Assembly: GCA_963779575.1 (NCBI GenBank)
Contig: CAVZYT010000005.1
Coordinates: 12,636-76,635 of the forward strand
Direction of reading: 5' to 3'
DNA length: 64,000 nt
Source of the DNA: an uncultured Chloroflexia bacterium
GTDB lineage: Bacteria > Chloroflexota > Limnocylindria > Limnocylindrales > CSP1-4
Shown: one piece after another, positions 1-64,000 of the stretch
Position numbering within the stretch: the first letter of the stretch is position 1
Layout: every line of letters starts with the position of its first letter
Notes under the pieces: model-generated
What the model saw: only the letters and a program-made list of their open reading frames with translations
What the model was told of the DNA's origin: nothing
Databases searched by the model: none
Program-made: the position numbers and the translations under genes

Positions 1-354
1 GATGACCGAATCCCATTCCTCCTGCGACATCTTGGCGAGCGAGCGGTCGCGGGTGATCCCGGCGTTGTTGACGAGGATGTCGACGCTGCCCGAATGCTTC
101 TTGACGCTCGCGACGGCTCCGCTGATGGACGCCGGGTCGCGGACATCGCAACCGATGGCGTACGCCTGGCCCCCGGACGCCACGATCTCGGCGGCGACCG
201 CGTCGGCCTGTTCCTCGTGGTTGTGTCCGATCTCGTCGGAGTGGTACGCAACGGCCACGCAGGCGCCGTGTCGTCCGAGTTCGAGAGCGATCGCTCGGCC
301 GATGCCGCGCGATCCGCCGGTGACGAGGCAGGACTTGCCTGTCAGCTCAGCCAT
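1..354 (-). CDS. Short-chain dehydrogenase/reductase, FabG/PhaB-like (3-oxoacyl-ACP or acetoacetyl-CoA reductase). Only the N-terminal 118 codons are in the window
   Basis: My reverse-strand translation from the ATG (complement of 352-354) reads MAELTGKSCLVTGGSRGIGRAIALELGRHG...SVDILVNNAGI. It carries the TGxxxGIG and NNAG motifs of classical SDRs. The gene lies next to phasin and PHA synthase genes. Confidence 0.8.
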   Translation of the reverse strand, partial: MAELTGKSCLVTGGSRGIGRAIALELGRHGACVAVAYHSDEIGHNHEEQADAVAAEIVASGGQAYAIGCDVRDPASISGAVASVKKHSGSVDILVNNAGITRDRSLAKMSQEEWDSVI

Positions 355-432
355 CGCAGAACCTCCTGGGGCCGAAACAGCGGAGTCGGCCGGCCCCGTC
401 GCCGGCCGACTCCGTGGGTCCTCGGCCGATGG

Positions 433-822
433 TCAGCGCTTGGTGGGTTCCGTCGCCATCGAGGCCGCCTTGACGGCGGACTGCCAGCTCTCGAGCGTCG
501 CCTGCTGGGTTCGCTTGACGATCGTCGAGAACTGTTCGACAGCCTTCCGGTTGCCCTTGACGCCGAGGTCGAAGAGGCTGAAGCCAGCGTCCATCGCGGC
601 ATTCTGTGCCTCGAATGCCGTCTTGAGGACCGACTCACTCTGGGTGGACCAACCCTCGAGCATCTCGCGGCCGATGGCACTGGTCTCGCCGACGTATGAG
701 CGCGTGGCCTCGAACGAGGCCTTCGCCGTTTCGGTGCTGTTGCGGGCCGCCTGAGCGGCGATCCGGGTGGCCTCGGCCACGGCGGCTGCCGCCGACTCCG
801 GAAGTTCATTCGTAGTGGACAT
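433..822 (-). CDS. Phasin family protein (PHA granule-associated)
   Basis: 129-aa Ala/Glu/Gln/Thr-rich helical protein (..TAKASFEATRSYVGETSAIGREMLEGWSTQSESVLKTAFEAQNAAMDAG..) typical of phasins. It sits in a PHA gene neighbourhood. Confidence 0.75.
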   Translation of the reverse strand: MSTTNELPESAAAAVAEATRIAAQAARNSTETAKASFEATRSYVGETSAIGREMLEGWSTQSESVLKTAFEAQNAAMDAGFSLFDLGVKGNRKAVEQFSTIVKRTQQATLESWQSAVKAASMATEPTKR

Positions 823-897
823 TGCGAGCTCCTTCGCCTATGCTCGTGCTGCCTCTACTGGCAGCGCAACTCTAAGTGCAGTGTGCATCTAGTGGTC

Positions 898-913
898 GCG
901 ACTGTCAAGTCGC
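898..913. promoter_or_regulatory. Perfect 6-bp inverted repeat GCGACT-gtca-AGTCGC in the divergent phasin/PadR intergenic region; candidate operator
   Basis: Read directly from the sequence. Placed between the divergent start codons at 822 and 950. No binding data. Confidence 0.25.
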
Positions 914-949
914 TGTCCATCCTCGAAGCCGAGCACCTCATGGACGACC

Positions 950-1453
950 ATGGCTGACCGCACCAAGCCCCGCACCGCCGCCCCCGAGCCTGATCGCGCC
1001 GCCGGCGCGGCCGATGGCCCGGCCCCGGAAGGTGACCCGCCGCAGGAGCCGATCGAAGATCGCGAGTCGTTCCCCGGTTGGCCACCCCGTGATTTCCTGA
1101 CGCCGTTCGTCCTGCTTGCGGTCTCGCTCCAACGGGCCCATGGCTACGCGATCGAGGACTACCTGCGAGGGTTCGGCATGTTCGGGATCACGATGAGCAC
1201 GCTGTATCGGACGCTGCGCCAGATGGAGAAGGACGGTCTTCTCGAGTCGACCTGGGAACCGGGTCCGACCGGACCCGCGCGTCGCGTCTACACGATCACC
1301 GGTCCCGGCGATGCCTGGTTGGCGACCTCGGCGGCGATGCTCGATGCGTATCGCGAGACGATCAACAGGTTCTTTGGTTTGTACGACGCTGGCCCCGGCG
1401 CGAAACACCGCGAGCCCGACGAACCGACGGACCAGAAGGAGACATCGGAATGA
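950..1453 (+). CDS. PadR family transcriptional regulator
   Basis: The winged-helix core ..LLAVSLQRAHGYAIEDYLRG...MSTLYRTLRQMEKDGLLESTWEPGPTGPARRVYTITGPG is the canonical PadR signature. Its stop overlaps the next start (ATGA at 1450-1453). Confidence 0.85.
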   Translation: MADRTKPRTAAPEPDRAAGAADGPAPEGDPPQEPIEDRESFPGWPPRDFLTPFVLLAVSLQRAHGYAIEDYLRGFGMFGITMSTLYRTLRQMEKDGLLESTWEPGPTGPARRVYTITGPGDAWLATSAAMLDAYRETINRFFGLYDAGPGAKHREPDEPTDQKETSE

Positions 1454-3084
1454 CGAAGACCGAAGAGGCGGGCCCCACAACCGATCCGTTCGAGGTCTGG
1501 CGCGAGATGTACGACGCCAACGAGCGTGCCTGGAGCACGGCACTCGAGGAGGCGATGGGCAGCACGGAGTTCCGCGAGTCGAGCGGCAAGCTGCTCGAGA
1601 CGATGCTCGCCGCGCAGAAGTCGGTCCGCAACAACATGCGAACGTATCTCGAGACGATGAATGTCCCGACGCGCGAGGACATCGCCCGCCTCGGCGAGCT
1701 CGTCATCGGGCTCGAGGAAAAGATCGATCAGCTCACCGACCGGTTCGACGCGATCGAGGATGCGGTTCGGACCCCAGGACCGGCGGGGCCCGCGGGCACG
1801 CCAGGAGCCACAGGCCGAGCCGGTGCCACGGGCCGAACCGGCGCGAAGGGACCCGCCGGACCGAAGGGACCGGCCGGGCCCAAGGGACCCGTTGGCGCCA
1901 CTGGCAAGGCCGGCGCCCGAGGGCCCGCGGCCCGCGGCCGCGGCCGCCAAGCCGACAGCCCGCGCGAAGCCATCGAAGGGTGCGCGGCCCGCTACGTCCG
2001 AAAGGGCCGTCGGGTGACGGCCGCGGCGTGGTCGACGCTGCCCGACGCCGCGACGGTCTGGTCATCGACCGATCGTGCCCTCGAGATGGCCCGAGCCGTC
2101 CTCGGCTCGGTCGACGCCCCGGTCGGGCTGACGCCGAAGGAGCTCATCTGGCGCAAGAACAAGGCGCGGCTGTATCGCTATACGCGATCTGAGCCCGCCA
2201 CCCACCGAACGCCGATCTTCCTCGTCCTGCCGCTCATCAACCGTGCGTACATCCTGGATCTGCGCCCGGGGGCGAGCTTCGTCGAATTCCTGTTGGGCGA
2301 GGGACACGACGTCTTCCTCATCGACTGGGGCACGCCCGGCGACGAGGATCGGGCGCTCGACGTGTCGACACTCGTGACTCGCTACCTGCCACGCGCCGCG
2401 AAGGCGATCCAGAAGGTCACGGGCGAAGACGGGATGACAGTCCTCGGCTACTGCATCGGTGGCGCGCTGGCGACCTGTTTCGCCGCTCTCTACCCCGAGA
2501 TGACCCGCAACCTGATCCTGTTGACGGCGCCGATCGATTTCGCGGATGCCGGTCAGTTCGGCCGGATGACGGCTCGCGACATCTTCCCGGTCGACAGCGT
2601 GACCGACACGTTTCCGACGGTGCCGGGCCAGATGCCGGACATCGGCACGAAGTTGCTCGATCCCAAGGCCAGCTACGTCGGCACCTACCGCCAACTCTGG
2701 GACAAGCTGGCCGATCCGAAGTTCGACGTTCGCGGCTGGCAGGCGATGTACCGATGGGTGAACGACAGCGTGCCGTTCGCCGGGGCCGCGTTCCGCCAGT
2801 GGATCGTCGAGTTCTACCAGGAGAACCGCCTCGCGATGGATACGCTCGTGATGGATGGTCGGCCGGTCCGATTGGCGGACATCAGGTGCCCGGTCCTCAA
2901 CATCGCCGCCAGCCGGGACCCGATCGCGCCGCGACCGACGACGAGTGTCATCACCAGGCGCGTCAGCAGCAGCGACGCGTCAGAGATCATCATCGAGGGC
3001 GGGCACGTCGGGATCGTCGTGGGCCGGATGGCCAGCCAGAATCTGTGGCCAAGGGTCGGCGCCTGGCTCGGCACCCACGACTGA
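1450..3084 (+). CDS. phaC: PHA synthase. One 544-codon ORF joins a PhaE/PhaR-like subunit domain, a collagen-like GXY linker and a class III/IV-type PhaC catalytic domain
   Basis: The N-terminus (..FEVWREMYDANERAW...YLETMNVPTREDIARLGELVIGLEEKIDQL) resembles PhaE/PhaR synthase subunits. The C-terminal ~350 aa match class III PhaC (..LVLPLINRAYILDL..HDVFLIDWG..VLGYCIGG lipase box..CPVLNIAASRDPI..GGHVG). Confidence 0.85.
   Translation: MTKTEEAGPTTDPFEVWREMYDANERAWSTALEEAMGSTEFRESSGKLLETMLAAQKSVRNNMRTYLETMNVPTREDIARLGELVIGLEEKIDQLTDRFDAIEDAVRTPGPAGPAGTPGATGRAGATGRTGAKGPAGPKGPAGPKGPVGATGKAGARGPAARGRGRQADSPREAIEGCAARYVRKGRRVTAAAWSTLPDAATVWSSTDRALEMARAVLGSVDAPVGLTPKELIWRKNKARLYRYTRSEPATHRTPIFLVLPLINRAYILDLRPGASFVEFLLGEGHDVFLIDWGTPGDEDRALDVSTLVTRYLPRAAKAIQKVTGEDGMTVLGYCIGGALATCFAALYPEMTRNLILLTAPIDFADAGQFGRMTARDIFPVDSVTDTFPTVPGQMPDIGTKLLDPKASYVGTYRQLWDKLADPKFDVRGWQAMYRWVNDSVPFAGAAFRQWIVEFYQENRLAMDTLVMDGRPVRLADIRCPVLNIAASRDPIAPRPTTSVITRRVSSSDASEIIIEGGHVGIVVGRMASQNLWPRVGAWLGTHD
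1777..1929 (+). repeat. Collagen-like Gly-X-Y tract, 17 consecutive triplets (GPAGPAGTPGATGRAGATGRTGAKGPAGPKGPAGPKGPVGATGKAGARGPA) inside the PHA synthase ORF
   Basis: Gly falls at every third residue from aa 110 to 158 of the ORF. Counted directly from the supplied translation. Confidence 0.8.
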
Positions 3085-3108
3085 TCAAGGATCACCTGCG
3101 GCTGACGA

Positions 3109-4440
3109 TCAGGGATGGAACAGGCGCGCGCTCGCGGCGCCCTCGCCGTTGACGCTCCCGTCCGCGATGAGCACGTCGCCGTCGCGTAGCCTCGTCACCG
3201 TGGCGTCCATCGCCACAGGCGAGTCCGGGACCCGCTCGAAGCGCATCGTCGACGGGTCGAACAGCTCCGACGGCAGGTCGGCGGTGTCCGGCGACGGGTA
3301 TTGGTCGCCGCCGGTGATGAGCACACGGCCGTCGAGGAGCGGCGTCGCCTTGGCGAGGCGCCGCGGGACGACCAGGTTGCCAGCGGGCACGGATCGCCCC
3401 TTCGCCGGGTCGAACAGCTCGACCGAGCCGAGCAACACGTCAGGCCCGGGCTCCACGGACGAGCGCCAGCCACCGGCGATCAGCACGCGACCATCCGCGA
3501 GCATCGCGGTCGCGTATTGGTAGCGCTCTCCGGCCGTCGAGCCCGCCGGGGTGAACGCCCCGGAGCCCGGGTCGTAGATCTCCGTCGAGGGAGTGTCCCC
3601 GTCGTCGCTCATCACCAGGACGCGGCCGTCGGCCAGGGTCATCGCCGTCGGCCCGCCCCGCGCGATCGACATGGAGCCGGTCGGGCTCCAGCGGCCGGTT
3701 GCCGGATCGAACACCTCGGCCGTCGCGAGCGCCGGCCCGGCGGGCCTGCTCGCTTCGCCGCCCGCGACCAGCACACGCCCGTCGTGGAGGAGCGCAGCCG
3801 CGGCATACGACCGCGGACCTGACAGCGAGTCGACCTGCTCGAATGTCCCCGTGGCGGGATCCCAGAGTGCCGCCGTGGCGTCGAAGCCGTCGACGATGAG
3901 CACGCGCCCGTCCAGCAACATGGTGGCGGAGGAATAGGTGGTCAGCTGGACTGCGGGAGGCAGGGAACCACCTGGTTCGAACGCCCGTGTCAGCGGGTCG
4001 TAGAGCTCCGCTGTGCTGGATGGTGGGAGGTCTGGTGCGGTCGGTGACCGGAGGTCACCGCCGATGAGCACGGCACGGCCATCCAGAAGCGACACTGCGG
4101 CAGCATTCGACCGCATGCGGATCATCGTCCCGGTGGGGTTGAACCCGTGCTCGAGGGCAGGCCGGGGGGCCTGACGACCGACCAGGCCGACGACGACCAG
4201 CGCGCCGACCAGAGCAGCCACCACCAGCAGCACCAGCAGCACCAGCATTGGCCCGGACCGGGCGCCTCGACGGGCGGGCGCGCGTCGTCCGAAGGCGCCG
4301 CCTCCGACGACCCGGACGCCGACCTTCGACACGCGTTCGTCCGCCGCCCGCCAGGGTGCCGGCTCGGCGATGTAGCCCTCCACGGCGCTGAGGCGCCGCT
4401 GCAGCCCCGTCCAGATCTGCTCGTCGATCGGGCTCGTCAT
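3109..4440 (-). CDS. Membrane-anchored anti-sigma-like protein with an extracytoplasmic Kelch-type beta-propeller
   Basis: I chose the start MTSPIDEQ because its ATG overlaps the upstream sigma stop (ATGA at 4437-4440). One TM helix (MLVLLVLLVVAALVGALVVVGLV). It is followed by about 7 repeats of the Kelch-like motif DGRVL(V/I)xGG. Confidence 0.7.
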   Translation of the reverse strand: MTSPIDEQIWTGLQRRLSAVEGYIAEPAPWRAADERVSKVGVRVVGGGAFGRRAPARRGARSGPMLVLLVLLVVAALVGALVVVGLVGRQAPRPALEHGFNPTGTMIRMRSNAAAVSLLDGRAVLIGGDLRSPTAPDLPPSSTAELYDPLTRAFEPGGSLPPAVQLTTYSSATMLLDGRVLIVDGFDATAALWDPATGTFEQVDSLSGPRSYAAAALLHDGRVLVAGGEASRPAGPALATAEVFDPATGRWSPTGSMSIARGGPTAMTLADGRVLVMSDDGDTPSTEIYDPGSGAFTPAGSTAGERYQYATAMLADGRVLIAGGWRSSVEPGPDVLLGSVELFDPAKGRSVPAGNLVVPRRLAKATPLLDGRVLITGGDQYPSPDTADLPSELFDPSTMRFERVPDSPVAMDATVTRLRDGDVLIADGSVNGEGAASARLFHP

Positions 4441-5027
4441 GACCACAGCTCCGGATGCTGGCGGAGGGTCGCGAGAGCGCGCGATAGCAGCGTGCGCACG
4501 CCGGACGCCGAGAGGCCGAGGATCTCGCCGATGTCGTCGTCGGTCAGGTCGCGCTGGTAGCGGAGCATCACAACCTCGCGCTGGCGATCGGACAGCACCG
4601 TCGCCAGCTGGTCGAGCCACATCCAGAACTCCGCCCGCCCACCGGCGTCCTCGGGGTCTGGTGGCTCGCCGCCCGTCCAGGCGCTGGGCAACGGCAGCCA
4701 GCGCAGGAGCCGCTCGCGTCGCCAGCGATCGACGATGATCCGCCGCGCGATGAGGATCAGCCAGGGGAGGGCTCGGCCCGCCGGCCCATGGCCCGATCGC
4801 CAGGCCCGGAATGCGCGGTCGAAGACGTCGGCCACGATGTCCTCCGCGTCGTCCTGGCGACGGCGGGCCAGCAGGACGTATCGGTACACGTCCCGGTAGT
4901 ACGCGCTGTAGACGCCCTGGAAGGTCTCCGGCTCAGTCCCGAGGTCGTCGGCGTGCGCCGGCCCGGCCCCCTCGGAGCCGAGTGCCGCGAACAGGTCCAA
5001 CCGGGACCAGGTGGCAAGTCCGTCCAT
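4437..5027 (-). CDS. ECF-type RNA polymerase sigma-70 family factor
   Basis: Region 2 (..YSAYYRDVYRYVLL..AEDIVADVFDRAFRAW) and region 4 HTH (..REVVMLRYQRDLTDDDIGEILGLSASGVRTLLSRA). Confidence 0.85.
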   Translation of the reverse strand: MDGLATWSRLDLFAALGSEGAGPAHADDLGTEPETFQGVYSAYYRDVYRYVLLARRRQDDAEDIVADVFDRAFRAWRSGHGPAGRALPWLILIARRIIVDRWRRERLLRWLPLPSAWTGGEPPDPEDAGGRAEFWMWLDQLATVLSDRQREVVMLRYQRDLTDDDIGEILGLSASGVRTLLSRALATLRQHPELWS

Positions 5028-5587
5028 ACCTCATCCGACGATCGAGCGGCCGTTTCCGTCCCAGGGCGACGAGCCCGAACATACCCGGGCGGCAGCAGGG
5101 CGCCCGCTACGACTTTCGAGAGGCTCGCGAGCCTCGTGAGGATGGCGGCCGCGGCCTCGTCCAGCGAGGCCAGCTCGAGCTCGATGTGGGCGTCGGCCGC
5201 GCCGATGAGCATGGCGTTGTAGGGGATGTCGTGCTCGTCGCCCGAGCCCCGGAAGTCGCTCCGGAACAGGACGACCGTCTTGCCTTTCGCGTAGGCGTAC
5301 CCGCACTCCCAGCACGTGCCGGAGTCCGGATCCGCGCCGTCCATGATCGCCACGACGGTATCCGCCCGGTCGAGGCCCTCGAGATCCTTGAGGAAGATCG
5401 CCCGCCCGGTCCGCTCGGCGGCCGGGTTCTCCTGGGGGACGAACACCTCGTGCCCGCCGGCCCGGAGCCGCGCCGCGAGTCCCGCGTTCCACTCGCGTTC
5501 CGGGGAGGTGAACAGGGGGCCGGCCAGGTAGATGTGCACGTCGTCCTCCGCTTCGTGCGGCCAGTATCGTTGCGAGCATGACCGCAC
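4757..5587 (-). CDS. Nucleoside 2-deoxyribosyltransferase-family protein; the C-terminal extent is doubtful
   Basis: The first ~155 aa (..IYLAGPLFTSPEREWN..VFVPQE..DSGTCWECGYAYAKGKTVVLFRSDFR) match the family. The remaining ~120 codons are low-complexity and overlap the sigma gene (4757-5027) in another frame. Confidence 0.6.
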   Translation of the reverse strand: MRSCSQRYWPHEAEDDVHIYLAGPLFTSPEREWNAGLAARLRAGGHEVFVPQENPAAERTGRAIFLKDLEGLDRADTVVAIMDGADPDSGTCWECGYAYAKGKTVVLFRSDFRGSGDEHDIPYNAMLIGAADAHIELELASLDEAAAAILTRLASLSKVVAGALLPPGYVRARRPGTETAARSSDEVWTDLPPGPGWTCSRHSAPRGPGRRTPTTSGLSRRPSRASTARTTGTCTDTSCWPAVARTTRRTSWPTSSTAHSGPGDRAMGRRAEPSPG

Positions 5588-6493
5588 CGCGCATCGCCGT
5601 CGTCGGCAGCACGATGATCGACCTGATCGCGTACACCCACCGCGTCCCGTCCGGCGGGGAGACCATCGCTGGCGATGACTTCCGCCTCGGGTTCGGCGGG
5701 AAGGGTGCGAACCAGGCGGTCATGGCCCGTCTCCTCGGGGCCGAGGTCGCGATGGTCAACGCGCTCGGTGACGATGTCTTCGGCGACATGACGATGCGCA
5801 ACTTCGCTGAGCTCGGCATCGATACGCGCTTCGTCACTCGCGTCACGGGGTCCAGCGGCGTGGCGCCGATCTGGGTCGAACCCGATGGCACGAACCGGAT
5901 CATCTGCGTGGCCGGCGCGAACGACGCGATGGTCCCCGCCGACGCGGCGGCGGCCGTCCGCGCCCTCGCCCCGCTCGATGTCGTGGTCGGCGAATTCGAG
6001 ATCCCCCAGTCGGTCACGACCGCCGCGTTCGCCGCGGCGCGCACCCTCGGCGCCATGACGCGTGCTCAACCCGGCGCCCGCCGCGGACATGGATCCGGCC
6101 CTCCTGGCCGTCACGGACTGGCTCATCCCCAACGAGCACGAGTTCGCCCGGATCGCGGGTGCCACGCCGGACGTGACGGACGCCGAGATCGTCCGCTTCG
6201 CCGGGTCCGCCGGGACGCGGGTCGTGGTGACGCTCGGCGCCCGCGGCGCGGCGCTGCTCGATACGGATGGGGTTGTCCGTCGGATCCCGGCGCCGAACGT
6301 GACCGCCGTGGACACGACCGGGGCCGGCGATGCATTCGTCGGCGGGTTCGCGTTCGGTCTGGCGACCGGTCTCGATGATGTCGCCGCGGTGACCCTCGGT
6401 GTCCGCTGCGCCTCGGACAGCGTCCAGCGCCCCGGCACGCAGCGATCGTTCCCCGACGGCGAACGAGCCCGCGCGTTCCTTCAGCTCGCCTGA
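5578..6493 (+). pseudogene. rbsK: Ribokinase interrupted by a single +1 frameshift near 6058-6062
   Basis: ORF 5578.. carries the N-terminal ribokinase part (..VVGSTMIDL..GGKGANQAV..). ORF 6062..6493 in the next frame carries the C-terminal part (VLNPAPA...DTTGAGDAFVGGF). Removing one nucleotide in ..atgacgCgtgctc.. joins them. Length 916 nt is not a multiple of 3. Confidence 0.8.
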
Positions 6494-6508
6494 GCGGAAG
6501 GAGGGACC

Positions 6509-7342
6509 GTGCTGAGGCAGGTCGCGGAGGGCGTGCTGATCCACGAGAGCGCGTTCCTCCAGAGCAACGCCGTGATCGTGCAAGGCGGCGCCGGCGTGTT
6601 GCTCATCGACCCCGGGATACAGGGCGACGAGATGGCCGCCATCGGGGACGACCTCCGAGAGTTGGGACAGCCCGTCGTGGCGGGCTTCTCGACGCATCCG
6701 CACTGGGATCATCTGCTCTGGCATGCCGGGTTCGGCGAAGCGCCCCGGTACGGCACGGCCGGCTGCGCGGCTGCTATCCGGGATCTGCTGGCGAAGGCAG
6801 ATTGGAAGGCCCAGGTCGCCGGAGCGCTACCGCCGGAGATCGCCGAGGAGATCCCGCTGGACCTGTTCGGCCGCATCGCCGGTCTGCCCGCCGAAACGGC
6901 GCGGATCCCCTGGGACGGCCGACGAGTCCGGATCATCGAGCATCAGGCGCATGCCCCGGGCCACGCGGCGCTGTTGATCGAGGACCGCGGCGTCCTCGTC
7001 GCCGGCGACATGCTGTCCGATGTCCTGATCCCGTTTCTCGACCTGAGCTCCGCGGACCCGATCGACGACTACCTCGCCGCGCTGCGGCTGCTCGAGGGCG
7101 CGGCCGACGACGTCGATGTCCTGGTCCCGGGTCACGGGTCGATCGGCGGACGTGATGAGGTCCGCGCACGGATCGAGCTGGATCGTGCGTACGTGCTGGG
7201 ACTGCGTGACGGCGGTGGTTCCGCTGACCCGCGGCTCGCTCCAACGGCCCCGGGCGGCGAGTGGCTGCCCGGCGTGCATGAATGGCAACGACAGCAGGTC
7301 GCCGGGCGAGGAGAGGCCTCAAGGGCCCCGACCAGGCGCTAA
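6509..7342 (+). CDS. MBL-fold metallo-hydrolase
   Basis: THPHWDH (HxHxDH) motif and later His/Asp ligands. GGAGGGA lies upstream of the GTG start. Confidence 0.8.
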   Translation: MLRQVAEGVLIHESAFLQSNAVIVQGGAGVLLIDPGIQGDEMAAIGDDLRELGQPVVAGFSTHPHWDHLLWHAGFGEAPRYGTAGCAAAIRDLLAKADWKAQVAGALPPEIAEEIPLDLFGRIAGLPAETARIPWDGRRVRIIEHQAHAPGHAALLIEDRGVLVAGDMLSDVLIPFLDLSSADPIDDYLAALRLLEGAADDVDVLVPGHGSIGGRDEVRARIELDRAYVLGLRDGGGSADPRLAPTAPGGEWLPGVHEWQRQQVAGRGEASRAPTRR

Positions 7343-8660
7343 CGTCCTCGGCGGCGGAACAGCACGAGCCCGCCGATCGCCACCGCGGCGACGACTAGCG
7401 CCGCGATCGCCGCGACGACACCGCTCGACGTCCCGCCGGGAGCCGCCGGCTGGATGGGTGAAGCGGTGGGTCCGGCTGGCTGGACGGGCGAGGCGGTCGG
7501 GCCGGCAGCGGCGACCCCGACGGCGTAGGTCACCGCGGCGTCGCCCGAGGTCGCCGCGACGGCCTGGAGGTACTCGCAGCTCGATACCGTGCGGCTCGGC
7601 GATCCGGGCGCGGCGATCGTGACCGTCACCGGCCGGGGATCCGGGCTGCCACACGCCGGGAGCGTCGCCCCTTCGGGCGGCAGGCTCGTCCAGTACGGCG
7701 GCAGCTCGAGGTGGACGAGACGCTCCGCACGCGGTCCAACGACGACCTCGAGGTGCTCGCTGGTCGATGGGTAGGCCACATCGATCGAGACGGTCGCCGC
7801 GCTGTCGGACGCGTTCTGGAGCCGGATCGCGGAGCCGCGAACGAGCTCGACGTCGCGTCGCACCTCGAGGTGGTGCGCGCCGGGCTGCGTGACCCCGATG
7901 GGGTCACCGAGCTTCCAGAAGTAGTGCTCCTCGGCCGGATTGAACCCGTGCTCCACGAAGACCGCGTCGAGCGGGCTGAGGTCCGGTGCCCCGTCGCTGT
8001 TGACGTCGAGATCGGTGGTCTTCAACGGGGCCGCGACATTCCGATCGGCGACGAGGCCGTCGTAGACGTCGGCGACAGTCATCGGGTTTGCGAAGTCGAG
8101 CAGGTGGACGAGCCGCACCCCGTCCAGCGCGACACGATCGGTCGTGTCTGCGTGCCCGACGGTCGCCTCCGTGGCCCTCGGCCCGGTGAAGAAGCGCACG
8201 CGGGCGGCCTCGTTCGGGGTGTCGTCGGCGAGGTCCCACAGCAGCTGGGCAACGGCGATGTCCTCCTGCTGGATCGGGCCCGGACTCGACGTCCCAAGGC
8301 CGCCAGCCGTCGTCCTCCAGGCTCCCGAAGACGGAGTAGCTCGGGGTGGCGTAGCCGGCCCCGAGGCCCGCGTCGATGTCGAGCGACGCGAGGGTCGGGA
8401 GGAACATCGCGAAGCCTTCGCCGAGCGAGTCGCACGTGGTGTCGTTGGTGCCAGCCACCGTGGGCGTGCGCCCTGCGCAGGCTGGCGAGGTCGAAGGGAG
8501 CGATGCCCAGCACGTCGGCGACGTGGTGGCTGATCTCGTGCCATTCGCAGTTCTCTGGGCACTTGGTCGTGGCGTCCTGGCGCTGTGCAAACGGCGTGTC
8601 GCCCACCGCGATGAAGACCGTCTTTTCGGATCGCTCATACGCGCGTCCCGCCGGCCGCAT
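7339..8660 (-). pseudogene. Zinc metalloprotease (HEISHH motif) with a C-terminal TM anchor, split over three reading frames
   Basis: Plausible sequence runs through three frames. Frame 1 is 8660 to ~8475 (..FIAVGDTPF..CEWHEISHHVADVLGIAPFDLAS). Frame 2 is ~8475 to ~8280 (..TVAGTNDTTCDSLGEGFAMFLPTLASLDIDAGLG..DDGWRPWDVESGP). Frame 3 is ~8280 to 7339 (IQQEDIAVAQLLWDL...VVAAIAALVVAAVAIGGLVLFRRRGR). Length is not a multiple of 3. Confidence 0.65.
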
Positions 8661-9744
8661 TAGCTTCGATCACCAGTCCCGAGAGCCTCGCCGGGTCCAG
8701 GACGAGCACGTCGACCAGCCAGTCGACGAATCGACTCGCCTGCCAATGGATGTTCGCAATGTCCGCCAGCCCTGGCGAAGTCGTCGACGAGAACGTCACG
8801 TCGAAGTCCTGCCGCCCGAAGTCCTCGGCCGTGACGTCGGCCGTCACGGACGCCGCCTCTGTCTGCGCGGCATCCCGCGTCTGGAACACCGATGGGCTGT
8901 GCGCTGCGTCCACGAGGCTGGCGCGAAGCTCGTAGTCACCCGGAGTGACCGAGCCACCCGGGACGCAGAAGACGCCGTCCGGTCCCGTGACCATCGGTCG
9001 GCCCACGGGCACGCCGCCGTTGGACAGATCGACGGGGATGCATGCGAGCGGATTGTGGTGGCCGTCAGGCAACAGCTCGCCGTCGTAGACGATCCCCTTG
9101 AGATCGCAATCGGATGCGATCCGGATGTTGTCGAGGAGGATCTGCTCGTCGCCGCCCGGGAAGACACCCCCCACGCCGTTGTCGTCCTGCTCGAACACCA
9201 CGGTCACGGTCATGCCGGCCCAACGAGCGATATCGACTCGCTCCGTCCTGAACGTCAGCCGGTGTGCCGCCCCGCTCACGATCTCGTCGACGATGACGTT
9301 GTCGCTCGAGTCGTCCTGGATCCGGACGGTGAGGTGCGAGTCGGACACCGCCGTGTCGTGCGCGCTCACGTCGAAGTCCAGGGTTCGAGCATCGCTCGGC
9401 AGCGCGATGCTCTTCGAGATCCAGGCATTGGGCCGGCCGCGACGGCCGGTCCCGTCGAGCTGGACGATGCCGCCGTTGCGCGGCAGCTGGTACACGGTTC
9501 CCCAGTTGTCGTCCCGGCCCTTGCGACCCGCGACCCCACGGGTCCAGCCCTCGAGATCGGTGTCGAAGCCGAACTCAAGCGGCTGCGGCGACCGCGAAGC
9601 AGGGGGACTTGGCTGGGCGGCGCGCGCGATCGAGTCGGCGCCGGCGCCAAGCCCGAACCCGGACGCCATGAGCGCGAGCCAGACGAGCGCCGGGCCGGCG
9701 AGGCGTCGGCCCAGTCGACCGCGTACCCTCCCGCGGCGCGTCAC
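8635..9744 (-). CDS. Secreted protein (Arg-rich signal peptide); possibly the N-terminal part of the downstream metalloprotease
   Basis: N-terminus MTRRGRVRGRLGRRLAGPALVWLALMASGFGLGAGA. Its end overlaps the HEISHH ORF start by 26 nt in another frame, so one more frameshift could join them. Confidence 0.6.
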   Translation of the reverse strand: MTRRGRVRGRLGRRLAGPALVWLALMASGFGLGAGADSIARAAQPSPPASRSPQPLEFGFDTDLEGWTRGVAGRKGRDDNWGTVYQLPRNGGIVQLDGTGRRGRPNAWISKSIALPSDARTLDFDVSAHDTAVSDSHLTVRIQDDSSDNVIVDEIVSGAAHRLTFRTERVDIARWAGMTVTVVFEQDDNGVGGVFPGGDEQILLDNIRIASDCDLKGIVYDGELLPDGHHNPLACIPVDLSNGGVPVGRPMVTGPDGVFCVPGGSVTPGDYELRASLVDAAHSPSVFQTRDAAQTEAASVTADVTAEDFGRQDFDVTFSSTTSPGLADIANIHWQASRFVDWLVDVLVLDPARLSGLVIEANAAGGTRV

Positions 9745-9815
9745 CGGGTGAGGCTACCACTCGCGTCGAAGCCGACCGGCGGTCCTGACGCGACCGACGA
9801 CGCGACCCAAGAATG

Positions 9816-9831
9816 TGGCGCGCCCGACAGG
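9816..9831. repeat. Exact copy of the tRNA-Arg(CCG) 3-prime 16-mer TGGCGCGCCCGACAGG (att-like; most distal copy)
   Basis: Identical to 51493-51508 (the complement of the tRNA 3-prime end). Followed by tgtaggacgcgcg, which resembles the arm seen at 39107 and 42277. Confidence 0.7.
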
Positions 9832-9895
9832 TGTAGGACGCGCGCTGAACGCGCTCTGCGTGTTCAGCGGCATCGCGGATTAGCAGGACGCCGCC

Positions 9896-9994
9896 CGCCG
9901 CCCTGCGACGCCTGCAGGACGATCGCGACGAGGGCGAGCCCGAACGCGACCAGTCCGAAGAGGGGCCACAGGGTCGCCCTCGCGTGGGTCGCCA
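9896..9994. repeat. 99-bp direct repeat, copy 1. A fragment copy of the 5-prime coding part of the membrane-protein gene at 16037-16738
   Basis: Aligned by eye to 16603-16701: a 70-bp identical run, then 2 mismatches, then an identical tail. Confidence 0.85.
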
Positions 9995-10111
9995 GAACGT
10001 GCTCGTCTCAGGATGCCGGGCACAGCCCAGGGGCGTGCAATACACATGATGTCTGATGTATGCTGAATCTGCTGGGCATCGCTGTGTGGAGGAACCCACG
10101 TACCTCGGCCG

Positions 10112-10141
10112 CTCCTATCGGTGAGGCGTCACCGATAGGAG
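10112..10141. promoter_or_regulatory. Perfect 13-bp inverted repeat CTCCTATCGGTGA-ggcg-TCACCGATAGGAG upstream of the ABC substrate-binding gene
   Basis: Read directly from the sequence. It lies 70 nt upstream of the 10213 start in a relatively AT-rich leader. It could be an operator or an RNA hairpin. Confidence 0.35.
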
Positions 10142-10212
10142 TCACTTCGAACTGTCGCCGCGAAGGCTGTGTCGTCAAACGAAGTCGAACCAAAGTGAAC
10201 AGGAGCAACGAG

Positions 10213-11679
10213 ATGTCTTTGCATCAACGAAGTGCGCCCCGCAGGTTGATGGGAGTGTCCGCAGCCGCAGTCTGCATCGCACTTGTCATAGCGGGCTGCT
10301 CGAACAATGCGGCCACCAGCAATCCAACTGGAACCGCTGCTGCCTCTGGAGCGTCCACCAGCGGTCCGGCTAAATCCGCCGGCTCTTCGACTGAATCCGC
10401 CGGCGCATCGACTGGCGGCACGTACGGCTTCCCCACCGTTGCGCAGGACCCAACCTCCAAGATCACCGTCTGGGTCGACGCCGACCGCTCGGCCATCGCC
10501 GAGGCCTTCGAGAAGGACCACCCCGAGTGCCCGCTCAGCATCGAGACGTACGACGCCAGCAAAGGGGGTAGCGACACGTTCCACACGAAGGTCTCGCTGC
10601 TCGACCAGGCCGGCTCGGGCTGGCCCGACGTTGCGTGGTCGGGACAGGTGAACGACGCCAGCTGGGCGGCCCACGAGCAGAACGGCGTTCAGGCCTTTGC
10701 CGCGCCGCTCGACCAGGGCGTCGTTCCCCAGAGTTGGCTCGACGGCTACACGCCGGGCGCGCTCGACCCTGTCACGGTCGACGGCCATGTCTACGGCGCC
10801 CGCGACAACCTGGCGCCCGTGGTGCTCTGGTACAACAAGACCCTGTTCGACAAGTTCGGGTACACCGTCCCGACCACATGGGAGGAATACCAGGCCCTCG
10901 GCGACAAGGTGGCGGCTGAGCACCCCGGCTACATCCTCGGCTCGATCGGCGATCCCTTCACCGCCGTGCTGACCGACATGTGGGCCGCCCAGGCGCCGAT
11001 CTACACGGTCGACGGCACCACCTTCACCACCGACTTCTCGGACAACCACACGACCCGCATGATCGCCCTGCTGGACCACATGTTCGCGAACAAGACCCTG
11101 ACGATCGATGGACTGTTCACCCCCGAATGGGTCAAGAACTGGAAGGACAAGGTCCTGGCGATCCCTGGCCCAACGTGGTTCGCGGGAGGCATCATCCAGA
11201 ACAAGGACAACCTCGCCGGTCAGCCAGGCGAGTGGGGTGCCGGCCACGCCCTCCACTGGGCTGGCGAGCCAATCGGCACCGGCAACGTGGGTGGCGGCTT
11301 CTGGTACGGGTCGAGCCACTCGGCAAACCTCGCATGCGTGGGTACCTACCTGCAGTACGTGACGAGCGGACCCCAGTCGGTCAAGCTCATCACCGGCCTC
11401 CCTGCCTACGCCTCGACCGCAAGTGCGTGGTTGGACGCGCAGACCAGTAGTGGCTTCTGGGCCAACTCGGACACGTTCAAGGACGTCGTCAATGAGGCAG
11501 CCAACAACATCTGGAAGGGCTGGGGTGCCTCGCTCCCCTTCAGTTCCGAGCCTCCGTGGGCGGAGATCGTGAATCCGGCTCTTGCTTCCGGAAAGACCAT
11601 TGCCTCGCAGGTCAGCGCTTGGCAGCAGAGAATGGTGGACGACGCCCAGGTGAACGGCTTCACACCCGTGACCAAGTAG
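10213..11679 (+). CDS. ABC transporter substrate-binding lipoprotein (carbohydrate/sugar-acid type)
   Basis: The ATG at 10213 follows AGGAGC. Signal peptide with lipobox (VIAGCSNN) and a Ser/Thr/Ala linker, then a family-1 solute-binding fold. Two permease genes follow. Confidence 0.85.
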   Translation: MSLHQRSAPRRLMGVSAAAVCIALVIAGCSNNAATSNPTGTAAASGASTSGPAKSAGSSTESAGASTGGTYGFPTVAQDPTSKITVWVDADRSAIAEAFEKDHPECPLSIETYDASKGGSDTFHTKVSLLDQAGSGWPDVAWSGQVNDASWAAHEQNGVQAFAAPLDQGVVPQSWLDGYTPGALDPVTVDGHVYGARDNLAPVVLWYNKTLFDKFGYTVPTTWEEYQALGDKVAAEHPGYILGSIGDPFTAVLTDMWAAQAPIYTVDGTTFTTDFSDNHTTRMIALLDHMFANKTLTIDGLFTPEWVKNWKDKVLAIPGPTWFAGGIIQNKDNLAGQPGEWGAGHALHWAGEPIGTGNVGGGFWYGSSHSANLACVGTYLQYVTSGPQSVKLITGLPAYASTASAWLDAQTSSGFWANSDTFKDVVNEAANNIWKGWGASLPFSSEPPWAEIVNPALASGKTIASQVSAWQQRMVDDAQVNGFTPVTK

Positions 11680-11715
11680 GCGAAGGAACGCACCATTCCT
11701 CGTACTGACGCCATC

Positions 11716-12654
11716 GTGCCCACTGCCGCCCCCACAAAGGAGCGGCAGTGGGCCTCTTTGCGCCCCCGAAGGCGGCCGCGAACCGGAGCTAGCGCGCAGG
11801 CATTCGCCGCCTACGTGTTCTGCAGCGGCTACGTGCTGCTGCTACTGGTCTTCGGCGTTCTGCCCATGGTCTATGCCCTGTATCTCTCATTCACGAAGAG
11901 TGGGCAATTCGTCGGGCTCGACAACTACGTGAAGGCCGTCGGGGACTTCCGGTTCTTGCCGGCAGTGCAGCACGTCGCGGCCTACCTGGTGATCTGGGTC
12001 GTGACCTTGGCCGTGCTCGTCACCCTGCTGGCGCTCATCGTCCACGCCCTGCGCGTCAGGCGGCGGCTTTCCTCTACCGTGCTCTTCCTGTTCTTCATCC
12101 CCGGCGCATTCGCGGGTGCGGCCAGCGTCATGCTCTGGGTCTTCTTGCTCAATCCCTCGGTCAGCCCGGTGGCCTTCGTCCTGAAGTGGTTCGGGTACAC
12201 GAGCTTCGTTCAAGCCATCGACCTGAACAACCTGCCCCTGATCTTCACGGTCATTGCGTTCTGGACCGGCGCCGGTGCATGGATCGTCATCATGTACGCC
12301 GCGTTGAACAACATCTCCGACGAGATCATGGAGGCTGCCCGCTGTGACGGCGCCGGCGCCGTCAAGACCGCTTGGTACATCCAGCTCCCGCTGATTCGGA
12401 AGTGGATCGCGTACATGGTCGTCATCTCGGTCGCCGTCGGGACCCAGCTGTTCGCGGAACCAAAAATTCTCGCCCAGGCGAGCAGGGGCCAGATCCCGAA
12501 GCACTATTCCCTCAATGAACTCGCATACGTCACCGCCTTCGGCCCGCAAGCGGACTTCAACAGCTCTGCCGCGATCTCGATCCTGTTGCTCGTCGTGGCG
12601 GCGGGGCTTGCCGCGTTCTTCGTCTTCCGAGGAGGACTCTTTGACCGCGACTAG
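11716..12654 (+). CDS. Carbohydrate ABC transporter permease (MalF/UgpA-like)
   Basis: Six-TM permease with an EAA-type loop (..EAARCDGAGAVKTAWYIQLPLI..). Confidence 0.85.
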   Translation: MPTAAPTKERQWASLRPRRRPRTGASAQAFAAYVFCSGYVLLLLVFGVLPMVYALYLSFTKSGQFVGLDNYVKAVGDFRFLPAVQHVAAYLVIWVVTLAVLVTLLALIVHALRVRRRLSSTVLFLFFIPGAFAGAASVMLWVFLLNPSVSPVAFVLKWFGYTSFVQAIDLNNLPLIFTVIAFWTGAGAWIVIMYAALNNISDEIMEAARCDGAGAVKTAWYIQLPLIRKWIAYMVVISVAVGTQLFAEPKILAQASRGQIPKHYSLNELAYVTAFGPQADFNSSAAISILLLVVAAGLAAFFVFRGGLFDRD

Positions 12655-13558
12655 AACACCGGTCGTGCGGTCTGACTTCGCGCCGGGCCGCTGGCTCGGT
12701 CGCGTGACAGCTTTCCTGATCGCCGGATTCTTCGCGGTGTTCTTCGTCCTTCCCCTGGTTTGGCTCCTGCTCGCGCCGACGAAGGACACCGGCCAACTCA
12801 ACGGCTTTCACGGCGAGGCTCCCCTGAGTTTCGGCTCCTTCGACCAACTCGTCGCAAACTGGAACGAGCTGGTCGGGTTCCAGGATGGCCGTATCTGGAC
12901 GTGGCTCGGGAATTCGGTGTTCTACGCCGGGGTCGCGTTGGTGCTCACGCTCCTCGTGTCAATTCCGGCCGGCTACGCGCTGGCGAAGACCAAGTTCAGG
13001 TTTCGCCGCGCGATCCTCATCTCGACCCTCATGGTGATGCTCATCCCGAACGCGGCGCTCGTGCTGCCGATCTTCCTTGAAGTCAGCGCCGTGCACCTCG
13101 TGGGGTCGCCGTTGGCGGTGATCCTGCCATTCGCGTTCTTCCCGTTCGGCGTCTATCTGGCGTATATCTACTTCGCCACCAGCGTTTCGCGCGAGCTTCT
13201 CGACGCCGCCCGCGTCGATGGCGCGGGCGAGTTCGCGGTCTTCCGGCGGATCGCGGTGCCGCTCGCGATGCCTGTCGTCGCGCTCGTGGGCTTCTTCAAC
13301 TTCGTCACCAACTGGAACAACTATTTCCTTCCCTTCGTGATGCTTCCCGGGTCGAAGACACAGCCCATTCAAGTGGGTCTGGTGGAATTGCTCGCGAACG
13401 TCCGGGAGTTAAATCCGACCACCGTCGCCTCCAACTCGATCCCGTTTCCACAGCTGGCGCTCGCGACGCTCATCTCTGTCGCACCGGTGCTGATCGTGTT
13501 CCTGTTCTCACAGCGATTCCTCGTGGCGGGCCTTACCGCAGGCGCGACCAAGGAGTAG
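12641..13558 (+). CDS. Carbohydrate ABC transporter permease (MalG/UgpE-like)
   Basis: I chose the TTG at 12641 after GGAGGA; it overlaps the upstream stop. EAA loop ..DAARVDGAGEFAVFRRIAVPLAMP.. Confidence 0.85.
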   Translation: MTATRTPVVRSDFAPGRWLGRVTAFLIAGFFAVFFVLPLVWLLLAPTKDTGQLNGFHGEAPLSFGSFDQLVANWNELVGFQDGRIWTWLGNSVFYAGVALVLTLLVSIPAGYALAKTKFRFRRAILISTLMVMLIPNAALVLPIFLEVSAVHLVGSPLAVILPFAFFPFGVYLAYIYFATSVSRELLDAARVDGAGEFAVFRRIAVPLAMPVVALVGFFNFVTNWNNYFLPFVMLPGSKTQPIQVGLVELLANVRELNPTTVASNSIPFPQLALATLISVAPVLIVFLFSQRFLVAGLTAGATKE

Positions 13559-13676
13559 GTCCGCCATCGTTGAGGACGCGAAGATCCGGCATTGCGTACC
13601 GCAGGTTCCGGACACCAGAGGCGAATGCCAGGCAAGGTTTCGACGCGGTGTGGCGACCTCGACGGAGACGTGTCAG

Positions 13677-14453
13677 TCAGGCGACGCCCGGCGCGCGCCT
13701 TCGGGTCCACGCCTTCGCGATGTGTTCTCGCATCGCAGTCGCGGCGCGGTCGCCGTCGCCCGCCGCAATCGCCTCGCATATGGCGCGGTGCTCCTCGAGC
13801 GACATCTGCGCTGCGTCGTCGGTGGTGATGCCCGTGAATCGACTGCTCTCGCGAGCGCGCTCGAACATGATGCGTGTGATGTTGGCGGCGAGCCGAATTC
13901 CCGATTGTTCCATGACAAGGTCGTGAAACGCGGCATCCGCGTCGTTGTACACAGAGATGTTGTCGATGTTTGCCGCGGCAAGGTCGAAAGCCTCACGCAA
14001 CGCAGCGGTGCGCTCTGGGTTCTGTCGAGCTGCCGCGGCGCGCGCCATGGTCGCCTCCAGGCTCCCACGGACCACCGCCAACTCATCGAGCACCTCCAGG
14101 GTCTCGTCGTGGTCGACGAGAGCCGAAAGAACATCAGGATCGAGCACGTTCCACCGACTCGACTGGTTCACGACCGTGCCTCGGCCCTGACTGACGGTCA
14201 CGAGGCCCTTTTCTTCGACTCGCTTCACGGACTCGCGAATCACCGTCCGACTCACGGCAAACTGCTTGCTCAGGGTGCCCTCTGGGGGGAGGATGTCGCC
14301 GGGAGCCACCGCGCCGGTGACGATCGCTTTCACCAAGTCCCTCACCACGGCGACGCCGAGGTTGGCCGCACGCACCCGGACGACGGTGTCGCCGAAGATG
14401 GTCTGCCGCTGTGAAGCGGCCGCGCTTTCCGGATCCGCGTCGTTCTGCGCCAT
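13677..14453 (-). CDS. GntR family (FadR-subfamily) transcriptional regulator
   Basis: N-terminal wHTH (..LPPEGTLSKQFAVSRTVIRESVKRVEEKGLVTVSQGRGTVV) plus an all-helical FCD-type C-domain. Confidence 0.85.
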   Translation of the reverse strand: MAQNDADPESAAASQRQTIFGDTVVRVRAANLGVAVVRDLVKAIVTGAVAPGDILPPEGTLSKQFAVSRTVIRESVKRVEEKGLVTVSQGRGTVVNQSSRWNVLDPDVLSALVDHDETLEVLDELAVVRGSLEATMARAAAARQNPERTAALREAFDLAAANIDNISVYNDADAAFHDLVMEQSGIRLAANITRIMFERARESSRFTGITTDDAAQMSLEEHRAICEAIAAGDGDRAATAMREHIAKAWTRRRAPGVA

Positions 14454-14544
14454 GCCCTCATCCTACTGTCGGGGATCTACGTGTCTCGGCGACGCAACGG
14501 CGAACTGATCGGGAGGCAGGGCTCGGTCGGTACGCACTCTCGCC

Positions 14545-14574
14545 AGTACTTGTATGATGTCGTATCAATAGTAC
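14545..14574. promoter_or_regulatory. AT-rich nested imperfect palindrome AGTACTTGTATGATGTCGTATCAATAGTAC between the GntR and dehydratase genes; candidate GntR/FadR operator
   Basis: Outer GTACT/AGTAC arms and inner TGAT/ATCA arms. TACTTGTAT resembles known GntR-type half-sites. The octamer ATGATGTC also occurs at 10046-10053 upstream of the ABC genes. Confidence 0.3.
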
Positions 14575-14665
14575 GCCAACTGAAGATGAGCCGCATGGCG
14601 AACGGTCCAGGTCGGCCGAGGGGTTCGGCACTGCGACACCTCGATCTCCGCACGAATGAGCAAGG

Positions 14666-15829
14666 GTGACGATGAAGATCACAGGCTATCGCACGCTGCA
14701 GACGATCCATGACTGGGGTCGTCCTGTGGGCGACGTCAACGGGCACATCGCATCGGGTATCACCGAGGTGCCGGTCGTCATCGTGGACACGGATGAGGGC
14801 GTCAGCGGCGTCGGAACGGGCTCGCACCAAGACTTGGCGCAGATCTTCCCGGCGATCGAGGGCGAGGATCCCCGCGCGGTATCCGCGCTCTACGACCGCA
14901 TGCTCGCGCGCGTGTTCAAGGCGGGCCATGCTGGCGCGACATTCGGAGGCATCGGAACCTTCGACATGGCGCTTTGGGATATCAAGGCAAAACTTGCGGG
15001 CGAGCCGCTTTGGCGCCTGCTCGGGGGGCGCGATCGGTTTGTCTCCGGGTATGCGTCCGGGCTGGATATCGCGCTCGATGATGATGAACTCGCCCTCTTC
15101 TATTCCAAAATGGCGGGCCGTGGATTCACGAGCGGGAAGCTCAAGGGCGGCAGAAACGTCGCCAGCGACATTCGCCGGCTAGGCATCATTGGCGATGCGC
15201 TTCGAGTCAACATCCCGGAGCCGGGCCTCATGCTCGACGCGAATGAGTCCTGGAATCTCAAGCAGGCCGTCCGCTATGTGTCCCAGATCGAAGAGGTTCA
15301 CGACCTCGTCTGGATCGAGGAGCCCATCCGCCGCTGGGACGCAGAGGGTCATGCGAGGTTGAGCGCTTCAGTACGCGCTGCGGTGGCTACCGGAGAGAAC
15401 CTCACTGGCCTGGAACAATATCGACCGCATTTCAACGCGGGCGGCATAGACGTCGTTCAAGCTGCCGCAACCTGGGGTGTGACGCACTTTCTGCGCGTGT
15501 CTATCGCGGCACACAGCCGAGACCTGCCAGTTAGCCCGGTGGGCCTCACGGCGAACGCCGCGGTCGCTCACGCTGCCGCAGCAGTGCCAAATCACTTGTC
15601 CGCCGAGATTCAAGACGTCGGTTCGCCGTTCGGCGTTTCGATCGACCAGGAGTATGCCGACGGTGGGATCGTGCTCGGCGACCAGCCCGGGGTTGGGGTG
15701 TGCGTCGACGAAGCTCTCATCGCCACGCTCCAGCACGCCGAACCGGGGTGGCGAGCGGAGGCAGGCCCACATGTCAGGCCCGCCCGCGCGGGACTGCAGC
15801 TCTCGGGCGAACCAGAGTCGGCCGCTTAG
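14666..15829 (+). CDS. Enolase-superfamily enzyme (mandelate racemase/muconate lactonizing family; probable sugar-acid dehydratase)
   Basis: ..FDMALWDIKAKLAGEPLWRLLGG..MLDANESW..WIEEP..ATGENL.. are the conserved MR/MLE metal-ligand segments. The start could be GTG 14666 or ATG 14672. Confidence 0.85.
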   Translation: MTMKITGYRTLQTIHDWGRPVGDVNGHIASGITEVPVVIVDTDEGVSGVGTGSHQDLAQIFPAIEGEDPRAVSALYDRMLARVFKAGHAGATFGGIGTFDMALWDIKAKLAGEPLWRLLGGRDRFVSGYASGLDIALDDDELALFYSKMAGRGFTSGKLKGGRNVASDIRRLGIIGDALRVNIPEPGLMLDANESWNLKQAVRYVSQIEEVHDLVWIEEPIRRWDAEGHARLSASVRAAVATGENLTGLEQYRPHFNAGGIDVVQAAATWGVTHFLRVSIAAHSRDLPVSPVGLTANAAVAHAAAAVPNHLSAEIQDVGSPFGVSIDQEYADGGIVLGDQPGVGVCVDEALIATLQHAEPGWRAEAGPHVRPARAGLQLSGEPESAA

Positions 15830-16036
15830 CTGCGCCAGATCCGCGACCTTGCGCTGGAGCATGCCGCGCGGCGCACACTCGCCGCAGGCAACGCAGCGCC
15901 GGATGGACGTCCTCGCCGCCCACGTCGCCGATGGCGGATCTGTCCAGGCGCGGCCGAGCTATGGATCGGCCGGCCGGCGGCCGGGCCCGGGGCGCTCGTC
16001 GCTCGCCACGAGCCTGGTCGCCGGGCGGTCGCCGGT

Positions 16037-16738
16037 TCAACTCTCGCGTAGCGCAGAAGGTCGCCGTTGGACCACCGCCGCCTGCGCAGCTGCCCACAAC
16101 AGCACCAGGAGGGTCGGCAGCGAGGCCAAAGGCGACTGCGGGATCGCGACTGCCAACAGCGCGAGGACCCCGATGGCCGCTGCGGTCCACCCGCTCCAGC
16201 GGGGAAGGCCGCCGCCCTTGAGAATCAGGGCTGAAGTGGCCAGCATCGCGACGCCGAGAACGGCCCAGCTGGCGATGTAGAGAGCGACATGAACGTCGAC
16301 GACCGCCACCAGCGCCGAGATATCCGCGGTCGAGCCAGCACGGAAGCGGGCCAGACCGCCGATCACGAACCCCGCGAGCGTCAGGGCGACAAACGTCATC
16401 GCGAACGCTGACGCCGTCGAGCGGACCGAGGACAGCCGGTCGTGCTCACCCGCGGGAAGCGCCTGAACGAGCGAGACGAGGAATACGCCGAGGCTCAACA
16501 GGGCGAGAACCTGGAGGTAGGCCCCAGCCCAGACCGAGAAGGTGGGCGCCACCGTGTACGCGGCGACGATCTCAGCCTGCGATGCGCCCGGATTGACTCC
16601 GCCGCCGCCCTGCGACGCCTGCAGGACGATCGCGACGAGGGCGAGCCCGAACGCGACCAGTCCGAAGAGGGGCGACAGGTTCGCCCTCGCGTGGGTCGCC
16701 ACTGGACCCGTTGATCGAATTGCCTGCGTGGTCTCCAT
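16037..16738 (-). CDS. Multi-pass membrane protein, family not recognised
   Basis: 233 aa with about 6 hydrophobic helices. GAAGGAG precedes the ATG. Its codons ~13-45 are the source of the 99-bp repeat. Confidence 0.65.
   Translation of the reverse strand: METTQAIRSTGPVATHARANLSPLFGLVAFGLALVAIVLQASQGGGGVNPGASQAEIVAAYTVAPTFSVWAGAYLQVLALLSLGVFLVSLVQALPAGEHDRLSSVRSTASAFAMTFVALTLAGFVIGGLARFRAGSTADISALVAVVDVHVALYIASWAVLGVAMLATSALILKGGGLPRWSGWTAAAIGVLALLAVAIPQSPLASLPTLLVLLWAAAQAAVVQRRPSALRES
16603..16701. repeat. 99-bp direct repeat, copy 2 (within the intact membrane-protein gene)
   Basis: See 9896-9994. Confidence 0.85.
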
Positions 16739-16903
16739 CGCCAGTCTCCTTCTTTCGATGCCAAAGTCGGCAGCCGGAACGTACCGTCCGTCCGAACTCC
16801 GACGGTAGTGGGAGCTGTCATCGGTTCTGGATGACGAGTGAGAGTGGCAACGGCATGACAGATCCCACTAGGCGGCTCCCGGGGGTCGTCCTATGGTTCG
16901 CCC

Positions 16904-17996
16904 ATGTCCCGCGGATGGCGCGTCGTAGGCAAGGCCCTCCTGGCGAGCTCGTCGCTCGTCCTGATTCAGGCCTGGCTCGACGTCCAGCAGCACCCGGACG
17001 TCGCAAGCGGCACAAGCACGCAGGTCCTGCTCCTCCTGGTGGCGATGGCCTGTGTCTGGTCGACCTACTGGCTCGTGACTGCTGGGCAAGCCTCCGTGGC
17101 GTTGTCCATCGCTGCCGTCGGGTTGCTGGCCGCGCTGGCGAGCGCGACGCTGCTCCTCCTTCCGGCGCGGTACTTCGGCCTGCTGATCTTCGCGTCCGTT
17201 CTCGCCGGCGGGGCGTTGCCCAAGCGGTTGGCGGTCCGTGCCGTCGCCGCCCTCATCGTGCTCGCCGTTGGCCTCGACCTGGCGCGATCGCTCGGACCCG
17301 CGAGCATTTCGCGTCGACGCCCTCGAAGTCGGCGTGACGGGCGCGGGTGCCGTGGCGGTCGCGTTTCTTCTGGCCTCCTACGGCGAGCTCCGTGATGCTC
17401 GTGACCAGGTCGCACGGCTCGCTGTCGCCGAGGAGCGCAATCGCCTCGCCCGCGACCTCCACGACGACCTTGGTCAGCGTCTGTCGCTCATCATCCTCAA
17501 GAGCGAGTTGGTCCGGCTCGATCTGCCCGACGGCACCCCGGAGCGGCTTCGCGCGAATGCCGACGACCTCGTGACCGAGGCAAGGGCCGCGCTCGACGGG
17601 CTGCGGACGGTCGTCATGGGTTTCCATCGCCCAAGCATCGAGACGGAACTCGCCTCTGCCGCGTCGATCCTCGACAGCGCCGGAATCGCGTTCGAGTGCC
17701 AGAACTCGCTCGGGCCCGTGCCGGCGCCGGCGGCCGACGTCCTGGCCTGGGGCATCCGCGAGGGAACGACGAATGTCGTCCGCCACAGCAGAGCGGCGCG
17801 CTGCTCGATTCGCCTGCGACGCATCGGCGGGCACGCGGAGCTGGAGGTCAGTGACGACGGCATCGGCGTCCAGACCCTCTCGCGGGGAAACGGCCTCTTC
17901 GGGATCGAGGAGCGCGCCACGAAGGTCGGCGGAAGCGTGTCGGCGACCGGAACTGACTCCGGCTTCACGCTGCGCCTGACGGTGCCGATCCAGTGA
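16904..17996 (+). pseudogene. Sensor histidine kinase (DesK/NarX-like, HisKA_3 type) with one frameshift near 17300
   Basis: The TM-rich N-terminal ORF (16904..) and the kinase core ORF (..ERNRLARDLHDDLGQRLS...GIREGTTNVVRHS..DDGIG..GNGLFGIEERA) are in different frames. Length is not a multiple of 3. Confidence 0.75.
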
Positions 17997-18604
17997 CCCC
18001 GATCCGTGTGCTGATCGCGGAGGATCAGTCGCTGATTCGAGCTGCGATCGGCCAACTGCTCGAGGCCCACGGCGAGTGCGAGGTGGTGGCCCAGGTCGGG
18101 CGCGGCGACGAGGTCCTCGCGGCCGCGCTCGAGACTCGACCTGACGTGGCGCTCCTGGACATCGAGCTTCCGGGGGCGGATGGGATCGCTGCCGCAGCCT
18201 TGCTCCGAGACCACGTTCCAGGGTGCAAGGTGTTGATCCTGACCGTCTTCGGACGCCCGGGCTACATGCAGCGTGCGCTTGAGAGCGGGGCTCGCGGGTT
18301 CATCCTGAAGGACAGTTCACCGCGCGAGTTGATGGATGCGGTGCGCCGCGTCGCAGAAGGCCAACGAGTCCTCGATCCGACGCTCGCGGTTCTCGCGATC
18401 CAGGAGGGTGCGAACCCCCTCACGGCAAGAGAACGGGAGGTCCTGTCGTTGAGCCGGTCGGGAGCCGCTGTTGCCAGTGTCGCTCGGGAGCTGCACCTGA
18501 CCGAGGGCACCGTTCGCAACTATCTCTCGACCGCGATGCAGAAGCTGAACGCCACCAGCCGGGTCGAGGCGGCTCTCGTCGCAGAGGAGAAGGGCTGGCT
18601 GTAG
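17993..18604 (+). CDS. Response regulator, NarL/LuxR family
   Basis: Receiver domain (VLIAEDQSL..DVALLDIELPGADG..KVLILT) plus a LuxR HTH (..LTAREREVLSL..LHLTEGTVRNYLSTAMQKL). GTGA overlap with the kinase stop. Confidence 0.9.
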   Translation: MTPIRVLIAEDQSLIRAAIGQLLEAHGECEVVAQVGRGDEVLAAALETRPDVALLDIELPGADGIAAAALLRDHVPGCKVLILTVFGRPGYMQRALESGARGFILKDSSPRELMDAVRRVAEGQRVLDPTLAVLAIQEGANPLTAREREVLSLSRSGAAVASVARELHLTEGTVRNYLSTAMQKLNATSRVEAALVAEEKGWL

Positions 18605-18670
18605 GCCCTTCCCAGGGGCCGTGAGGTATGGGCCGCGGCGCGGCGGAGTGGAGTCAAGACCCACCGGGCG

Positions 18671-19897
18671 TCAGAAGTCCTCCCCGAGCCGATCCAGGTC
18701 GGGGACACTGAGGATCTCGGAGTACAGAACGCTCTGCGGATCGTCCGACAGCGGCAGTCCGAAGTACAGGACGCCGATGTTCCGCGTCACCATCTTCCGG
18801 AGTCGAGCCGCCTCGAGGCTCGCGCCGAAGGGACCCGTCGCGTTCATGCGTGAGGTCGAAACCACGGCGAGATGGCCCCCGGCGCGATTGCTGAACGCCC
18901 ACCGCCACTCGGGAATGCCACGGATGTACATGTCTGTCGGCAACACGCCGATCACGACGCTGTTCGGGTCGGCGGCTTCCGGATAGATGGTCGGCAGCAG
19001 CCCGATGAGGTCCTCGGCAGCCACCTGGTGGCGCCTAGGGTCCTCAATGTTCGCCGGGATGGGAGCGGGCGGGAGGATGTCGACTGTGAGGTCATATCGG
19101 GCCGCATAGAAGTCGGCCAGATCCTGGAGGTCCGCTGCGGCAAGCCCACCGAGCGGGGCGAGGTGGACAGTCCTGCCAGGCGGATGGACCGGGACGATCG
19201 CCGCGCGACCCCCCGGCGCCCCACTCGTGATCCCTGTCGCGATACTGCCAAAGCCGATCACGAGGCACGCTACTGCTGCGAAGGTGCCGAGCCTGAGCAC
19301 GCCCCTGACGATCGCGGCGCGTTTCCGACGGCGCTCAGCTACCGGCCCTCGGAGGGCGTCCCAGCTGACGGCGAGCAGCGCGACTCGTTCCTGCCAGGGC
19401 TGCCAGTCATCGGCCACTGCCCCGGATCGCTGACGGTCCACCCACTCGACGTCGCCTTCCGCGAGCCCCTCAACCAGGGAGGCCCAGTCGTGACTGGGCG
19501 CCGGGACCGTAACCGTGTGTCGCCAGTGAGCCTTGCCGGGGGCGGACTCGTCGCCGGTCTGGGCGGCTGCCACGAAGGGCTGACGCGCCCGGATGACGTC
19601 CTGATCGAAGGTCCACGCTGGCAGCCTGTCGCCAAGGAGCAGGCGATCCTCCAGCGACTTCGGCAGACCCAGCCCAAGCGTCACCACGCCGGCCATGAGG
19701 AACGCGCCGACGATGATGGCCTCGTCGTCGGCGTCCGTGATGAACCTCGGATCGAGGCCAAACCTCGCGACGGTCAGGGCGGCGAGGATCACGAGGATCA
19801 GGGCTATGGCCGCCCAGAAGACGTCTCGCCTGCGTACGGCCGCGGCCGCAAAAGCCCCGGCAAGCGCGATGACTCCGACGATGCCGCCGAGCGTCAT
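18671..19897 (-). CDS. Membrane protein whose C-terminal domain resembles archaemetzincin (peptidase M54) but lacks the HExxH/Cys ligands
   Basis: I chose the start MTLGGIVGVIALAG. About 4 TM helices. The C-terminus ..VIGVLPTDMYIRGIPEWRWAFSNRAGGHLAVVSTSRM...KMVTRNIGVLYFGLPLSDDPQSVLY lines up by eye with the archaemetzincin core. RNIGV replaces HELGH. Confidence 0.55.
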   Translation of the reverse strand: MTLGGIVGVIALAGAFAAAAVRRRDVFWAAIALILVILAALTVARFGLDPRFITDADDEAIIVGAFLMAGVVTLGLGLPKSLEDRLLLGDRLPAWTFDQDVIRARQPFVAAAQTGDESAPGKAHWRHTVTVPAPSHDWASLVEGLAEGDVEWVDRQRSGAVADDWQPWQERVALLAVSWDALRGPVAERRRKRAAIVRGVLRLGTFAAVACLVIGFGSIATGITSGAPGGRAAIVPVHPPGRTVHLAPLGGLAAADLQDLADFYAARYDLTVDILPPAPIPANIEDPRRHQVAAEDLIGLLPTIYPEAADPNSVVIGVLPTDMYIRGIPEWRWAFSNRAGGHLAVVSTSRMNATGPFGASLEAARLRKMVTRNIGVLYFGLPLSDDPQSVLYSEILSVPDLDRLGEDF

Positions 19898-20276
19898 GCG
19901 CAGGTCCCGGGTTGCGCTCGAGATTTGAAGGCGATGAACGCGCCCGTATCCATTACGGCTTCGATGATGCGTCGCGATGCGTGTCGGCAGGCGGCCTCGA
20001 GTTCCAAGCGACGAAGCGGCGCCCGACGAGCCTCGACACGTTCCACGCGAGAATCGCGGACACGTCCACCGTCCACATTCGGCCGACCCCACCAAGCTTG
20101 GGGATCGCCCAAACGAAGCCTACCTCGCTGGACTGATGGTGCTCCGGCAGCAGCGAAACGCGGTCGTGGCTCGGATGACCGCCGGACAGCACCACGCCTG
20201 CTGTCGTGGTCGACCAACCAGCCCGGGTAGCCTTCGGCGGCCAGACACATCTCGGCCTCGTGTCCAGCGCGACCAG

Positions 20277-20376
20277 GATCCCGGAGACTCGACGGCGGTG
20301 ACGTCATCGTGGCGGGTGGCTCGGTGTGGGTCACGGCGGAAGCTAAGCCGTACGTGCTGCGGATCTCGCCGCATTG
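20277..20376 (+). pseudogene. Remnant of the last ~30 codons of a third beta-propeller lipoprotein paralog
   Basis: Translates as ..RLDGGDVIVAGGSVWVTAEAKPYVLRISPH*. The ends of 22276-23328 and 24699-25788 read ..DITVAGGSLWVTADGKPYVVRISPT* and ..NVAVAGGSVWVAAEGQPYVVKISPQ*. Confidence 0.55.
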
Positions 20377-20402
20377 ATCGGGTGACGTCGAGCAGGGGTG
20401 TC

Positions 20403-20486
20403 GCGGCGAAATCTTCAACCGATTGTGGCGATCGGGCCGTCATATGGTTCACAGGCGGCCACGTCGGTCGCCGCGGAGGAACCTAG
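20403..20486 (+). promoter_or_regulatory. 84-bp conserved leader (copy A) with a candidate ECF-type promoter (TTCAACC-N17/18-CGTCA) and RBS GGAGGA upstream of the ECF sigma gene
   Basis: 74/84 identical to 24524-24607 by my count. AAC at 20417-20419 and CGT at 20438-20440 are 18 nt apart. Confidence 0.4.
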
Positions 20487-21041
20487 GTGACGCGAGCTCT
20501 TGTCGAGGCGGCCCGGCGCGGTGATCACGAGGCCTTCGAGGTCCTCGCGGTTGCCGCCGGCGATCGTCTCTTCCGGATTGCCCGCCTCGTGCTCCGCGAC
20601 GTCCAGCTGGCCGAGGACGCAGTCCAGGAAGCCCTCGTCAAGGCCTGGCGAGAGCTGCCCAGCCTGCGCGATCCCGAGCGGTTCGATGCCTGGCTGCATC
20701 GGCTGCTCGTGAATGCCTGCGCCGACCAGGGTCGGCGCCACCGATCGCGCCCGGTGGAGGTCCGGATCCTCCAAATCGAGCCGGCAGAGCCTGACAGCAG
20801 CCAGGCCTCCGCCGATCGCGACCAGCTGGAACGCGGCTTCAGGCGCCTGAAGCCCGAGCAACGGGTCGCAATCGTTCTCCACTTCTACCTCGGCCTGAGC
20901 GTCCCCGAGATCGCGGACACGCTCGGCGTCCCCGTGGGGACGGTCAAGTCGAGGCTCCACTACGCGACCCTGGCCATGCGGGCGACGCTCGAGGCGGATG
21001 CTCGCCGGCCGGCTGCCGCTGCGAACGGACGACTGGCATGA
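20487..21041 (+). CDS. ECF-type RNA polymerase sigma factor
   Basis: ..AFEVL..LFRIARLVLRDVQLAEDAVQEALVKAWREL.. (region 2) and ..QRVAIVLHFYLGLSVPEIADTLGVPVGTVKSRLHYA (region 4). Confidence 0.85.
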   Translation: MTRALVEAARRGDHEAFEVLAVAAGDRLFRIARLVLRDVQLAEDAVQEALVKAWRELPSLRDPERFDAWLHRLLVNACADQGRRHRSRPVEVRILQIEPAEPDSSQASADRDQLERGFRRLKPEQRVAIVLHFYLGLSVPEIADTLGVPVGTVKSRLHYATLAMRATLEADARRPAAAANGRLA

Positions 21042-22222
21042 CCGACGACCGAAGCTTCGACCGACGGATGGTGACGTGGCTCGAGGAGGAAGCCACCGGC
21101 TTCCTGCCCGATCGCGTCCTCGAATCCGTGTTCGCCGAAACGCGCGCCGCGCGACGCCCAGTCCGGCCGTTCGCCGGGCGGTTCCCCAAGGTGCCTCGTA
21201 TCGCCGTGGCCCTCATGGCGGTCAGCGCCACTGCGATCGTCCTCATGCTCGGGGTGTCACTCCTCGGGCGGTCGTCCGCCCGCGTTGGTGGTCCACCCGC
21301 GTCGACTGCTCCGCTGGCGAGCAACCAGGCCGCGCCCTCGACGTCGGTCTCCGGCCCACTGGTGCCCCAGGCACGGATCCCCGTGTCCAGCGACGGCGGG
21401 ATCGTGTTCGCGTTCGACTCCCTATGGATCGGCGATCTGAACGGCGTGCAGCGGATCGATCCGGCAACGAACGCCTCCACGTTGATCCCGACGACCGGAG
21501 CCGCCGGCGTGTCGGCCGACAGCGCCGCGGTCTATGCCGACACCAGCGCGGGGAAGCTGCGGATCGACCCGAGCTCGAACCTCGCCACACCGGTCAAGGT
21601 CAAGGCCAAGGGGATGCCCGCGTTCGGCAGCACGTGGGACATGGGTATGGACGGCACGCTCACTCGCTACAACGCGACGACCGGCGTGGAGACCGGTCAC
21701 GTGTCGGTCCAGGGACCGGTCGGGTCGTGGCCCAACTCCACGTCGGGCTTCGGGTCCATCTGGATCGCCTCGGGCGATACGCACACGCTGATCCGCCTCA
21801 ACCCCACCACCCTCAAGATCACCGCCACCGTCAGCGGGATGTCGACGGCGGACAGCCTGTGGTCGGTCGGCATCGCCTTCGGTTCGGTGTGGGTCCAGGT
21901 GAACGACGCGCCACCAACGGGCATGCTCTACCGGATCGATCCCGCCACGAACACGGTCATCGCCGCGATCCCTGTCGGCGACTCGGTGCACACAGGGCAA
22001 TACGGCGGCACGAACCTCGCCTTCAGCAGCGACTCGGTCTGGACGGCGGACTCCGGCGCGACCGTCAGCCGGGTCGATGCGTCCGCGAACCGACTGATCT
22101 CGGCGAGGCAAATCGACCTGTCGGCACCGGAGTCGATTGCATTCGGCGCAGGCTCCGTTTGGGTCCGCAATCAGGACACGCCCGTGGTCGAGCGGCTGGA
22201 TGCCGCCGCCTGGGGACCGTAA
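21038..22222 (+). CDS. Anti-sigma-like single-pass membrane protein with an extracytoplasmic beta-propeller-like domain
   Basis: ATGA overlap with the sigma stop. Short cytoplasmic N-terminus, a TM helix (IAVALMAVSATAIVLMLGVSLL), then repeats of the type ..RIDPATN..I.. /..GSVWV.. Confidence 0.65.
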   Translation: MTDDRSFDRRMVTWLEEEATGFLPDRVLESVFAETRAARRPVRPFAGRFPKVPRIAVALMAVSATAIVLMLGVSLLGRSSARVGGPPASTAPLASNQAAPSTSVSGPLVPQARIPVSSDGGIVFAFDSLWIGDLNGVQRIDPATNASTLIPTTGAAGVSADSAAVYADTSAGKLRIDPSSNLATPVKVKAKGMPAFGSTWDMGMDGTLTRYNATTGVETGHVSVQGPVGSWPNSTSGFGSIWIASGDTHTLIRLNPTTLKITATVSGMSTADSLWSVGIAFGSVWVQVNDAPPTGMLYRIDPATNTVIAAIPVGDSVHTGQYGGTNLAFSSDSVWTADSGATVSRVDASANRLISARQIDLSAPESIAFGAGSVWVRNQDTPVVERLDAAAWGP

Positions 22223-22275
22223 GGACCCGATCCCGCAACTGTCGGCTGACCAGCCACAACCCGAGGAGTAGTTCA

Positions 22276-23328
22276 ATGCGCCCTTCGTCAGTGGTCATCA
22301 GGGCGAGCGTCGCCGCCATGGTCGTGATCTCGCTTGGAGCCTGTGCGGCGACGCCGCCGAGTCCATCACCCAGGGAGACCCCGCCAGCGGCTTCCGTGAG
22401 TGCGTCGGCAACGAGCTCGGCGGACGCTCTCGCGTCGCAGGCGCCGTTGACGACGGCGGCGCCATCGGCGCCTGCGTCCATCCCGGCCGAGGCAGGGGTG
22501 GTCAGTCGGATCCAGGTCGGCGAACCCGTCGAACCGCGCTGGTTCGCCGCGGACGATCAGTCGCTGTGGGTCCACGAGCCCACCAGCCTGGTGCGCGTCG
22601 ACCTGGCGACGTCCGCCGTCACCGGGCACGTCCCCCTGAACTGGATGGACTACGGCTACGTGACGACCGGGGCAGGTGCCGTCTGGCAGACGGACTACGA
22701 GAACGACACGCTCGTCAGGATCGACCCGGTGACCGAATCAGTGGTTGCGCGGATCCCGGTCGGATTGCAACCCGAGGGCGTGGCCGTGACTGCGGGCTCG
22801 GTGTGGGTTGCCGACGAGCACAGTGGAGCAGTCACCCGCGTCGATCCCGCCACCAACCGCGTCGTCGCGACGATCCCGATCGGTGAGGCCGGGTCCAACG
22901 GGCCGCAGATCATGACGGCCGGACCCGGAGGTGTCTGGGTGGACGTCCCCAACCTGGGCGAGGTGGTGCGGATCGATGCCGCGACCAACAAGGTCGGCCT
23001 GCGGGTGCCGCTCGAAGGCCCGGTGGCAAGTGACGGCAAGGAGGTCTGGATCAGCGTCAGTCCAGACACGGACGGGGGGCTGCCGCAGGTCGTGCGCATC
23101 GATCCGGACTCGGGCAAGGTCATCACCACGGTCGACGGCGTCGGCGGAAACCTGGCCACGGGCCTCGGATCCGTGTGGGCCGGGACGGCCCGGATCGACG
23201 GAGCGACGGGTCGGATCGTCGGGAGCATCGACATCGGCGACGACGGCGGCGACATCACCGTGGCAGGTGGCTCGCTCTGGGTCACGGCGGACGGCAAGCC
23301 GTACGTCGTGCGGATCTCGCCGACGTGA
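22276..23328 (+). CDS. Lipoprotein with YVTN-type beta-propeller repeats
   Basis: GAGGAG precedes the ATG at 22276. Lipobox VVISLGAC. Repeats such as VARIPVGLQPEGVAVTAGSVWVADEHSGAVTRVDPATNRVVATIPIG. Confidence 0.8.
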   Translation: MRPSSVVIRASVAAMVVISLGACAATPPSPSPRETPPAASVSASATSSADALASQAPLTTAAPSAPASIPAEAGVVSRIQVGEPVEPRWFAADDQSLWVHEPTSLVRVDLATSAVTGHVPLNWMDYGYVTTGAGAVWQTDYENDTLVRIDPVTESVVARIPVGLQPEGVAVTAGSVWVADEHSGAVTRVDPATNRVVATIPIGEAGSNGPQIMTAGPGGVWVDVPNLGEVVRIDAATNKVGLRVPLEGPVASDGKEVWISVSPDTDGGLPQVVRIDPDSGKVITTVDGVGGNLATGLGSVWAGTARIDGATGRIVGSIDIGDDGGDITVAGGSLWVTADGKPYVVRISPT

Positions 23329-24446
23329 TCCCGGCCATCGCCCGCACCGACACCATCGGGCGGATCCCGTGGCGACCGATCGCCATCGCCGCCGTGCTCG
23401 TCGTCGCCGCGGCGACGGCCCTGGTCCTCACCGCGGGGACCGGGCGACGGGCCCTTCCGCCGCCGTCCGGCCCCGCCCGCGACGGTGTCATCGTCCTGAG
23501 CGTCAAGGGCGACATCGTGACGGTCGACCCGGCGACGGGCGCGACGAAGGTGATCATCGGGGGGCCCGAGACGGATACGTCCCCTGTGTTCTCGGGCCTC
23601 GGCACGCAGGTGCTGTTCCGTCGGACTTCGGCAGACTCGGTGTCCGCGGTCATGTCGGACGCCGACGGATCGAACGTTCGGCAGCTCCTCAGCGGACCCC
23701 AGGCTCGGCAGCACCTCTGGTGGGACTGGACAGCCGACGGACGGCGGGTGATCTACCCGGACTACGAGCTGTCCGGCACTCGGACGTGGATCCTCGACAC
23801 CGTCGCGGGAACGACAACCGAGGTCCATCCGGGCGTGGACCAGCACTACGCGATGTGGCGACCGGGCCACGACGAGTACCTGTTCCGCAGCTCGGAATCC
23901 GGGCGCTTGCGCTACTTCCTCGCCTCGGCGGACGGCCCCGCCGTACGGGAGATCCCGTTCCCGGACGGCGGCGTATTCGGAATGCGGGTGTCGCCCGACG
24001 GTTCCACGCTCGTGTACGTGCCTGGGGACGGCTCGCCGGGCCCCCTGCACACGATCGACATCGATACCGGTCACGATCGACGGCTGACCCCGCCGGGCGA
24101 CGGCTACGAGTGGTTCAATCCGCAGTTCTCGCCCGACGGGACGCAGATCCTCGCCGAACGGTACCCGGCGAGGGCGACCGGGACGATTGACGCGTCGGCC
24201 GGGCAGTACTCCCTGGTGCTCGTGCCGGTCGATGGTGCCGGTCCTGTGGTCGAGCTGGGCCTCCCGTCCTTCCCCGACGGCCCGCCAAACAATGCGCTGA
24301 TGCAGTTCTCACCCGACGGGACGAGCGTGCTTGCGAATTTCGGGGACGACAGCACGTCGTGGATGCTCGACACGACGGGCGGACCGGCACGGAAGGTCGA
24401 CATGCCGTACCCCAATGAGTCGGCCTGGCAGCGACTCGCGCCATGA
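23325..24446 (+). CDS. TolB-like / PD40 WD40-like beta-propeller protein with an N-terminal membrane anchor
   Basis: The GTG at 23325 overlaps the upstream stop (GTGA). Repeated ..SPDG(S/T)..(L/V).. motifs (FSPDGTQILA, VSPDGSTLVYV, FSPDGTSVLA). Confidence 0.7.
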   Translation: MIPAIARTDTIGRIPWRPIAIAAVLVVAAATALVLTAGTGRRALPPPSGPARDGVIVLSVKGDIVTVDPATGATKVIIGGPETDTSPVFSGLGTQVLFRRTSADSVSAVMSDADGSNVRQLLSGPQARQHLWWDWTADGRRVIYPDYELSGTRTWILDTVAGTTTEVHPGVDQHYAMWRPGHDEYLFRSSESGRLRYFLASADGPAVREIPFPDGGVFGMRVSPDGSTLVYVPGDGSPGPLHTIDIDTGHDRRLTPPGDGYEWFNPQFSPDGTQILAERYPARATGTIDASAGQYSLVLVPVDGAGPVVELGLPSFPDGPPNNALMQFSPDGTSVLANFGDDSTSWMLDTTGGPARKVDMPYPNESAWQRLAP

Positions 24447-24523
24447 GGCCGTGCCCAGGGCGCCCGGGTTCGCGCATTGATCCTCGCGTCCGCGCGGCCG
24501 ACACATCGGGCGCCGAAAACGCG

Positions 24524-24607
24524 GCGGCGAATTCTTCAACCGACTGAGGCGAACGGGCCGTCATGTGGTTCACAGGTGGCCACATCGGTCGCCGCCGAGG
24601 ACCCAGG
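24524..24607 (+). promoter_or_regulatory. 84-bp conserved leader (copy B) with the same candidate ECF-type promoter, here upstream of the second lipoprotein paralog
   Basis: 88% identical to 20403-20486. No sigma gene follows this copy. Confidence 0.4.
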
Positions 24608-24698
24608 CAGCGGCCTGCGTCCTGAGGCCGTGCCCTTGATGCAAGACGACCTGCGAGACCTGACACCAGACCGACATTCGTGGGGGAAGGAGGAAGAC

Positions 24699-25788
24699 AT
24701 GACGCACCGGTCGATTCGATCCACGCCGCTGGTCGTGAGGGCGAGCGTCGCCGTCATGGTCGCGATCTCCGTCGGAGCCTGTGCGGCGACGGCGGCGAGT
24801 CCTTCGCCTCGTCAGACCGCACCGGCGGCCTCCGCGAGCGAGCCCGCCACGAGCATCCGCGGACGTCGTCGAGTCGCCGGCGGCATCGACGGGTGCGGAT
24901 CCGTCGCCGTCTCCGTCATACCCGGCCGGGGCAAAGATCGACGGCCGGATCCAGGTCGGCGAGCCCGTCGCACCGCGCTGGCTCGCTGCCGACGACACGT
25001 CGCTCTGGGTCCACGAGCCCCAGAGCCTCGTGAGCGTGGACCTGGCGACCTCCGCCGTCACCGGACAGGTCAACACGGGCTCGATGGAGTACGGCTATGC
25101 GGCGACCGGAGGAGGTTCTGTCTGGCAGACGGACTACGAGGGCGGCCACGTCCTGAGGATCGACCCGGTCAGCGGCAAGACGCTCGCGACGATCCCTGTC
25201 GGGTTGCAACCGCTGGGCGTCGTCGTGACTGCGGACGCCGTGTGGGTGGCCAACGAGCACAGCGGCTCGGTCACGCGCATCGATCCCGCGACCAACAAGG
25301 TGGTCGCGACGATCCCGATCAACTCGCCCGACTCCGCCGGGCCGCAGATCATGGCGGCAGGCCCCGGTGGTGGTGTCTGGGTGGGCGTCCCGAACATGGG
25401 CTCGGTGGTGCGGATCGATGCCGCGACGAACAAGGTCGGGCTGGTGGTGCCGTGGGACGGCCCGGTGGCGAGCGACGGCAAGGAGGTCTGGATCGCCGTC
25501 GTTGCGGGGATCGACGGGCTGGCGCAGGCCATCCGCATCGATCCGGACTCGGGCAAGGTCATCACGGCGGTCGACCTGAGCGAGGAAGGCGGCGTCTGCG
25601 GCCTGGCCGTCGGCCTCGGATCGGTCTGGGTCGGCACAGGCGGGTTGACGCGGATCGACCCTGCGACGGGACGCATCGTCGGGCGCCTCGATCTCGGTGC
25701 CGATTGCGGCAATGTCGCCGTGGCGGGTGGCTCAGTGTGGGTCGCGGCAGAAGGTCAGCCGTACGTGGTCAAGATCTCGCCGCAGTGA
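24699..25788 (+). pseudogene. Second YVTN beta-propeller lipoprotein paralog with a frameshift near 24856
   Basis: The signal peptide with lipobox (MTHRSIRSTPLVVRASVAVMVAISVGAC) is in one frame. The rest (..SADVVESPAAS...RIQVGEPVAPRWLAADDTSLWVHEP...) is in the next frame. Length is 1090 nt. Confidence 0.75.
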
Positions 25789-25972
25789 TCGGCGATCCAG
25801 AGCGAGCCGAGCGAGCCCAGTTGAGCGGTGACCCGAGCATCGATCAGCCCTGAGGCGATCAGGGATTGACAGGAGCTGGAACGGGCAGCCATATTACGCA
25901 GCGCGCTATATCGCTACACGTAGTATCACAGGAGTCCGCTCCTCGACCCGCCTGACATGAGGCGTCCGATCG

Positions 25973-26725
25973 ATGCGCTACGTCCCAGGAGGCACCGTGC
26001 GGAGCACCACCCGGATCGCGGCGATCTCGACCAGCGTATTCGCCGTCGCCGCCATCCTCTGGTTCGCGCTGGAAAGCACGCCGCCACGGCTCGGTTTCGA
26101 GGACACGGATGACCCGGCGATCATGGTCGCGTTCATCCGACAACATCCCGAGGTCTTCGTCCAGGGCGGCACCATGCTGGTCCTCATGGCGATCAGCCTC
26201 GTCATCGCCGTCCTGGCCGTGGAGGATGTGGTTCGGCCACAGTCGGGCGGGGTGGGGCTTCGGTCCACGTCGGTCTTCGGCCTCTTCGCTGCGGCGCTCT
26301 TCCTGTTCGGCGGCGCGGTCCGGATCGGATCCTCGGGGCCGCTCCTCCACATGGCCGGCCTCAAAGACGCATGGGGCGAGAGCGCCTATGTCGCCGCTCA
26401 GGTCGCCAGCCAGGCCGTCCTGATCGGTGGGATCTTTGCCCTCTGCCTGTGGGAAGTGGGCTTGAGCTTGATCGGCTTTCGTACGAAGGTGATACCGGTC
26501 GCCCTCTGTGTCCTCGGCGTCCTCCCTGCCTTCCGCATCGTCAGTGGCCTGCTGGGCCCGCTGGGCCTCTTGCCGGATGTCGGCGCTCTGTGGGTCATCT
26601 CGATCGCGTCGATCTTCGGCACCATCCTGTGGTGCCTCGTGCTCGGCATCGTGCTCCTGCGCCGAAGCTGGCGGTCGAAGCAGGATCCGGAATTGGCAGT
26701 CCCGCGCTCCATCGTCAATCGCTAG
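25973..26725 (+). CDS. Multi-pass membrane protein, family not recognised
   Basis: 250 aa with about 6 hydrophobic segments. A possible TTGACA-N18-CATATT promoter lies at 25866-25895. Confidence 0.6.
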   Translation: MRYVPGGTVRSTTRIAAISTSVFAVAAILWFALESTPPRLGFEDTDDPAIMVAFIRQHPEVFVQGGTMLVLMAISLVIAVLAVEDVVRPQSGGVGLRSTSVFGLFAAALFLFGGAVRIGSSGPLLHMAGLKDAWGESAYVAAQVASQAVLIGGIFALCLWEVGLSLIGFRTKVIPVALCVLGVLPAFRIVSGLLGPLGLLPDVGALWVISIASIFGTILWCLVLGIVLLRRSWRSKQDPELAVPRSIVNR

Positions 26726-26740
26726 AGAGGTCGCTGTCCG

Positions 26741-27283
26741 ATGCGTCCCGCGCTCTTCGCCCTCACCGGAGTCGCCCTCTTCTTGTACTGGGCGCTGGGC
26801 AAGCCCACGTTCGATGCGGCGGCGTCCCAGTCGGAGTGGCCGACGGTCATATGGTTCAGCGCGACGCTGGCCTTGCTCGCGGTCGCGCTGCCAGTGTTCG
26901 GGCGCATGGTGGGTGGGCGTTGGGTGTTCCGACTGGCCATCGTCGCAGGTGCTGCCACGGGGTTGTCGAGCGTCGCCAACATCTTCGAGGACGGCCTGCG
27001 CCTGGACTGGGTCTTCGCCGTGTTCATCGTGGGCGAGCTCGTGTCACTGGTGTCACTCCTCGCGCTCGCCGTGGTGATCGCGGCGACGCGTCGTGGCAGC
27101 CGCCGGCTGCTCGCACTGGTTCCGGCAGGAACGGCGCTCGGTCTCCTTATGTTCGTGTACGCCGGCGGCATCATCATGCTGGCGACGTGGCTCGGGGCTG
27201 CCGCAGCGGCTCACGTGGGTTCGCGTGCTCAGGCAAGTCAAATCGTCATCGCAAACCCCGGTGGCATCGACGAGCCAGCGTAG
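26741..27283 (+). CDS. Multi-pass membrane protein, family not recognised
   Basis: 180 aa with about 5 hydrophobic segments. Confidence 0.55.
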   Translation: MRPALFALTGVALFLYWALGKPTFDAAASQSEWPTVIWFSATLALLAVALPVFGRMVGGRWVFRLAIVAGAATGLSSVANIFEDGLRLDWVFAVFIVGELVSLVSLLALAVVIAATRRGSRRLLALVPAGTALGLLMFVYAGGIIMLATWLGAAAAAHVGSRAQASQIVIANPGGIDEPA

Positions 27284-27387
27284 GGCTCACTCCTTGGTGT
27301 TTGGGACACCGGGAACCCTTTCGCGATTCCGCGCCGCAGACCAGACGGCCTCAAGGGTAGGCATCCGACCGGGCATTCACCCAGGTG

Positions 27388-27807
27388 TCAGTCGAATGAG
27401 CCCGTCCCGTCAAGCTGCTTCATCAGGCCGGAGATGTCCTGCACCATCCAGTGCTCGACCACCTGGCCGTCCCGGACGCGAAGCATGTCGAAGACGTCGA
27501 AGGCCATATGCTTGCCGGTCGGTGGGATGCCCATGAACTCGCCCTCGTGGGTTCCCGAGAACGTCTTCAAGGTCGCCACCAGGTCCCCCTCGGCGATCTG
27601 CAGCTTGATCTGGACCGAGAAGTCAGGGAACGCCTGCCACATGTAGGCGAACCACCCGATGCCCGCCTCCTTTGCCCCGTGCTCGACGGGACCCGTGCGG
27701 TCGACGAAGTCATCCGCCAGGATCTCTCGGGCCACATCGGGCTGGTGACCCGCCTGCCAGCCCTCGACAAGACGACGAACGAGGGCCTTGTTCTCATCCG
27801 GTGACAC
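27388..27807 (-). CDS. SnoaL-like / ester cyclase (NTF2-fold) protein
   Basis: MSPDENKALVRRLVEGW...FPDFSVQI..IAEGDLVA...GTHEGEFMGIPPTGK...FDMLRVRDGQVVEHW is the typical ester-cyclase pattern. Confidence 0.8.
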   Translation of the reverse strand: MSPDENKALVRRLVEGWQAGHQPDVAREILADDFVDRTGPVEHGAKEAGIGWFAYMWQAFPDFSVQIKLQIAEGDLVATLKTFSGTHEGEFMGIPPTGKHMAFDVFDMLRVRDGQVVEHWMVQDISGLMKQLDGTGSFD

Positions 27808-27936
27808 GGTCTCGGGCCTCCTTGGCCGCGTGTGGAGCGAACCGACTCGACGCCCTGTCGCGGGAGGTGACCGTACCTCCGCGCCAGGTCGCTCCGCATC
27901 CGGGCCAGCGCGGATACCGGTACTGAAAACCAGCCC

Positions 27937-29598
27937 CTATCGGCCGGCGTCGCGGATCAGGTCGATGGCGGCCCACGCAGCGATCTGGGTACGGGACCGG
28001 AACCCGAGCTTCGTGAGGATGTGTTGGACGTGCGTCTCGACCGTCCGCTCCGAGAGGACGAGTCGCTCTGCGATCTCGCGGTTCGAGAGACCCGCGGCGA
28101 CGTAGCCCGCGATCTCGCGTTCCCTGCGGGACAGTCGGGTCTGCGATCCCGCTAACCGGTTGACGAGTGCGTTGGCCCGCGACAGGACCGCTTGCATGCC
28201 GAGGCGTGCCGCATCGATCGCGGCGACACTGGCGAGACTCCGCGCTCGATCGAGGTCGGCCGGCGCGCCTCGCCGCTCCAGGGTCACCGCGAGGGCAAGC
28301 CTCGCTCTGGCCAGGGATGGTCCCATGTCGCCGACGCCGGCCAGGGCCGCGGCGCCCTCCAGATGGGCGACCGCCTCATCGAGCCGTCCGGCCATGTCCT
28401 CGATCATCCCGAGGAAGTACGCGACCGGGCCGATGGCACCGATCGCGGAGGCAACCATGATGCCGTCGAAGCGGGTCAGGTCCTGATGCAGTCGGTCCGC
28501 CGTCTCGACATCGTCGCATCCGACCGCGAGCTCGGCCGCCGCTGCCATTGTCGGCAACCAGCGCTCGTCGAGGGGCATCGACCCGAGCCGTGGCTTCGTT
28601 GCCTCGAGGCTCGCGAGGGCGGCGGTCCGATCGCCGATCGCGAGTTCCAGACGGCCGATGCACGCTCGGACGACGGGAGGCGCCCCGGCGGACGATGCCA
28701 GGATCTCGTCGATCTCGGTCGGCCGGACGCCGCGGTCGGTCGAGATCAAGGCGAGCTGTCCATAGAACAGACCGCGCGCGATCATGTGCCCCTCGTGCGG
28801 CACAGCATCGACCGCGAGCCGCGCATGGTGCTCGGCGTCCGTCAGGCGCCCGACGGCCTGGTCGAGGCCGGCGCGGGCGCGGAGGGCGTGCCACCGCACC
28901 AGCGGGTCATCGGTACGCACGCCCAGGACGTCGAGAGCGTCGATCTCCCGGCGGGCGGCCGCCGTCTCCCCGAGCTGCAGGAACCCGTCGAAGCGCCAGA
29001 GGTGCCCCAATAACGCGTTGCCCGTCGCGCCCTCCATTTCGCGCAGCGCAAGGATCCCGGCACCCAACCGAAGGAGCTCGTCCGGTCGACCGAGACCGAC
29101 GACCACCATCTGGCGAGCGTGGAGGGCCGCGGCCATCGCCGCGTCATCCTGCGTTGCCTCCGCGAGATCGATGGCGCGCTCGCTTGCCGCCGCGGCCTCA
29201 TCCAGCCGCCCGAGGTGCGACAGGGTGACCGCGCGCTGGCCGTGGAGTCGCGACTGCAACGGGACTTCCTGCTCTCCAAGGCCATCGATCGCCTCGCGTG
29301 CCATTTCCTCGATCGCCGTATTCAGGAGATCGTCGTCGACGCCAGACACCACCAACGCCGCCGCGCCAAGCAGGTCAGGGCGTCGTGCGCGACGCGCGAG
29401 TTCGCCGGCGTGGACGATCGCGTCGGCACTTGACCGAAGGTCGCCTTGGCGGAGACGTTCGCGGGCCAGGTCGATCAGACGCTCACAGTCCCGAACGATC
29501 CCGACGAGTTCGTCGCGCGGTGGAGACGCGACTTGTGGTCGAGCGCGCACGGGCGGGTCGCGAGTCACCCGACAACATTGGCCCAGGCGTCCCAGCAC
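27937..29598 (-). CDS. LuxR-family regulator with a long helical-repeat (TPR-like) region and no recognisable N-terminal ATPase; possibly 5-prime truncated
   Basis: C-terminal HTH ..[44 protein letters not shown]. The upstream ~480 aa are Ala/Leu-rich repeats, as in the C-terminal two-thirds of LAL-type regulators. Confidence 0.75.
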
Positions 29599-30055
29599 CG
29601 CAAGGATGGGTCTGTCGAAAGGCCGGACTTCGTCGGCGGGCGAGACCTGAAACGGATGGTGGAGGCAGAGCTCTTGGAGCCCAAGGGCGAGAAGCGGGGG
29701 CGCTACTACATCGCGACGCCAAGGCTTCTCTCACTGGCGGAGGCCTCCTGGGAGGAGGAACGGGGCGCCGAGCAGGTCGACCCGTTTGCCGAGGTCACCG
29801 ACCCCGAGGTCGGGGTGGTCGCAGCCGTCCTGGCCGCTGGCTCGGTGAAGGCGGCAGCCCACCGCCTGGCTCCGGAGGTACGCCGCTTCAGCGCTCTGAA
29901 CTTCGATCGGATCGCGTCGAGTTCCCACTTTTCCGTAACGTTGTCCGGACACTCTCGGGAGAGGATGGCGCCATGACGACCCTGCTCGGCGCGCGCCGCG
30001 CCATCTCCGGAGTGCGCTGTCTCGACGTGGCCGCAGCCGATGTGACCTCACGGGG

Positions 30056-31318
30056 TTGGGGAGGCGTTCGGGCGACGAAAGGTCCGCGTCCTTGATGATC
30101 GGCTCCAGCATTTCGATGATGCGCCGATTCCGGCTGTCCGACTGGATCGCGGTCGTACTCCTGGTCGCGTCCCTGGCGATGATCCTGTTCGCGCTCGCAT
30201 CGCTGTTCCTTCCAGGCCGGTCCGCCACAACGGATAGCCCGGACCCCCCGATCTTCGTCGCCGTCTGCTCGGTGTTCGTGATGCTGCCGTCGGTCGGTGC
30301 CATCCTGGCCATCCGACGTCCAGCGAATCCGATCGGCTGGCTGTTCCTCGTCACGGGGGTCGGGTTCATCATCGGGATCTTCTCGACTGAGTACGTCGGC
30401 CGCGCTGTGACCGGTGATTCCAGCCTGCCATTCATCGTGCTGGTGGATTGGGCGAGCGTCTGGAGCGGAAACCTCTCGATCGCCCTGGCCGCGGTCTGGA
30501 TCCCGCTCCTCTTCCCCGACGGTCACCTCCCCGGGCCACGCTGGCGGCTGGTGGCCTGGGCGGCCGCGATCCTGACGGTGGCCGGGACCGTCGGGCAGGC
30601 GATCGTGCCCGACGCTGCCCACGGTTACTCCGGCCAGCTCCCGAATCCGATGGCCGTATCAGGACCGATCGGCGAGGTCGCGGCGGCCTTCGTCAGCGTC
30701 TACTTCCCTGTGCTGGTGGTCCTGTGCCTCCTGTCGCTCTCGTCGCTCGCGGGCCGGTTCCGTCGGTCCCGGGGCGTGGAACGTCAGCAGCTGAAGTGGT
30801 TCCTGTTCGCGGTGGGTTTCCTTGTGGCAGCCCTCGCCGCCGCAGCCGCCACGCAACTCGAGGTCGCCTGGGTGGCGGTCATGCTGGGTCTCTCATCGCT
30901 CCCAGTCGCTGCGGGTATCGCCATCCTGCGCTACCGGCTGTACGACATCGACCGCCTCGTCTCGCGGACGATCGCCTACGCTGCGGTGACGGGCGGTTTG
31001 GTCGCCGTGTACCTGGTCGCAAACCTTGCGCTCTCGGCGGCGTTCGGTGCGCTGGCGAGCGGGAATTCGGTCGCCGTGGCGGCTTCCACGCTCATCGTCG
31101 CCGCGCTATTCACACCGGTCCGGCGGCGTGTGCAGGTGGTGGTTGACCGGCGTTTCGATCGAGCCCGCGTAGACGCCGAGCGTACGACGGCAGCGTTCTC
31201 CGAGCGCCTCCGCGACGAGGTTGACATCGCGACCGTCACGGTGGACCTCGATGGGGTCGTTCGCTCGGCGCTGCGTCCGGCGTCCGTTGGCCTTTGGTTG
31301 CGGGCGCATGACGGATAA
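30056..31318 (+). CDS. Polytopic membrane protein with a soluble C-terminal tail (sensor-like); start uncertain (30056, 30095 or 30116)
   Basis: About 9 hydrophobic segments, then ..RRRVQVVVDRRFDRARVDAERTTAAFSERLRDEVDI.. No kinase domain. Confidence 0.6.
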   Translation: MGRRSGDERSASLMIGSSISMMRRFRLSDWIAVVLLVASLAMILFALASLFLPGRSATTDSPDPPIFVAVCSVFVMLPSVGAILAIRRPANPIGWLFLVTGVGFIIGIFSTEYVGRAVTGDSSLPFIVLVDWASVWSGNLSIALAAVWIPLLFPDGHLPGPRWRLVAWAAAILTVAGTVGQAIVPDAAHGYSGQLPNPMAVSGPIGEVAAAFVSVYFPVLVVLCLLSLSSLAGRFRRSRGVERQQLKWFLFAVGFLVAALAAAAATQLEVAWVAVMLGLSSLPVAAGIAILRYRLYDIDRLVSRTIAYAAVTGGLVAVYLVANLALSAAFGALASGNSVAVAASTLIVAALFTPVRRRVQVVVDRRFDRARVDAERTTAAFSERLRDEVDIATVTVDLDGVVRSALRPASVGLWLRAHDG

Positions 31319-31370
31319 GCGGGGCCGCGTGGTGCTCGTCAGGGTCACCCCGGGCGAAGCCTAGCGGGCG

Positions 31371-31463
31371 ACGCCCAGGCGCACCCTGCCGGTCGCGGCG
31401 CACCCGTCCACTTCCGCCTCCGCTACGACGTCGCCGACAAGAAGGGGGCGATCACCCTGCGCC
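31371..31463 (+). mobile_element. Remnant of the C-terminal part of an IS481-family transposase
   Basis: Translates as ..AQAHPAGRGAPVHFRLRYDVADKKGAITLRR. This resembles the conserved IS481-type ..H(Y/F)RVRRDRVDxxGxVTLR.. segment, recalled from memory and not searched. No start codon or catalytic region is present. Confidence 0.4.
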
Positions 31464-31514
31464 GGACGCGCGTTAGCAACCTACCCGATCCCGATCGGGG
31501 GTTGGGATGAGCGG
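31464..31514. repeat. Copy of the att-flanking arm (P-prime-like) without the 16-nt core
   Basis: 43/51 identical to 39111-39161 by my count. Confidence 0.5.
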
Positions 31515-31623
31515 TTGGCGGCGGCTCGGTCGACGGCGCGGCATGGCCTGGTGTTCGGAAACACCGGAGCCGGCCCCGAGGCCGGCTCCGGTGGCTTGGC
31601 TGTCGATCACGTCGACGGCGTTC

Positions 31624-32831
31624 TCAAGGCTTCGCCGCTTCCTCCGGCCGCAGCTTGATTGTCTCGGCGAAGGCGTCGAAAGCGACTCGGTAATCCCTTC
31701 CCGATGATGGGTCGCCTCCCACGATGAACAGATAGAGGCGCCCGTCGACGGCGATGCTCGCCGTGACCGTCCCGGTACATCCCTGTATCCTGCCCGGCCG
31801 CCCATCGATGGTGACCTCGGCCTGCTGGCTGCGGGACACGCGACACTCGTCAGGCAGGTACCTGGCGACCTGGGTGTCGTACCAAGCGTCGACCGAGACC
31901 CCATTCGGGATCGCCGCGGATGCGCCCTCGAAGGCCATGGCAAAGCCGGTATCGATGAGATCGAACCCATGGTCCGGGCCGGAACCGACGGACGTCGCCG
32001 GGTCGGCGGGATTCCAGAGCTCTTTGGCCGGTTCGAGCCCTCCCCGGTCGAAGAACCCGACGGAGAAGCCGTTGGTCGGCGAGACGAAGGTCGTGTCCGG
32101 CAACGGAAGGTCGTCCGCCGTGTCCGGGGTCAGGTCGATCGTGGCGGCGAACGCGTCGAAGACGGCTCTGGCGTCGGTGCGGTCGCTGCAAGAGGGTGAA
32201 CAGGTAGAGCTGCCCACCAGCGACGACGGTCGCCTCGATCCTGTTCGGACACTCCGAGATCCGGCCCGACTGCCCATCGATGGTGATCTCCGCTTGCTGG
32301 CTGCGAGGCACAGCGCAGCTGCGGTAGTCTGCGATCTGATCGTCGATCTGTGCATCGGTGACGAAGCCGTTCTCCGCGTCCGGGATCCGCGTCGAGGCGC
32401 CGCGAAGAACGGCGGCCAAGCCGGTCTCGACGACATCGAAACCGTCGCGCCGTCGCCGAAATCCAGCGGTTGGTAGCCGGGGTGATTGCGGCCCGCTCGG
32501 GATACTTGATCGAGAAGCCGTTCCTCGGCGAGACGAAGGTCTTGGTCAGGTTCGGGAAATCGACCAGGGCCGGACCGCCGACACTCGATCCGTTCGGCAG
32601 GCGCGGAACGACGGTGATGGCCACGAGGCCGACCGCGATCACGAGGACCGCGGCGGTCGCCATACGGGCGAAGGTGCTCACGGGTGTCGCCCTCCACGCC
32701 GGTCGCATGACACGGCGCTGTCGAGTCGTGTGGATCTCCTCGAGGGTGGACCGCACGGCGTGGTCGGACATCCGGCTCGGGCCGTCGTCGAGCCAGGCTC
32801 GGGCGGCCAGGTCGAAGTCGTTCTCGTTCAT
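31624..32831 (-). pseudogene. Anti-sigma-like membrane protein with two tandem copies of a ~170-aa extracytoplasmic domain; about 3 frameshifts in the first copy
   Basis: The start MNENDFDLAARAWLDDGP overlaps the sigma stop (ATGA). One TM helix. Domain copy 1 is spread over three frames (breaks near 32460, 32445 and 32185). Copy 2 is intact (..TFVSPTNGFSVGFFDRGG...SQQAEVTIDGRPGRIQGC...LYLFIVGG..AFDAFAETIKL). Confidence 0.65.
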
Positions 32832-33385
32832 GCCATCCGCTCCAGGGAGGTGGTGTTGGTCGTCCGGGCATCGGCATCGAGTGCCGCCCGGAGGGTGGAT
32901 GTGGCGTAGCGGAGCCTCGACTTGATCGTTTCCGCCGGGACGCCGAGGCTCTCGGCGATCTCGGCGACCGACCAGCCGAGGTAGTGGTGGAGGACGAACG
33001 CCGCGCGTTGCTCCGTCGGCAGCCGACGGAACCCACGATCGAGCGCATCGCGCGTGACGATGTCCTGGGTGGTGTCCGGCATCGCCGGCCCGTCGATGGG
33101 CAGGGCCACGACGTTGGCGGACCACTTCGACACGCGTTTGGCCTCGGCATAGCAGGCGTGGACAAGGATCCGATGGATCCATGCCTCGAAGCGTTCGATA
33201 TCGCGGAGTGCCGGAAGGTCCCGCCACGCGGTGACGAGCGTCTGCTGGACGGCGTCCTCGGCGCGCCCGACGTCACGCAGGATCCGATGCGCGACGACGA
33301 ACAGCCGGTCAGCCGAGCCGCGAACGATGGAGGCGAAGGCCTCCTCGTCCCCGGACCGTGCCGCCTCGATGAGGGCGAGGTTCAT
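32828..33385 (-). CDS. ECF-type RNA polymerase sigma factor
   Basis: MNLALIEAARSGDEEAF..LFVVAHRILRDVGRAEDAVQQTLVTAWRDL.. and ..QRAAFVLHHYLGWSVAEIAESLGVPAETIKSRLRYA. An upstream ATG at 33427 is also possible. Confidence 0.85.
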   Translation of the reverse strand: MNLALIEAARSGDEEAFASIVRGSADRLFVVAHRILRDVGRAEDAVQQTLVTAWRDLPALRDIERFEAWIHRILVHACYAEAKRVSKWSANVVALPIDGPAMPDTTQDIVTRDALDRGFRRLPTEQRAAFVLHHYLGWSVAEIAESLGVPAETIKSRLRYATSTLRAALDADARTTNTTSLERMA

Positions 33386-33869
33386 CCATCCGGCTCCCAG
33401 TTCGCGTCCCCTGGTGGGACGCTTCACCCACTATGAGTGCCGTTCCCGGGAAATCGGGGTGAAAGTCACGCAGGTCAGTTTGAGCGCAGGGCATCGACCA
33501 GCGGGCGGGCCAGCCCCTGCGACCACGCGAGGTGGCCGTCGTCGACTTCGTGATTCGTCAGCCCGACGATCACCGCCTCGTCCTCGGGCAGGCACCCGGC
33601 GCACCCGGGGCGTGGTAGGCAACCGGGTTGGCGAGCGACGGGAGGTAGCCGCCCCTGCTCTCAAGAGTGTCATGCCCGGACGGGCTGCCGGATGGCTGGT
33701 TGTCCCGAGTCTGGAGTCCCTCTGAGCGGGACCTCCTCGGCCACAGGCACACCCACACCGTCGACCACGGCTGCTACTCCCTCATCCCTTCGCGAATTGC
33801 CCGGATCAGCTCGTCGGCCTTGGTAGCGGGGAACTCGGGTCCGCGCACGACATGCCAGTTGCCAGCTTC

Positions 33870-34286
33870 TCAGCCCAGACTTCGGCGGCCCGCCAGAACG
33901 AGGACCACAGCGATCGGCACGCCGCCGAGGATCAGGGGCAGGTCGAACCCCACTCCGAGCGCGAACGCCAGGGGCGACGTCGCGAGCCCGATCGCGGCTC
34001 CCCATCGGCGGCCTCGCCAGAGCCCGACACCGGCGACCACCTCGGCGGCACACACCGCGACGAAGGTCCATCCCAGGGCTTTGAACGCCTCCGGCCCGAG
34101 CCCTTCGAAGGGGCCGGCCATTGACCGGAACCAGAACGTCATCGGCAGCTCGCCGTAGCGGTCGAGATGCGCCAGGACGAAGGGCACGGAGGCGCCGAAC
34201 GCAACACCGAGGAACAGGAACAGGGACGCCGCGACTCGAACCGTCGGCGGAAGACGGAGGCGTGGCGCGTCGCTCGTCCCCGTCAT
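33870..34286 (-). CDS. Small membrane protein (about 4 TM)
   Basis: Only hydrophobic-segment composition supports this call. No family recognised. Confidence 0.5.
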   Translation of the reverse strand: MTGTSDAPRLRLPPTVRVAASLFLFLGVAFGASVPFVLAHLDRYGELPMTFWFRSMAGPFEGLGPEAFKALGWTFVAVCAAEVVAGVGLWRGRRWGAAIGLATSPLAFALGVGFDLPLILGGVPIAVVLVLAGRRSLG

Positions 34287-34338
34287 CAGCCTTCCCTCTC
34301 AACGCAGCGTCGCGATTCGTGCACCCCGCCGGCAGCGG

Positions 34339-34692
34339 TCATGAGATCGTTCGCCCGACCTTCGCGCCCGCTGCCGCGCGGTATGCCGCGACTCCGGCGG
34401 CCGCACCAAGCACGATCAGGAAGACGTCGATCGTCCATGCCGCAATCTCGTCAGCCTGCTGCACGGTGAGCACGGCATAGAGGACGATCCACACCACGGT
34501 GACGACGTTCGACGCGGACACGACCAGGGCACTCGGGCGCGCCATCAGCCAGACACCCAAGATCGCGGCGACCACACCCACCGCGGTCGTGACGAATATC
34601 TGAGCCGGGTCCGTCCTGAAGATGATCGTCATCGCGATCGCGAATCCGGCCGCCACGAGCCACAGGGCCCCAGCGATTCCGAGCCTACTCAT
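34339..34692 (-). CDS. Small membrane protein (about 4 TM)
   Basis: I chose the start MSRLGIAGALWLV. Only hydrophobic segments support the call. Confidence 0.5.
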   Translation of the reverse strand: MSRLGIAGALWLVAAGFAIAMTIIFRTDPAQIFVTTAVGVVAAILGVWLMARPSALVVSASNVVTVVWIVLYAVLTVQQADEIAAWTIDVFLIVLGAAAGVAAYRAAAGAKVGRTIS

Positions 34693-34831
34693 TCTTTCCT
34701 CCCACTTCGTCTCTGCCTCCCACGCGGTGCACCCCACTCCCCACGCCTTCTGCGCCGCAAGGGTTCGCTGTCAGGCCAACCTGTGAATGTATACGGCGTA
34801 GACTCGATGTGTACGGCGTAGACTAGCCAGC

Positions 34832-35530
34832 ATGGCTCGTGACGTCAAGGCCCACCGCGGACTGACCACGGAGCGTGTGGTGGATGCCGCGCTGCGGGCA
34901 GCGGATGAGGGCGGCATCGAGGCGGTCAGCCTGCGACGGATCGCCGGGGCCCTCGAGGTGACACCGATGGCCATCTACCGGCACGTGCGGAACAAGGCCC
35001 ACCTGCTCGACCTGATGGCCGAGCGGCTGCTGGATCAGGTGGACCTTGCGCCTGCCGAGGCGGCCACCTGGCAGGACCGGCTGCGCCGGCTGCTGGCCAG
35101 CTTCCAGGCGGTCGCGGCGGAACACCCGGCAACGGCCTTGCTGCTCTCGCGACCGTTCGTCTCCCCGGCCGCCCTGCGCGTGAGCGAGGTGCTGCTGGCG
35201 ACCCTCCAGGGCGCGGGCTTCGACGCCGGCCAGTCAGTGCGCTTGCTTCAGGTGATCACCGGCATGGTCCTCGGCCCGGCCATCAATCGAGCCACGTGGG
35301 CGGCGGCTTCGCGCGATCGTCCGCCGGACGCCGACCGCCAGCGGGCGTCCATGGAAGGGCTTTCCGCTGGCGAGCTCCCCTACCTCGCGGGCGCTACAGA
35401 GCAGTTCATGGATTGGTCCGCGGGGGCGGACGCCGATCGTCTCACGATCGAGCTATTGGTCGGCGGTCTGGAGGCGCTCGTCGCCCAGCCGAACCGAGGT
35501 GGGACGTCGAGCACGGTGAGTCGTGAATAG
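34832..35530 (+). CDS. TetR family transcriptional regulator
   Basis: N-terminal HTH ..VVDAALRAADEGGIEAVSLRRIAGALEVTPMAIYRHVRNKAHLLD. Confidence 0.85.
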   Translation: MARDVKAHRGLTTERVVDAALRAADEGGIEAVSLRRIAGALEVTPMAIYRHVRNKAHLLDLMAERLLDQVDLAPAEAATWQDRLRRLLASFQAVAAEHPATALLLSRPFVSPAALRVSEVLLATLQGAGFDAGQSVRLLQVITGMVLGPAINRATWAAASRDRPPDADRQRASMEGLSAGELPYLAGATEQFMDWSAGADADRLTIELLVGGLEALVAQPNRGGTSSTVSRE

Positions 35531-35542
35531 AAGAATTGTTCG

Positions 35543-35558
35543 TGGCGCGCCCGACAGG
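35543..35558. repeat. Exact copy of the tRNA-Arg 3-prime 16-mer; similarity to the tRNA extends to 35562 with one mismatch
   Basis: TGGCGCGCCCGACAGGaGtc here versus TGGCGCGCCCGACAGGaTtc in the tRNA. It sits between convergent stops at 35530 and 35636. Confidence 0.65.
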
Positions 35559-35635
35559 AGTCAGGCGTGCGCGTACCCACTCGCATTTCCGCTCGAGGGC
35601 GCTGGCGAATGGGACCCGGCTGCTGAGGAGAGCGC

Positions 35636-36076
35636 CTAGGTGACATCTGACCGCCTGCCGCCCGTGGTCGAGGCCGCGTCCCGCACCCGCGCCGTATCCA
35701 CGAACTGCTCGAACCGGACGATCTGCCCGGCGCGCACGACGAAGTGATGGGCGACCCGGCAGTCCAGCCCCTTGCCCGTGACGCGGTGGGTCGCGGTGTA
35801 CCGCGCGAGAACCACGACGTGCTCGCCATCCACCACGTAGGTGTCGTCGTGGGCGGTCCACCCGTCCCACTCGCGCCCGAGGGCCTCCATGACGTTGGCG
35901 GTGACGCCCTCCGGCGTCCGATACGTCCCGCCGAGGGGGAACCCGGCCATCTCGGTCCACTCCACGTCGCGCGCCAGGGTCTCCCGGAGCGCTGCGAGGT
36001 CTCCGGCCGCTGACGCGAGGTATTGCCGGCGGACGACGTCGGCGGGCGAGGAGCCATCGGACTCGATCAGCCCCAT
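35636..36076 (-). CDS. SnoaL-like / NTF2-fold (ketosteroid-isomerase-like) protein
   Basis: ..VVRRQYLASAAGDLAALRETLARDVEWTE..GGTYRTPEGV...VVVLARYTATHRVTGK..RVAHHFVVRAGQIVRFEQFVDT. Confidence 0.75.
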   Translation of the reverse strand: MGLIESDGSSPADVVRRQYLASAAGDLAALRETLARDVEWTEMAGFPLGGTYRTPEGVTANVMEALGREWDGWTAHDDTYVVDGEHVVVLARYTATHRVTGKGLDCRVAHHFVVRAGQIVRFEQFVDTARVRDAASTTGGRRSDVT

Positions 36077-36873
36077 GTCATCTCCCCCTTCGCCACCTTG
36101 GATCCAAGACCTGCCGCGATCGCGAGACCGGCGTCCGGGTAGGCCGCAAGCAGCGCTGTCTCGAGCGCGGAGCCGTCCCGGGATCCTGACGCCAGTGCCT
36201 CGAAGCGCTCGAGATACTCGCGGGTGTGGCTGATCGCCGTCGTGTCGGTGGGGCTACCGGCCGCGCGATGGCCGGCGACGACGAAAGCCGGGGATAGCGC
36301 CAGGAGGTCACCCAGGACGCGCACCCATTCGGCGCGGAGCGCTCTCGTGGCGGTATCGGCGGTCCAGACATGCAGGCCCTCGAACAGCAGCACCCCGCCG
36401 AAGAGCGAGCGGCTCGCCGCCTCCCACAGGAACCATGCACGATCGCCCAGCTGGTCACTCCCGCGCCGGACCTCGATCGGCGTGCCGTCGACGGTGAGCG
36501 TCGTCCCCGCCAGTTCCTCGATCTCGACGAGCCGTGTGGGCAGGTTGGCGCCAAGATGCGCCCAGGCCTTCAGCTTGCCCTCGTAGCTGGCGCGGATATG
36601 GTCGATCACGTCGGCGGGGGCGACGAAGCGGGCGTAGGGGAACGCGTCGGCGATGACCTCGGCGCCGAAGTAGAAGTCCGGGTCGCCGGCGGTGATGACG
36701 ACGGTGCGGAGCGTCTTGCCCGAGTCGAGGGCAGCGGCCGCGATGCGGTGGCCGTCGGCGCGGGTGAAGGCGGCGTCGACGACGAGGGCCTCGGTGTCCC
36801 CTGTCACAAGGACGCTCGTCTTGTGGAGCGACGTCGGCTCGCTGTCGAGGATGGAATAGGTGAGTGCGGTCAT
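36067..36873 (-). CDS. MBL-fold-like protein with a degenerate metal-binding motif
   Basis: I chose the start MTALTYSIL after AGAGGA. VVITAGDPDFYFG occupies the position of HxHxDH. The overall layout resembles MBL-fold proteins. Confidence 0.65.
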   Translation of the reverse strand: MTALTYSILDSEPTSLHKTSVLVTGDTEALVVDAAFTRADGHRIAAAALDSGKTLRTVVITAGDPDFYFGAEVIADAFPYARFVAPADVIDHIRASYEGKLKAWAHLGANLPTRLVEIEELAGTTLTVDGTPIEVRRGSDQLGDRAWFLWEAASRSLFGGVLLFEGLHVWTADTATRALRAEWVRVLGDLLALSPAFVVAGHRAAGSPTDTTAISHTREYLERFEALASGSRDGSALETALLAAYPDAGLAIAAGLGSKVAKGEMTWG

Positions 36874-36960
36874 GGTGTCCTCTGATCGTGTGAGCGGCTG
36901 GCTGGTACGGTCAGCGTAAGACGGCAGATCTCGTGGGTCACGGTCTGGACAGGGCGTACG

Positions 36961-37854
36961 ATGGTGAAAATGCGACAAGCAGATCGACCCGGCATCCGCC
37001 CCGTCCAGTTCGCCCCAGGGCGGGAGGTCGTGGCCGGGATCGAGGTCATGACCCTGGAGACGATGCGCCGGCGCGCGGGCCTCTTGGAGTTCCGCGACCC
37101 ACAGCGCCTGGGGTTCGACCTCCTCATCCGAATCGACCGCGGCACGGCCGTCCACACGGTCGACCTCGTGGCCTACGACCTCGCCCCAGGCAAGACGATG
37201 TGGATCCACGCAGGCCAGGTCCAGCACTGGGGGGACATCGCCGCCATCGACGGACCGGTGGTGCTCTTCACGCCCCAGGCTCTCGATGCGGACACGCTCC
37301 TGCGGATCCGCGCCACGGGAATGGCGCTGCGCAGCGACTTTCCGATGGGATCTGCGGGGTCAGGCCAGGACCTTGCCTGGTCGTACTTGCGCCACTGTGC
37401 GTCTCTCGCCGCTGGGGTGCCGGAGGCCCTCGGGACCGCCCTCGTGGCGCGGTCTCTCGCGGCGCTGCTCTTGGAGCTAGTGGCTGGGACAGTCGCCCCC
37501 GGGACGGCCCTTCGCCAACCGGCCGAGGACTTCCTCCGGCTGCGTGACGCGATCGAGGATGGCTTCACCGCCGAGCACCGGGTCGCGGCGTACGCGCGGC
37601 GTCTCGGCTACTCGACCCGCACCCTCGACCGCCTCGCACGGGCCAACGCGGGCCTGACTGCGAAGGCCCTGATCGACGAGCGCGTGGTCCTCGAGGCGCA
37701 GCGGATGCTCGCTCACGGAGACGACCCGATCGCCGCGATCGCGGGTGCCCTGGGGTTCGACGATCCGTCCAATTTCTCGAAGTACTTCACCAAGCGCACC
37801 GGCGCGACGCCGGCGGTGTTCCGTCAGCGCGTCAGAGGAGGGGAGGCGACATGA
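36961..37854 (+). CDS. AraC family transcriptional regulator
   Basis: C-terminal double HTH ..VAAYARRLGYSTRTLDRLARANAGLTAKALIDERVVLEAQRMLAHGDDPIAAIAGALGFDDPSNFSKYFTKRTG. Confidence 0.85.
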   Translation: MVKMRQADRPGIRPVQFAPGREVVAGIEVMTLETMRRRAGLLEFRDPQRLGFDLLIRIDRGTAVHTVDLVAYDLAPGKTMWIHAGQVQHWGDIAAIDGPVVLFTPQALDADTLLRIRATGMALRSDFPMGSAGSGQDLAWSYLRHCASLAAGVPEALGTALVARSLAALLLELVAGTVAPGTALRQPAEDFLRLRDAIEDGFTAEHRVAAYARRLGYSTRTLDRLARANAGLTAKALIDERVVLEAQRMLAHGDDPIAAIAGALGFDDPSNFSKYFTKRTGATPAVFRQRVRGGEAT

Positions 37855-38011
37855 TCCGCCTTGAAGACTGGCTAGGCTCAACAGCCTTGGACCTTCTTGG
37901 CAGCGGCCTTGAATAGACTGCCCCGGCCGGGGTCCCCAGCCGACCCGCCGCTTCGGAGCGCCCGGAGGCGTTCACCGCGGCGATGATGGGGCTCGTGCGC
38001 GAGAGGCAGAA

Positions 38012-38820
38012 ATGAGCAGGAGACAAGCCGGTAGCAATCGAGGACTCGTCGGGCTCATCGCAGCAGTGTTCGCCGTGTCCGCGTGCGCCGGATCGGGGAC
38101 GTCCGGGTCCCAGGTCGTCGCCCAGTCCCCAACCCCTACCGCAACCTCCGGTCACCCGACGAGCTCGAGTCTGCCGAGCTCGAGTCTGCCGACCGCGAGC
38201 TGCGCGGCCGATACCCCTCCGAGCTTCGTCCGTACCGCGTCCAACCCAAACGACGGGCTGGTGGATCGCCGGACGGGTCCCGGCTCGTCTTCGGCGTGAG
38301 CGGCAAGCTCTGGCGGATGGACGCGGACGGCTCCAACCTCGAGCCCCTGGGCGTCTCCGTGTTCGACGCCGAGCCACGTTTCAGTCCCGACGGAGCCTCG
38401 ATCGTCTTCCTCCGTGGCGACTTCGCCAAGGGCATTTCGGAGCCGTGGATGCGAGACCTCGCGACCGGGGCGGAGCGGTCACTGATCGCCGACAACCATC
38501 GCGAGCTCGAGCAAGCAGACTGGAGTCCCGACGGGCGGTGGATCATCTACAACACGCTTACGGATGCCACTGGTGCCCACGTCGAACAGATCGAGCGCAT
38601 GCCTGTCGTCGATTCCAAGGCGATCCCGGCGGTGGTGTACGCCCGCGCCGATGACTTCGCATTCAAGCCGGCCTATTCGCCTGACGGTGCGTCCATCCTC
38701 TTCGGCTGCCATGAGAGCGTGTGCCTCATGAACGCCGACGGTTCGAACGTTTCGGTCTTGGTCTCAGTTCCCGATGCCCACCTGAACCACTTCGCCTGGG
38801 GCGTGTCGATAGCGCACTGA
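38012..38820 (+). pseudogene. TolB-like PD40-repeat lipoprotein with a frameshift near 38258
   Basis: The lipoprotein signal (GLIAAVFAVSAC) and Ser/Thr/Pro linker are in one frame. The PD40 repeats (..SPDGSRLVF..FSPDGASIVF..WSPDGRWIIY..YSPDGASILF) are in the next frame. Confidence 0.7.
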
Positions 38821-39036
38821 TGCTCCCTGACCGACCTGCCAGACCGACGCGTCGCCGAGGCCGACGAGGCGGGCGCTGACCTGCCACAGGCGGGCGGCGG
38901 CAGCGATGTCGTATGAGGCCTTGTTCGCGGTCCGTGGCCTGCCGTTGGCGAAGTACGTACCCGTGACGCCATCCACCTCCGACGACGACGCCAGGTAGAT
39001 CGACGTCGCGGCGCCCTGCATTCGCCGCCGCGTCAC
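38764..39036 (-). pseudogene. C-terminal fragment of an SDR (retinol-dehydrogenase-like); N-terminal two-thirds missing
   Basis: ..MQGAATSIYLASSSEVDGVTGTYFANGRPRTANKASYDIAAAARLWQVSARLVGL matches SDR C-termini, including the paralog at 42549-43469. The gene is cut off next to the att copy at 39091. Confidence 0.6.
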
Positions 39037-39090
39037 TGGAAGGGGGCGGTTGATGACCGGAAGGTGACTCCCTTCTGCCAGGGGCTGTTA

Positions 39091-39165
39091 TGGCGCGCCC
39101 GACAGGTGTTGGGCGCGCGTTAGCAACCTACGAGATCCCGATCGAGGGCCGGGACGAGTGGCTGG
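39091..39165. repeat. tRNA-Arg 16-mer copy plus the ~55-bp conserved arm (attP-like junction)
   Basis: The core is exact. The left flank ctgccaggggctgtta matches the recombinase 3-prime end (ctgccagaggctgtta at 51476-51492). The arm is 44/55 identical to 42277-42331. GCGCGCCC/GGGCGCGC can form an 8-bp hairpin. Confidence 0.7.
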
Positions 39166-39322
39166 CTGAGACCTCGACGTCCCCATCCGCGTACCGGCCG
39201 AGGTCGATCGTCCACAGCTCGGCGCCGTTGGATGCGCCTGCCGCCGCGTTCCAGACACCGGTCGTCCCGGTCGCCTCGCACGTCGCCGACGCGTCCGGAT
39301 CATCGGGATCGGCCGGTGGCAC
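39155..39322 (-). pseudogene. ~56-codon fragment homologous to an internal segment of the neighbouring M1 peptidase
   Basis: ..[51 protein letters not shown] here, versus ..DPSDDLDPVCDPHGTTGEWHAATGASKGPERWNVDLSAYRGRSVEVSLTY in 39735-41939. Confidence 0.5.
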
Positions 39323-39341
39323 GATCGAGTACGCCTGCCTC

Positions 39342-39659
39342 GAGGCGCCGATCGTCCAGGTCGCTGACGCGATCTGCGCGTCACGGCGGGGCGCCCGCGG
39401 CGAGTCCACGGACACGTACGTCAAGCGTCTCGAGGACCTGCAGGCAGTCGCCGAGAGCTTCGGCGGCGTCGAGCGCTCGTTCGCGGTCCAGGCTGGTCGC
39501 GAGGTGCGCATCCTCGTCCGACCCAGGGAGATCGACGATCTGACGGCGACGCGCCTGGCGCGCGACATCGTCAAGAAGATCGAGGGGCAGCTGACCTACC
39601 CGGGCCAGATCAAGGTCACGGTCATCCGCGAGACCCGGGCCGTGGAGTACGCGAAGTAG
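39342..39659 (+). pseudogene. rny: 3-prime fragment (~105 codons) of a ribonuclease Y gene
   Basis: ..[105 protein letters not shown] matches the highly conserved RNase Y C-terminus. The KH and HD domains are absent. Confidence 0.7.
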
Positions 39660-39734
39660 CGCGAGCGGCGCCGAATATCGTCGGCGCCGCTGTTCCGAAG
39701 CATCATGACCACCAACCCCTGGACCACCCACCTG

Positions 39735-41939
39735 TCACCGCAACGTGCGGTCACGAAGGCCTAGTCCCGCCCGGTGTCCGGCTCCGGGGGGCGGTGCACC
39801 GGCCGCGCTGCGGGCCGCTGGGTCGGCCCGTGCTGCGGACGGAGCCGCCTTATGCGCGGCCGCGATCACGTCGGCCGGATACCCCGCCGTGTAGAGCCAG
39901 GCGTCGAAGAAGGCGTTCAGATCCTGGTGCGAGATCTGCTCAGCAAGCGCGATGAACTCCGGCGTCGTCACGGCCTGGCCGGCCTTGGTGCGGGTCCACG
40001 TCTTCAGGATCCGGAAGAACGCCGCGTCACCGACGCGCATCCGCAGGGCGTGGAGCGTGAGGGCTCCCCGGTCGTACACCTGGCCGTCGAACAGGTCGGC
40101 GGTTCCCGGGTCGCCGATCCTGAGTTGCCACCAGTCGTCGTCGGGCGCGATGTTCGACGTCAGGTCGTCGAAGTACTCCTGCGGCGTCGCCCCTCCCTCG
40201 TGCTCGGACCACAGCCACTCGGCGTAGACCGCGAACCCCTCGTTGAGCCAGAGGTCCTGCCAGCGCGCCAGGCGCACACTGTTCCCGAACCACTGGTGCG
40301 CCATTTCGTGGATGACCGCGTCGGCTGCGATCGCCGGATCCTTGAAGTAGACCCGGGCGTACACCGGACGCGTCTGCGTTTCGATCGCGAATGCCACCTC
40401 GCCGTCGTCGACGATCCCTCCCGCCGTCTTGAACGGATAGGGCCCGAACTCGTCCGACAGGAACTTGATGATCTCGGGTTCTCGGGCAAACGTCTGAGCG
40501 GCGACCGTGCCCACCGACTCCGGGAGGGCATCCTGCCCAACCGTCGTCCAGTCGTTCGCGTTGCCGGGGCTGCCGACTGGTGGACCTGACACCGTCCATC
40601 CGCCGAGTGGATCGCTGTCATCCTCGAACGACGTGGTGCCCTGGCCGGTCGAGACGGCGACATCGTCGATCGCCATGACGCCGTGGCTGTACGCGTCGCT
40701 CATGTACGTCAGGGAAACCTCCACCGATCGACCGCGGTAGGCACTCAGATCGACGTTCCACCGCTCAGGGCCTTTGCTCGCGCCGGTGGCGGCATGCCAC
40801 TCGCCGGTCGTCCCGTGCGGGTCGCACACCGGGTCGAGGTCGTCGGACGGGTCGTCACGGAACGTCTCGTAGTGGGCGAGGAACGGGTGCAGGTTCGTGA
40901 AGGGGTTCTCCCAGACGCAGAAGAGGCCGGGGTCGTCCGACGTGACCTCGTGGCCGGTGTCGTCGTACGCCGGCAGCGTCGTCCAGTCGTCCACGCCGAC
41001 GGTGTGGACCTCGACGAAGAAGAAGTCCCAGCTGGATTCGATGTCGCGGCCGGTGTCGAAGGCCAGCGAGCCACCGCTCCCCGGCACGTCGATGACGTGG
41101 GAGAGGCGCTTGTACGCCGACCGGGCCGCGGCGCCGGAGTAGGCCGTTCTCGTGCCGTCCGTGATGGTGAAGGCCCTGATGAACAGGTCGGGGTCGATGG
41201 CATCGATGATCTTCAGACCCCGGGCATTCCGGGTGGAGATGTCGAACTCGCCGATCGCCACCGCCACCTGGTAGGACGCCATCGGATCGGTCGCGTTCCA
41301 GGACCAGGTGGTCCAGCCGCCCGACCTGGAGGTCTTCCCTGGGACGCCGTTGGCCACCGCCTGGAGCCCGGCGGGCACCGTGATCTCGAAGGAGTACGAC
41401 GCGGCGTCGGCGGGATGGTCGTTGACCGGGAACCAGGTGGCGGCCGAATGCGGCTGCCCGACCATCACCACCCCGTCCTCGCTCGGCACGACGCCGTACA
41501 TTCCCATGGCCAGGTCGACGAGGGGGGAGGTCACGCCCGAGTACCGCACCACCGTGGTGAACGACGAGGCGTTCCGGATCCCGACCGCCGGTGTGATGAT
41601 CAACTCCTGGCCCGACCTGGAGAACGCGGCGGTCTTCTTGTTGACCTTGATCGAACGCACGTCGAGACCGTACAGGTCCAGATCGAACGAGGACAGGTTC
41701 TGCGTCGCCACCGCGGTGATCGTCGCCACGCTGTCGATCGCCCCGGTCGCTGGGTCGAACTTGAACGCCAGGTCATAGTGGCGGACGTCGTAGCCGCCGT
41801 TCCCGTCGAGCGGGTAGTACGGGTCCCCGGCACCCGGTGCGCCGGGCGAGAAGCCGGGATGGCCGGCGGCGACCTGGGCCGGGATCAGGAGCACCAATGC
41901 GATCGCGGCTCCGCTCGCCAGCCTGGATAGTCTGGCCAT
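39735..41939 (-). CDS. Secreted M1-family zinc metallopeptidase (aminopeptidase N-like)
   Basis: I chose the start MARLSRLASGAAIALVLLIPAQVAAG after GGAGGGAGG. HEMAHQWFGN...WLNEGFA is the HExxH-X18-E signature. Confidence 0.85.
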   Translation of the reverse strand: MARLSRLASGAAIALVLLIPAQVAAGHPGFSPGAPGAGDPYYPLDGNGGYDVRHYDLAFKFDPATGAIDSVATITAVATQNLSSFDLDLYGLDVRSIKVNKKTAAFSRSGQELIITPAVGIRNASSFTTVVRYSGVTSPLVDLAMGMYGVVPSEDGVVMVGQPHSAATWFPVNDHPADAASYSFEITVPAGLQAVANGVPGKTSRSGGWTTWSWNATDPMASYQVAVAIGEFDISTRNARGLKIIDAIDPDLFIRAFTITDGTRTAYSGAAARSAYKRLSHVIDVPGSGGSLAFDTGRDIESSWDFFFVEVHTVGVDDWTTLPAYDDTGHEVTSDDPGLFCVWENPFTNLHPFLAHYETFRDDPSDDLDPVCDPHGTTGEWHAATGASKGPERWNVDLSAYRGRSVEVSLTYMSDAYSHGVMAIDDVAVSTGQGTTSFEDDSDPLGGWTVSGPPVGSPGNANDWTTVGQDALPESVGTVAAQTFAREPEIIKFLSDEFGPYPFKTAGGIVDDGEVAFAIETQTRPVYARVYFKDPAIAADAVIHEMAHQWFGNSVRLARWQDLWLNEGFAVYAEWLWSEHEGGATPQEYFDDLTSNIAPDDDWWQLRIGDPGTADLFDGQVYDRGALTLHALRMRVGDAAFFRILKTWTRTKAGQAVTTPEFIALAEQISHQDLNAFFDAWLYTAGYPADVIAAAHKAAPSAARADPAARSAAGAPPPGAGHRAGLGLRDRTLR

Positions 41940-42136
41940 GGATCGAACCTCCCTCCGGGCCGACGGCGTCGCCTCCGTGGAGGAGACTCTCCGCCGCGGG
42001 CGAGCCGCAGTCATCGGTCGAGTGACCGATGTGCCATCGCCAGATGGCCACGTGCCGTCGGTGCCGATGCGACCGCTGGCCTGGCTCCGCGGATTGTCGG
42101 CAACGGTGGGGGGCGGCGGACGTTCCTGCCGATCGG

Positions 42137-42358
42137 GCCGACCTGCTCCACGTCATCTACGACGGGATCACCGTCGTAGGGAGGAAGATCGTGTCCGTCA
42201 GGCTCACTCCGTCGGCGCACGCCTACGGATTCGCGCTCGTGCTACCCGAATTGGTTGCACTGGCGCGCCCGACAGGTGTGGGACGCGCGTTAACAGCCTA
42301 TCGGATGCCGATCGAGGGTCGCGATGAGTGGATCGCCTCGGCGAGGCGACTGGCGTGA
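42137..42358 (+). pseudogene. C-terminal ~73 codons of a recombinase paralog, spanning an att core
   Basis: ..[72 protein letters not shown] parallels ..[45 protein letters not shown].. of 50214-51557. Confidence 0.65.
42261..42335. repeat. tRNA-Arg 16-mer copy plus the conserved arm (attP-like junction)
   Basis: The core is exact. See 39091-39165. Confidence 0.7.
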
Positions 42359-42603
42359 GAGACCGCCGCCTTCGGGGCGAACTCCCGCAGCACGCGACAC
42401 AGCGCCAGCTAGACGTCCTAGCGGCCTACGTTGAATCCGGGGGATCGGTATCGAGGGCCGCTGCTCGCGCGGGCGTCCGACCGAGCACCGCGAAACGCCA
42501 CCTCGCCGATCTGCGTGCCCGGACCGGGTTGACGACCGAGCAGCTGATCTACGTCGGTCGCGCTGAGGGCTGGCTGGTGGTCGACGCACGTGAACCTGGG
42601 TGA
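42355..42603 (+). CDS. Small helix-turn-helix protein (LuxR/sigma-region-4-like)
   Basis: The GTG at 42355 overlaps the recombinase-remnant stop (GTGA). ..TQRQLDVLAAYVESGGSVSRAAARAGVRPSTAKRHLADLRARTGLT.. An alternative GTG lies at 42328. Confidence 0.6.
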   Translation: MRDRRLRGELPQHATQRQLDVLAAYVESGGSVSRAAARAGVRPSTAKRHLADLRARTGLTTEQLIYVGRAEGWLVVDAREPG

Positions 42604-43469
42604 TCGGATGGCCCCCGCGGCGTAGTCAGCTGCATCGACAAGGCCCAGAGTCGCTGAGCGGCCGCCATATCCTGCGCGACGGCAGCCGGTGCGGCCACGA
42701 CCGGTGAGCCGCGTAGGTGGCCGGATCCACCTGGCTGGACGAAGGAGCCGCCTGGGATGTCCTGGGTCGCCGCGAAGAGCGTCGACTTCGCGCCGTCCCG
42801 TGGATCCTGCATCACAAGCCGGCCCGCTATCCCCATCGCGAAGGCCACAACGCCTGTGGCATGTCCAAAGAGGTTGGTCCGCACCATCCCAGGGTGAACC
42901 GCCATGGCCCGGACACCCGACCCTGCCGCCGTGAGTCGACGCTGCAACTCGAGGACGAACAGCATGTTCGCGAGTTTGCTATCGCTGTATGCCTGAGCGG
43001 CACGGTACGCGCGGTGCTCCCAGTTCAGGTCGCCAAAGTCGAGGCGCCCACGTGCGTGAGCGTCCGAGGCGACCGTCACGACTCGGTCCGTGATCACTGG
43101 GAGGAGCAGATTGGTCAAGGCAAAGTGACCGAGATGATTCGTGCCTATATGGCGCTCGAAGCCATCGACGGTTCGGCCTTGAGGCACCATCAGGATCCCG
43201 GCGTTGTTGATGAGGATGTCGAGATCGCCCGACCAACCCTCTGCGAACGCCCGAACAGACGCCAGATCCTCGAGGTCGAGATGTCGCACCTCTGTCTGGC
43301 CCGCGAACGTGCGGGCCGTCCCCTCGCCCTTCTCGACGTCCCTGACTGCGAGGATGACCCTGGCCCCGGCGGCTGACAGGGCGCGCGCACTGGCCTGTCC
43401 GATCCCGCTCGAGGCTCCCGTCACCACGACCGTCCGTCCGGCCATGCTCGGGAGAACCTGGGTGGTCAC
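42549..43469 (-). CDS. SDR family oxidoreductase (retinol-dehydrogenase-like)
   Basis: VVVTGASSGIGQ, NNAG, and Y..SK (YSDSKLAN) motifs. Confidence 0.85.
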   Translation of the reverse strand: MTTQVLPSMAGRTVVVTGASSGIGQASARALSAAGARVILAVRDVEKGEGTARTFAGQTEVRHLDLEDLASVRAFAEGWSGDLDILINNAGILMVPQGRTVDGFERHIGTNHLGHFALTNLLLPVITDRVVTVASDAHARGRLDFGDLNWEHRAYRAAQAYSDSKLANMLFVLELQRRLTAAGSGVRAMAVHPGMVRTNLFGHATGVVAFAMGIAGRLVMQDPRDGAKSTLFAATQDIPGGSFVQPGGSGHLRGSPVVAAPAAVAQDMAAAQRLWALSMQLTTPRGPSDHPGSRASTTSQPSARPT

Positions 43470-43969
43470 CGGAGTGCTCCTAGCGATAGCGCGAGCGCCG
43501 AGAGGTAGAGGCCCACGCCGTAGCTGGCATGGGTTCCGAGGTTACGCAGGCGTGTCGCCCGAGGGTTCGGAGTCCGCGACCCCGCAATCCCTGCCCCCAT
43601 GGCGGGTTGCATCACGAACCACGGAGCGACGATGGTGCCCAGGCCGACGATCAAGGCTGGCCAGATCGTCGGCGAGTGCACCCACTCAATGCCCCAGATC
43701 GCGAGCAGCACGAAGGCAAACGCCACTCCGATCGCGTAGTGCGCCGCATAGCCGAGGATTCGCTCGCCGCGGACGGGCTGCGCAGACCCGATCCGGTCGT
43801 GGACGAAGCGCCCGCGCGGGAAGTGGGCGATCCACCTTCCGAGGAGCGCGTAGTCGAGGGTCGCGATCCCGTACCGGCGCCGGAGCGTAAACCCCCAGAC
43901 ATCCATGAGAGCCGCGCCGCTGATGCCGATGAGTACGCCGGCGACGACGAACTGAGCGACGCCCGTCAT
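43466..43969 (-). CDS. DUF2938-like membrane protein
   Basis: ..LDYALLGRWIAHFPRGRFVHDRI..VRGERILGYAAHYAIGVAFA.. matches my recollection of DUF2938. Not searched. Confidence 0.65.
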   Translation of the reverse strand: MTGVAQFVVAGVLIGISGAALMDVWGFTLRRRYGIATLDYALLGRWIAHFPRGRFVHDRIGSAQPVRGERILGYAAHYAIGVAFAFVLLAIWGIEWVHSPTIWPALIVGLGTIVAPWFVMQPAMGAGIAGSRTPNPRATRLRNLGTHASYGVGLYLSALALSLGALR

Positions 43970-44388
43970 GCCAGAGCCTCCGACAACCCTTCAGCAGGCT
44001 CCGACGTCCCGACGGACGCTCCGGGCGCGCCATCGGGTCCGGCCACCAGGAAGGCGACCATCGCGAAGAAGCCGAAGTTGAAGATCCCCAACAGGAGCAG
44101 GACCGCGAACCACGTCTTGCTCTGGAGCTGCCAGGTGTTCAGCAGGGCTCCGATCCACGCGATGAGGCCTGCGATCAGGCCGCCAGCGATCGCGATGCCG
44201 CCGACGATCCCCAGGGGAAGCATCGCCCACGCGAGCGGGCTGCCCTTGAGGCCGACGATGTCGGGGCCGTTCATGACGAATGCGCCGTTCGCGTTTGCGA
44301 TCGCCACGGCCACGATGGCCAGGATGGCGCCTGCGATGACGGCGAGCCCGCCGCCGATGAAGAGCCTGGTGACAGTTGCTTTGGACAT
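43966..44388 (-). CDS. Small membrane protein (about 4 TM)
   Basis: I chose the start MSKATVTRLFIGGGLAVIAG after AGGAGA. Hydrophobic segments are the only support. Confidence 0.55.
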   Translation of the reverse strand: MSKATVTRLFIGGGLAVIAGAILAIVAVAIANANGAFVMNGPDIVGLKGSPLAWAMLPLGIVGGIAIAGGLIAGLIAWIGALLNTWQLQSKTWFAVLLLLGIFNFGFFAMVAFLVAGPDGAPGASVGTSEPAEGLSEALA

Positions 44389-44477
44389 TGGATGTCTCCT
44401 TTCGAGGTTGACGAAGGACCTTGGTGGTCGGTCCCGGCGATATGGCCGGCGGTTGCGCGAAGCGCCCGTGTCGTTGA

Positions 44478-45251
44478 TCAGCTGGTCGCCGCGAGGGCGT
44501 CGGCGGCACGAACCGGTGCGACGGCATCTGCCAGATGGCGCTCCGAAGACCGGAACCCCTTGGCGATCAGCCAGACGCCGAAGGTGACTTCGAAGAGTCC
44601 ACCGGGGATCGACAGCAGCAGCGAGACATGGATCCCGAAGATCTCGGCGATCGCGCCCGTGAGGAGGACCGCGTAGCCCACGACGCCCCACAGCGCGAGC
44701 GTCCGAGGGACCAATCGTGTTCGGAACACGAACCAGGTCATGAACAGGGCCCCGAATGCCAAGGTTCCCTCGCCAAGCTGGTAGGCCAGCGTATTGGCCT
44801 GCATCAGGAGCGATCCGAGCCCAGTGGCCCCGCTGTCGGCGGCGCCGGTGACGAATTCGCTCAGCGGCACGAGCATCAGTAGGAACAGCACCCCGAGGTC
44901 CAGGAGGACGACCTGGGCGGTGATCGCGGCGAGGTAGACGAGCCCGCTGCGCTTGCCCCGGCGCTCAGCGATCGGGAAGAACAGCACGCCCTTCCCGATG
45001 TCGGTGGCGGTGTTGAGGAGCATGAGGAAGGCGCCGACCAGCAACGTGGTCGAGTGCGCGGAAAGTGTGGCCATGAAGTCAGGCGCGGTCGTGACGGAAC
45101 TCACCAGGCCGAAGCCGATTCCGTAGACCACGAACCCGGCGATGAAGAGCGCCCCGAAGATCCTCGAAAAGCGCTTACCGGGCCCCTGCGGGTCCTCGAT
45201 GGACTGGTTGGTCGAGCCGGCTGAGTCGCGGCCCTGAACGGTGGACGTCAT
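44478..45251 (-). CDS. Multi-pass membrane protein (possibly DUF4386-like)
   Basis: I chose the start MTSTVQGRD after AAGGAGA. About 6 hydrophobic segments. Confidence 0.6.
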   Translation of the reverse strand: MTSTVQGRDSAGSTNQSIEDPQGPGKRFSRIFGALFIAGFVVYGIGFGLVSSVTTAPDFMATLSAHSTTLLVGAFLMLLNTATDIGKGVLFFPIAERRGKRSGLVYLAAITAQVVLLDLGVLFLLMLVPLSEFVTGAADSGATGLGSLLMQANTLAYQLGEGTLAFGALFMTWFVFRTRLVPRTLALWGVVGYAVLLTGAIAEIFGIHVSLLLSIPGGLFEVTFGVWLIAKGFRSSERHLADAVAPVRAADALAATS

Positions 45252-45333
45252 GTCATCTCCTTGGTCGTTGTTGGGTGTGTGGTTCGGGCCTCCCGGCCGC
45301 GTTGGTTGGATGGCGCGTGGGCGTCCGCCGGCA

Positions 45334-46304
45334 TCACACGGTGATCGCGACCTTCCCCTGCGCATGGCCGGTGCCAACGTGGTCGATCGCCTGCGCTGCG
45401 CTGCTCAAGGGATAGGTCCGATCCAGGACGGGCGTGACCTTGCCAGCCTCGATCAGCTCCTTGAGGGCGACGAGGTCGTCGTGGTTCGTGGAGACGAGGA
45501 AGTTCGCGGCTCTCTGCGTGCCCGATCGGAACATGAGCTTTGCCCGGATGAGCCGGCCCGCGCTCGAGAACCATCGGTTGCCGAAGTTCCCGCCGTTCGG
45601 GATGAGCACGCCCGTGGCGGTCAGCGCGCGTCGGAGGCGGGAGAGCGAGTGGTTCGAGACGTTGTCGAGGATGAGGTCGTAGCGCTTCCCGCTCGCCGTG
45701 AAGTCCTCCTTGGTGTAGTCGATCACGTGGTCGGCCCCGACCGCGCGGACGAGCTCGAGGTTCCGCGTGCTCGCGACCGCCGGTGACCTCGGCGCCGAGC
45801 GCCTTGGCGATCTGGATCGGCGAATGTGCCGATGCCGCCTGACGCCCCGTTGATCAGGACCGTCTGTCCGGCACGGACCTTGCCGTGGTCGCGGATGGCC
45901 TGGAGGGCGACGAGGCCCGCCATCGGAACGGTGGCGGCCTGCTCGAAGGTCAGGTTGGCTGGCTTCAGGGCCAGCTCGTCCTCGGACGCGGCGGCGTACT
46001 CGGCGTAGGAGCCGTGCGACACGCCGAACACCTCGTCGCCGGGCTTGAAGCGCGTCACGTCCTGCCGACCGCAGCGACGTCCCCGGCGACATCCGTCCCG
46101 CGGACGGCGATCTTGGGCCTGCGCAGCCCGTGCACGGGGCGCGCGATGTACGGCAGCCCGCTCATCACCGCCCAGTCGGCCGAGGTTGACGCCGGCCGCG
46201 CGGACGCGGACGAGCACCTCGTTGTCCCCGATCACTGGCTTCTCGATCTCCCGGGCGTCGAGGACCTCGGCCGAGCCGTAGGTGTCCTGAACGATCGCCT
46301 GCAT
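45334..46304 (-). pseudogene. Zinc-type alcohol dehydrogenase / quinone oxidoreductase (MDR family) with about 4 frameshifts
   Basis: Pieces read MQAIVQDTYGSAEVLDAREIEKPVIGDNEVLVRVRAAGVN | DWAVMSGLPYIARPVHGLRRPKIAVRGTDVAGDVAAVG | QDVTRFKPGDEVFG...LINGASGGIGTFA | QIAKALGAEVTG | ASTRNLELVRAVGADHVIDY...GHAQGKVAITV. Frame switches lie near 46180, 46065, 45822 and 45785. Confidence 0.75.
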
Positions 46305-46369
46305 GGAACGCTCCTCTGTGTCGACTCGGTCTTCTCTGAGTCCTCTCCTGGCGTTATGTCGGATCGGCT

Positions 46370-46573
46370 CGAACGGGGATCGGACGATAGGCAGATCACC
46401 TCGTGGCCTCGCAACGCTTCGAGAAAGGGCTGGAAGCTGCCGCAGACAAGGCAGTGGATGGTGTGATCGTCGACCTCGACCTCCGAGACTCCGGACGCCC
46501 GCTCGATCTGGCGGGTCGGAGGGGTATCGACGAAGGTGACCTCGACTCGCCATGTGGCTCGGTTGTTGAACAT
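46370..46573 (-). pseudogene. Possible fragment of an ABC-transporter ATPase C-terminal domain
   Basis: ..WRVEVTFVDTPPTRQIERASGVSEVEVDDHTIHCLVCGSFQPFLEALRGHEVICLSS resembles the C-terminal regulatory domain of DrrA-type ATPases. No Walker motifs are present. Confidence 0.3.
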
Positions 46574-46673
46574 GCGAGGAGGATGGGATCGGGCGACGGG
46601 TCGTCCACGTCGACCGGATTGCGTATCCGATGCGTAGTCCCGGTCGAGACGCGCGGTGCTACCGTGCGGCGCG

Positions 46674-49023
46674 ATGGCCCGACCGAGACGTCGCCTAGGC
46701 AACCTGCCCGCGGAGACGACCAGCTTCGTGGGCCGCCGCCGGGAGCTGGCTGAGCTTCGCAGTGCGCTCGCCAGGGCCCGCCTCGTCAGCCTCGTCGGCC
46801 CGGGCGGCGTGGGCAAGACGCGCCTGGCTCTTCGAGCGGCGACGGACCTCGGACGTGGCTTCGCGGACGGAGCCTGGTGGGTCGACCTCGCCGAGGTCCG
46901 CGATGCGGCGCTCGTGTCGGGTGCAGCGGTCGCAGCGCTGGACCTGCGGGACCAGGCCGCGGCCGAGCCGTTGCAGATCCTGTCGTCCTACCTGCGGGAC
47001 CGCGAGGCTGCTGCTCGTCTTCGACAACTGCGAGCACGTGCTCGACGCGTCTGCTGCCCTGGTGGCGGACATCCTCCGTGCCGCACCCAACGTCCGCGTG
47101 ATCGCGACGAGCCGCGAGCCCCTGCAGGTCCCGGGCGAGCACGTCGTCCCGGTGCCGCCGCTGGAGCTTCCGGCCGGAGGGAGACGAGCAGCCGATCTCC
47201 CGGCTGCTCCAGAACGAGGCCGTCATGTTGTTCACGGAGCGAGCGGCGGCCGCATCAGGGTCGTTCGATCTGAGCGCGTCGAATCGATCGGCCGTCGTCG
47301 GCCTGTGCCGGCGACTCGATGGCCTGCCGCTCGCGATCGAGCTTGCCGCCGTCAGGACGCGCGTGCTCACCGTCGAGCAGATCCTCGATCGACTGACGGA
47401 CCGGTTCGCGCTCCTGACCGGAGGAGGCCGCGCGGCACTGCCTCGGCAGCAGACGCTGAGGATGACCATCGACTGGAGCCACGACCTGTTGACGGCCGCG
47501 GAGCAGAGGCTCCTGCGCCGCCTGTGCGTGTTCGCCGGCCGGTTCACCGTCGATGACGTCGAGTCGGTCTTCGCGATCGACCAGGAATCCGGCGCCCAGG
47601 CGCTGGACCTGCTGGCCGCGCTGGTCGACAAGTCGCTGGTCACGAGGGAGGACGCGTTCGGCGTCGCCTGCTATCGCCTGCACGAGACGATGCGCGAGTA
47701 CGCCAGCCTCAAGCTGCGAGAGGCGGGCGAGGTCGGAGCGGCTCGACGACGTGCTACGTCGAGTACTACCGGACGCAGTCCCGCGATCTGCGGGAGGCGC
47801 TGCTTCGCGATCATCCGGCTCGGTCCTCCGGTCTGGCGCCCCAGGGCCCAACCGGACGCTCCGAATGGCTCCAGTGGGTCGACCTCGAGATCGACAACAT
47901 CCGATCGGCACTCCAGAAGTGCCTGGCTGCTTCGGACTGGCGGCGTGGTCTGGAGCTCGCCACGTCCGTCGGCTACTTCTGGGTCACGCGCGGGACCACG
48001 GAGAGCATCCGCTGGTTCGATGACCTGCTCGCGGCGGCTGAGGGATCCGCAGACGTTCCGCCGCGGGCGTACTACTTCCGGGGATGGATGAGCATCCTGA
48101 AGGGCGACCCCGAGGCGGCCGGGCCCTGGCTTGCTCGGGCGATCGCCGCAGCCCGCGTCGCGGTACAGCTCCCGCAGCTGTCCGAATCGCTGTCCCTCGC
48201 CTCGACCGCGGAGGACATGGCAGGAGATCGCACAGCCGCCCGACGACTCCTCGACGAAGCCGAGACCATCACGCCGCGGCGTCGACCACTACCCCGCGAC
48301 GATGGCGTTGATCCAGGCACGGCCATCCATGCGCTGTTCGAGGGAGACCTCGCCGCCGCGGAGGCCGCGTCCTCTGAGGGCGCTCGACTGAGCCGCGAGG
48401 TCGGCGACCTGTACTACCTCGAACGGATGCTCATGAACCTCGGCCTCGTCGCGCTGGCGGCCGGGGATCTGCCCGGGTCGAAGGCGCGGTTCATCGAGGG
48501 GCTGCGGATCGCGAAGCAGACCGACAACCGGCTCGGACAGTCCTCCTTCCTGCGTCGATTGGGCGGGCAGGCGGCGAGTTCCGGCCAGGCGCGCCTGGCG
48601 GCGCGGTTGCTCGGGGCAGCGGATGCCCTCGGTGCGGCTGCCGGCGCCAGCACGACCGGTCCCATCGAGCCGGAGCTGGCGCGGGCGACGGAAGCGGCGA
48701 CAGCGGCGATGGGCGCGGCGAGGTTCGAGGCCGAGTACGCCGCGGGCACACGGTTGAATCGCGAGGCAGCGCTGCGACTTGCGCTCGGCGAACCGGACGA
48801 GCTCGATGTCGACGCCGATCACCAGGTCGACACCGGACCACTTTCGAAGCGAGAGGTGGAGGTGGCGAGACTGATCGGCGAGGGTCTCGGCAACAGGGAG
48901 ATCGCGGCGCGCCTGTTCATCTCGGAACGGACGGTCACGACCCACGTCGGCAACATCCTGAACAAGCTCGGGTTCGATTCGCGCGTCCAGGTCGCGAGCT
49001 GGATCGCGACGTCTGATCCGTAG
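46674..49023 (+). pseudogene. Large ATP-binding LuxR-family (LAL/AfsR-like NB-ARC plus TPR plus HTH) regulator with at least 5 frameshifts
   Basis: Walker A ([13 protein letters not shown]), [22 protein letters not shown]-like repeats and a terminal LuxR HTH (..LSKREVEVARLIGEGLGNREIAARLFISERTVTTHVGNILNKLG) are in order. Frame changes lie near 47008, 47175, 47737, 47751 and probably 48273/48322. Confidence 0.75.
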
Positions 49024-49032
49024 CGCGTGCCC

Positions 49033-50007
49033 TTAGACCTGTGAGCCCTGTCCGCCCGCCCCGTCCCACTCGCTGACTTCGGCCACCAAGGGCACGAGTA
49101 CGCGATCTGGCTCGTCCTCGATCGCCGCTGGCGCCGACGACGGGACCGATTGCGCGCTGAACGCACCCACCCAGACACCAACCAAGACGAACGCTCCACC
49201 GAGCACGAATGTGAGCCGGATCGGCTCGCCCAGGATGACCGCGGCCAGCGCGACACCCGCCAGTGGCTTGAAGAGATCCGTGTAGGAGTAGCCCGACGCC
49301 GTCCAGCGTCCGATGATGAAGATGGCGAGCGGAAACAGCAGCACGGTCCCGAACACGACCAGAAACACCAAGGCCGCCCACGTCTGCGGCTGGCTCGGGA
49401 GGACCCAGGGCTCTCCCGCGAAGACCGAGAGCGCGACCAGGATCGGCAGGGCGACGGCGCCCCCCACCGCGTTCGCCGAGATTGGGTGGCCCGGTGGCAG
49501 ACGTTTGATCACAACGGCGGTGACCGCGCTGAAGAACATCGCTCCACCCAGCGCCAGCAGGGCGGGCACCGGGACCGCGGCACCAAGCTGGTCACTCACG
49601 ACGACGACCATTCCTGCGGCGGCGACCAGGGCCCCCGCCACGCCCCGGAATGTGAACCGCTCGAGGCCGATCACTGCGGCCACGGCGAGGGTCACCAGTG
49701 GCGTCACCGCGAATACGATCGCGCCCATCGACGCCGACGAGCCGCTCACGCCCACGTAGAGCAACGCGGTCGACGCGACGAAGGTGAGACTGAACAGCAG
49801 GGCGCCCACGAGGTTCGCTCGGCGCGGGAACGGGATGTGCAGCGCGAGAGCCAAGGCGGTGAAGATGGTCACTGCCAGCGCGTAGCGCAGGGTGGCGGCC
49901 CAGAACGGTGGCAACTCGAAGCTGCCCAGGCGGATTGCGACCGAGACGGCCCCGGCGATCAGGACGAAGCCGAAGAATGCCGCCAGTGTGACGCGGTCTG
50001 GACGCAT
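49033..50007 (-). CDS. EamA/DMT-family transporter
   Basis: 10-TM layout with two EamA-like halves. Confidence 0.8.
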   Translation of the reverse strand: MRPDRVTLAAFFGFVLIAGAVSVAIRLGSFELPPFWAATLRYALAVTIFTALALALHIPFPRRANLVGALLFSLTFVASTALLYVGVSGSSASMGAIVFAVTPLVTLAVAAVIGLERFTFRGVAGALVAAAGMVVVVSDQLGAAVPVPALLALGGAMFFSAVTAVVIKRLPPGHPISANAVGGAVALPILVALSVFAGEPWVLPSQPQTWAALVFLVVFGTVLLFPLAIFIIGRWTASGYSYTDLFKPLAGVALAAVILGEPIRLTFVLGGAFVLVGVWVGAFSAQSVPSSAPAAIEDEPDRVLVPLVAEVSEWDGAGGQGSQV

Positions 50008-50213
50008 GCGACGAGGCTAATGCCATGCGTCAACGTTCGTCACCATTAGTCGCCGACGCTGGCTCCCGAGGCGTAGCACCCGAGGCGGATAGACCCGGCC
50101 GCTTGCGCCAACCACGCTCATGGCGATGTCGACGGGCGTGCACTCCAGCGTCACCAGCGTCAGAGACGGCACGACAACGGCTGCCGCTCTGACGGAAAGC
50201 GTCGGCCGGTCGC

Positions 50214-51557
50214 GTGATCCGGACCTGCGACAACGGGCACCCGCCCGCCCGCGTCCCGTCCGGGATGCGGTGCGCAGCGTGCGAGCGCAGGCGCCCCAGT
50301 CGGCAGGCGCGCGGGTACGACGCGGCCCACGAGCGGGCGCGAGCAACGCTCGCGGCCCTGCTGCCCGCGCCCTGCGCGTGCGGGTGCGGCGCGGTGCTGG
50401 ACGCGGGATCCGACTGGGTGGCGGCACACCTGGTGGACGGCGACCCCTCCGCCGGCTGGGCGGCCATGTGCCGCTCGGGCAACGAACGCATGAAGCGCAG
50501 GGGGTGGGGTAGCACCTCGGATGGCGTGGCACCCGGGAGTACCCGTGACCCGGGAGGGCATGCCGGGCTCGGCTTTCGACGAATGCCCGCGCCGCCACAC
50601 ACGCTCGAGATCGACCCCGATCGTATGCCCATCGCCGTCGGCCTGTTCGAGCGGTACGCACTCGGCAACGTGAGCGCGACGGGGCTCGAGGCGGAAACCG
50701 GCCTAGCTGCGACCCGGATCCGGATGATCCTCATGAACCCGCTCTACAACGGCTGGATCCGCCGACACCGTGGGCCGCGCGAGACTCGCCGGCCAGCGCC
50801 CTGGCGCTTTGACCCACCGGTCTCGGACGACCTCTGGGCGCGGGTCGAGGACGTGCGGCGAGCGAGAACACAGGGTGGGGGACCGCGCCACCGCGGTCGC
50901 CTCGACATGCTTGCGGGGCTCCTGGAGTGCACCTGCGGGAGGCGGATTCGATCAGACGGTCGGATGGGGAACTCGGAGCGGGTCGCCAAGCTGCACACCG
51001 ACCCATGTGCCGGCTGGGGCTCGAAAGCCCGGATTGCCGCGACCACCTGGGAGGTACCCATCCTCGCCCAGCTAGGGTCGCTCCGTGTCGACCACGCCAT
51101 GCGCGCTCAGATCACCGCGGTGCTCTCTGCCGGTGATCGTCCATTGACCATGGATCGTGCCCGCCTCGAACGCCAGATGCGCGAGCTTGCATTGGAGCAT
51201 GCCGCGGCACGGCTCGACGACGCGGAGTACCTCGCGCGGATGGCACGCCTCCGCGGAGACCTGGAGATCGTGGGGGTGCAGCCGGCCCGGGACCTGCCGG
51301 CGCGTCGCGCGACTGAGTGGCTCGACGCCCTCGCCGAAACCTGGCAGCAGACGGAACAAGTAGAGGAGAAATCCGACGTGATCCACGCGATATACGAACG
51401 GATGGTCATCGAAGGGCCGCGCTTCGTCGGCCTGCGCCTCACACCGGCGGCGTATCGGCACGGAATGGCGCTCGCGCTGCCAGAGGCTGTTATGGCGCGC
51501 CCGACAGGATTCGAACCTGCGACCTTCGGCTCCGGAGGCCGACGCTCTATCCACTGA
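50214..51557 (+). CDS. Recombinase-type protein: an HNH-like zinc-finger N-terminus fused to serine-integrase DNA-binding domains (recombinase domain, zinc ribbon, coiled coil). No resolvase catalytic domain recognised
   Basis: ..LEIDPDRMPIAVGLFERYALG..IRMILMNPLYNGWIRR.. (recombinase domain). ..MLAGLLECTCGRRIRSDG.. (zinc ribbon). A long helical region follows. The N-terminal ~100 aa read C..C..RGYDAAHERAR..PCACGCG..AAHL..CRSGN, which is HNH-like. The last 17 codons read through the att core into the tRNA gene. Confidence 0.7.
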   Translation: MIRTCDNGHPPARVPSGMRCAACERRRPSRQARGYDAAHERARATLAALLPAPCACGCGAVLDAGSDWVAAHLVDGDPSAGWAAMCRSGNERMKRRGWGSTSDGVAPGSTRDPGGHAGLGFRRMPAPPHTLEIDPDRMPIAVGLFERYALGNVSATGLEAETGLAATRIRMILMNPLYNGWIRRHRGPRETRRPAPWRFDPPVSDDLWARVEDVRRARTQGGGPRHRGRLDMLAGLLECTCGRRIRSDGRMGNSERVAKLHTDPCAGWGSKARIAATTWEVPILAQLGSLRVDHAMRAQITAVLSAGDRPLTMDRARLERQMRELALEHAAARLDDAEYLARMARLRGDLEIVGVQPARDLPARRATEWLDALAETWQQTEQVEEKSDVIHAIYERMVIEGPRFVGLRLTPAAYRHGMALALPEAVMARPTGFEPATFGSGGRRSIH

Positions 51558-51568
51558 GCTACAGGCGC
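51493..51568 (-). tRNA. tRNA-Arg, anticodon CCG, CCA encoded
   Basis: Folded by hand: acceptor GCGCCTG/CGGGCGC, D arm GCTC-AGTGGATA-GAGC, anticodon arm TCGGC-CTCCGGA-GCCGA, variable loop AGGTC, T arm GCAGG-TTCGAAT-CCTGT, discriminator G, then CCA. 76 nt. Confidence 0.9.
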
Positions 51569-51707
51569 GCGGGGCCCGATGATACCGGTCGAGTACGCGT
51601 CCGGCGATGGGCGCGATCACGTCAACTCGAGCGACACCGATCCCTCATCCGACCACGCGCGGCTGCGCCGGCGAAGACCACGATGGCGACCCGGTCAGGG
51701 CAAAGGT

Positions 51708-52145
51708 TCACTCCGCGGCGACCTGGAGCTTCGCCCAGGCATAGAGCGCGTCGTAGACGGGGAGCTCGAGCTCGAGTTGGCGCTGGTCGTCGACGCCGAG
51801 ATGCATGAAGCCGCGTGCGATCGCTTCGAGGCCCCGCGACTGGGGCGTGATGTCGGCGTCCTCGGACACGTCGGCGCCGTGGACGACCTGGGCCACGAGC
51901 GCGAGAGCCGGATCACTGCCGAGCTTGTAATCCTCGATGAGGACTTCGAACGAGCAGAGGCCGTCGCGGTGGGTGTAGGTCGCACCCGGCGCGTCGAAGC
52001 TCGTCGCGCCGTCTCGGGCGGCGTACTCGAGCACCTGGTCGCGGGGCACATAGACGATCTCAGCGCCGGGATCGATGTACCTGCGGATGAGCCAGGGGCA
52101 GGCGATGCGATCGGTATGCGGGTGCTCGCGGGTAACCCACTGCAT
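51708..52145 (-). CDS. ChrB C-terminal-domain (chromate resistance) family protein
   Basis: MQWVTREHPHTDRIACPWLIRRYIDPGAEIVYVP.. is the characteristic start of this family. Confidence 0.75.
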   Translation of the reverse strand: MQWVTREHPHTDRIACPWLIRRYIDPGAEIVYVPRDQVLEYAARDGATSFDAPGATYTHRDGLCSFEVLIEDYKLGSDPALALVAQVVHGADVSEDADITPQSRGLEAIARGFMHLGVDDQRQLELELPVYDALYAWAKLQVAAE

Positions 52146-52336
52146 GTCGGCTCTCCTATCAGGCCGGTTCGCAGAACAGCATCAGGGCAAGCTGCTTGAA
52201 CGCGCACGAGGAACCGTCCGTCCTGGCCGTTGCTCGATCACGGTAGCGGCGATCAGATGGGAGAGATTGATGACGCCGACGAATCGGCACCGGACCGCAA
52301 ACGTATGACCGCAAGGCCGAGTGCTACGCTTGCGAC

Positions 52337-53503
52337 GTGGGATCGGGGAGCAGCGCCGACGGTCGGGGACGTTCCGGCGCGGCCCCCGACGAACCCACAG
52401 CCGGGTCGCCGGCCAGCCCCAACGGCGACAAGGACCCCGCGTCCAACGCCCCGGTCCGCACCGCAGTTGCGCGCCGCCCGGTCCCCACGATGCGCGACAT
52501 CGCGGTCGCGGCCAAGGTGTCGCAGAGCACGGTCTCGAGGGTCCTGAACAACGCCCCGACACGCGTCCCGATCGCCGAGGAGACACGCGAGCGCGTCAAC
52601 CTTGCCGCGCGGAGGCTGCGCTACCGGCCCAATCCCCTGGCTCGAGGGCTCCGTGGCGCGTCGACGATGCTCATCGGGGCGGTGGTGCGCGACTTCAGCG
52701 ACCCGTTCTGGGCCGGCGCCATCGAGGCCCTGGCGGTCGAGGCGATGGCGCACGGCTACAACATCGTGCTCGGCCACGCGCAGGGGCGGCTCGACGAGGA
52801 GATCGCGCTGACGACGGTGCTCGAGACCCGGCACACGGACGCGATCGTGCTCCTCGGCGACATGCAGGATCAGCCGCGCCTCCTGGACGATCTCCGTGGA
52901 TCAGTTGCCCCGGTTGTCGCCCTGTGGCAGGGCTCCAGCCCCCTCGAGTTCCCGACCGCCGACCCGGACGACCGCGCCGGCATCCTCGCTGGGCTCAACC
53001 ACGTTGCCGACCTGGGCCACACACGCATCGCCTTCGTCAGCGCCCATCTGCAGGGCGACTTCCGCCAGCGCGAGGACGCCTACGTCGAGTTCATGACCCG
53101 GCGATTCGGCGGGGTGCCGGACGGGTACCTGCAGCGAGTGCCGAACACCCTCGCAGGCGGCGAGACGGCCCTCCGCGACCTGTTCGCCGTCGACCCCCAG
53201 CCAACCGCCGTCTGCACCTCCACCGACCTCGTCGCCATCGGCGCGCTGCACGCGGCCCACAACCTCGGCGCGAGCGTCCCTGAGCGGCTGTCCGTGGTCG
53301 GGTTCGACGACGTCCTGATCGCCGCACACACGGTCCCGGCACTGACCACGCTGCGGATGCCGACCGCCGAGATGGTCCGCTTCGCCGTCCGCGAGGCGAT
53401 CGACCTGTCGCGCGACCCCGATCTCGAACGCACGCCCCGCAAGCTCCTGTTCGAGCCGCCGCTGATCGTGCGCGAATCGACCGCGCCACCCCACGCGGAC
53501 TAG
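52337..53503 (+). CDS. LacI family transcriptional regulator (the start could be the ATG at 52490)
   Basis: MRDIAVAAKVSQSTVSRVLNN HTH plus a periplasmic-binding-like sugar-binding core. Confidence 0.85.
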   Translation: MGSGSSADGRGRSGAAPDEPTAGSPASPNGDKDPASNAPVRTAVARRPVPTMRDIAVAAKVSQSTVSRVLNNAPTRVPIAEETRERVNLAARRLRYRPNPLARGLRGASTMLIGAVVRDFSDPFWAGAIEALAVEAMAHGYNIVLGHAQGRLDEEIALTTVLETRHTDAIVLLGDMQDQPRLLDDLRGSVAPVVALWQGSSPLEFPTADPDDRAGILAGLNHVADLGHTRIAFVSAHLQGDFRQREDAYVEFMTRRFGGVPDGYLQRVPNTLAGGETALRDLFAVDPQPTAVCTSTDLVAIGALHAAHNLGASVPERLSVVGFDDVLIAAHTVPALTTLRMPTAEMVRFAVREAIDLSRDPDLERTPRKLLFEPPLIVRESTAPPHAD

Positions 53504-53505
53504 CC

Positions 53506-55470
53506 TCAGCCGGTCCCGTTTCCTCCGTCGCCGGCGCTGGCGCTCGGGATCCAGACGCGCATACCGGCGACCGCTCGGTTGCCCCAGGCGTGGTACGGCA
53601 CAGCGGCGAGCGTGATCGGCTCACCACCAGGTCCGACGGCCGCTGCCTTCAGGCCGAGGGCGCCTGCACCGAGATCGGCGCGCGCGACCGGGCTGGGCTG
53701 GGACGTCGCGTCGAGTGAGATGTCCTCCAGCTCGAGCGCGCCCGCGAGGTCGGCCGACTCGATGCAGTACACCAGCGGGCCGCGTTCGAGCGCCAGACAG
53801 CCCCGAATGGCATCGACCTCCGGGGCGGGCGCGGTGATCCGGCCGGGCATGTCGAGGTCGAGCACGACGGCGTCGCCGGCGCGCCACACGCGGGAACACT
53901 CGACGCGTCGGTCGCCAGCCGTGATCGGGTTCGCGGGCGTCGCATCGACCGAACCGTTGGCAGCCGCATACCAGTCGACGCTCCCCGAGCCCACCCAGCC
54001 CGGAACCCGCAGCGTGAGCGTCCAGGGCGCGTCGGGCGTCTCGTGCACGGTCACGCGCACGCGGCCCTCCCACGGGTAATCCGTCTCGATTGACAGGCGC
54101 ACGTCGCCGCCCGGTACCGTCGCGTGGATCTCGCCCGCCGCGTACTGGTGGACCTGGATCCCGTGGTCGTCCGTGGTGGCGAGGTATTGCGGCCAGCTGC
54201 CGAATGTTCGAACGAGGTTCGGCGGGCAGCAGGCGCAGGCGTACCACGGGGCCCGTTCACCCGCGCCCAGGTCGGCCGCGACGCGGTGCGTCCGGCGCTG
54301 GAGCGGGTTGACGTAGAAGAACCGCGTGCCGTCGAGCGACACGCCCGACAGGACGCCGTTGTAGATCGTCCGCTCGATGACGTCGGCACAGTCAGGGTCA
54401 CCGGTCGCGAGCAGCAGCCGCCAGGCGAGCATGACGCTCGCGATGGCCGCACAGGTCTCGGCGTAGGCGCGGTCGGGCGGCAGCTCATACGGGTCACCGA
54501 AGCCCTCTAGCTCGTGCCGGCTGCCGACGCCCCCGGTGAGGTACATCCGGGTCGCGACCATGTCCCGCCATCGCCGGTGGACGGCCTCGAGCAGGTCCGC
54601 GTCACCAGTCTCCGTCGCGACATCGACGGCGCCCGCATCGAGGTACAGCTGGCGGACGACGTGCCCCGCGACGTCCTGCGCCTCGCGCACGGGCAGGTGG
54701 TCCTGCCAGTAGGGCGACCCGAAGCGGCCCGCGCCCAGCAGCCCATGACCGCGACGTTCGACGTGAAGCCGCGCGAGCTCGAGGTAGCGCGCCTCTGCGG
54801 TGACGCGGTAGAGCTCGACCAGGGCCATCTCGATTTCGGGATGGCCGTCGATGCCCGTCGCACCGGAAGGCCCGAGGGCGGCGTCGACGGAATTGGCGGC
54901 GCGGCGCGAGATCGCCAGGAGCCGGTCGTCGCCGAGCGCGCGGTGCCACGCCACCCCAGCCTGGATCAGGTGCCCGAAGCAGTACAGCTCGTGGCCGAAC
55001 TGGAGGTCCTTGTACTCGCGACCGGGCGCGAGGACCTGGACGAACGTGTTCAGGTACCCGTCGTCGCGCTGCGCCGCCGCGATCGCGTCGATCGCCTCGT
55101 CGGCCATCGCGGCCACGGCAGGATCCCAGGTCCTCGCGAGCTCCCAGGCGACCCCTTCGAGCCACTTGTAGACGTCGGAGTCGAGGAACGGGAACGGCCC
55201 ATCGAACATGATCCCGAGGGCCTGGTATCTGCCGCTGGCACCCGCGGCGAGGCGCAGGTTGTGCAGGTTGCCCGCCTCGACGAGCTGGCCGAAGACGTGC
55301 GGCAGCGTCAGCTCGCGGTTCAGCCGCATGCGATCGGCCCAGAACCCGCCGGTGATCCCGACGTCCTGACCGCCCAGCGGGCGCAGACGACCGATGGCGC
55401 CGGCCGAGGGGATGACCGGCGCGATGGGAGCCGAGGCGCGGGTCGCCCGCTGACGGGCCGGGGCCTTCAC
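53506..55470 (-). CDS. Glycoside hydrolase family 127 (beta-L-arabinofuranosidase-like, DUF1680)
   Basis: ..ITGGFWADRMRLNRELTLPHVFGQLVEAGNLHNLRLAAG..YKWLEGVAWEL.. together with the ~650-aa length. I chose GTG 55470 as the start; it must lie downstream of the permease stop at 55595. Confidence 0.8.
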   Translation of the reverse strand: MKAPARQRATRASAPIAPVIPSAGAIGRLRPLGGQDVGITGGFWADRMRLNRELTLPHVFGQLVEAGNLHNLRLAAGASGRYQALGIMFDGPFPFLDSDVYKWLEGVAWELARTWDPAVAAMADEAIDAIAAAQRDDGYLNTFVQVLAPGREYKDLQFGHELYCFGHLIQAGVAWHRALGDDRLLAISRRAANSVDAALGPSGATGIDGHPEIEMALVELYRVTAEARYLELARLHVERRGHGLLGAGRFGSPYWQDHLPVREAQDVAGHVVRQLYLDAGAVDVATETGDADLLEAVHRRWRDMVATRMYLTGGVGSRHELEGFGDPYELPPDRAYAETCAAIASVMLAWRLLLATGDPDCADVIERTIYNGVLSGVSLDGTRFFYVNPLQRRTHRVAADLGAGERAPWYACACCPPNLVRTFGSWPQYLATTDDHGIQVHQYAAGEIHATVPGGDVRLSIETDYPWEGRVRVTVHETPDAPWTLTLRVPGWVGSGSVDWYAAANGSVDATPANPITAGDRRVECSRVWRAGDAVVLDLDMPGRITAPAPEVDAIRGCLALERGPLVYCIESADLAGALELEDISLDATSQPSPVARADLGAGALGLKAAAVGPGGEPITLAAVPYHAWGNRAVAGMRVWIPSASAGDGGNGTG

Positions 55471-55594
55471 GGGCCGCGATCCAGGAAGTTCACCACGCGC
55501 ATGCTCCGCTGGGCGCCAAGAATACGAACGCGAGCATACGATTGCATGCGCGGCTGCCACACGCAACTTGGCGAGCCCCGCCGACGCCCCCGGG

Positions 55595-56494
55595 TCACTT
55601 GACGGCACCGCTGAGGAGGCCCGACACGTAGTACTTCTGCAACAGCACATAGACGAGGATGCAGGGCACGATCGAGATCACGACGCCGGCCTGCAGCATC
55701 CCCCAGTCGGTGCCGCCCAGGCTCGTCTCGGCGCGGGCCGCGGCGAGGATCACCGGCAGCGTGAACGCCGACTCCTTGCTGTTCATCACCAGCGACCCCA
55801 GGAGCTCGTTCCAGGACGTGATGAACGCGAACAGCGCGACGGTCACGATCGCCGGCACCACCATCGGAAGGAAGACGCGGCGTAGCACCTGGAGCGGGCT
55901 GCCGCCATCGAGATACGCGGCCTCCTCGAGCTCACGCGGCACCGCCTCGAAGCTGTTGCGCATGATGTACAGGCTGAACGGCAGCTGGATGGTCGTATGC
56001 AGGATCGCGAGGCCGAAGATCGTGTTCGTGAGCTTGAGCTTGACGAACATCAGGAACATCGGCGTCAGCAGCGCTTGGTAGGGGATGATCAGCGCCAGGA
56101 GCAGGAAGACGAACAGGGCCTCCTTGCCCGGGATCGGAAAGCGCGCCAGCGCGTAGCCGGCCGGGATCGTGAGCCCGAGCGCGATCAGGATCGTCGCCAG
56201 CGCCGTCCCCAGGCTGTTGGCGAGGTATGTGGGGAGCCCGGCCTGGTACTTCCACAGCCGGCTGTAGCTGTCGAGGCTTACCTGGTGGGGGAGGTAGGTC
56301 GGCGGCTGCGCGGCCGCCTCCGCGGTCGTCTTCACGGACGCCAGGATGGCCAGCACGATCGGCGTCAGCATCACCGTGCATACGACGATGCAGATGGCGC
56401 CGACGAGGTACTTGCCCCGGCCCGACCAGGCCCTCGCGAGCGGGCCACCGGACCGGCTCCGGGCGCGCGGGGCCTCGATGGTTTCGGTGCTCAA
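55595..56494 (-). CDS. Carbohydrate ABC transporter permease (MalG-like)
   Basis: 6 TM. EAA loop ..EAAYLDGGSPLQVLRRVFLPMVVP.. Confidence 0.85.
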   Translation of the reverse strand: MSTETIEAPRARSRSGGPLARAWSGRGKYLVGAICIVVCTVMLTPIVLAILASVKTTAEAAAQPPTYLPHQVSLDSYSRLWKYQAGLPTYLANSLGTALATILIALGLTIPAGYALARFPIPGKEALFVFLLLALIIPYQALLTPMFLMFVKLKLTNTIFGLAILHTTIQLPFSLYIMRNSFEAVPRELEEAAYLDGGSPLQVLRRVFLPMVVPAIVTVALFAFITSWNELLGSLVMNSKESAFTLPVILAAARAETSLGGTDWGMLQAGVVISIVPCILVYVLLQKYYVSGLLSGAVK

Positions 56495-57369
56495 CGCCGG
56501 CTCCGGCGGGTGAACGCCAGCTGCACGACCGTGAACAGGAGCACGACCGCCGCGATGATCAGCGACAGGGCGGCCCCGTAGCCCAGCTTGAGGTACGGGA
56601 AGGAGTTCAGGTAGACGTAGAACACGGCCGTCGCCGTCTGGTTGAACGGCTGGCCGGCGGTCATCACGTAGAACTGGTCGAACGCCAGTAGCGAGCCGAT
56701 GACGCTGACCAGCGTCACGAGCAGGATCGTGGGTGCCGTGAGCGGCACGATCACCCGGGTCACGCGTTGCCAGTAGCTCGCCCCGTCAACGAGCGCGGCC
56801 TCGTTGATCTCAGCGGGGATCGCCTGGATGGCGGCCACGAACAGCAGCATTCCGAACCCGATGACCTTCCAGGTCACCGAGCCGATGATCGCCCACGTCG
56901 ACAGGTTCTCGTCGGTGCCCAGCCACAGGATCGGCTTGTTGATCAGGCCGAGGTCCGTGAGCGCCGCATTGATCGGGCCGAACGTCGGGTTGAACAGCCA
57001 GTACCACAGCAGGCTCGAGACGCCGAGGCCGATGACCACCGGGATGAACACGACGGTCCGGGTCACCCGCCGGATCGGCGAGTTGGTCGACACGAGCAGG
57101 GCGATGACGTAGCCGCCGACGATGAGGATCGGCGTGATGAACAGCGTGTACTTGAGGCTGTAGGTGAGCGAGGTCCAGAACTGGTGGTCGCTGAACGCAC
57201 GTGTGAAGTTGCCGACGCCGAGGTACTTGGGAGGCGAGATGAGCGACCAGCTGTTGAACGACATCCAGACGAGCTGGATGAGCGGGTAGGCCGTGAAGAC
57301 GAGCACGAACAGCAGCGCGGGGGAGAGGAACAGGAGCCCGTACAGCTTGTTCCTGCGGGTCGCCAGCAT
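56491..57369 (-). CDS. Carbohydrate ABC transporter permease (MalF-like)
   Basis: 6 TM. EAA loop ..EAALVDGASYWQRVTRVIVPLTAP.. 4-nt overlap with the downstream gene. Confidence 0.85.
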   Translation of the reverse strand: MLATRRNKLYGLLFLSPALLFVLVFTAYPLIQLVWMSFNSWSLISPPKYLGVGNFTRAFSDHQFWTSLTYSLKYTLFITPILIVGGYVIALLVSTNSPIRRVTRTVVFIPVVIGLGVSSLLWYWLFNPTFGPINAALTDLGLINKPILWLGTDENLSTWAIIGSVTWKVIGFGMLLFVAAIQAIPAEINEAALVDGASYWQRVTRVIVPLTAPTILLVTLVSVIGSLLAFDQFYVMTAGQPFNQTATAVFYVYLNSFPYLKLGYGAALSLIIAAVVLLFTVVQLAFTRRSRR

Positions 57370-57540
57370 GGCTCTCCAGGGTCGCTCCGGCGGGGCGGCT
57401 GCCCGGCCGGTCGGCTATGGATTGTGATCGTCCCTGCCCGTGATCGGCGGGTGGCGTGACCGCCCGCGCCGGGAATGATCGGGCCGCGACGGCTCGGGCG
57501 AGTCGTCGCGGCCCAGACGGAGGAGGAGCCGGTCCCGTCT

Positions 57541-58977
57541 CTAGGACTGGCAGGAAATCGTCTTCATCGCCTCCTTGGCATCGGAGATGACCTGGTCGAG
57601 GTCATCGTCCGTGTAGTAGGCCCGCTGGAGCATCTGCAGCCAGGGACCCTGGGGCGAGTTGATCTGCTCGAAGAAGGTGAGCGTGTACGGGGTGCGCCCG
57701 ACTTCCAGCGCCTTGGCCACGTCCTGGACGAGGGGCTCGGCCTGGAAGTACTTGTTGTTGGCCATGTCGCTGCGAGTGGTCAGGTTGAGCAGCTTGGCGT
57801 AGCCCTCGACCTGCTCGTTGTCGGACAGGATGAACTTCATGAACTCGACGGCGTCGTCGACCCGCTTGCTGCCGTTCGGGACGACGACCAGGTCGCCGCC
57901 GATGAACGACGCTGCCTTGCCGGCGTCCATGCCCGGCAGGTCGGTGATCCCGAACTTGAAGGTATGGTCCGGGGGTCCCTTCATCTGGTTGTTGGCCAGG
58001 GTGATGTTGAAGTTGCCCGTGCCCATCATGCCGATCTTGCCGGTGCCGAACTGCTCGGCGAAGGTGTCACCGGTCTCGCCCCGGGCGCTATCGGGGACGT
58101 TGCCGGCCTTCACCATGTCGCGCGTCCACTGGAGGATTTCCTTGACGCCGTCACCGACGAGCGGCTCGTCGCCGCACTTGCCGGCCTCGATCTGCGCGCC
58201 CGACGCCCACATGAGCGGACCGACGGTGAAGATGTTGCAGCCCGCGCAGTTGCCGGGGAGGTAGTAGCCCTTGATGTCGCCGCCGAGGGCCGTGATCTTG
58301 TCCGCGTATTCCTTGAGCTCGGCCAGGCTCGTGGGCGGCTTGTTGGGATCGAGACCCGCCTTCTCGAACAGGTCCTTGTTGTAGAACAGGGCCGAGACGT
58401 CCGCGTACAGCGGCACGCCGTAGAGCCTGTCGTTGAACGTCGCCACGGTCATGTGGCCGGGGCTCGCGGTCTTGAGCTCGGGCCAGCTGGAGATCTTGTC
58501 GGTCAGGTCGACGAGCTGACCCAGGTTCTCGAACTGGGGCGCGTAGATCAGGTCCATGCCCATCAGGTCGGGCACGTCGCCCGAGGCGATTCCCTGGGCG
58601 ATCTTGCCGACCATCTCGGCGTGCGGGATGTAGCTGAGGTTGATCAGCTTGGTCGGGTTGGCCTTGTTCCAGTCGCACACGAGCTGGTCGACCATGCCCT
58701 TGTTGCCGCCCGACCGCTCCCACATCTGCATCGCCGACGCATCGCCCGTCCGAGCACAGTCCGCGGCGGGCTCGGGGGTGGCGACGGCGGCCGGGGGCGC
58801 GCTCTCCGACGGCGGGGCCGAGGCCTCGGTCGACGCCGGCGCCGTGGTCGGGGCCGGTGCGGGGGTGGACGCCGCCGTCGATCCGGCGGGGGCGGGCGTC
58901 GTCGTCGATCCCGACGAACAGGCGACCACCACGCTGGCCAGGACCGCGAGGACGGGCACCCTGCGAAGGATCCTCAT
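57541..58977 (-). CDS. Carbohydrate ABC transporter substrate-binding lipoprotein
   Basis: I chose the start MRILRRVPVLAVLASVVVACSSG after AAGGAGGAG. Lipobox VVAC, a Pro/Ala/Thr linker, then a family-1 SBP. Confidence 0.85.
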   Translation of the reverse strand: MRILRRVPVLAVLASVVVACSSGSTTTPAPAGSTAASTPAPAPTTAPASTEASAPPSESAPPAAVATPEPAADCARTGDASAMQMWERSGGNKGMVDQLVCDWNKANPTKLINLSYIPHAEMVGKIAQGIASGDVPDLMGMDLIYAPQFENLGQLVDLTDKISSWPELKTASPGHMTVATFNDRLYGVPLYADVSALFYNKDLFEKAGLDPNKPPTSLAELKEYADKITALGGDIKGYYLPGNCAGCNIFTVGPLMWASGAQIEAGKCGDEPLVGDGVKEILQWTRDMVKAGNVPDSARGETGDTFAEQFGTGKIGMMGTGNFNITLANNQMKGPPDHTFKFGITDLPGMDAGKAASFIGGDLVVVPNGSKRVDDAVEFMKFILSDNEQVEGYAKLLNLTTRSDMANNKYFQAEPLVQDVAKALEVGRTPYTLTFFEQINSPQGPWLQMLQRAYYTDDDLDQVISDAKEAMKTISCQS

Positions 58978-59097
58978 CCGTAACTCCTCCTTGCCAAGCC
59001 GGGCGGCGGCTAGCGGGTGGCGAGATGCTTCCGGTCCGCGGCCCTCGGCGTTGCGCACACTACCATGTTTTCGAACGAGCAATCGAGTGCATACATT

Positions 59098-59113
59098 CGT
59101 TTGCAGTCAAACG
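59098..59113. promoter_or_regulatory. Near-perfect LacI-type operator CGTTTGCA-GTCAAACG upstream of the ABC/GH127 operon
   Basis: CGTTTG and CAAACG are reverse complements. The site differs from a perfect 16-bp palindrome at the two central bases. It lies 121 nt upstream of the SBP start, in the divergent intergenic region. Confidence 0.4.
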
Positions 59114-59182
59114 ATCGGAAGTCGCTCTGGGCAGCCCGTCGGTGGCCCGGGTACGCTTCACGCGCACCCCTAGGAGGCAGCG

Positions 59183-60139
59183 ATGGGCGAGCTCCGCCTC
59201 GGCCTGAACCTGTGGAGCCAGGCGTCGGACTGGCCCTCGTTCCTCGATGCCGCGCGGCGCGCCGAACGGCTCGGTTTCGACCACCTCTGGACGTGGGACC
59301 ACATCCTCGCGATCTTCGGCGACCCCAGCCAGGCGATCTTCGAGGGCTACACCGCGCTCGCGGCGGCGGCCCAGGCGACCGAGCGGATTCGCCTGGGGCT
59401 GTTCGTCGGTGCCAACACCTTCCGCAATCCCGGGCTGGCCGTGAAGGCGCTCACGACCATCGACCACATCAGCGGCGGCCGGGCGATCATGGGCATGGGT
59501 GGGGCGTGGTTCGGCGACGAGCACCGCGCCTTCGGGATCGACTTCGGCTCGGGGTTCGGCGAGCGCCTCGACTGGCTGGCCGAATCGGCGGAGGCGACGC
59601 GGACCCTCCTCGACGGTGGCGAGGTCACCAGCGCGCCCGGTGGCCACTACGCCTTCGACCACCTCCGGATCGAGCCCAGGCCGATCCAGGCCCACCTCCC
59701 GATCATGATCGGCGGCGCCGGAGAGAGGAAGACCCTGCGGATCGTCGCCCGCCACGCGGACATGTGGAACGCGTTCGGGACGCCCGAGACGCTGGCGGCC
59801 AAGGACCAGATCCTGCGCGCGCACTGCGCGGACGTCGGCCGCGACCCCGAGGCGATCGAGCGCTCGGTCGGCTGCAAGATCACGATCCGGTCCAGCGCGG
59901 CGGAGGCGGATCGCGCCATGCACGCGTGGCTCGAGCACAACCGCACCCCACCCGAGCGGATCGCCGGCGACGCATCGGTCTGGACCGGGACGGCCGAGCA
60001 GATCGCTGACACGATGCTGGCCTATCGTCGGGTCGGCTTCGACACCTTCATCGTGGAGCTGCCGGCTCCGTACGACGTCGAGACGATGGAGTCGCTGATG
60101 ACCGTGGTGAAGCCGATGGTCACACGCGAGGCTCGTTGA
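59183..60139 (+). CDS. LLM-class (luciferase-like) F420-dependent oxidoreductase
   Basis: ..LGLNLWSQ..AERLGFDHLWTWDHI..GYTALAAAAQATERIRLGLFV..NPGLAVKALTTIDHISGGRAIMGMGGAW.. is typical of the TIGR03560-like LLM family. Confidence 0.85.
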   Translation: MGELRLGLNLWSQASDWPSFLDAARRAERLGFDHLWTWDHILAIFGDPSQAIFEGYTALAAAAQATERIRLGLFVGANTFRNPGLAVKALTTIDHISGGRAIMGMGGAWFGDEHRAFGIDFGSGFGERLDWLAESAEATRTLLDGGEVTSAPGGHYAFDHLRIEPRPIQAHLPIMIGGAGERKTLRIVARHADMWNAFGTPETLAAKDQILRAHCADVGRDPEAIERSVGCKITIRSSAAEADRAMHAWLEHNRTPPERIAGDASVWTGTAEQIADTMLAYRRVGFDTFIVELPAPYDVETMESLMTVVKPMVTREAR

Positions 60140-61178
60140 GGCCGAACGCCTCGGCGAGGCGCTTGGTCGCCGCCCACGAGCCGCGATCCTGGTTGCACAC
60201 GACCGACAGCGTGATCCCCTCGGCGAGGTGGCGCGTGAGCATCGCCGAGATGCCGGGATCCCCGCCGCCGTGGCCGATGATCGCCACCGACCCGTCAATC
60301 ACGGCCATCTCGCACCCGTAGCCGTACTGCTCGAGGTCGGTCCGGTTGGGCCCCTGCGGGCTGGTCATGGCCGCCACCAGCGGGGCGGGCAGCAGGCGCC
60401 CGCCGAGGATCGCGTCCATCAGCCGGGCGAGGTCGTGCGCCGTCGTGATCATCCCGCCATCGGGCATGCCGGACGCGGTCACGCTGTACATGTTCGTCTT
60501 CCATCGGTCGGCCGGTCCGTCATCGACCTTGTAGCCGACGGCGAGCCGCCGCGGGTCGTCGTCGAGTGCCTCGATCGCCGTGTCCCCGAGGCCCGCCGGC
60601 ACGAACACCTCCTCGGCCACGACCTCGCCGTAGGCACGCCCCGTCACGGCCTCGATCACCAGGCCGACGAGGATGAAGTTGGCGTCGCCGTAGCGGTACT
60701 CGGCGCCGGGCGCAGCTCGCGCGGGCAGGTCCTTGAACAGCGGCAGGATGTCCGCCGGCCGGCGCGCGTGGTACGTCGCGACCCGGTCCCAGCACGACAT
60801 CCACGAGGCCCCGGTCGCGTCGTCGTCGTCGTGGTAGTTGGTCAGCCCCGACGTGTGCGACAGGAGGTGGTGGAGGGTGAGCTCCGGCGTCACCGCTGTC
60901 GGGACCTGCTCGGGCGGCAGGAGCTCGACGAGTGGCTGGTCCAGCGAGATGAGGCCGCGGTCGACGAACCGGAGCGCGGTCACGGCCGTGGCCATCTTGG
61001 TGATCGAGGCGACCGCGAACCTCGTGTCCAGCGCCACCGGAACGCCGAGCCCCCGGTGGGCGAGGCCGCCGGCATATTCGAAGATCGGGGCGCCGTCACT
61101 CCATGCGATGGCGACGCCCCGGAAGGCGCTGGTGGCGACTCGCTCGTCGAACCAGGCACGGAGCTCAGCTTCGTTCAT
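60120..61178 (-). CDS. Serine hydrolase, beta-lactamase (class C-like/PBP) family
   Basis: I chose the start MNEAELRAWF. SITK (SxxK) motif and YGDANF (YxN-like). Confidence 0.8.
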   Translation of the reverse strand: MNEAELRAWFDERVATSAFRGVAIAWSDGAPIFEYAGGLAHRGLGVPVALDTRFAVASITKMATAVTALRFVDRGLISLDQPLVELLPPEQVPTAVTPELTLHHLLSHTSGLTNYHDDDDATGASWMSCWDRVATYHARRPADILPLFKDLPARAAPGAEYRYGDANFILVGLVIEAVTGRAYGEVVAEEVFVPAGLGDTAIEALDDDPRRLAVGYKVDDGPADRWKTNMYSVTASGMPDGGMITTAHDLARLMDAILGGRLLPAPLVAAMTSPQGPNRTDLEQYGYGCEMAVIDGSVAIIGHGGGDPGISAMLTRHLAEGITLSVVCNQDRGSWAATKRLAEAFGLNEPRV

Positions 61179-61217
61179 GCCCCGATTGTCGCCTGTCACA
61201 GCCGATACGATGCCGTC

Positions 61218-61904
61218 ATGTCGAACGCCGCCAGCCGCCGGATCGTCGACCTGAGCCACCCGATCGAGGCCGGCATGGTCACCTACCCGGGCCTGCCCGT
61301 TCCCGAGATCCACGCGATCCTCGATCGCGCCACCAGCGCCGGTCGCTACGCGGAGGGCGTGACCTTCCAGATCGACCTGATCACCCTGTGCGGGAACACC
61401 GGCACCTACATGGACAGCCCCTTCCACCGCTGGGAGGACGGCGCGGACCTCTCGGGACTGCCCCCGGAACGGCTGGTCGACCTGCCGGCCGTCCGCATCG
61501 ACGTCACCGGGAGCGCTTCCCCGGCCGTCGACGCCGCGGCCTTCGCCGGCTACGAGCTCGAGGGCCGGGCGGTCCTCGTCCATACCGGGTTCGACCGCTT
61601 CTGGCGCACCGACGCGTACCTTCGGGACAACCCGTTCCTGACCCGCGACGCCGTCGAGCTGCTGGTCGCGGCCGGTGCCGCGCTGGTCGGCATCGACTCC
61701 CTCAACATCGACTCGACCGCGGATCCTGAACGCCCGGCCCACTCCCTGCTGCTGCGCGCCGGCATCCCGATCATCGAGCACATGACGAACCTGGGCTCGA
61801 TCCCGGTCGATGGCGCGCGGTTCACGGCTATCCCCGCCCCGGTTCGAGGGACCGGCACCTTCCCGGTCCGGGCGCTCGCGGTGGTGCCAGGAGACGCCAC
61901 CTAG
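61218..61904 (+). CDS. Cyclase-family protein (kynurenine-formamidase-like fold)
   Basis: ..IVDLSHPIEAGMVTYPG.. ..GNTGTYMDSPFH.. ..VLVHTGFDRFW.. ..GIDSLNID.. follows the PF04199 layout. The usual HxGTHxDxPxH is altered. Confidence 0.7.
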   Translation: MSNAASRRIVDLSHPIEAGMVTYPGLPVPEIHAILDRATSAGRYAEGVTFQIDLITLCGNTGTYMDSPFHRWEDGADLSGLPPERLVDLPAVRIDVTGSASPAVDAAAFAGYELEGRAVLVHTGFDRFWRTDAYLRDNPFLTRDAVELLVAAGAALVGIDSLNIDSTADPERPAHSLLLRAGIPIIEHMTNLGSIPVDGARFTAIPAPVRGTGTFPVRALAVVPGDAT

Positions 61905-61977
61905 GGCGACCAAGGTCTGGACGCCGTCGGTACCGATGGCGCTTGTCGCTCCGGAGGTGCGCTGGTAGGTTCGGCCG

Positions 61978-63587
61978 ATGCCGGGCAAGCGCCGCTCCGC
62001 CCTCGTTCTCGTGCTCAGCGCATGGCTGGTCGCCCTCGCGAGCCCGGCCGCGGTGGCCGCGGGATCGGGCCGGTTCGTCGACGACAACAGCTCCAAATAC
62101 GAGAGCGCGATCGAGGCCATGTTCAAGGCGGGCGTGATGACCGCCTGCGACAAGCGGCACGACCGGTTCTGCCCCAATGGACGCGTCAGCCGGGGCGAGA
62201 TGGCCGGCTTCCTCGTGCAGGCGTTCAACCTCACGGCGACGAGCGGCGTCCACTTCAAGGACGTCACCAAGCACACGCCCCACGCGACGGCCATCAACCG
62301 GGTCGTCACCGCGGGCATCGCGTCGGGCTGCGGTCCGCACAAGTTCTGCCCCGGCAGCCACGTGTCGCGGGGCCGGATGGCGGCGTACCTGGCGAAGGCG
62401 CTCAAGCTGACGGCCACGAGCAGCAGCCGCTACAAGGACGTCCCCAAGAGCAACCCGTTTGCGACGGCGATCAGCAGGCTCTCGAAGGCGGGGGTCGCCA
62501 TCGGCTGCGGCCACGGCAAGTTCTGCCCCGGGCGCGACATCACCCGGGCCGAGACGGCCGGATTCCTGCAGCGCGCGCTGAGCATCACGCGCATCAGCGC
62601 CCAGCAGCCGGCGCCAGGCAACGCGTCCGGCGGCGCGGTGGTCCCGCCCGATGCCGGGGAGGCCGATGCCTCGGCGCCCGACCACGTCGTCGGCAGCGGG
62701 ACCCCGGCGAGCTGCACGTCGAAGGCGCTCGTCGCGGCGGTCGCCAAGGGTGGGGTCATCACCTTCAACTGCGGTCCGCAGCCCGGTCACGATCTACATG
62801 AGCGCCACGGCCAAGGTGTTCAACAACAAGCCGGACGTGGTCATCGACGGCGGCGGCCTGGTGACCCTGAACGGGCAGGGCGACCGCCGGATCCTGTACA
62901 TGAACACGTGCGATCCGGACCTTGTCTGGACCACGAGCCATTGCCAGAACCAGGACCACCCGACGCTGACCGTGCAGAACATCGCGTTCACCCGCGGCCG
63001 ATCGACCGGGCACGAGACCGAGGATGGCGGCGGTGCGATCTTCGTCCGTGGCGGCCGGTTCCGGGTCGTCAACGCCGGCTTCTACGGCAATCGGTGCGCC
63101 TCGACCGGGCCCGACATCGGCGGCGCCTCGATCCAGGTCTTCTCGCAGTACAACGGCCTGCCGGTCTACGTGGTCAACAGCACGTTCGGCGGCTCGGGGT
63201 CACGTCGCAACGAGTGCTCGAACGCCGGGGGGATCTCGAGCATCGGCGTCTCGTGGACCATCCTCAACAGCGTGTTCACCCACAACCGCGCCATCGGCTC
63301 CGGCGCCAACCCGGCCAAGAAGGGCACGCCGGGCGGCGGCAACGGCGGCGCGATCTACAACGACGGCAACGAGATGACGCTCCACGTGGAAGGGACGCGG
63401 ATCGAGGGCAACTGGTCCAACCACGAGGGCGGCAGCGGGATCTTCTTCGTCAGCAACAACGGGACGGGGTTCGTGGAGATCGTCGACTCGATCCTGCGCA
63501 ACAACGACGGCGACGGGTTCCAGACCTAACCCGGGCATCTTCTTCATGGGCAAGAAGATCACGATCACGAATTCGACGGTGGAGTAG
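61978..63587 (+). pseudogene. Secreted protein with three SLH-like repeats and a right-handed beta-helix (pectate-lyase-like) domain; 2 frameshifts (about 62785 and 63528)
   Basis: Signal peptide. There are 3 repeats of the type F(K/V)D(V)...A(I)..(V/L)..AG(V/I)..GC....FCP...(V/I)(S/T)R..(M/T)A.(F/Y)L..A(L/F). The beta-helix part (..VVIDGGGLVTLNG...GGAIFVRGGRFRVVNAGFYGN...) is in the next frame. The tail NPGIFFMGKKITITNSTVE* follows a frame change at the TAA at 63527. Confidence 0.7.
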
Positions 63588-63596
63588 CCGCCCGGG

Positions 63597-63992
63597 TCAC
63601 AGCAGCCCGAGCAGGTTCCCCGACAGGGCGACCACGATCGTGGCGGCGCCGAGGGCGGTCAGGGCCGCGCACAGGAGGGTCGCGGCCACCGATCGCGTGT
63701 GTGCTCCGACCCACGCGATGAGCGCGAGGCCGAGGACCCCCTCGCCGACCCAGTACGGACCGTAGGTCGTGTCCGCGATGGCCGTCAGCCCGTGGATCGC
63801 CTCGCCCACCAGGATCGCGGCGAGCGGCGCGATCCCGATGGCCACTCGGCGCGGATCGCGGTCGCGCACCCACGTCGCACCGACACCCAAGACGGGGCCG
63901 ACGACGATCGCCGCGGCGCCCCAAAACACGACGGTCGACGTCGACACGGCGTTGCCGCGGACGACCGTCATCAGGTCATAGCCGGCGAGCAT
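63597..63992 (-). CDS. Membrane protein (about 4 TM); may start beyond the window edge
   Basis: Hydrophobic segments are the only support. Confidence 0.45.
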   Translation of the reverse strand: MLAGYDLMTVVRGNAVSTSTVVFWGAAAIVVGPVLGVGATWVRDRDPRRVAIGIAPLAAILVGEAIHGLTAIADTTYGPYWVGEGVLGLALIAWVGAHTRSVAATLLCAALTALGAATIVVALSGNLLGLL

Positions 63993-64000
63993 CGCGACGA

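Follow-up and report, generated by a model that had tools for sequence, protein, structure and literature searches.

The closest known system to the locus described here is the family of ssrA islands of Dehalococcoides with their integrase DsiB, likened to it by described architecture and not by recombinase sequence. Those islands also belong to the phylum Chloroflexota and use a large serine recombinase (LSR) as integrase; they stand in tandem downstream of one t(m)RNA-type gene with direct repeats of ~20 bp from its 3' end, insert near the T-loop and in many cases lack the integration module (McMurdie et al. 2011, PMC3146451). As with the LSR gene here, the DsiB gene has a 3' end that shares sequence with the att repeat and continues into the target or the next island (PMC3146451). 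Nevertheless, there are clear differences. The first is the target, which is ssrA (tmRNA) in Dehalococcoides and tRNA-Arg(CCG), with a 16-nt repeat, at our locus. The second concerns gene content: Dehalococcoides has a six-gene integration module that contains DsiA, an additional small serine recombinase, whereas no DsiA-like, RecF, ParB or Mom protein is encoded beside the LSR in the relatives examined. The third lies in the recombinase end, since DsiB ends are reported to be divergent and probably non-functional (PMC3146451), whereas the tail here is conserved as protein and coupled to an HTH gene. Serine recombinases at tRNA 3' ends are called 'rare' in the part of Ghinet et al. (2011, PMC3218068) drawn on here, where Mycobacterium AICEs in tRNA-Leu and phiRSM1 in tRNA-Ser are examples that, like ours, enter a tRNA 3' end. 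They come from other phyla, use other tRNAs and have conjugative or filamentous-phage backbones, and an attP inside the integrase is not among the features described for them in that part of the paper (PMC3218068).

With the integrases of PhiC31, Bxb1, A118/LI and TP901-1 our LSR family shares an N-terminal resolvase domain and an att site of imperfect dyad symmetry with a central dinucleotide, and its predicted fold tentatively matches full-length integrase-att complexes. These integrases mostly use protein-coding targets, and their attP is not part of the integrase ORF and has 2-12 bp in common with attB. At our locus, by contrast, one complete half-site matches the tRNA end exactly and falls within the integrase ORF, and the Pfam Recombinase (PF07508) and zinc-ribbon (PF13408) models find no match in the C-terminal domains of the family. 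In the mycobacteriophages BPs, Brujita and Charlie, attP reportedly lies inside a coding sequence and integration alters the C-terminus of a phage protein; the split gene is said to be the repressor, and the integrase a tyrosine recombinase. The likeness is that at our locus, too, the form of a gene product would be tied to the integration state, but it is the gene of the serine integrase that is split. The route by which such islands are built is already known; an LSR gene that contains its own attachment site is an uncommon variant of it.

Here, we report that 9.8-51.5 kb of the window (the whole stretch of DNA analysed, 64,000 nt) is very probably an array of remnant elements, each of which entered the same tRNA-Arg(CCG) 3' end by means of an LSR. 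At least four, and probably six or seven, such remnants are present. The original prediction of serial integration at a single tRNA, giving a composite and decaying island, fits this anatomy, but the type and length of the recombinase, the nature of the arm and the hairpin had to be corrected. The features are as follows.

9816..9831, + strand: core copy 1, exact 16-mer; the distal-most recognisable junction
9832..9907, + strand: decayed arm coding an orphan LSR tail (tblastn, BLAST identity)
15830..15874, + strand: marginal, possible LSR fragment with motif RQMRELALEHAA (HMM 3.7 bits, i-E 0.33)
16595..16701, + strand: second copy of the tail end and the next ~90 nt, without core; duplicate of 9887-9994
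31464..31538, + strand: core-less arm (tail coding), degenerate junction (identity; tblastn with tail residues 487-511)
35543..35558, + strand: core copy 2, starting 13 nt past the stop of a TetR gene
35559..35636, + strand: arm of a second subtype, frameshifted (alignment, tail comparison, tblastn)
39075..39090, + strand: last ~5 LSR codons (...GAVM; HMM positions 474-491)
39091..39106, + strand: core copy 3, exact 16-mer; internal junction
39107..39167, + strand: arm coding a 20-residue tail (tblastn); stop codon and HTH gene gone
42101..42260, + strand: 52 codons left from the C-terminal part of a diverged LSR gene (tblastn; HMM 70 bits)
42261..42276, + strand: core copy 4, exact 16-mer; internal junction, attP-like
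42277..42358, + strand: intact arm coding a 26-residue tail, TGA at 42356-42358
42355..42603, + strand: small HTH gene (Pfam HTH_30 29.1 bits, HTH_1 28 bits)
50475..51492, + strand: remainder of a truncated LSR gene, coding residues 139-480 of ~500 (homologue comparison, tblastn, HMM)
51493..51568, - strand: tRNA-Arg(CCG); its 3' end (16 nt, 51493-51508) forms core copy 5, attR

The repeat was confirmed as first described: TGGCGCGCCCGACAGG occurs in five exact copies, at 9816, 35543, 39091, 42261 and 51493, all on the + strand, and is the complement of the last 16 nt of tRNA-Arg(CCG), nt 61-76 with the CCA included (ARAGORN; Rfam 72 bits). Shuffled sequence gave 0.31 matches to the 16-mer at <=2 mismatches, and none of 100 shuffles had five. 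All copies are direct and on the 3' side of the tRNA, with none in the 22 kb of window flanks, and each has element-side sequence to its right. The junction at 9816 is of attL type, passing from unrelated flank to core to arm. All five cores are perfect despite their rearranged neighbourhoods, which simple neutral decay does not explain and which counts against the array reading. A tRNA-Ala(GGC) called by ARAGORN at 31485-31576 was discarded as a false positive, having a length of 92 nt, no Rfam support and an overlap with an arm remnant.

The recombinase is an LSR rather than one of the tyrosine integrases that commonly serve at tRNA genes. Pfam gave no match for the putative integrase ORF of the window, and its identity came only from the homologue search; full-length homologues of ~500 aa match PF00239 at E 7e-12 and have an invariant R21-E22-S23. 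An AF2 model has the expected order of elements at a mean pLDDT of only 64, and Foldseek places at the top serine integrase-att complexes of full length (E 2e-10 to 5e-8; alignments of ~520-580 columns, with low TM-scores of 0.2-0.3) and 4kis. Against phage and plasmid collections the family shows <=25% identity, over the N-terminal half only, the best plasmid matches being Staphylococcus 'recombinase family' genes at 25%.

Recombinase 3' ends do precede the cores at 39091, 42261 and 51493, but the last, which had been taken as full length, is not. ORF 50214-51557 matches homologue residues 139-486 only, through 50475-51512; its first 87 codons are unrelated, and it runs 65 nt into the tRNA antisense. 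With the first 138 residues gone, the catalytic Ser included, the resident LSR can no longer catalyse recombination, and because this sole sizeable LSR gene is without its catalytic domain, the array is now immobile in cis. The remnant at 42261 comprises not 73 codons, as had been counted, but 84 residues in total, namely 52 codons upstream of the core together with those of the core itself and of the tail (tblastn with residues 428-511 of P0001: 54% identity, E 2e-22); the stretch from 42101 is 69% identical in nucleotides to 51373-51508. At 39091 the last ~5 LSR codons stand directly before the core, and 39075-39106 is 96.9% identical to 51477-51508. Neither tblastn nor a six-frame HMM scan found an LSR remnant left of the cores at 35543 and 9816. 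Over the whole window the scan returned only the known remnants and the marginal 3.7-bit trace at 15830, where blastn aligns 15833-15868 with 51171-51206 (88.9%, E 1e-5). The LSR remnant left of the core measures 348 aa at 51493, 52 codons at 42261 and ~5 codons at 39091, with none at 35543.

The 55-bp arm noted beside two of the cores is the coding tail of the LSR itself, followed by the coupled HTH gene. Its occurrence at 39091 and 42261 holds (39091-39161 versus 42261-42331, 84.5% identity over 71 nt; 44/55 outside the core), as does the core-less copy (31464-31519 versus 39111-39166, 83.9%), but an arm of a second subtype at 35543 had been missed. Four arms (9816, 31464, 39091 and 42261) code for the C-terminal tail found in full-length homologues. 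The arm at 9832 begins with the 13 nt of the other arms and ends in a way that resembles '...AARRPA*' (tblastn of P0001 residues 480-511 against 9815-9907: 56% identity, E 0.017), and 9816-9844 is 96.6% identical to 42261-42289. The copy at 16595..16701, 96% identical to 9887-9994 over 108 nt, is possibly a further degenerate junction. The arm at 35559 resembles both the arm behind the second LSR of the related locus L002 and the tail of P0095 (THxxFRLIPxDGxxxW). Together, the 69% identity of the 42101-42276 remnant to the resident LSR and the existence of two arm subtypes argue for independent entries and against local duplication.

The HTH product is 82 aa long if read from a GTG that overlaps the tail stop and 91 aa long if read from 42328. 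Its gene is the conserved first gene at the element left end, with homologues behind the arms of five related loci (L001, L002, L074, L087 and L089), and ATGA or GTGA stands at the tail end, opening the next ORF, in 20 of 24 tails. Among the tails of relatives, diversity at the three codon positions of IPIEGRDEW is 0.04/0.00/0.21, and synonymous to non-synonymous counts over the tail are 933:507 in frame, compared with 371:1064 and 151:1292 out of frame. These counts indicate that protein-level purifying selection acts on the LSR tail in relatives.

The inverted repeat between core and arm, described earlier as an 8-bp hairpin, is real, with an 11-bp stem at 39091 and weaker pairing elsewhere. 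Taken as a folded single strand, it stands out at 39091 alone (z -3.9), the pairing of the remaining copies being weak, and that view is rejected in favour of duplex symmetry: the hairpin reflects the dyad symmetry of the putative attP, which has a GG at its centre. Across 38 unique core-plus-arm sites an imperfect inverted repeat of ~12 bp surrounds this GG, the same GG occurs in the tRNA, and the core includes the palindrome GGCGCGCC. In the free element, the putative attP falls within the 3' part of the LSR gene. To the left of the GG, a half-site that repeats tRNA nt 63-76 exactly codes for '...MARPT'; to its right, the arm supplies the other half-site, which mirrors the first imperfectly and keeps the frame as the conserved 26-residue tail. 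The tRNA-proximal junction retains the true tRNA-side half-site, and the distal junction is attP-like rather than attB-like because the element-side half-site is found there.

Relatives were drawn from uncultured Chloroflexota (Ca. Limnocylindrales), at 80 genome and 80 metagenome loci; tblastx comparisons with the window used a bit-score filter, since sum statistics at high GC inflate the results. The LSR 3' end overlaps an opposite-strand tRNA-Arg, mostly CCG with a few TCG or TCT, in ~58 of the genome loci and 49 of the metagenome loci. Complete elements, bounded by core plus arm on one side and by LSR, core and tRNA on the other, measure 3.27 kb (L101/L102), 3.9 kb (L106), 5.1 kb (L087) and 8.7 kb (L044), and multi-copy arrays occur at six loci (L001, L002, L070, L071, L076 and L089). 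Neighbours of the LSR include primase-helicase, HTH and small ORFs (L003, L010-L012, L002). In a search for circular forms among the 80 metagenome loci, none of the fully fetched contigs had a terminal overlap, and the IMG/VR contig L013, considered as a free form, proved to be integrated DNA with a host-type gene and two inverted elements. The LSR family appears to be a main route of accessory-gene build-up beside tRNA-Arg(CCG) in Limnocylindrales.

We infer the following course of events. A crossover at or near the GG would set the arm, the HTH gene and the cargo beside the displaced tRNA end, forming a left junction of flank, core and arm. At the other end the LSR gene would join the tRNA body, the 16 nt of the element would rebuild the tRNA, and the integrated LSR would end in the tRNA-antisense peptide FEPATFGSGGRRSIH. 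The rebuilt tRNA would be a target again, and newer elements would enter between the older LSR and the tRNA, giving internal junctions of LSR end, core and arm; later deletions would have taken out most element genes. Within the window blocks, Pfam and PHROGs detected no replication or phage genes of such elements but only accessory-type genes, and PHROGs gave no match for ten unannotated island ORFs; the blocks are called elements by their junctions alone.

Close relatives were searched for an empty site, with the tRNA directly beside the DNA that lies left of 9816. That arrangement was not found, but L099 is without window 3.1-52.3 kb in one piece, and the tRNA is missing there too. In L098 the tRNA is present and neither an LSR nor a second core accompanies it, but its 3' flank is different, and the two relatives differ around the tRNA from the window and from each other. 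Since L099 is without everything between 3.1 and 52.3 kb, foreign or variable DNA may reach left of 9816. The right flank (GH127) served as anchor for this comparison in place of g10, which had only four matches, the window itself among them; exact-sequence look-ups of the flank proteins g10 and g53 were empty, probably owing to start-codon choice.

Insertion into the tRNA end one element after another is not the only history that could produce these junctions. A single acquisition that was already composite, or later entries at the distal core-plus-arm junction, would leave the same internal order of LSR end, core and arm whichever end was used; accretion by composite mobilisation is known for the Dehalococcoides ssrA islands (PMC3146451), and L099 is without the whole region in one piece. 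We nevertheless consider this unlikely, as the LSR remnants shorten monotonically with distance from the tRNA, the tRNA-side half-site sits at the tRNA-proximal junction while the distal one is attP-like and not attB-like, and the arms and LSR remnants come from different lineages.

Stepwise entry at the tRNA by an LSR also has to be set against two readings that leave the LSR out of the integration. Tyrosine integrases are the usual users of tRNA 3' ends, and an Xer-like PF00589 gene is carried by some related elements (L003, L010-L012, L013), both of which would suit a classical AICE or P4-like tRNA island with the serine recombinase as passenger. However, no tyrosine recombinase is detectable within the window, in ~100 loci it is the LSR gene in which the repeat is embedded and which borders on the tRNA, the minimal 3.27-kb elements carry an LSR and no tyrosine recombinase, and the dyad symmetry of the site, centred on a dinucleotide, is of the serine-recombinase kind, which makes that reading very improbable. 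Still less credible is a REP/MITE-like repeat, in which the 16-mer and arm would be scattered genome-wide and resemble the tRNA by descent or chance; this was the case named beforehand as one that would overturn the prediction. The palindrome within the core would suit it, as would a few inverted or degenerate copies in relatives (L001 20420(-), L013 18661(-), L070 9598(-)). Yet the five window copies are direct, on the tRNA 3' side and absent from the flanks, direct cores at 57 related loci number 11 over the 488 kb that lie 3' of the tRNA versus 0 in 476 kb opposite, and the arms continue LSR genes in frame under protein-level constraint. For the window and the related loci the dispersed-repeat account is rejected.

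The position of attP within the LSR gene tentatively suggests, though we regard it as rather doubtful, an integration-state switch in which the enzyme and its partner differ between the free and integrated forms. If so, the LSR made by the free element would be full length and carry the IPIEGRDEW tail, its translation being coupled to that of the HTH protein, and integration would swap that tail for the tRNA-antisense peptide and uncouple the HTH gene. Directionality could then be set without a classical recombination directionality factor, and an internal array junction would give the older neighbour its full-length form back. An attP in the integrase ORF, a complete half-site equal to the tRNA end, a conserved alternative C-terminus and a coupled HTH gene together offer a testable model of a state-dependent enzyme. 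The LSR family is widespread in an abundant uncultured lineage of soil and wetland (Ca. Limnocylindrales), and its compact integrase/att pair (minimal elements of ~3.3 kb, with a conserved tRNA end as attB) is a candidate tool for genome engineering. In the window, the proper annotation for the 447-aa ORF adjoining the tRNA is a dead fusion rather than an integrase.

The 16-mer TGGCGCGCCCGACAGG, hereafter the core, has five exact copies in the window, at 9816, 35543, 39091, 42261 and 51493, every one on the + strand; chance would supply 0.31 matches even with two mismatches allowed, and five were reached in none of 100 dinucleotide-preserving shuffles. The core is the complement of nt 61-76 of a tRNA-Arg(CCG) gene (51493-51568, - strand; ARAGORN; Rfam, 72 bits), comprising the 3' strands of the T stem and acceptor stem, the discriminator base and the encoded CCA. 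Five same-orientation copies including the tRNA 3' end had been predicted, and the exact matches and both tRNA searches bear this out. The region is very probably an array built by repeated integration at this gene; the serial-integration reading of the original prediction largely holds, with revisions to the class of enzyme, to how complete the resident gene is and to what the arm and hairpin mean.

The ORF adjoining the tRNA (50214-51557, 447 aa) had no match in a Pfam search. When its C-terminal 307 residues were used to search for homologues, 466 proteins matched; the best of these share 84-97% identity, have a length of about 500 aa and contain the resolvase catalytic domain (PF00239). 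In the source records, from Chloroflexota or Ca. Limnocylindrales, they are called 'recombinase family protein' or 'DNA invertase Pin-like site-specific recombinase'. An invariant R-E-S lies close to the N-terminus in an alignment of 25 sequences. The AlphaFold2 model of one homologue, P0001 (mean pLDDT 64, moderate), runs from the resolvase domain through a long helix, a helical domain and a beta-ribbon region to two long helices, and its top Foldseek matches are full-length serine integrases on att sites (9y66, 9dxh and PhiC31 9tep/9rah; E 2e-10 to 5e-8), with 4kis also matched. Owing to the PF00239 homologues, the invariant R-E-S and these structural matches, the family adjoining tRNA-Arg is assigned to the large serine recombinases (LSRs). 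The family is too divergent to be recognized by the Pfam Recombinase and zinc-ribbon models, and searches of phage and plasmid collections found no relative above 25% identity. The window copy covers only residues 139-486 (50475-51512, 92% identity), and the ORF opens with an 87-codon Cys/His-rich sequence unrelated to the LSR. The gene is dead, since the catalytic serine is missing; a recombinase had been rightly recognized here, but it is of the serine class and not full length.

The C-termini of the LSR homologues take two forms. In 69 of 120, MARPTG is followed by FEPATFGSGGRRSIH, which is the tRNA read antisense, exactly as in the window; in about 26 of 120 it is followed by a 26-residue tail, ARPTG being encoded by the tRNA-identical 16-mer. 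The arms (the sequence right of each core) at 39091 and 42261 extend the reading frame of the LSR remnants before them into this tail, the sequences at 9816 and 31464 are decayed versions of it, and the 35543 arm is a second subtype, like the arm behind the second LSR of related locus L002 and the tail of homologue P0095. Since the arms encode the LSR tail in frame, the core repeat is an attachment site that lies within the 3' end of the LSR gene. The predicted likeness between arms was confirmed (39091-39161 and 42261-42331, 84.5% identical; 31464-31519, which lacks a core, and 39111-39166, 83.9%); the arm stands as a repeat, and the homologue C-termini redefine it as tail-coding sequence. 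A 92-nt ARAGORN call of tRNA-Ala(GGC) overlapping the core-less arm (31485-31576) has no Rfam match and is probably spurious; related loci L033 and L038 have over-long calls of a similar kind.

The tail shows codon periodicity across 21 independent arms, taken from both the window and its relatives. Diversity in the tail motif IPIEGRDEW is 0.04/0.00/0.21 at codon positions 1/2/3, and single-base codon differences, as non-independent pairwise counts, are synonymous:non-synonymous 933:507 when read in the LSR frame; the other two frames give 371:1064 and 151:1292. Since an orphan tail at a left junction would escape selection as part of the LSR, this conservation implies that the elements regularly exist with LSR and tail joined, as an excised form or an internal junction. 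In 20 of 24 arms the tail TGA is overlapped by the ATG or GTG (ATGA/GTGA) opening the next ORF, which usually encodes a small helix-turn-helix (HTH) protein of 82-103 aa. Sister LSRs have other tRNA-antisense endings, such as ARPEG followed by FEPPTI or ASPAG followed by FEPATFRLEGGCSVH (P0040-P0069, P0060/P0072/P0076).

Across 38 unique core-plus-arm sites, an imperfect inverted repeat of about 12 bp is centred on the last two bases (GG) of the 16-mer, with the consensus TGGCGCGCCCGACA[GG]tGTtGGaCgCGCG and complementarity of 0.74-0.97 at 8 of 12 positions; on the tRNA side, the GG and 6 of 12 symmetric positions are shared. The pairing once described as an 8-bp hairpin is real but belongs to this dyad around GG, a single-strand fold being strong only at 39091. 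The block of identity is limited by the terminal A of the tRNA on one side and by the dyad centre on the other. Crossover within the 16-mer appears to be required by the junction sequences and, because the identity block stops at the dyad centre, GG is the putative crossover dinucleotide. The 14 nt to its left would be the half-site common to the element site (attP) and the tRNA site (attB), and would also rebuild the tRNA. The rebuilt tRNA junction is attB-like because it keeps the tRNA-side half-site; the distal junction is attP-like. That swapping the C-terminal tail serves the LSR as a switch of integration state is a tentative idea, which we consider rather unlikely.

Cores (all + strand) and intervening blocks of the array, from the tRNA outward
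51493, core: 348-aa LSR remnant on the left; tRNA body and no arm on the right
42261-51493, block of 9.2 kb: SDR, DUF2938, DUF4386, frameshifted Zn-ADH, frameshifted large LuxR-type regulator, EamA
42261, core: 52-codon LSR remnant on the left, just 69% nucleotide identical to the resident gene; intact tail and HTH gene on the right
42355/42328-42603, intact HTH gene (Pfam HTH_30, 29 bits; HTH_1, 28 bits)
39091-42261, block: M1 peptidase
39091, core: about 5 LSR codons on the left; tail without a stop on the right
35543-39091, block: SnoaL-like, MBL-fold, AraC, PD40
35543, core: no LSR remnant on the left; second arm subtype on the right
9816-35543, distal block of 25.7 kb: two-component, ECF-sigma and beta-propeller paralogues; LuxR, TetR, SnoaL; low-GC ABC-transporter/GntR/enolase segment
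9816, core: no LSR remnant on the left; decayed arm on the right; last junction still recognisable

The monotonic shortening of the LSR remnants, together with their mixed lineages, argues for independent insertions, of which the youngest would adjoin the tRNA. The four cores outside the tRNA are perfect (0 changes in 64 nt), beside arms that are rearranged, frameshifted or truncated; resetting by recombination, an LSR continuing to act in trans and young age are possible reasons.

In the 9.2-kb block, the Zn-dependent dehydrogenase is split into ADH_N and ADH_zinc_N ORFs (45334-46304) and the LuxR-type (AAA/TPR/GerE) regulator lies in three or more frames (46400-49023), both likely pseudogenes; a second, N-terminally truncated copy of the regulator is found at 27937-29355. 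Within the distal block are the core-less arm at 31464, a duplicate of the tail end at 16595 and, at 15830, a marginal trace of LSR sequence. A 108-nt direct repeat (9887-9994 and 16595-16701, 96-98% identical) starts in the last LSR-tail codons and encloses a 6.6-kb segment of lower GC (0.63) with an ABC solute-binding protein, two permeases, GntR and an enolase-superfamily gene; its second copy supplies the 5' end of a minus-strand ORF (16037-16702), whose product is predicted to have an N-terminal transmembrane segment. This repeat may have arisen by recombination or mark a further degenerate junction. The 90 nt at the 3' end (at 20290, 23241 and 25701) are conserved among three paralogous beta-propeller genes (DUF6923/PD40/NHL-like; 20290-25790); the region also has a tandem 1-kb duplication (22292-23330 and 24730-25790, 76% identical). 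Two ECF sigma paralogues (20503-21004 and 32865-33369) are inverted, 12 kb apart and 68% nucleotide identical; similar ECF-sigma/propeller pairs lie beside the tRNA-Arg of L098, a close relative of the window flanks.

The arrangement recurs in relatives. The LSR 3' end overlaps a tRNA-Arg gene at about 58 of 80 GTDB species-genome loci, mostly CCG, and at 49 of 80 JGI metagenome-contig loci, 18 with the tail form; the genome loci are nearly all Chloroflexota or Ca. Limnocylindrales MAGs. Sister LSRs overlap tRNA-Arg(TCG) at L046, L048 and L084 and tRNA-Arg(TCT) at L054 and L064; together with their other antisense endings, this indicates that the core-encoded residues co-vary with the target tRNA. 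Complete elements have a core and arm as the left border and LSR-core-tRNA as the right:

L101/L102, 3.27 kb: HTH, 158-aa membrane protein, small ORF, intact 500-aa LSR
L106, 3.9 kb
L087, 5.1 kb
L044, 8.7 kb

The 3.27-kb minimal element is 99.9% identical between two metagenome contigs (L101 272-7440 and L102 6673-9938), and L101 has a second tRNA-Arg(CCG) 3.8 kb past the first. Among the larger relatives, L002, L003 and L010-L012 have primase-helicase modules and L009 has genes for a phage terminase and portal. In the window, neither replication genes nor phage genes remain. Multi-core arrays occur at L001 (at least six arms within 21 kb), L002, L070, L071, L076 and L089. Across 57 non-redundant loci, extra cores number 11 direct and 1 inverted in 488 kb on the tRNA 3' side, and 0 direct and 2 inverted in 476 kb on the 5' side; as far as these data reach, this polarity excludes a dispersed repeat of the REP/MITE type. 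An IMG/VR 'viral' contig (L013 10001-20182) has two inverted LSR-tail-ParB/methylase units and a host-type nucleotidyltransferase gene; it is not the genome of a free phage but integrated DNA.

Neither L098 nor L099, the close relatives of the flanks, shows the predicted empty site, in which the sequence left of 9816 would run directly into the tRNA. L099, whose flanks are 86-90% nucleotide identical to the window, joins 1-3084 (SDR, PadR, PhaE, PhaC) to 52297 onward (LacI, GH127, sugar transporter). The sole genes between them are isocitrate lyase and LysR, and there is no tRNA-Arg; window 3.1-52.3 kb is wholly absent. L098 has the right flank of the window and a 94% identical tRNA-Arg(CCG) among differing neighbouring genes, with no LSR or second core within 4.9 kb of the tRNA 3' end. 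Owing to the absence from L099 and the differing neighbourhood in L098, the island is strain-specific and the locus highly plastic. Variable DNA may extend left of 9816. The stretch 3085-9815, also missing in L099, encodes a Kelch protein, an ECF sigma factor, a truncated PfkB (6062-6493), an MBL-fold protein and two unknowns.

Of the systems described so far, the Dehalococcoides ssrA genomic islands come closest; they stand in tandem, with 20-bp repeats of the 3' end of tmRNA as boundaries and insertion near the T-loop (PMC3146451). Serine-recombinase integration into tRNA genes is called rare, with Mycobacterium AICEs in tRNA-Leu and phiRSM1 in tRNA-Ser as examples (PMC3218068). The window family differs from these known systems in its target, tRNA-Arg(CCG), and in its accompanying genes, which include no DsiA-like partner. 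A further difference is its element-side tail, which is conserved at the protein level and translationally coupled to an HTH gene.

Follow-up and report, generated by a model that had tools for sequence, protein, structure and literature searches.

The open reading frame at positions 50214-51557 is very probably a chimeric pseudogene that arose through a single illegitimate deletion within an integrated mobile element. It lies in a window of 64,000 nucleotides, by which we mean the whole stretch of DNA that was analyzed, and it joins the 5' part of a small gene for an HNH-like zinc protein to the 3' part of a large serine recombinase (LSR) gene (int). We regard it as an unremarkable case of an integrase turned pseudogene, of a type that is seldom described, namely a serine integrase at a tRNA gene. 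By itself it matters little, being a textbook example of a mobile element that would be fixed once a deletion has destroyed its integrase. It does serve as a caution that in high-GC DNA a deletion can yield a long, open chimeric ORF resembling a new domain architecture.

The chimeric ORF and its junction

The ORF listing shows a real frame of 447 aa on the plus strand with a GTG start. The first-pass annotation described it as an HNH-like zinc N-terminus followed by the DNA-binding parts of an LSR, and profiles, homologues and structural models bore out this build. LSR descent is supported by recombinase, zinc-ribbon and coiled-coil parts that are homologous to those of LSRs. The LSR-type part, upheld by PHROG 95 and by its identity to the intact integrase P0001, had been taken to start at about residue 125; this start was placed too late, as the protein is integrase-derived from residue 112. 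Profile searches of the window protein returned a sub-threshold match to Pfam Recombinase (aa 166-216, E 0.034) and a match to PHROG 95 'integrase' (aa 114-401, E 2e-12). There was no match to NCBIfam models, and no Resolvase, HNH or Zn_ribbon_recom model was matched in the profile libraries (Pfam, NCBIfam and PHROG).

The closest relative of the locus is a metagenome contig, L004, which encodes P0001 and carries the small gene, a short ORF and the intact integrase gene in a row. By blastn, positions 50199-50550 of the window align to L004 839-1190 with 92.6% DNA identity and positions 50547-51588 align to L004 1801-2843 with 93.8%, while the 614 bp between them (L004 1187-1800) are absent from the window. 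A deletion fusion had been proposed as the simplest explanation, and this alignment demonstrates it directly: the parents are adjacent in L004, and the window matches both sides at 93-94% without the intervening 614 bp. The small-protein frame of L004 begins at 854 and passes, at …GTRAR, into the C-terminal portion of a 59-aa ORF; its end at 1312 overlaps the start of int at 1309 within the sequence GTGA. The window junction reads …ACC CGT|GAC CCG GGA…, with ACCCGTGCCCGA as the left parent and GGGACGACCCGGGC as the right parent, and a single nucleotide (G) is common to both. Each breakpoint falls at the first position of a codon, so the reading frame happens to be preserved across the fusion. 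The small protein thereby lost its last ~18 codons and the integrase its residues 1-164, which contain the entire catalytic domain as well as helix αE; the 59-aa ORF is gone too. The window protein thus has no Resolvase catalytic domain with the Ser nucleophile that is required of an active LSR. Helix αE, which spans residues 128-161 in the AF2 model of P0001, is likewise missing, the window copy starting at residue 165. A deletion between two ACCCGGGAG copies that flank the window junction was also considered and rejected, because both copies are kept and the junction shares 1 nt. At its other end the reading frame runs through the att core into the tRNA gene (Table 1), and the last 16 residues of the protein, GFEPATFGSGGRRSIH, are tRNA-antisense codons.

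Table 1. Positions in the window of the parts of the chimeric ORF, the overlapping tRNA gene and two boundary copies of the att core
Feature	Position	Strand	Description
HNH-like part	50214..50546	+	Codons 1-111; 5' piece of a stand-alone ~129-aa gene, last ~18 codons gone
Junction CGT|GAC	50546..50548	+	Codon 111 of small gene to codon 165 of integrase, in frame
Integrase part	50547..51557	+	Codons 112-447, equal to P0001 residues 165-500; recombinase domain, zinc ribbon, coiled coil
tRNA-Arg(CCG)	51493-51568	-	ARAGORN; overlaps 3' end of ORF 50214-51557
Core copy	42261..42276	+	Exact match; left boundary of integrase-proximal segment 42277-51508
Core copy	9816..9831	+	Exact match; most distal; putative outer attL of array

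The two parent families

Searches with the full ORF returned 401 homologues, the best of them 74-92% identical, and almost all are ~500 aa long with a PF00239 Resolvase domain. None spans more than 85% of the query, the matches covering its C-terminal 73-85%. In BLASTP alignments, homology to P0001 (92% aa identity over its residues 139-500) starts at query residue 88 and homology to P0003 at query residue 73. The Resolvase domain of P0001 occupies residues 19-159 and contains the motif ARWIRESTAGQ. Positions 15-123 of the family profile match the catalytic domain of the TP901-1 integrase, and this is the portion missing in the window. An AF2 model of P0001 (pLDDT 66) has an α/β domain (residues 15-118), helix αE and then a helical domain, followed by a β-rich region (290-313) and long helices (330-432). 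Foldseek aligned this model to the full-length serine integrases 9dxh (E 1.5e-16) and PhiC31 (9tep/9rah, E ~1e-12), and to 4kis (E 5e-8), a complex of an LSR C-terminal domain with DNA. The P0001 family consists of bona fide, though divergent, large serine recombinases, its sequence divergence leaving Pfam Recombinase below threshold and Zn_ribbon_recom undetected. Intact members share with the PhiC31, Bxb1, TP901-1 and A118/LI integrases the Resolvase domain, the R-x-S-T-x-x-Q motif and αE, followed by the recombinase domain, the zinc-ribbon region and the coiled coil. Unlike these enzymes, the window copy is without residues 1-164 and therefore cannot be an active member of the LSRs. The family also differs from phage-type LSRs in that its target lies at the 3' end of a tRNA gene and its int ORF crosses attP.

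The hosts of the intact relatives are Chloroflexota / Ca. Limnocylindrales MAGs, and the relatives carry Prim-Pol replication and HTH genes. In relatives the 59-aa ORF always adjoins int, as in L001-3, L006-7 and L014-16, and it may encode a coupled accessory or directionality factor. As a by-product of modest practical interest, these searches delineate a well-populated family of ~500-aa serine integrases in Chloroflexota (Limnocylindria-type) MAGs.

When residues 1-112 were searched alone, 52 homologues were recovered. These are stand-alone proteins of 111-191 aa, mostly 121-143 and typically 129, and mostly cover 99% of the segment; they have no Pfam domain. The closest of them, P0121, differs from the HNH-like part of the window at 6 of 111 residues. 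Invariant or near-invariant positions in the alignment are C5, H9, C20, C23, R33-G34-Y35, H39, C54, C58, H72, C86, N90, E91 and K94. Most members have the motif CRSCNERAKRRG; in the subclade of the window, CRSGN replaces the CRSCN of most other members, which leaves three of the original four Cys residues of the ββα zinc site. In the AF2 model of the family member P0145 (pLDDT 76), a ββα unit is predicted at residues 69-96, its two strands spanning 69-74 and 77-85 and its helix 87-96, and the invariant H72 and N90 lie within it. The top Foldseek matches of this model in BFVD were actinophage HNH endonucleases, led by that of Arthrobacter phage Noely (probability 0.99, TM 0.43-0.44). Several Mycobacterium phage HNH proteins also matched, and one uncultured-phage protein matched at E 4.7e-4. 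The E-values of the BFVD matches to phage HNH endonucleases were 0.07 or higher apart from one multidomain match. The module also showed weak similarity to the HNH nuclease 9k32 in the PDB (E 0.13) and to the Endonuclease_7 model of Pfam (best E 0.0014). The match to the T4 endonuclease VII fold in the PDB was not significant (E 5), and no Pfam or NCBIfam model, HNH included, reached threshold for the module. Judged by fold and profile evidence, 'HNH-like' is a fair description, and the module is a candidate member of the HNH / ββα-Me nuclease superfamily. The module has in common with actinobacteriophage HNH / Endonuclease VII-like proteins its Cys-rich zinc knuckles and a predicted ββα unit with H72 and N90; it differs from the actinophage HNH proteins in that another residue stands in place of the last His of the HNH motif, so that the pattern is of the H-N-N type. 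A resemblance to small zinc proteins of actinobacterial phages had been noticed at first reading, and the BFVD matches uphold it at the level of fold; it does not extend to the hosts of the relatives, which are Chloroflexota / Ca. Limnocylindrales, not actinobacteria.

Origin of the fusion and alternative explanations

The ancestral order at the locus would have been a ~129-aa HNH-like gene, a ~59-aa ORF translationally coupled to int, the ~500-aa LSR gene and the attP/tRNA-Arg(CCG) junction. A single deletion of at least 614 bp, as measured against the closest relative L004, with breakpoints that have 1 nt in common, would have cut the 3' end off the small gene, eliminated the 59-aa ORF and taken away codons 1-164 of the integrase, which encode helix αE and the resolvase catalytic domain, whose IRESTAGQ motif contains the Ser nucleophile. 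The remnants would thereby have been joined in frame, so that the ORF now reads as an HNH-like module followed by a recombinase domain, a zinc ribbon and a coiled coil. Without its catalytic domain the protein would be unable to cleave or exchange DNA, and the integrase would be dead. The assembled genome (64% complete) holds only the window copy of the integrase and a 60-aa remnant, and no intact copy was found in its 3.78 Mb. With no intact paralogue in this assembly, the element array at tRNA-Arg would be immobilised.

Timing was approached through codon changes polarised with L004, L005, L006 and L002 over 314 shared codons. Along the window lineage, the part of int that is retained has undergone 26 synonymous and 4 non-synonymous changes, much as in the intact relatives, and the frame is open over all 447 codons. 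Because the changes are mostly synonymous and the small part shows few differences, the gene was likely under purifying selection for almost all of its separate history, and the deletion appears to be recent. The 26 to 4 pattern and the open frame fit a very recent deletion; they also fit continued selection on the fusion, which is less likely. No neutral decay is visible so far in the retained integrase part.

The junction is unique in the databases that were searched. No homologue with this junction covers both parts among 5.8 billion clustered proteins, an exact search of JGI metagenome contigs did not find the junction DNA, and the exact protein, with V or M as the first residue, was not found in 15 billion sequences. 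One other fusion was recovered, P0167 on L013, in which HNH-like residues 1-72 are joined to the last ~120 residues of an int that is 59% identical, with breakpoints unlike those of the window. Other arrangements of the same genes are varied. The small gene is fused to the 59-aa ORF in P0148, as in L004; in L034 and L031 it stands on its own directly upstream of an int gene that is likewise separate; in L032 and L037 it precedes C-terminal remnants of int together with the core; and at many other loci it occurs without int within 4 kb. Within the genus, intact int copies (G003, G004, G006 and G014) are found alongside many truncated, frameshifted and stop-containing copies. This pattern fits recurrent random decay rather than a selected architecture. 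The first-pass annotation had named an uncharacterised domain architecture as the alternative to a deletion, and had proposed looking for the same N- and C-terminal combination in independent genomes. That alternative is not sustained, as the two genes are separate elsewhere, no database entry shares the junction and the only other fusion has different breakpoints.

It is nevertheless conceivable that the fusion is a functional, exapted protein with LSR domains that direct it to att or tRNA-Arg sites and an HNH-like module that acts as a nuclease or zinc-binding effector, or that the dead protein blocks att sites and so excludes related elements. The reading frame is indeed open for 447 codons, substitutions in int are mostly synonymous (26 to 4), and the HNH-like part has diverged little from P0121 (6 of 111 residues), yet we consider this very unlikely. 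The junction has no second instance in any database searched, and the breakpoints of P0167, which keeps ~120 aa of int, are quite different, as expected of random deletions. The upstream partner that overlaps the start of the small gene in relatives is gone, homology to L004 ending 15 bp before the start codon, and the subclade of the window had already lost one zinc-site Cys. A scan of 49950-50300 found no sigma-70-like promoter, although such a scan says little for Chloroflexota. The narrower proposal that selection has kept the fusion as a catalytically dead att-site binder, which excludes related elements or serves as a site-directed nuclease, is supported only by the fact that the frame is open and that changes on this lineage are mostly synonymous, and we hold it to be highly improbable.

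An origin of the junction in the assembly itself, with the true genome holding an intact small gene, 59-aa ORF and int from which the assembler collapsed 614 bp, is equally improbable. The genome is a MAG of 64% completeness, and to that extent error could be suspected; however, breakpoints that share 1 nt offer no repeat for an assembler to collapse, the contigs are long (9 for 3.78 Mb), many other real rearrangement scars lie nearby, and comparable deletions are found in relatives. There is hardly any chance that a catalytic domain persists behind a frameshift or an atypical start, even though high-GC DNA keeps many frames open and an alternative frame is easily missed by eye. The initial reading had seen no resolvase-type domain in the ORF or in the other frames, and the searches agree. 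With three intact relatives as queries, tblastn found no trace of family residues 1-122/138 in any of the six frames of the whole 64-kb window, residues 1-122 being unmatched. No match to the N-terminal catalytic region was found in the whole assembly (3.78 Mb, 9 contigs, 64% completeness), and in the DNA alignment the corresponding 614 bp are simply absent. These three results refute a hidden domain. A chimeric pseudogene left by one deletion remains the explanation that we favor.

The tRNA-Arg(CCG) target and the element array

The 3'-terminal 16 nt of the tRNA (51493-51508) are the att core, which at this end is supplied by the element (attR), and the same arrangement of integrase and tRNA gene occurs in L001, L002, L004 and L005. 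The 16-bp core, TGGCGCGCCCGACAGG, corresponds to the tRNA 3' end in reverse complement and has five copies in the window, at 9816, 35543, 39091, 42261 and 51493. The copy at 9816 is probably the outer attL of the whole array; we infer this boundary from the core copy because no empty-site match came back, the array flanks being too diverged to locate an empty attB site in relatives. After the core, a P' arm, TGT(A/G/T)GG(A/G)CGCGCG, is recognisable at four of the five copies, all but 51493. It is well conserved at 39091 and 42261, and an extra copy of the arm without a core lies at 31444.

The attP-like junctions are imperfect inverted repeats of ~46 bp centered on GG at core positions 15-16. 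The attP-like site of L006, GGCTGTTATGGCGCGCCCGACA-GG-TGTTGGACGCGCACTAACAGCC, is symmetric at 19 of 24 positions, and that at 39091 of the window is symmetric about GG at 17 of 24. An inverted repeat around a central dinucleotide is the normal anatomy of a serine-integrase attP, and these symmetries suggest that crossover takes place at the GG on the edge of the core. The remaining 14 nt of identity would be accounted for because integration displaces the tRNA 3' end, so that the element must supply a replacement. The first-pass annotation regarded a 16-bp identical core as atypical for a serine integrase. The core itself stands, with five exact copies, but it does not conflict with a serine integrase, as it is the tRNA 3' end, which attP has to carry so that the gene is restored. 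The int ORF spans attP, and its last ~20-30 codons change upon integration, because the P half-site sits within the ORF. In the integrated form the protein is 500 aa long and ends in …PTGFEPATFGSGGRRSIH, and in the attP or tandem form it is 511 aa long, as in P0004 and P0019. As further by-products of modest practical interest, the analysis yields a ~46-bp attP with a predicted GG crossover, an attB that can be inferred as the tRNA-Arg(CCG) 3' end, and an int gene whose ORF extends across attP.

Serine recombinases that integrate into tRNA genes are described as rare, yet there are precedents (Ghinet et al. 2011, PMC3218068), namely Mycobacterium AICEs in tRNA-Leu and phage φRSM1 in tRNA-Ser (PMC3218068). 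The present system likewise pairs a serine recombinase with a tRNA gene; its target is tRNA-Arg(CCG) and its hosts are Chloroflexota / Ca. Limnocylindrales. Many AICEs carry a Prim-Pol replication gene, as do the intact relatives, whereas the window copy is a decayed remnant. The segment 42277-51508 holds cargo-type genes only, with no Prim-Pol, HTH or replication genes, unlike the intact relatives. Cargo-type genes of the array encode DUF2938, DUF4386, EamA and M1 peptidase proteins, LuxR-type and AraC-type regulators and a metallo-β-lactamase-fold protein.

By tblastn, C-terminal remnants of int precede the core at 42261 (42101-42280) and at 39091 (39075-39110), and residues 311-394 of P0019 match 42101-42355 (E 1.7e-22). 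At this locus, decayed elements are arrayed in tandem at a single tRNA gene, with the integrase gene at the tRNA-Arg(CCG) end. Tandem AICEs, Sav3708 and Sav3728, have been described at a tRNA-Arg gene of Streptomyces avermitilis (PMC3218068). In both cases several direct copies of the tRNA 3' end, five of them here, bound successive elements; the integrase is a serine recombinase here and a tyrosine recombinase there, and in the window every unit is decayed.

Recurrent deletions beside the HNH-like gene

Deletions between the small HNH-like gene and the neighbouring integrase gene recur. An independent in-frame fusion, P0167 (contig L013, 4331-4906), joins residues 1-72 of the HNH-like protein to the last ~120 aa of a 59%-identical integrase; this fusion, too, terminates in tRNA-Arg. 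In P0148 and at 854-1312 of L004, the contig most closely related to the window, the small HNH-like ORF is fused with the 59-aa ORF usually found ahead of the integrase gene. The L004 join lies 4 bp away from the left breakpoint of the deletion in the window, and the region near …ACCCGTGCCCG that it marks may be a fragile spot. Within the small HNH-like family, the subclade of the window (window 50214-50546 and P0121-P0127) has CRSGN at the position where CRSCN is typical of the remaining members. Several otherwise conserved members have thus lost one of the four Cys surrounding the ββα unit.

The 59-residue ORF and the attachment sites

In all intact relatives, a conserved ORF of ~59 aa shares its last 4 nt with the start of the integrase gene (see table); this ORF has been deleted from the window. 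Its product has no Pfam match and may be a coupled accessory or directionality factor.

The 16-bp tRNA-Arg 3' end occurs in five exact copies in the window, and these mark out about 41.7 kb of decayed integrative elements arranged in tandem. Integrase C-terminal remnants precede the copies at 39091 and 42261. The attP-like junctions are imperfect inverted repeats whose centre is the GG on the right-hand edge of the core, and crossover is therefore predicted to occur at this dinucleotide. Because the integrase ORF runs across attP, its final 20-30 codons are not the same in the integrated form as in the excised one. A 100-bp direct repeat (98% identical; window 9895-9994 and 16602-16701) lies just inside the distal att copy.

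Coordinates of the ~59-aa ORF, core copies and attP-like junctions
Feature	Location	Description
~59-aa ORF	L001 9825-10004; L002 8947-9126; L014 1325-1501	overlaps integrase start
16-bp tRNA-Arg 3' end	window 9816; 35543; 39091; 42261; 51493	exact match
attP-like junctions	window 39067-39136; window 42237-42306; L006 3096-3165	imperfect inverted repeats around GG

Gene fragments and a coreless att arm

The ORF at window 39090-39659 is a patchwork of gene fragments. It begins at a core copy and passes from the conserved arm into a tail resembling the C-terminus of RNase Y. A further copy of the att-flanking arm (window 31444-31576) lacks the 16-bp core; the 92-nt 'tRNA-Ala(GGC)' called by ARAGORN at 31485-31576 overlaps this copy and is probably spurious.
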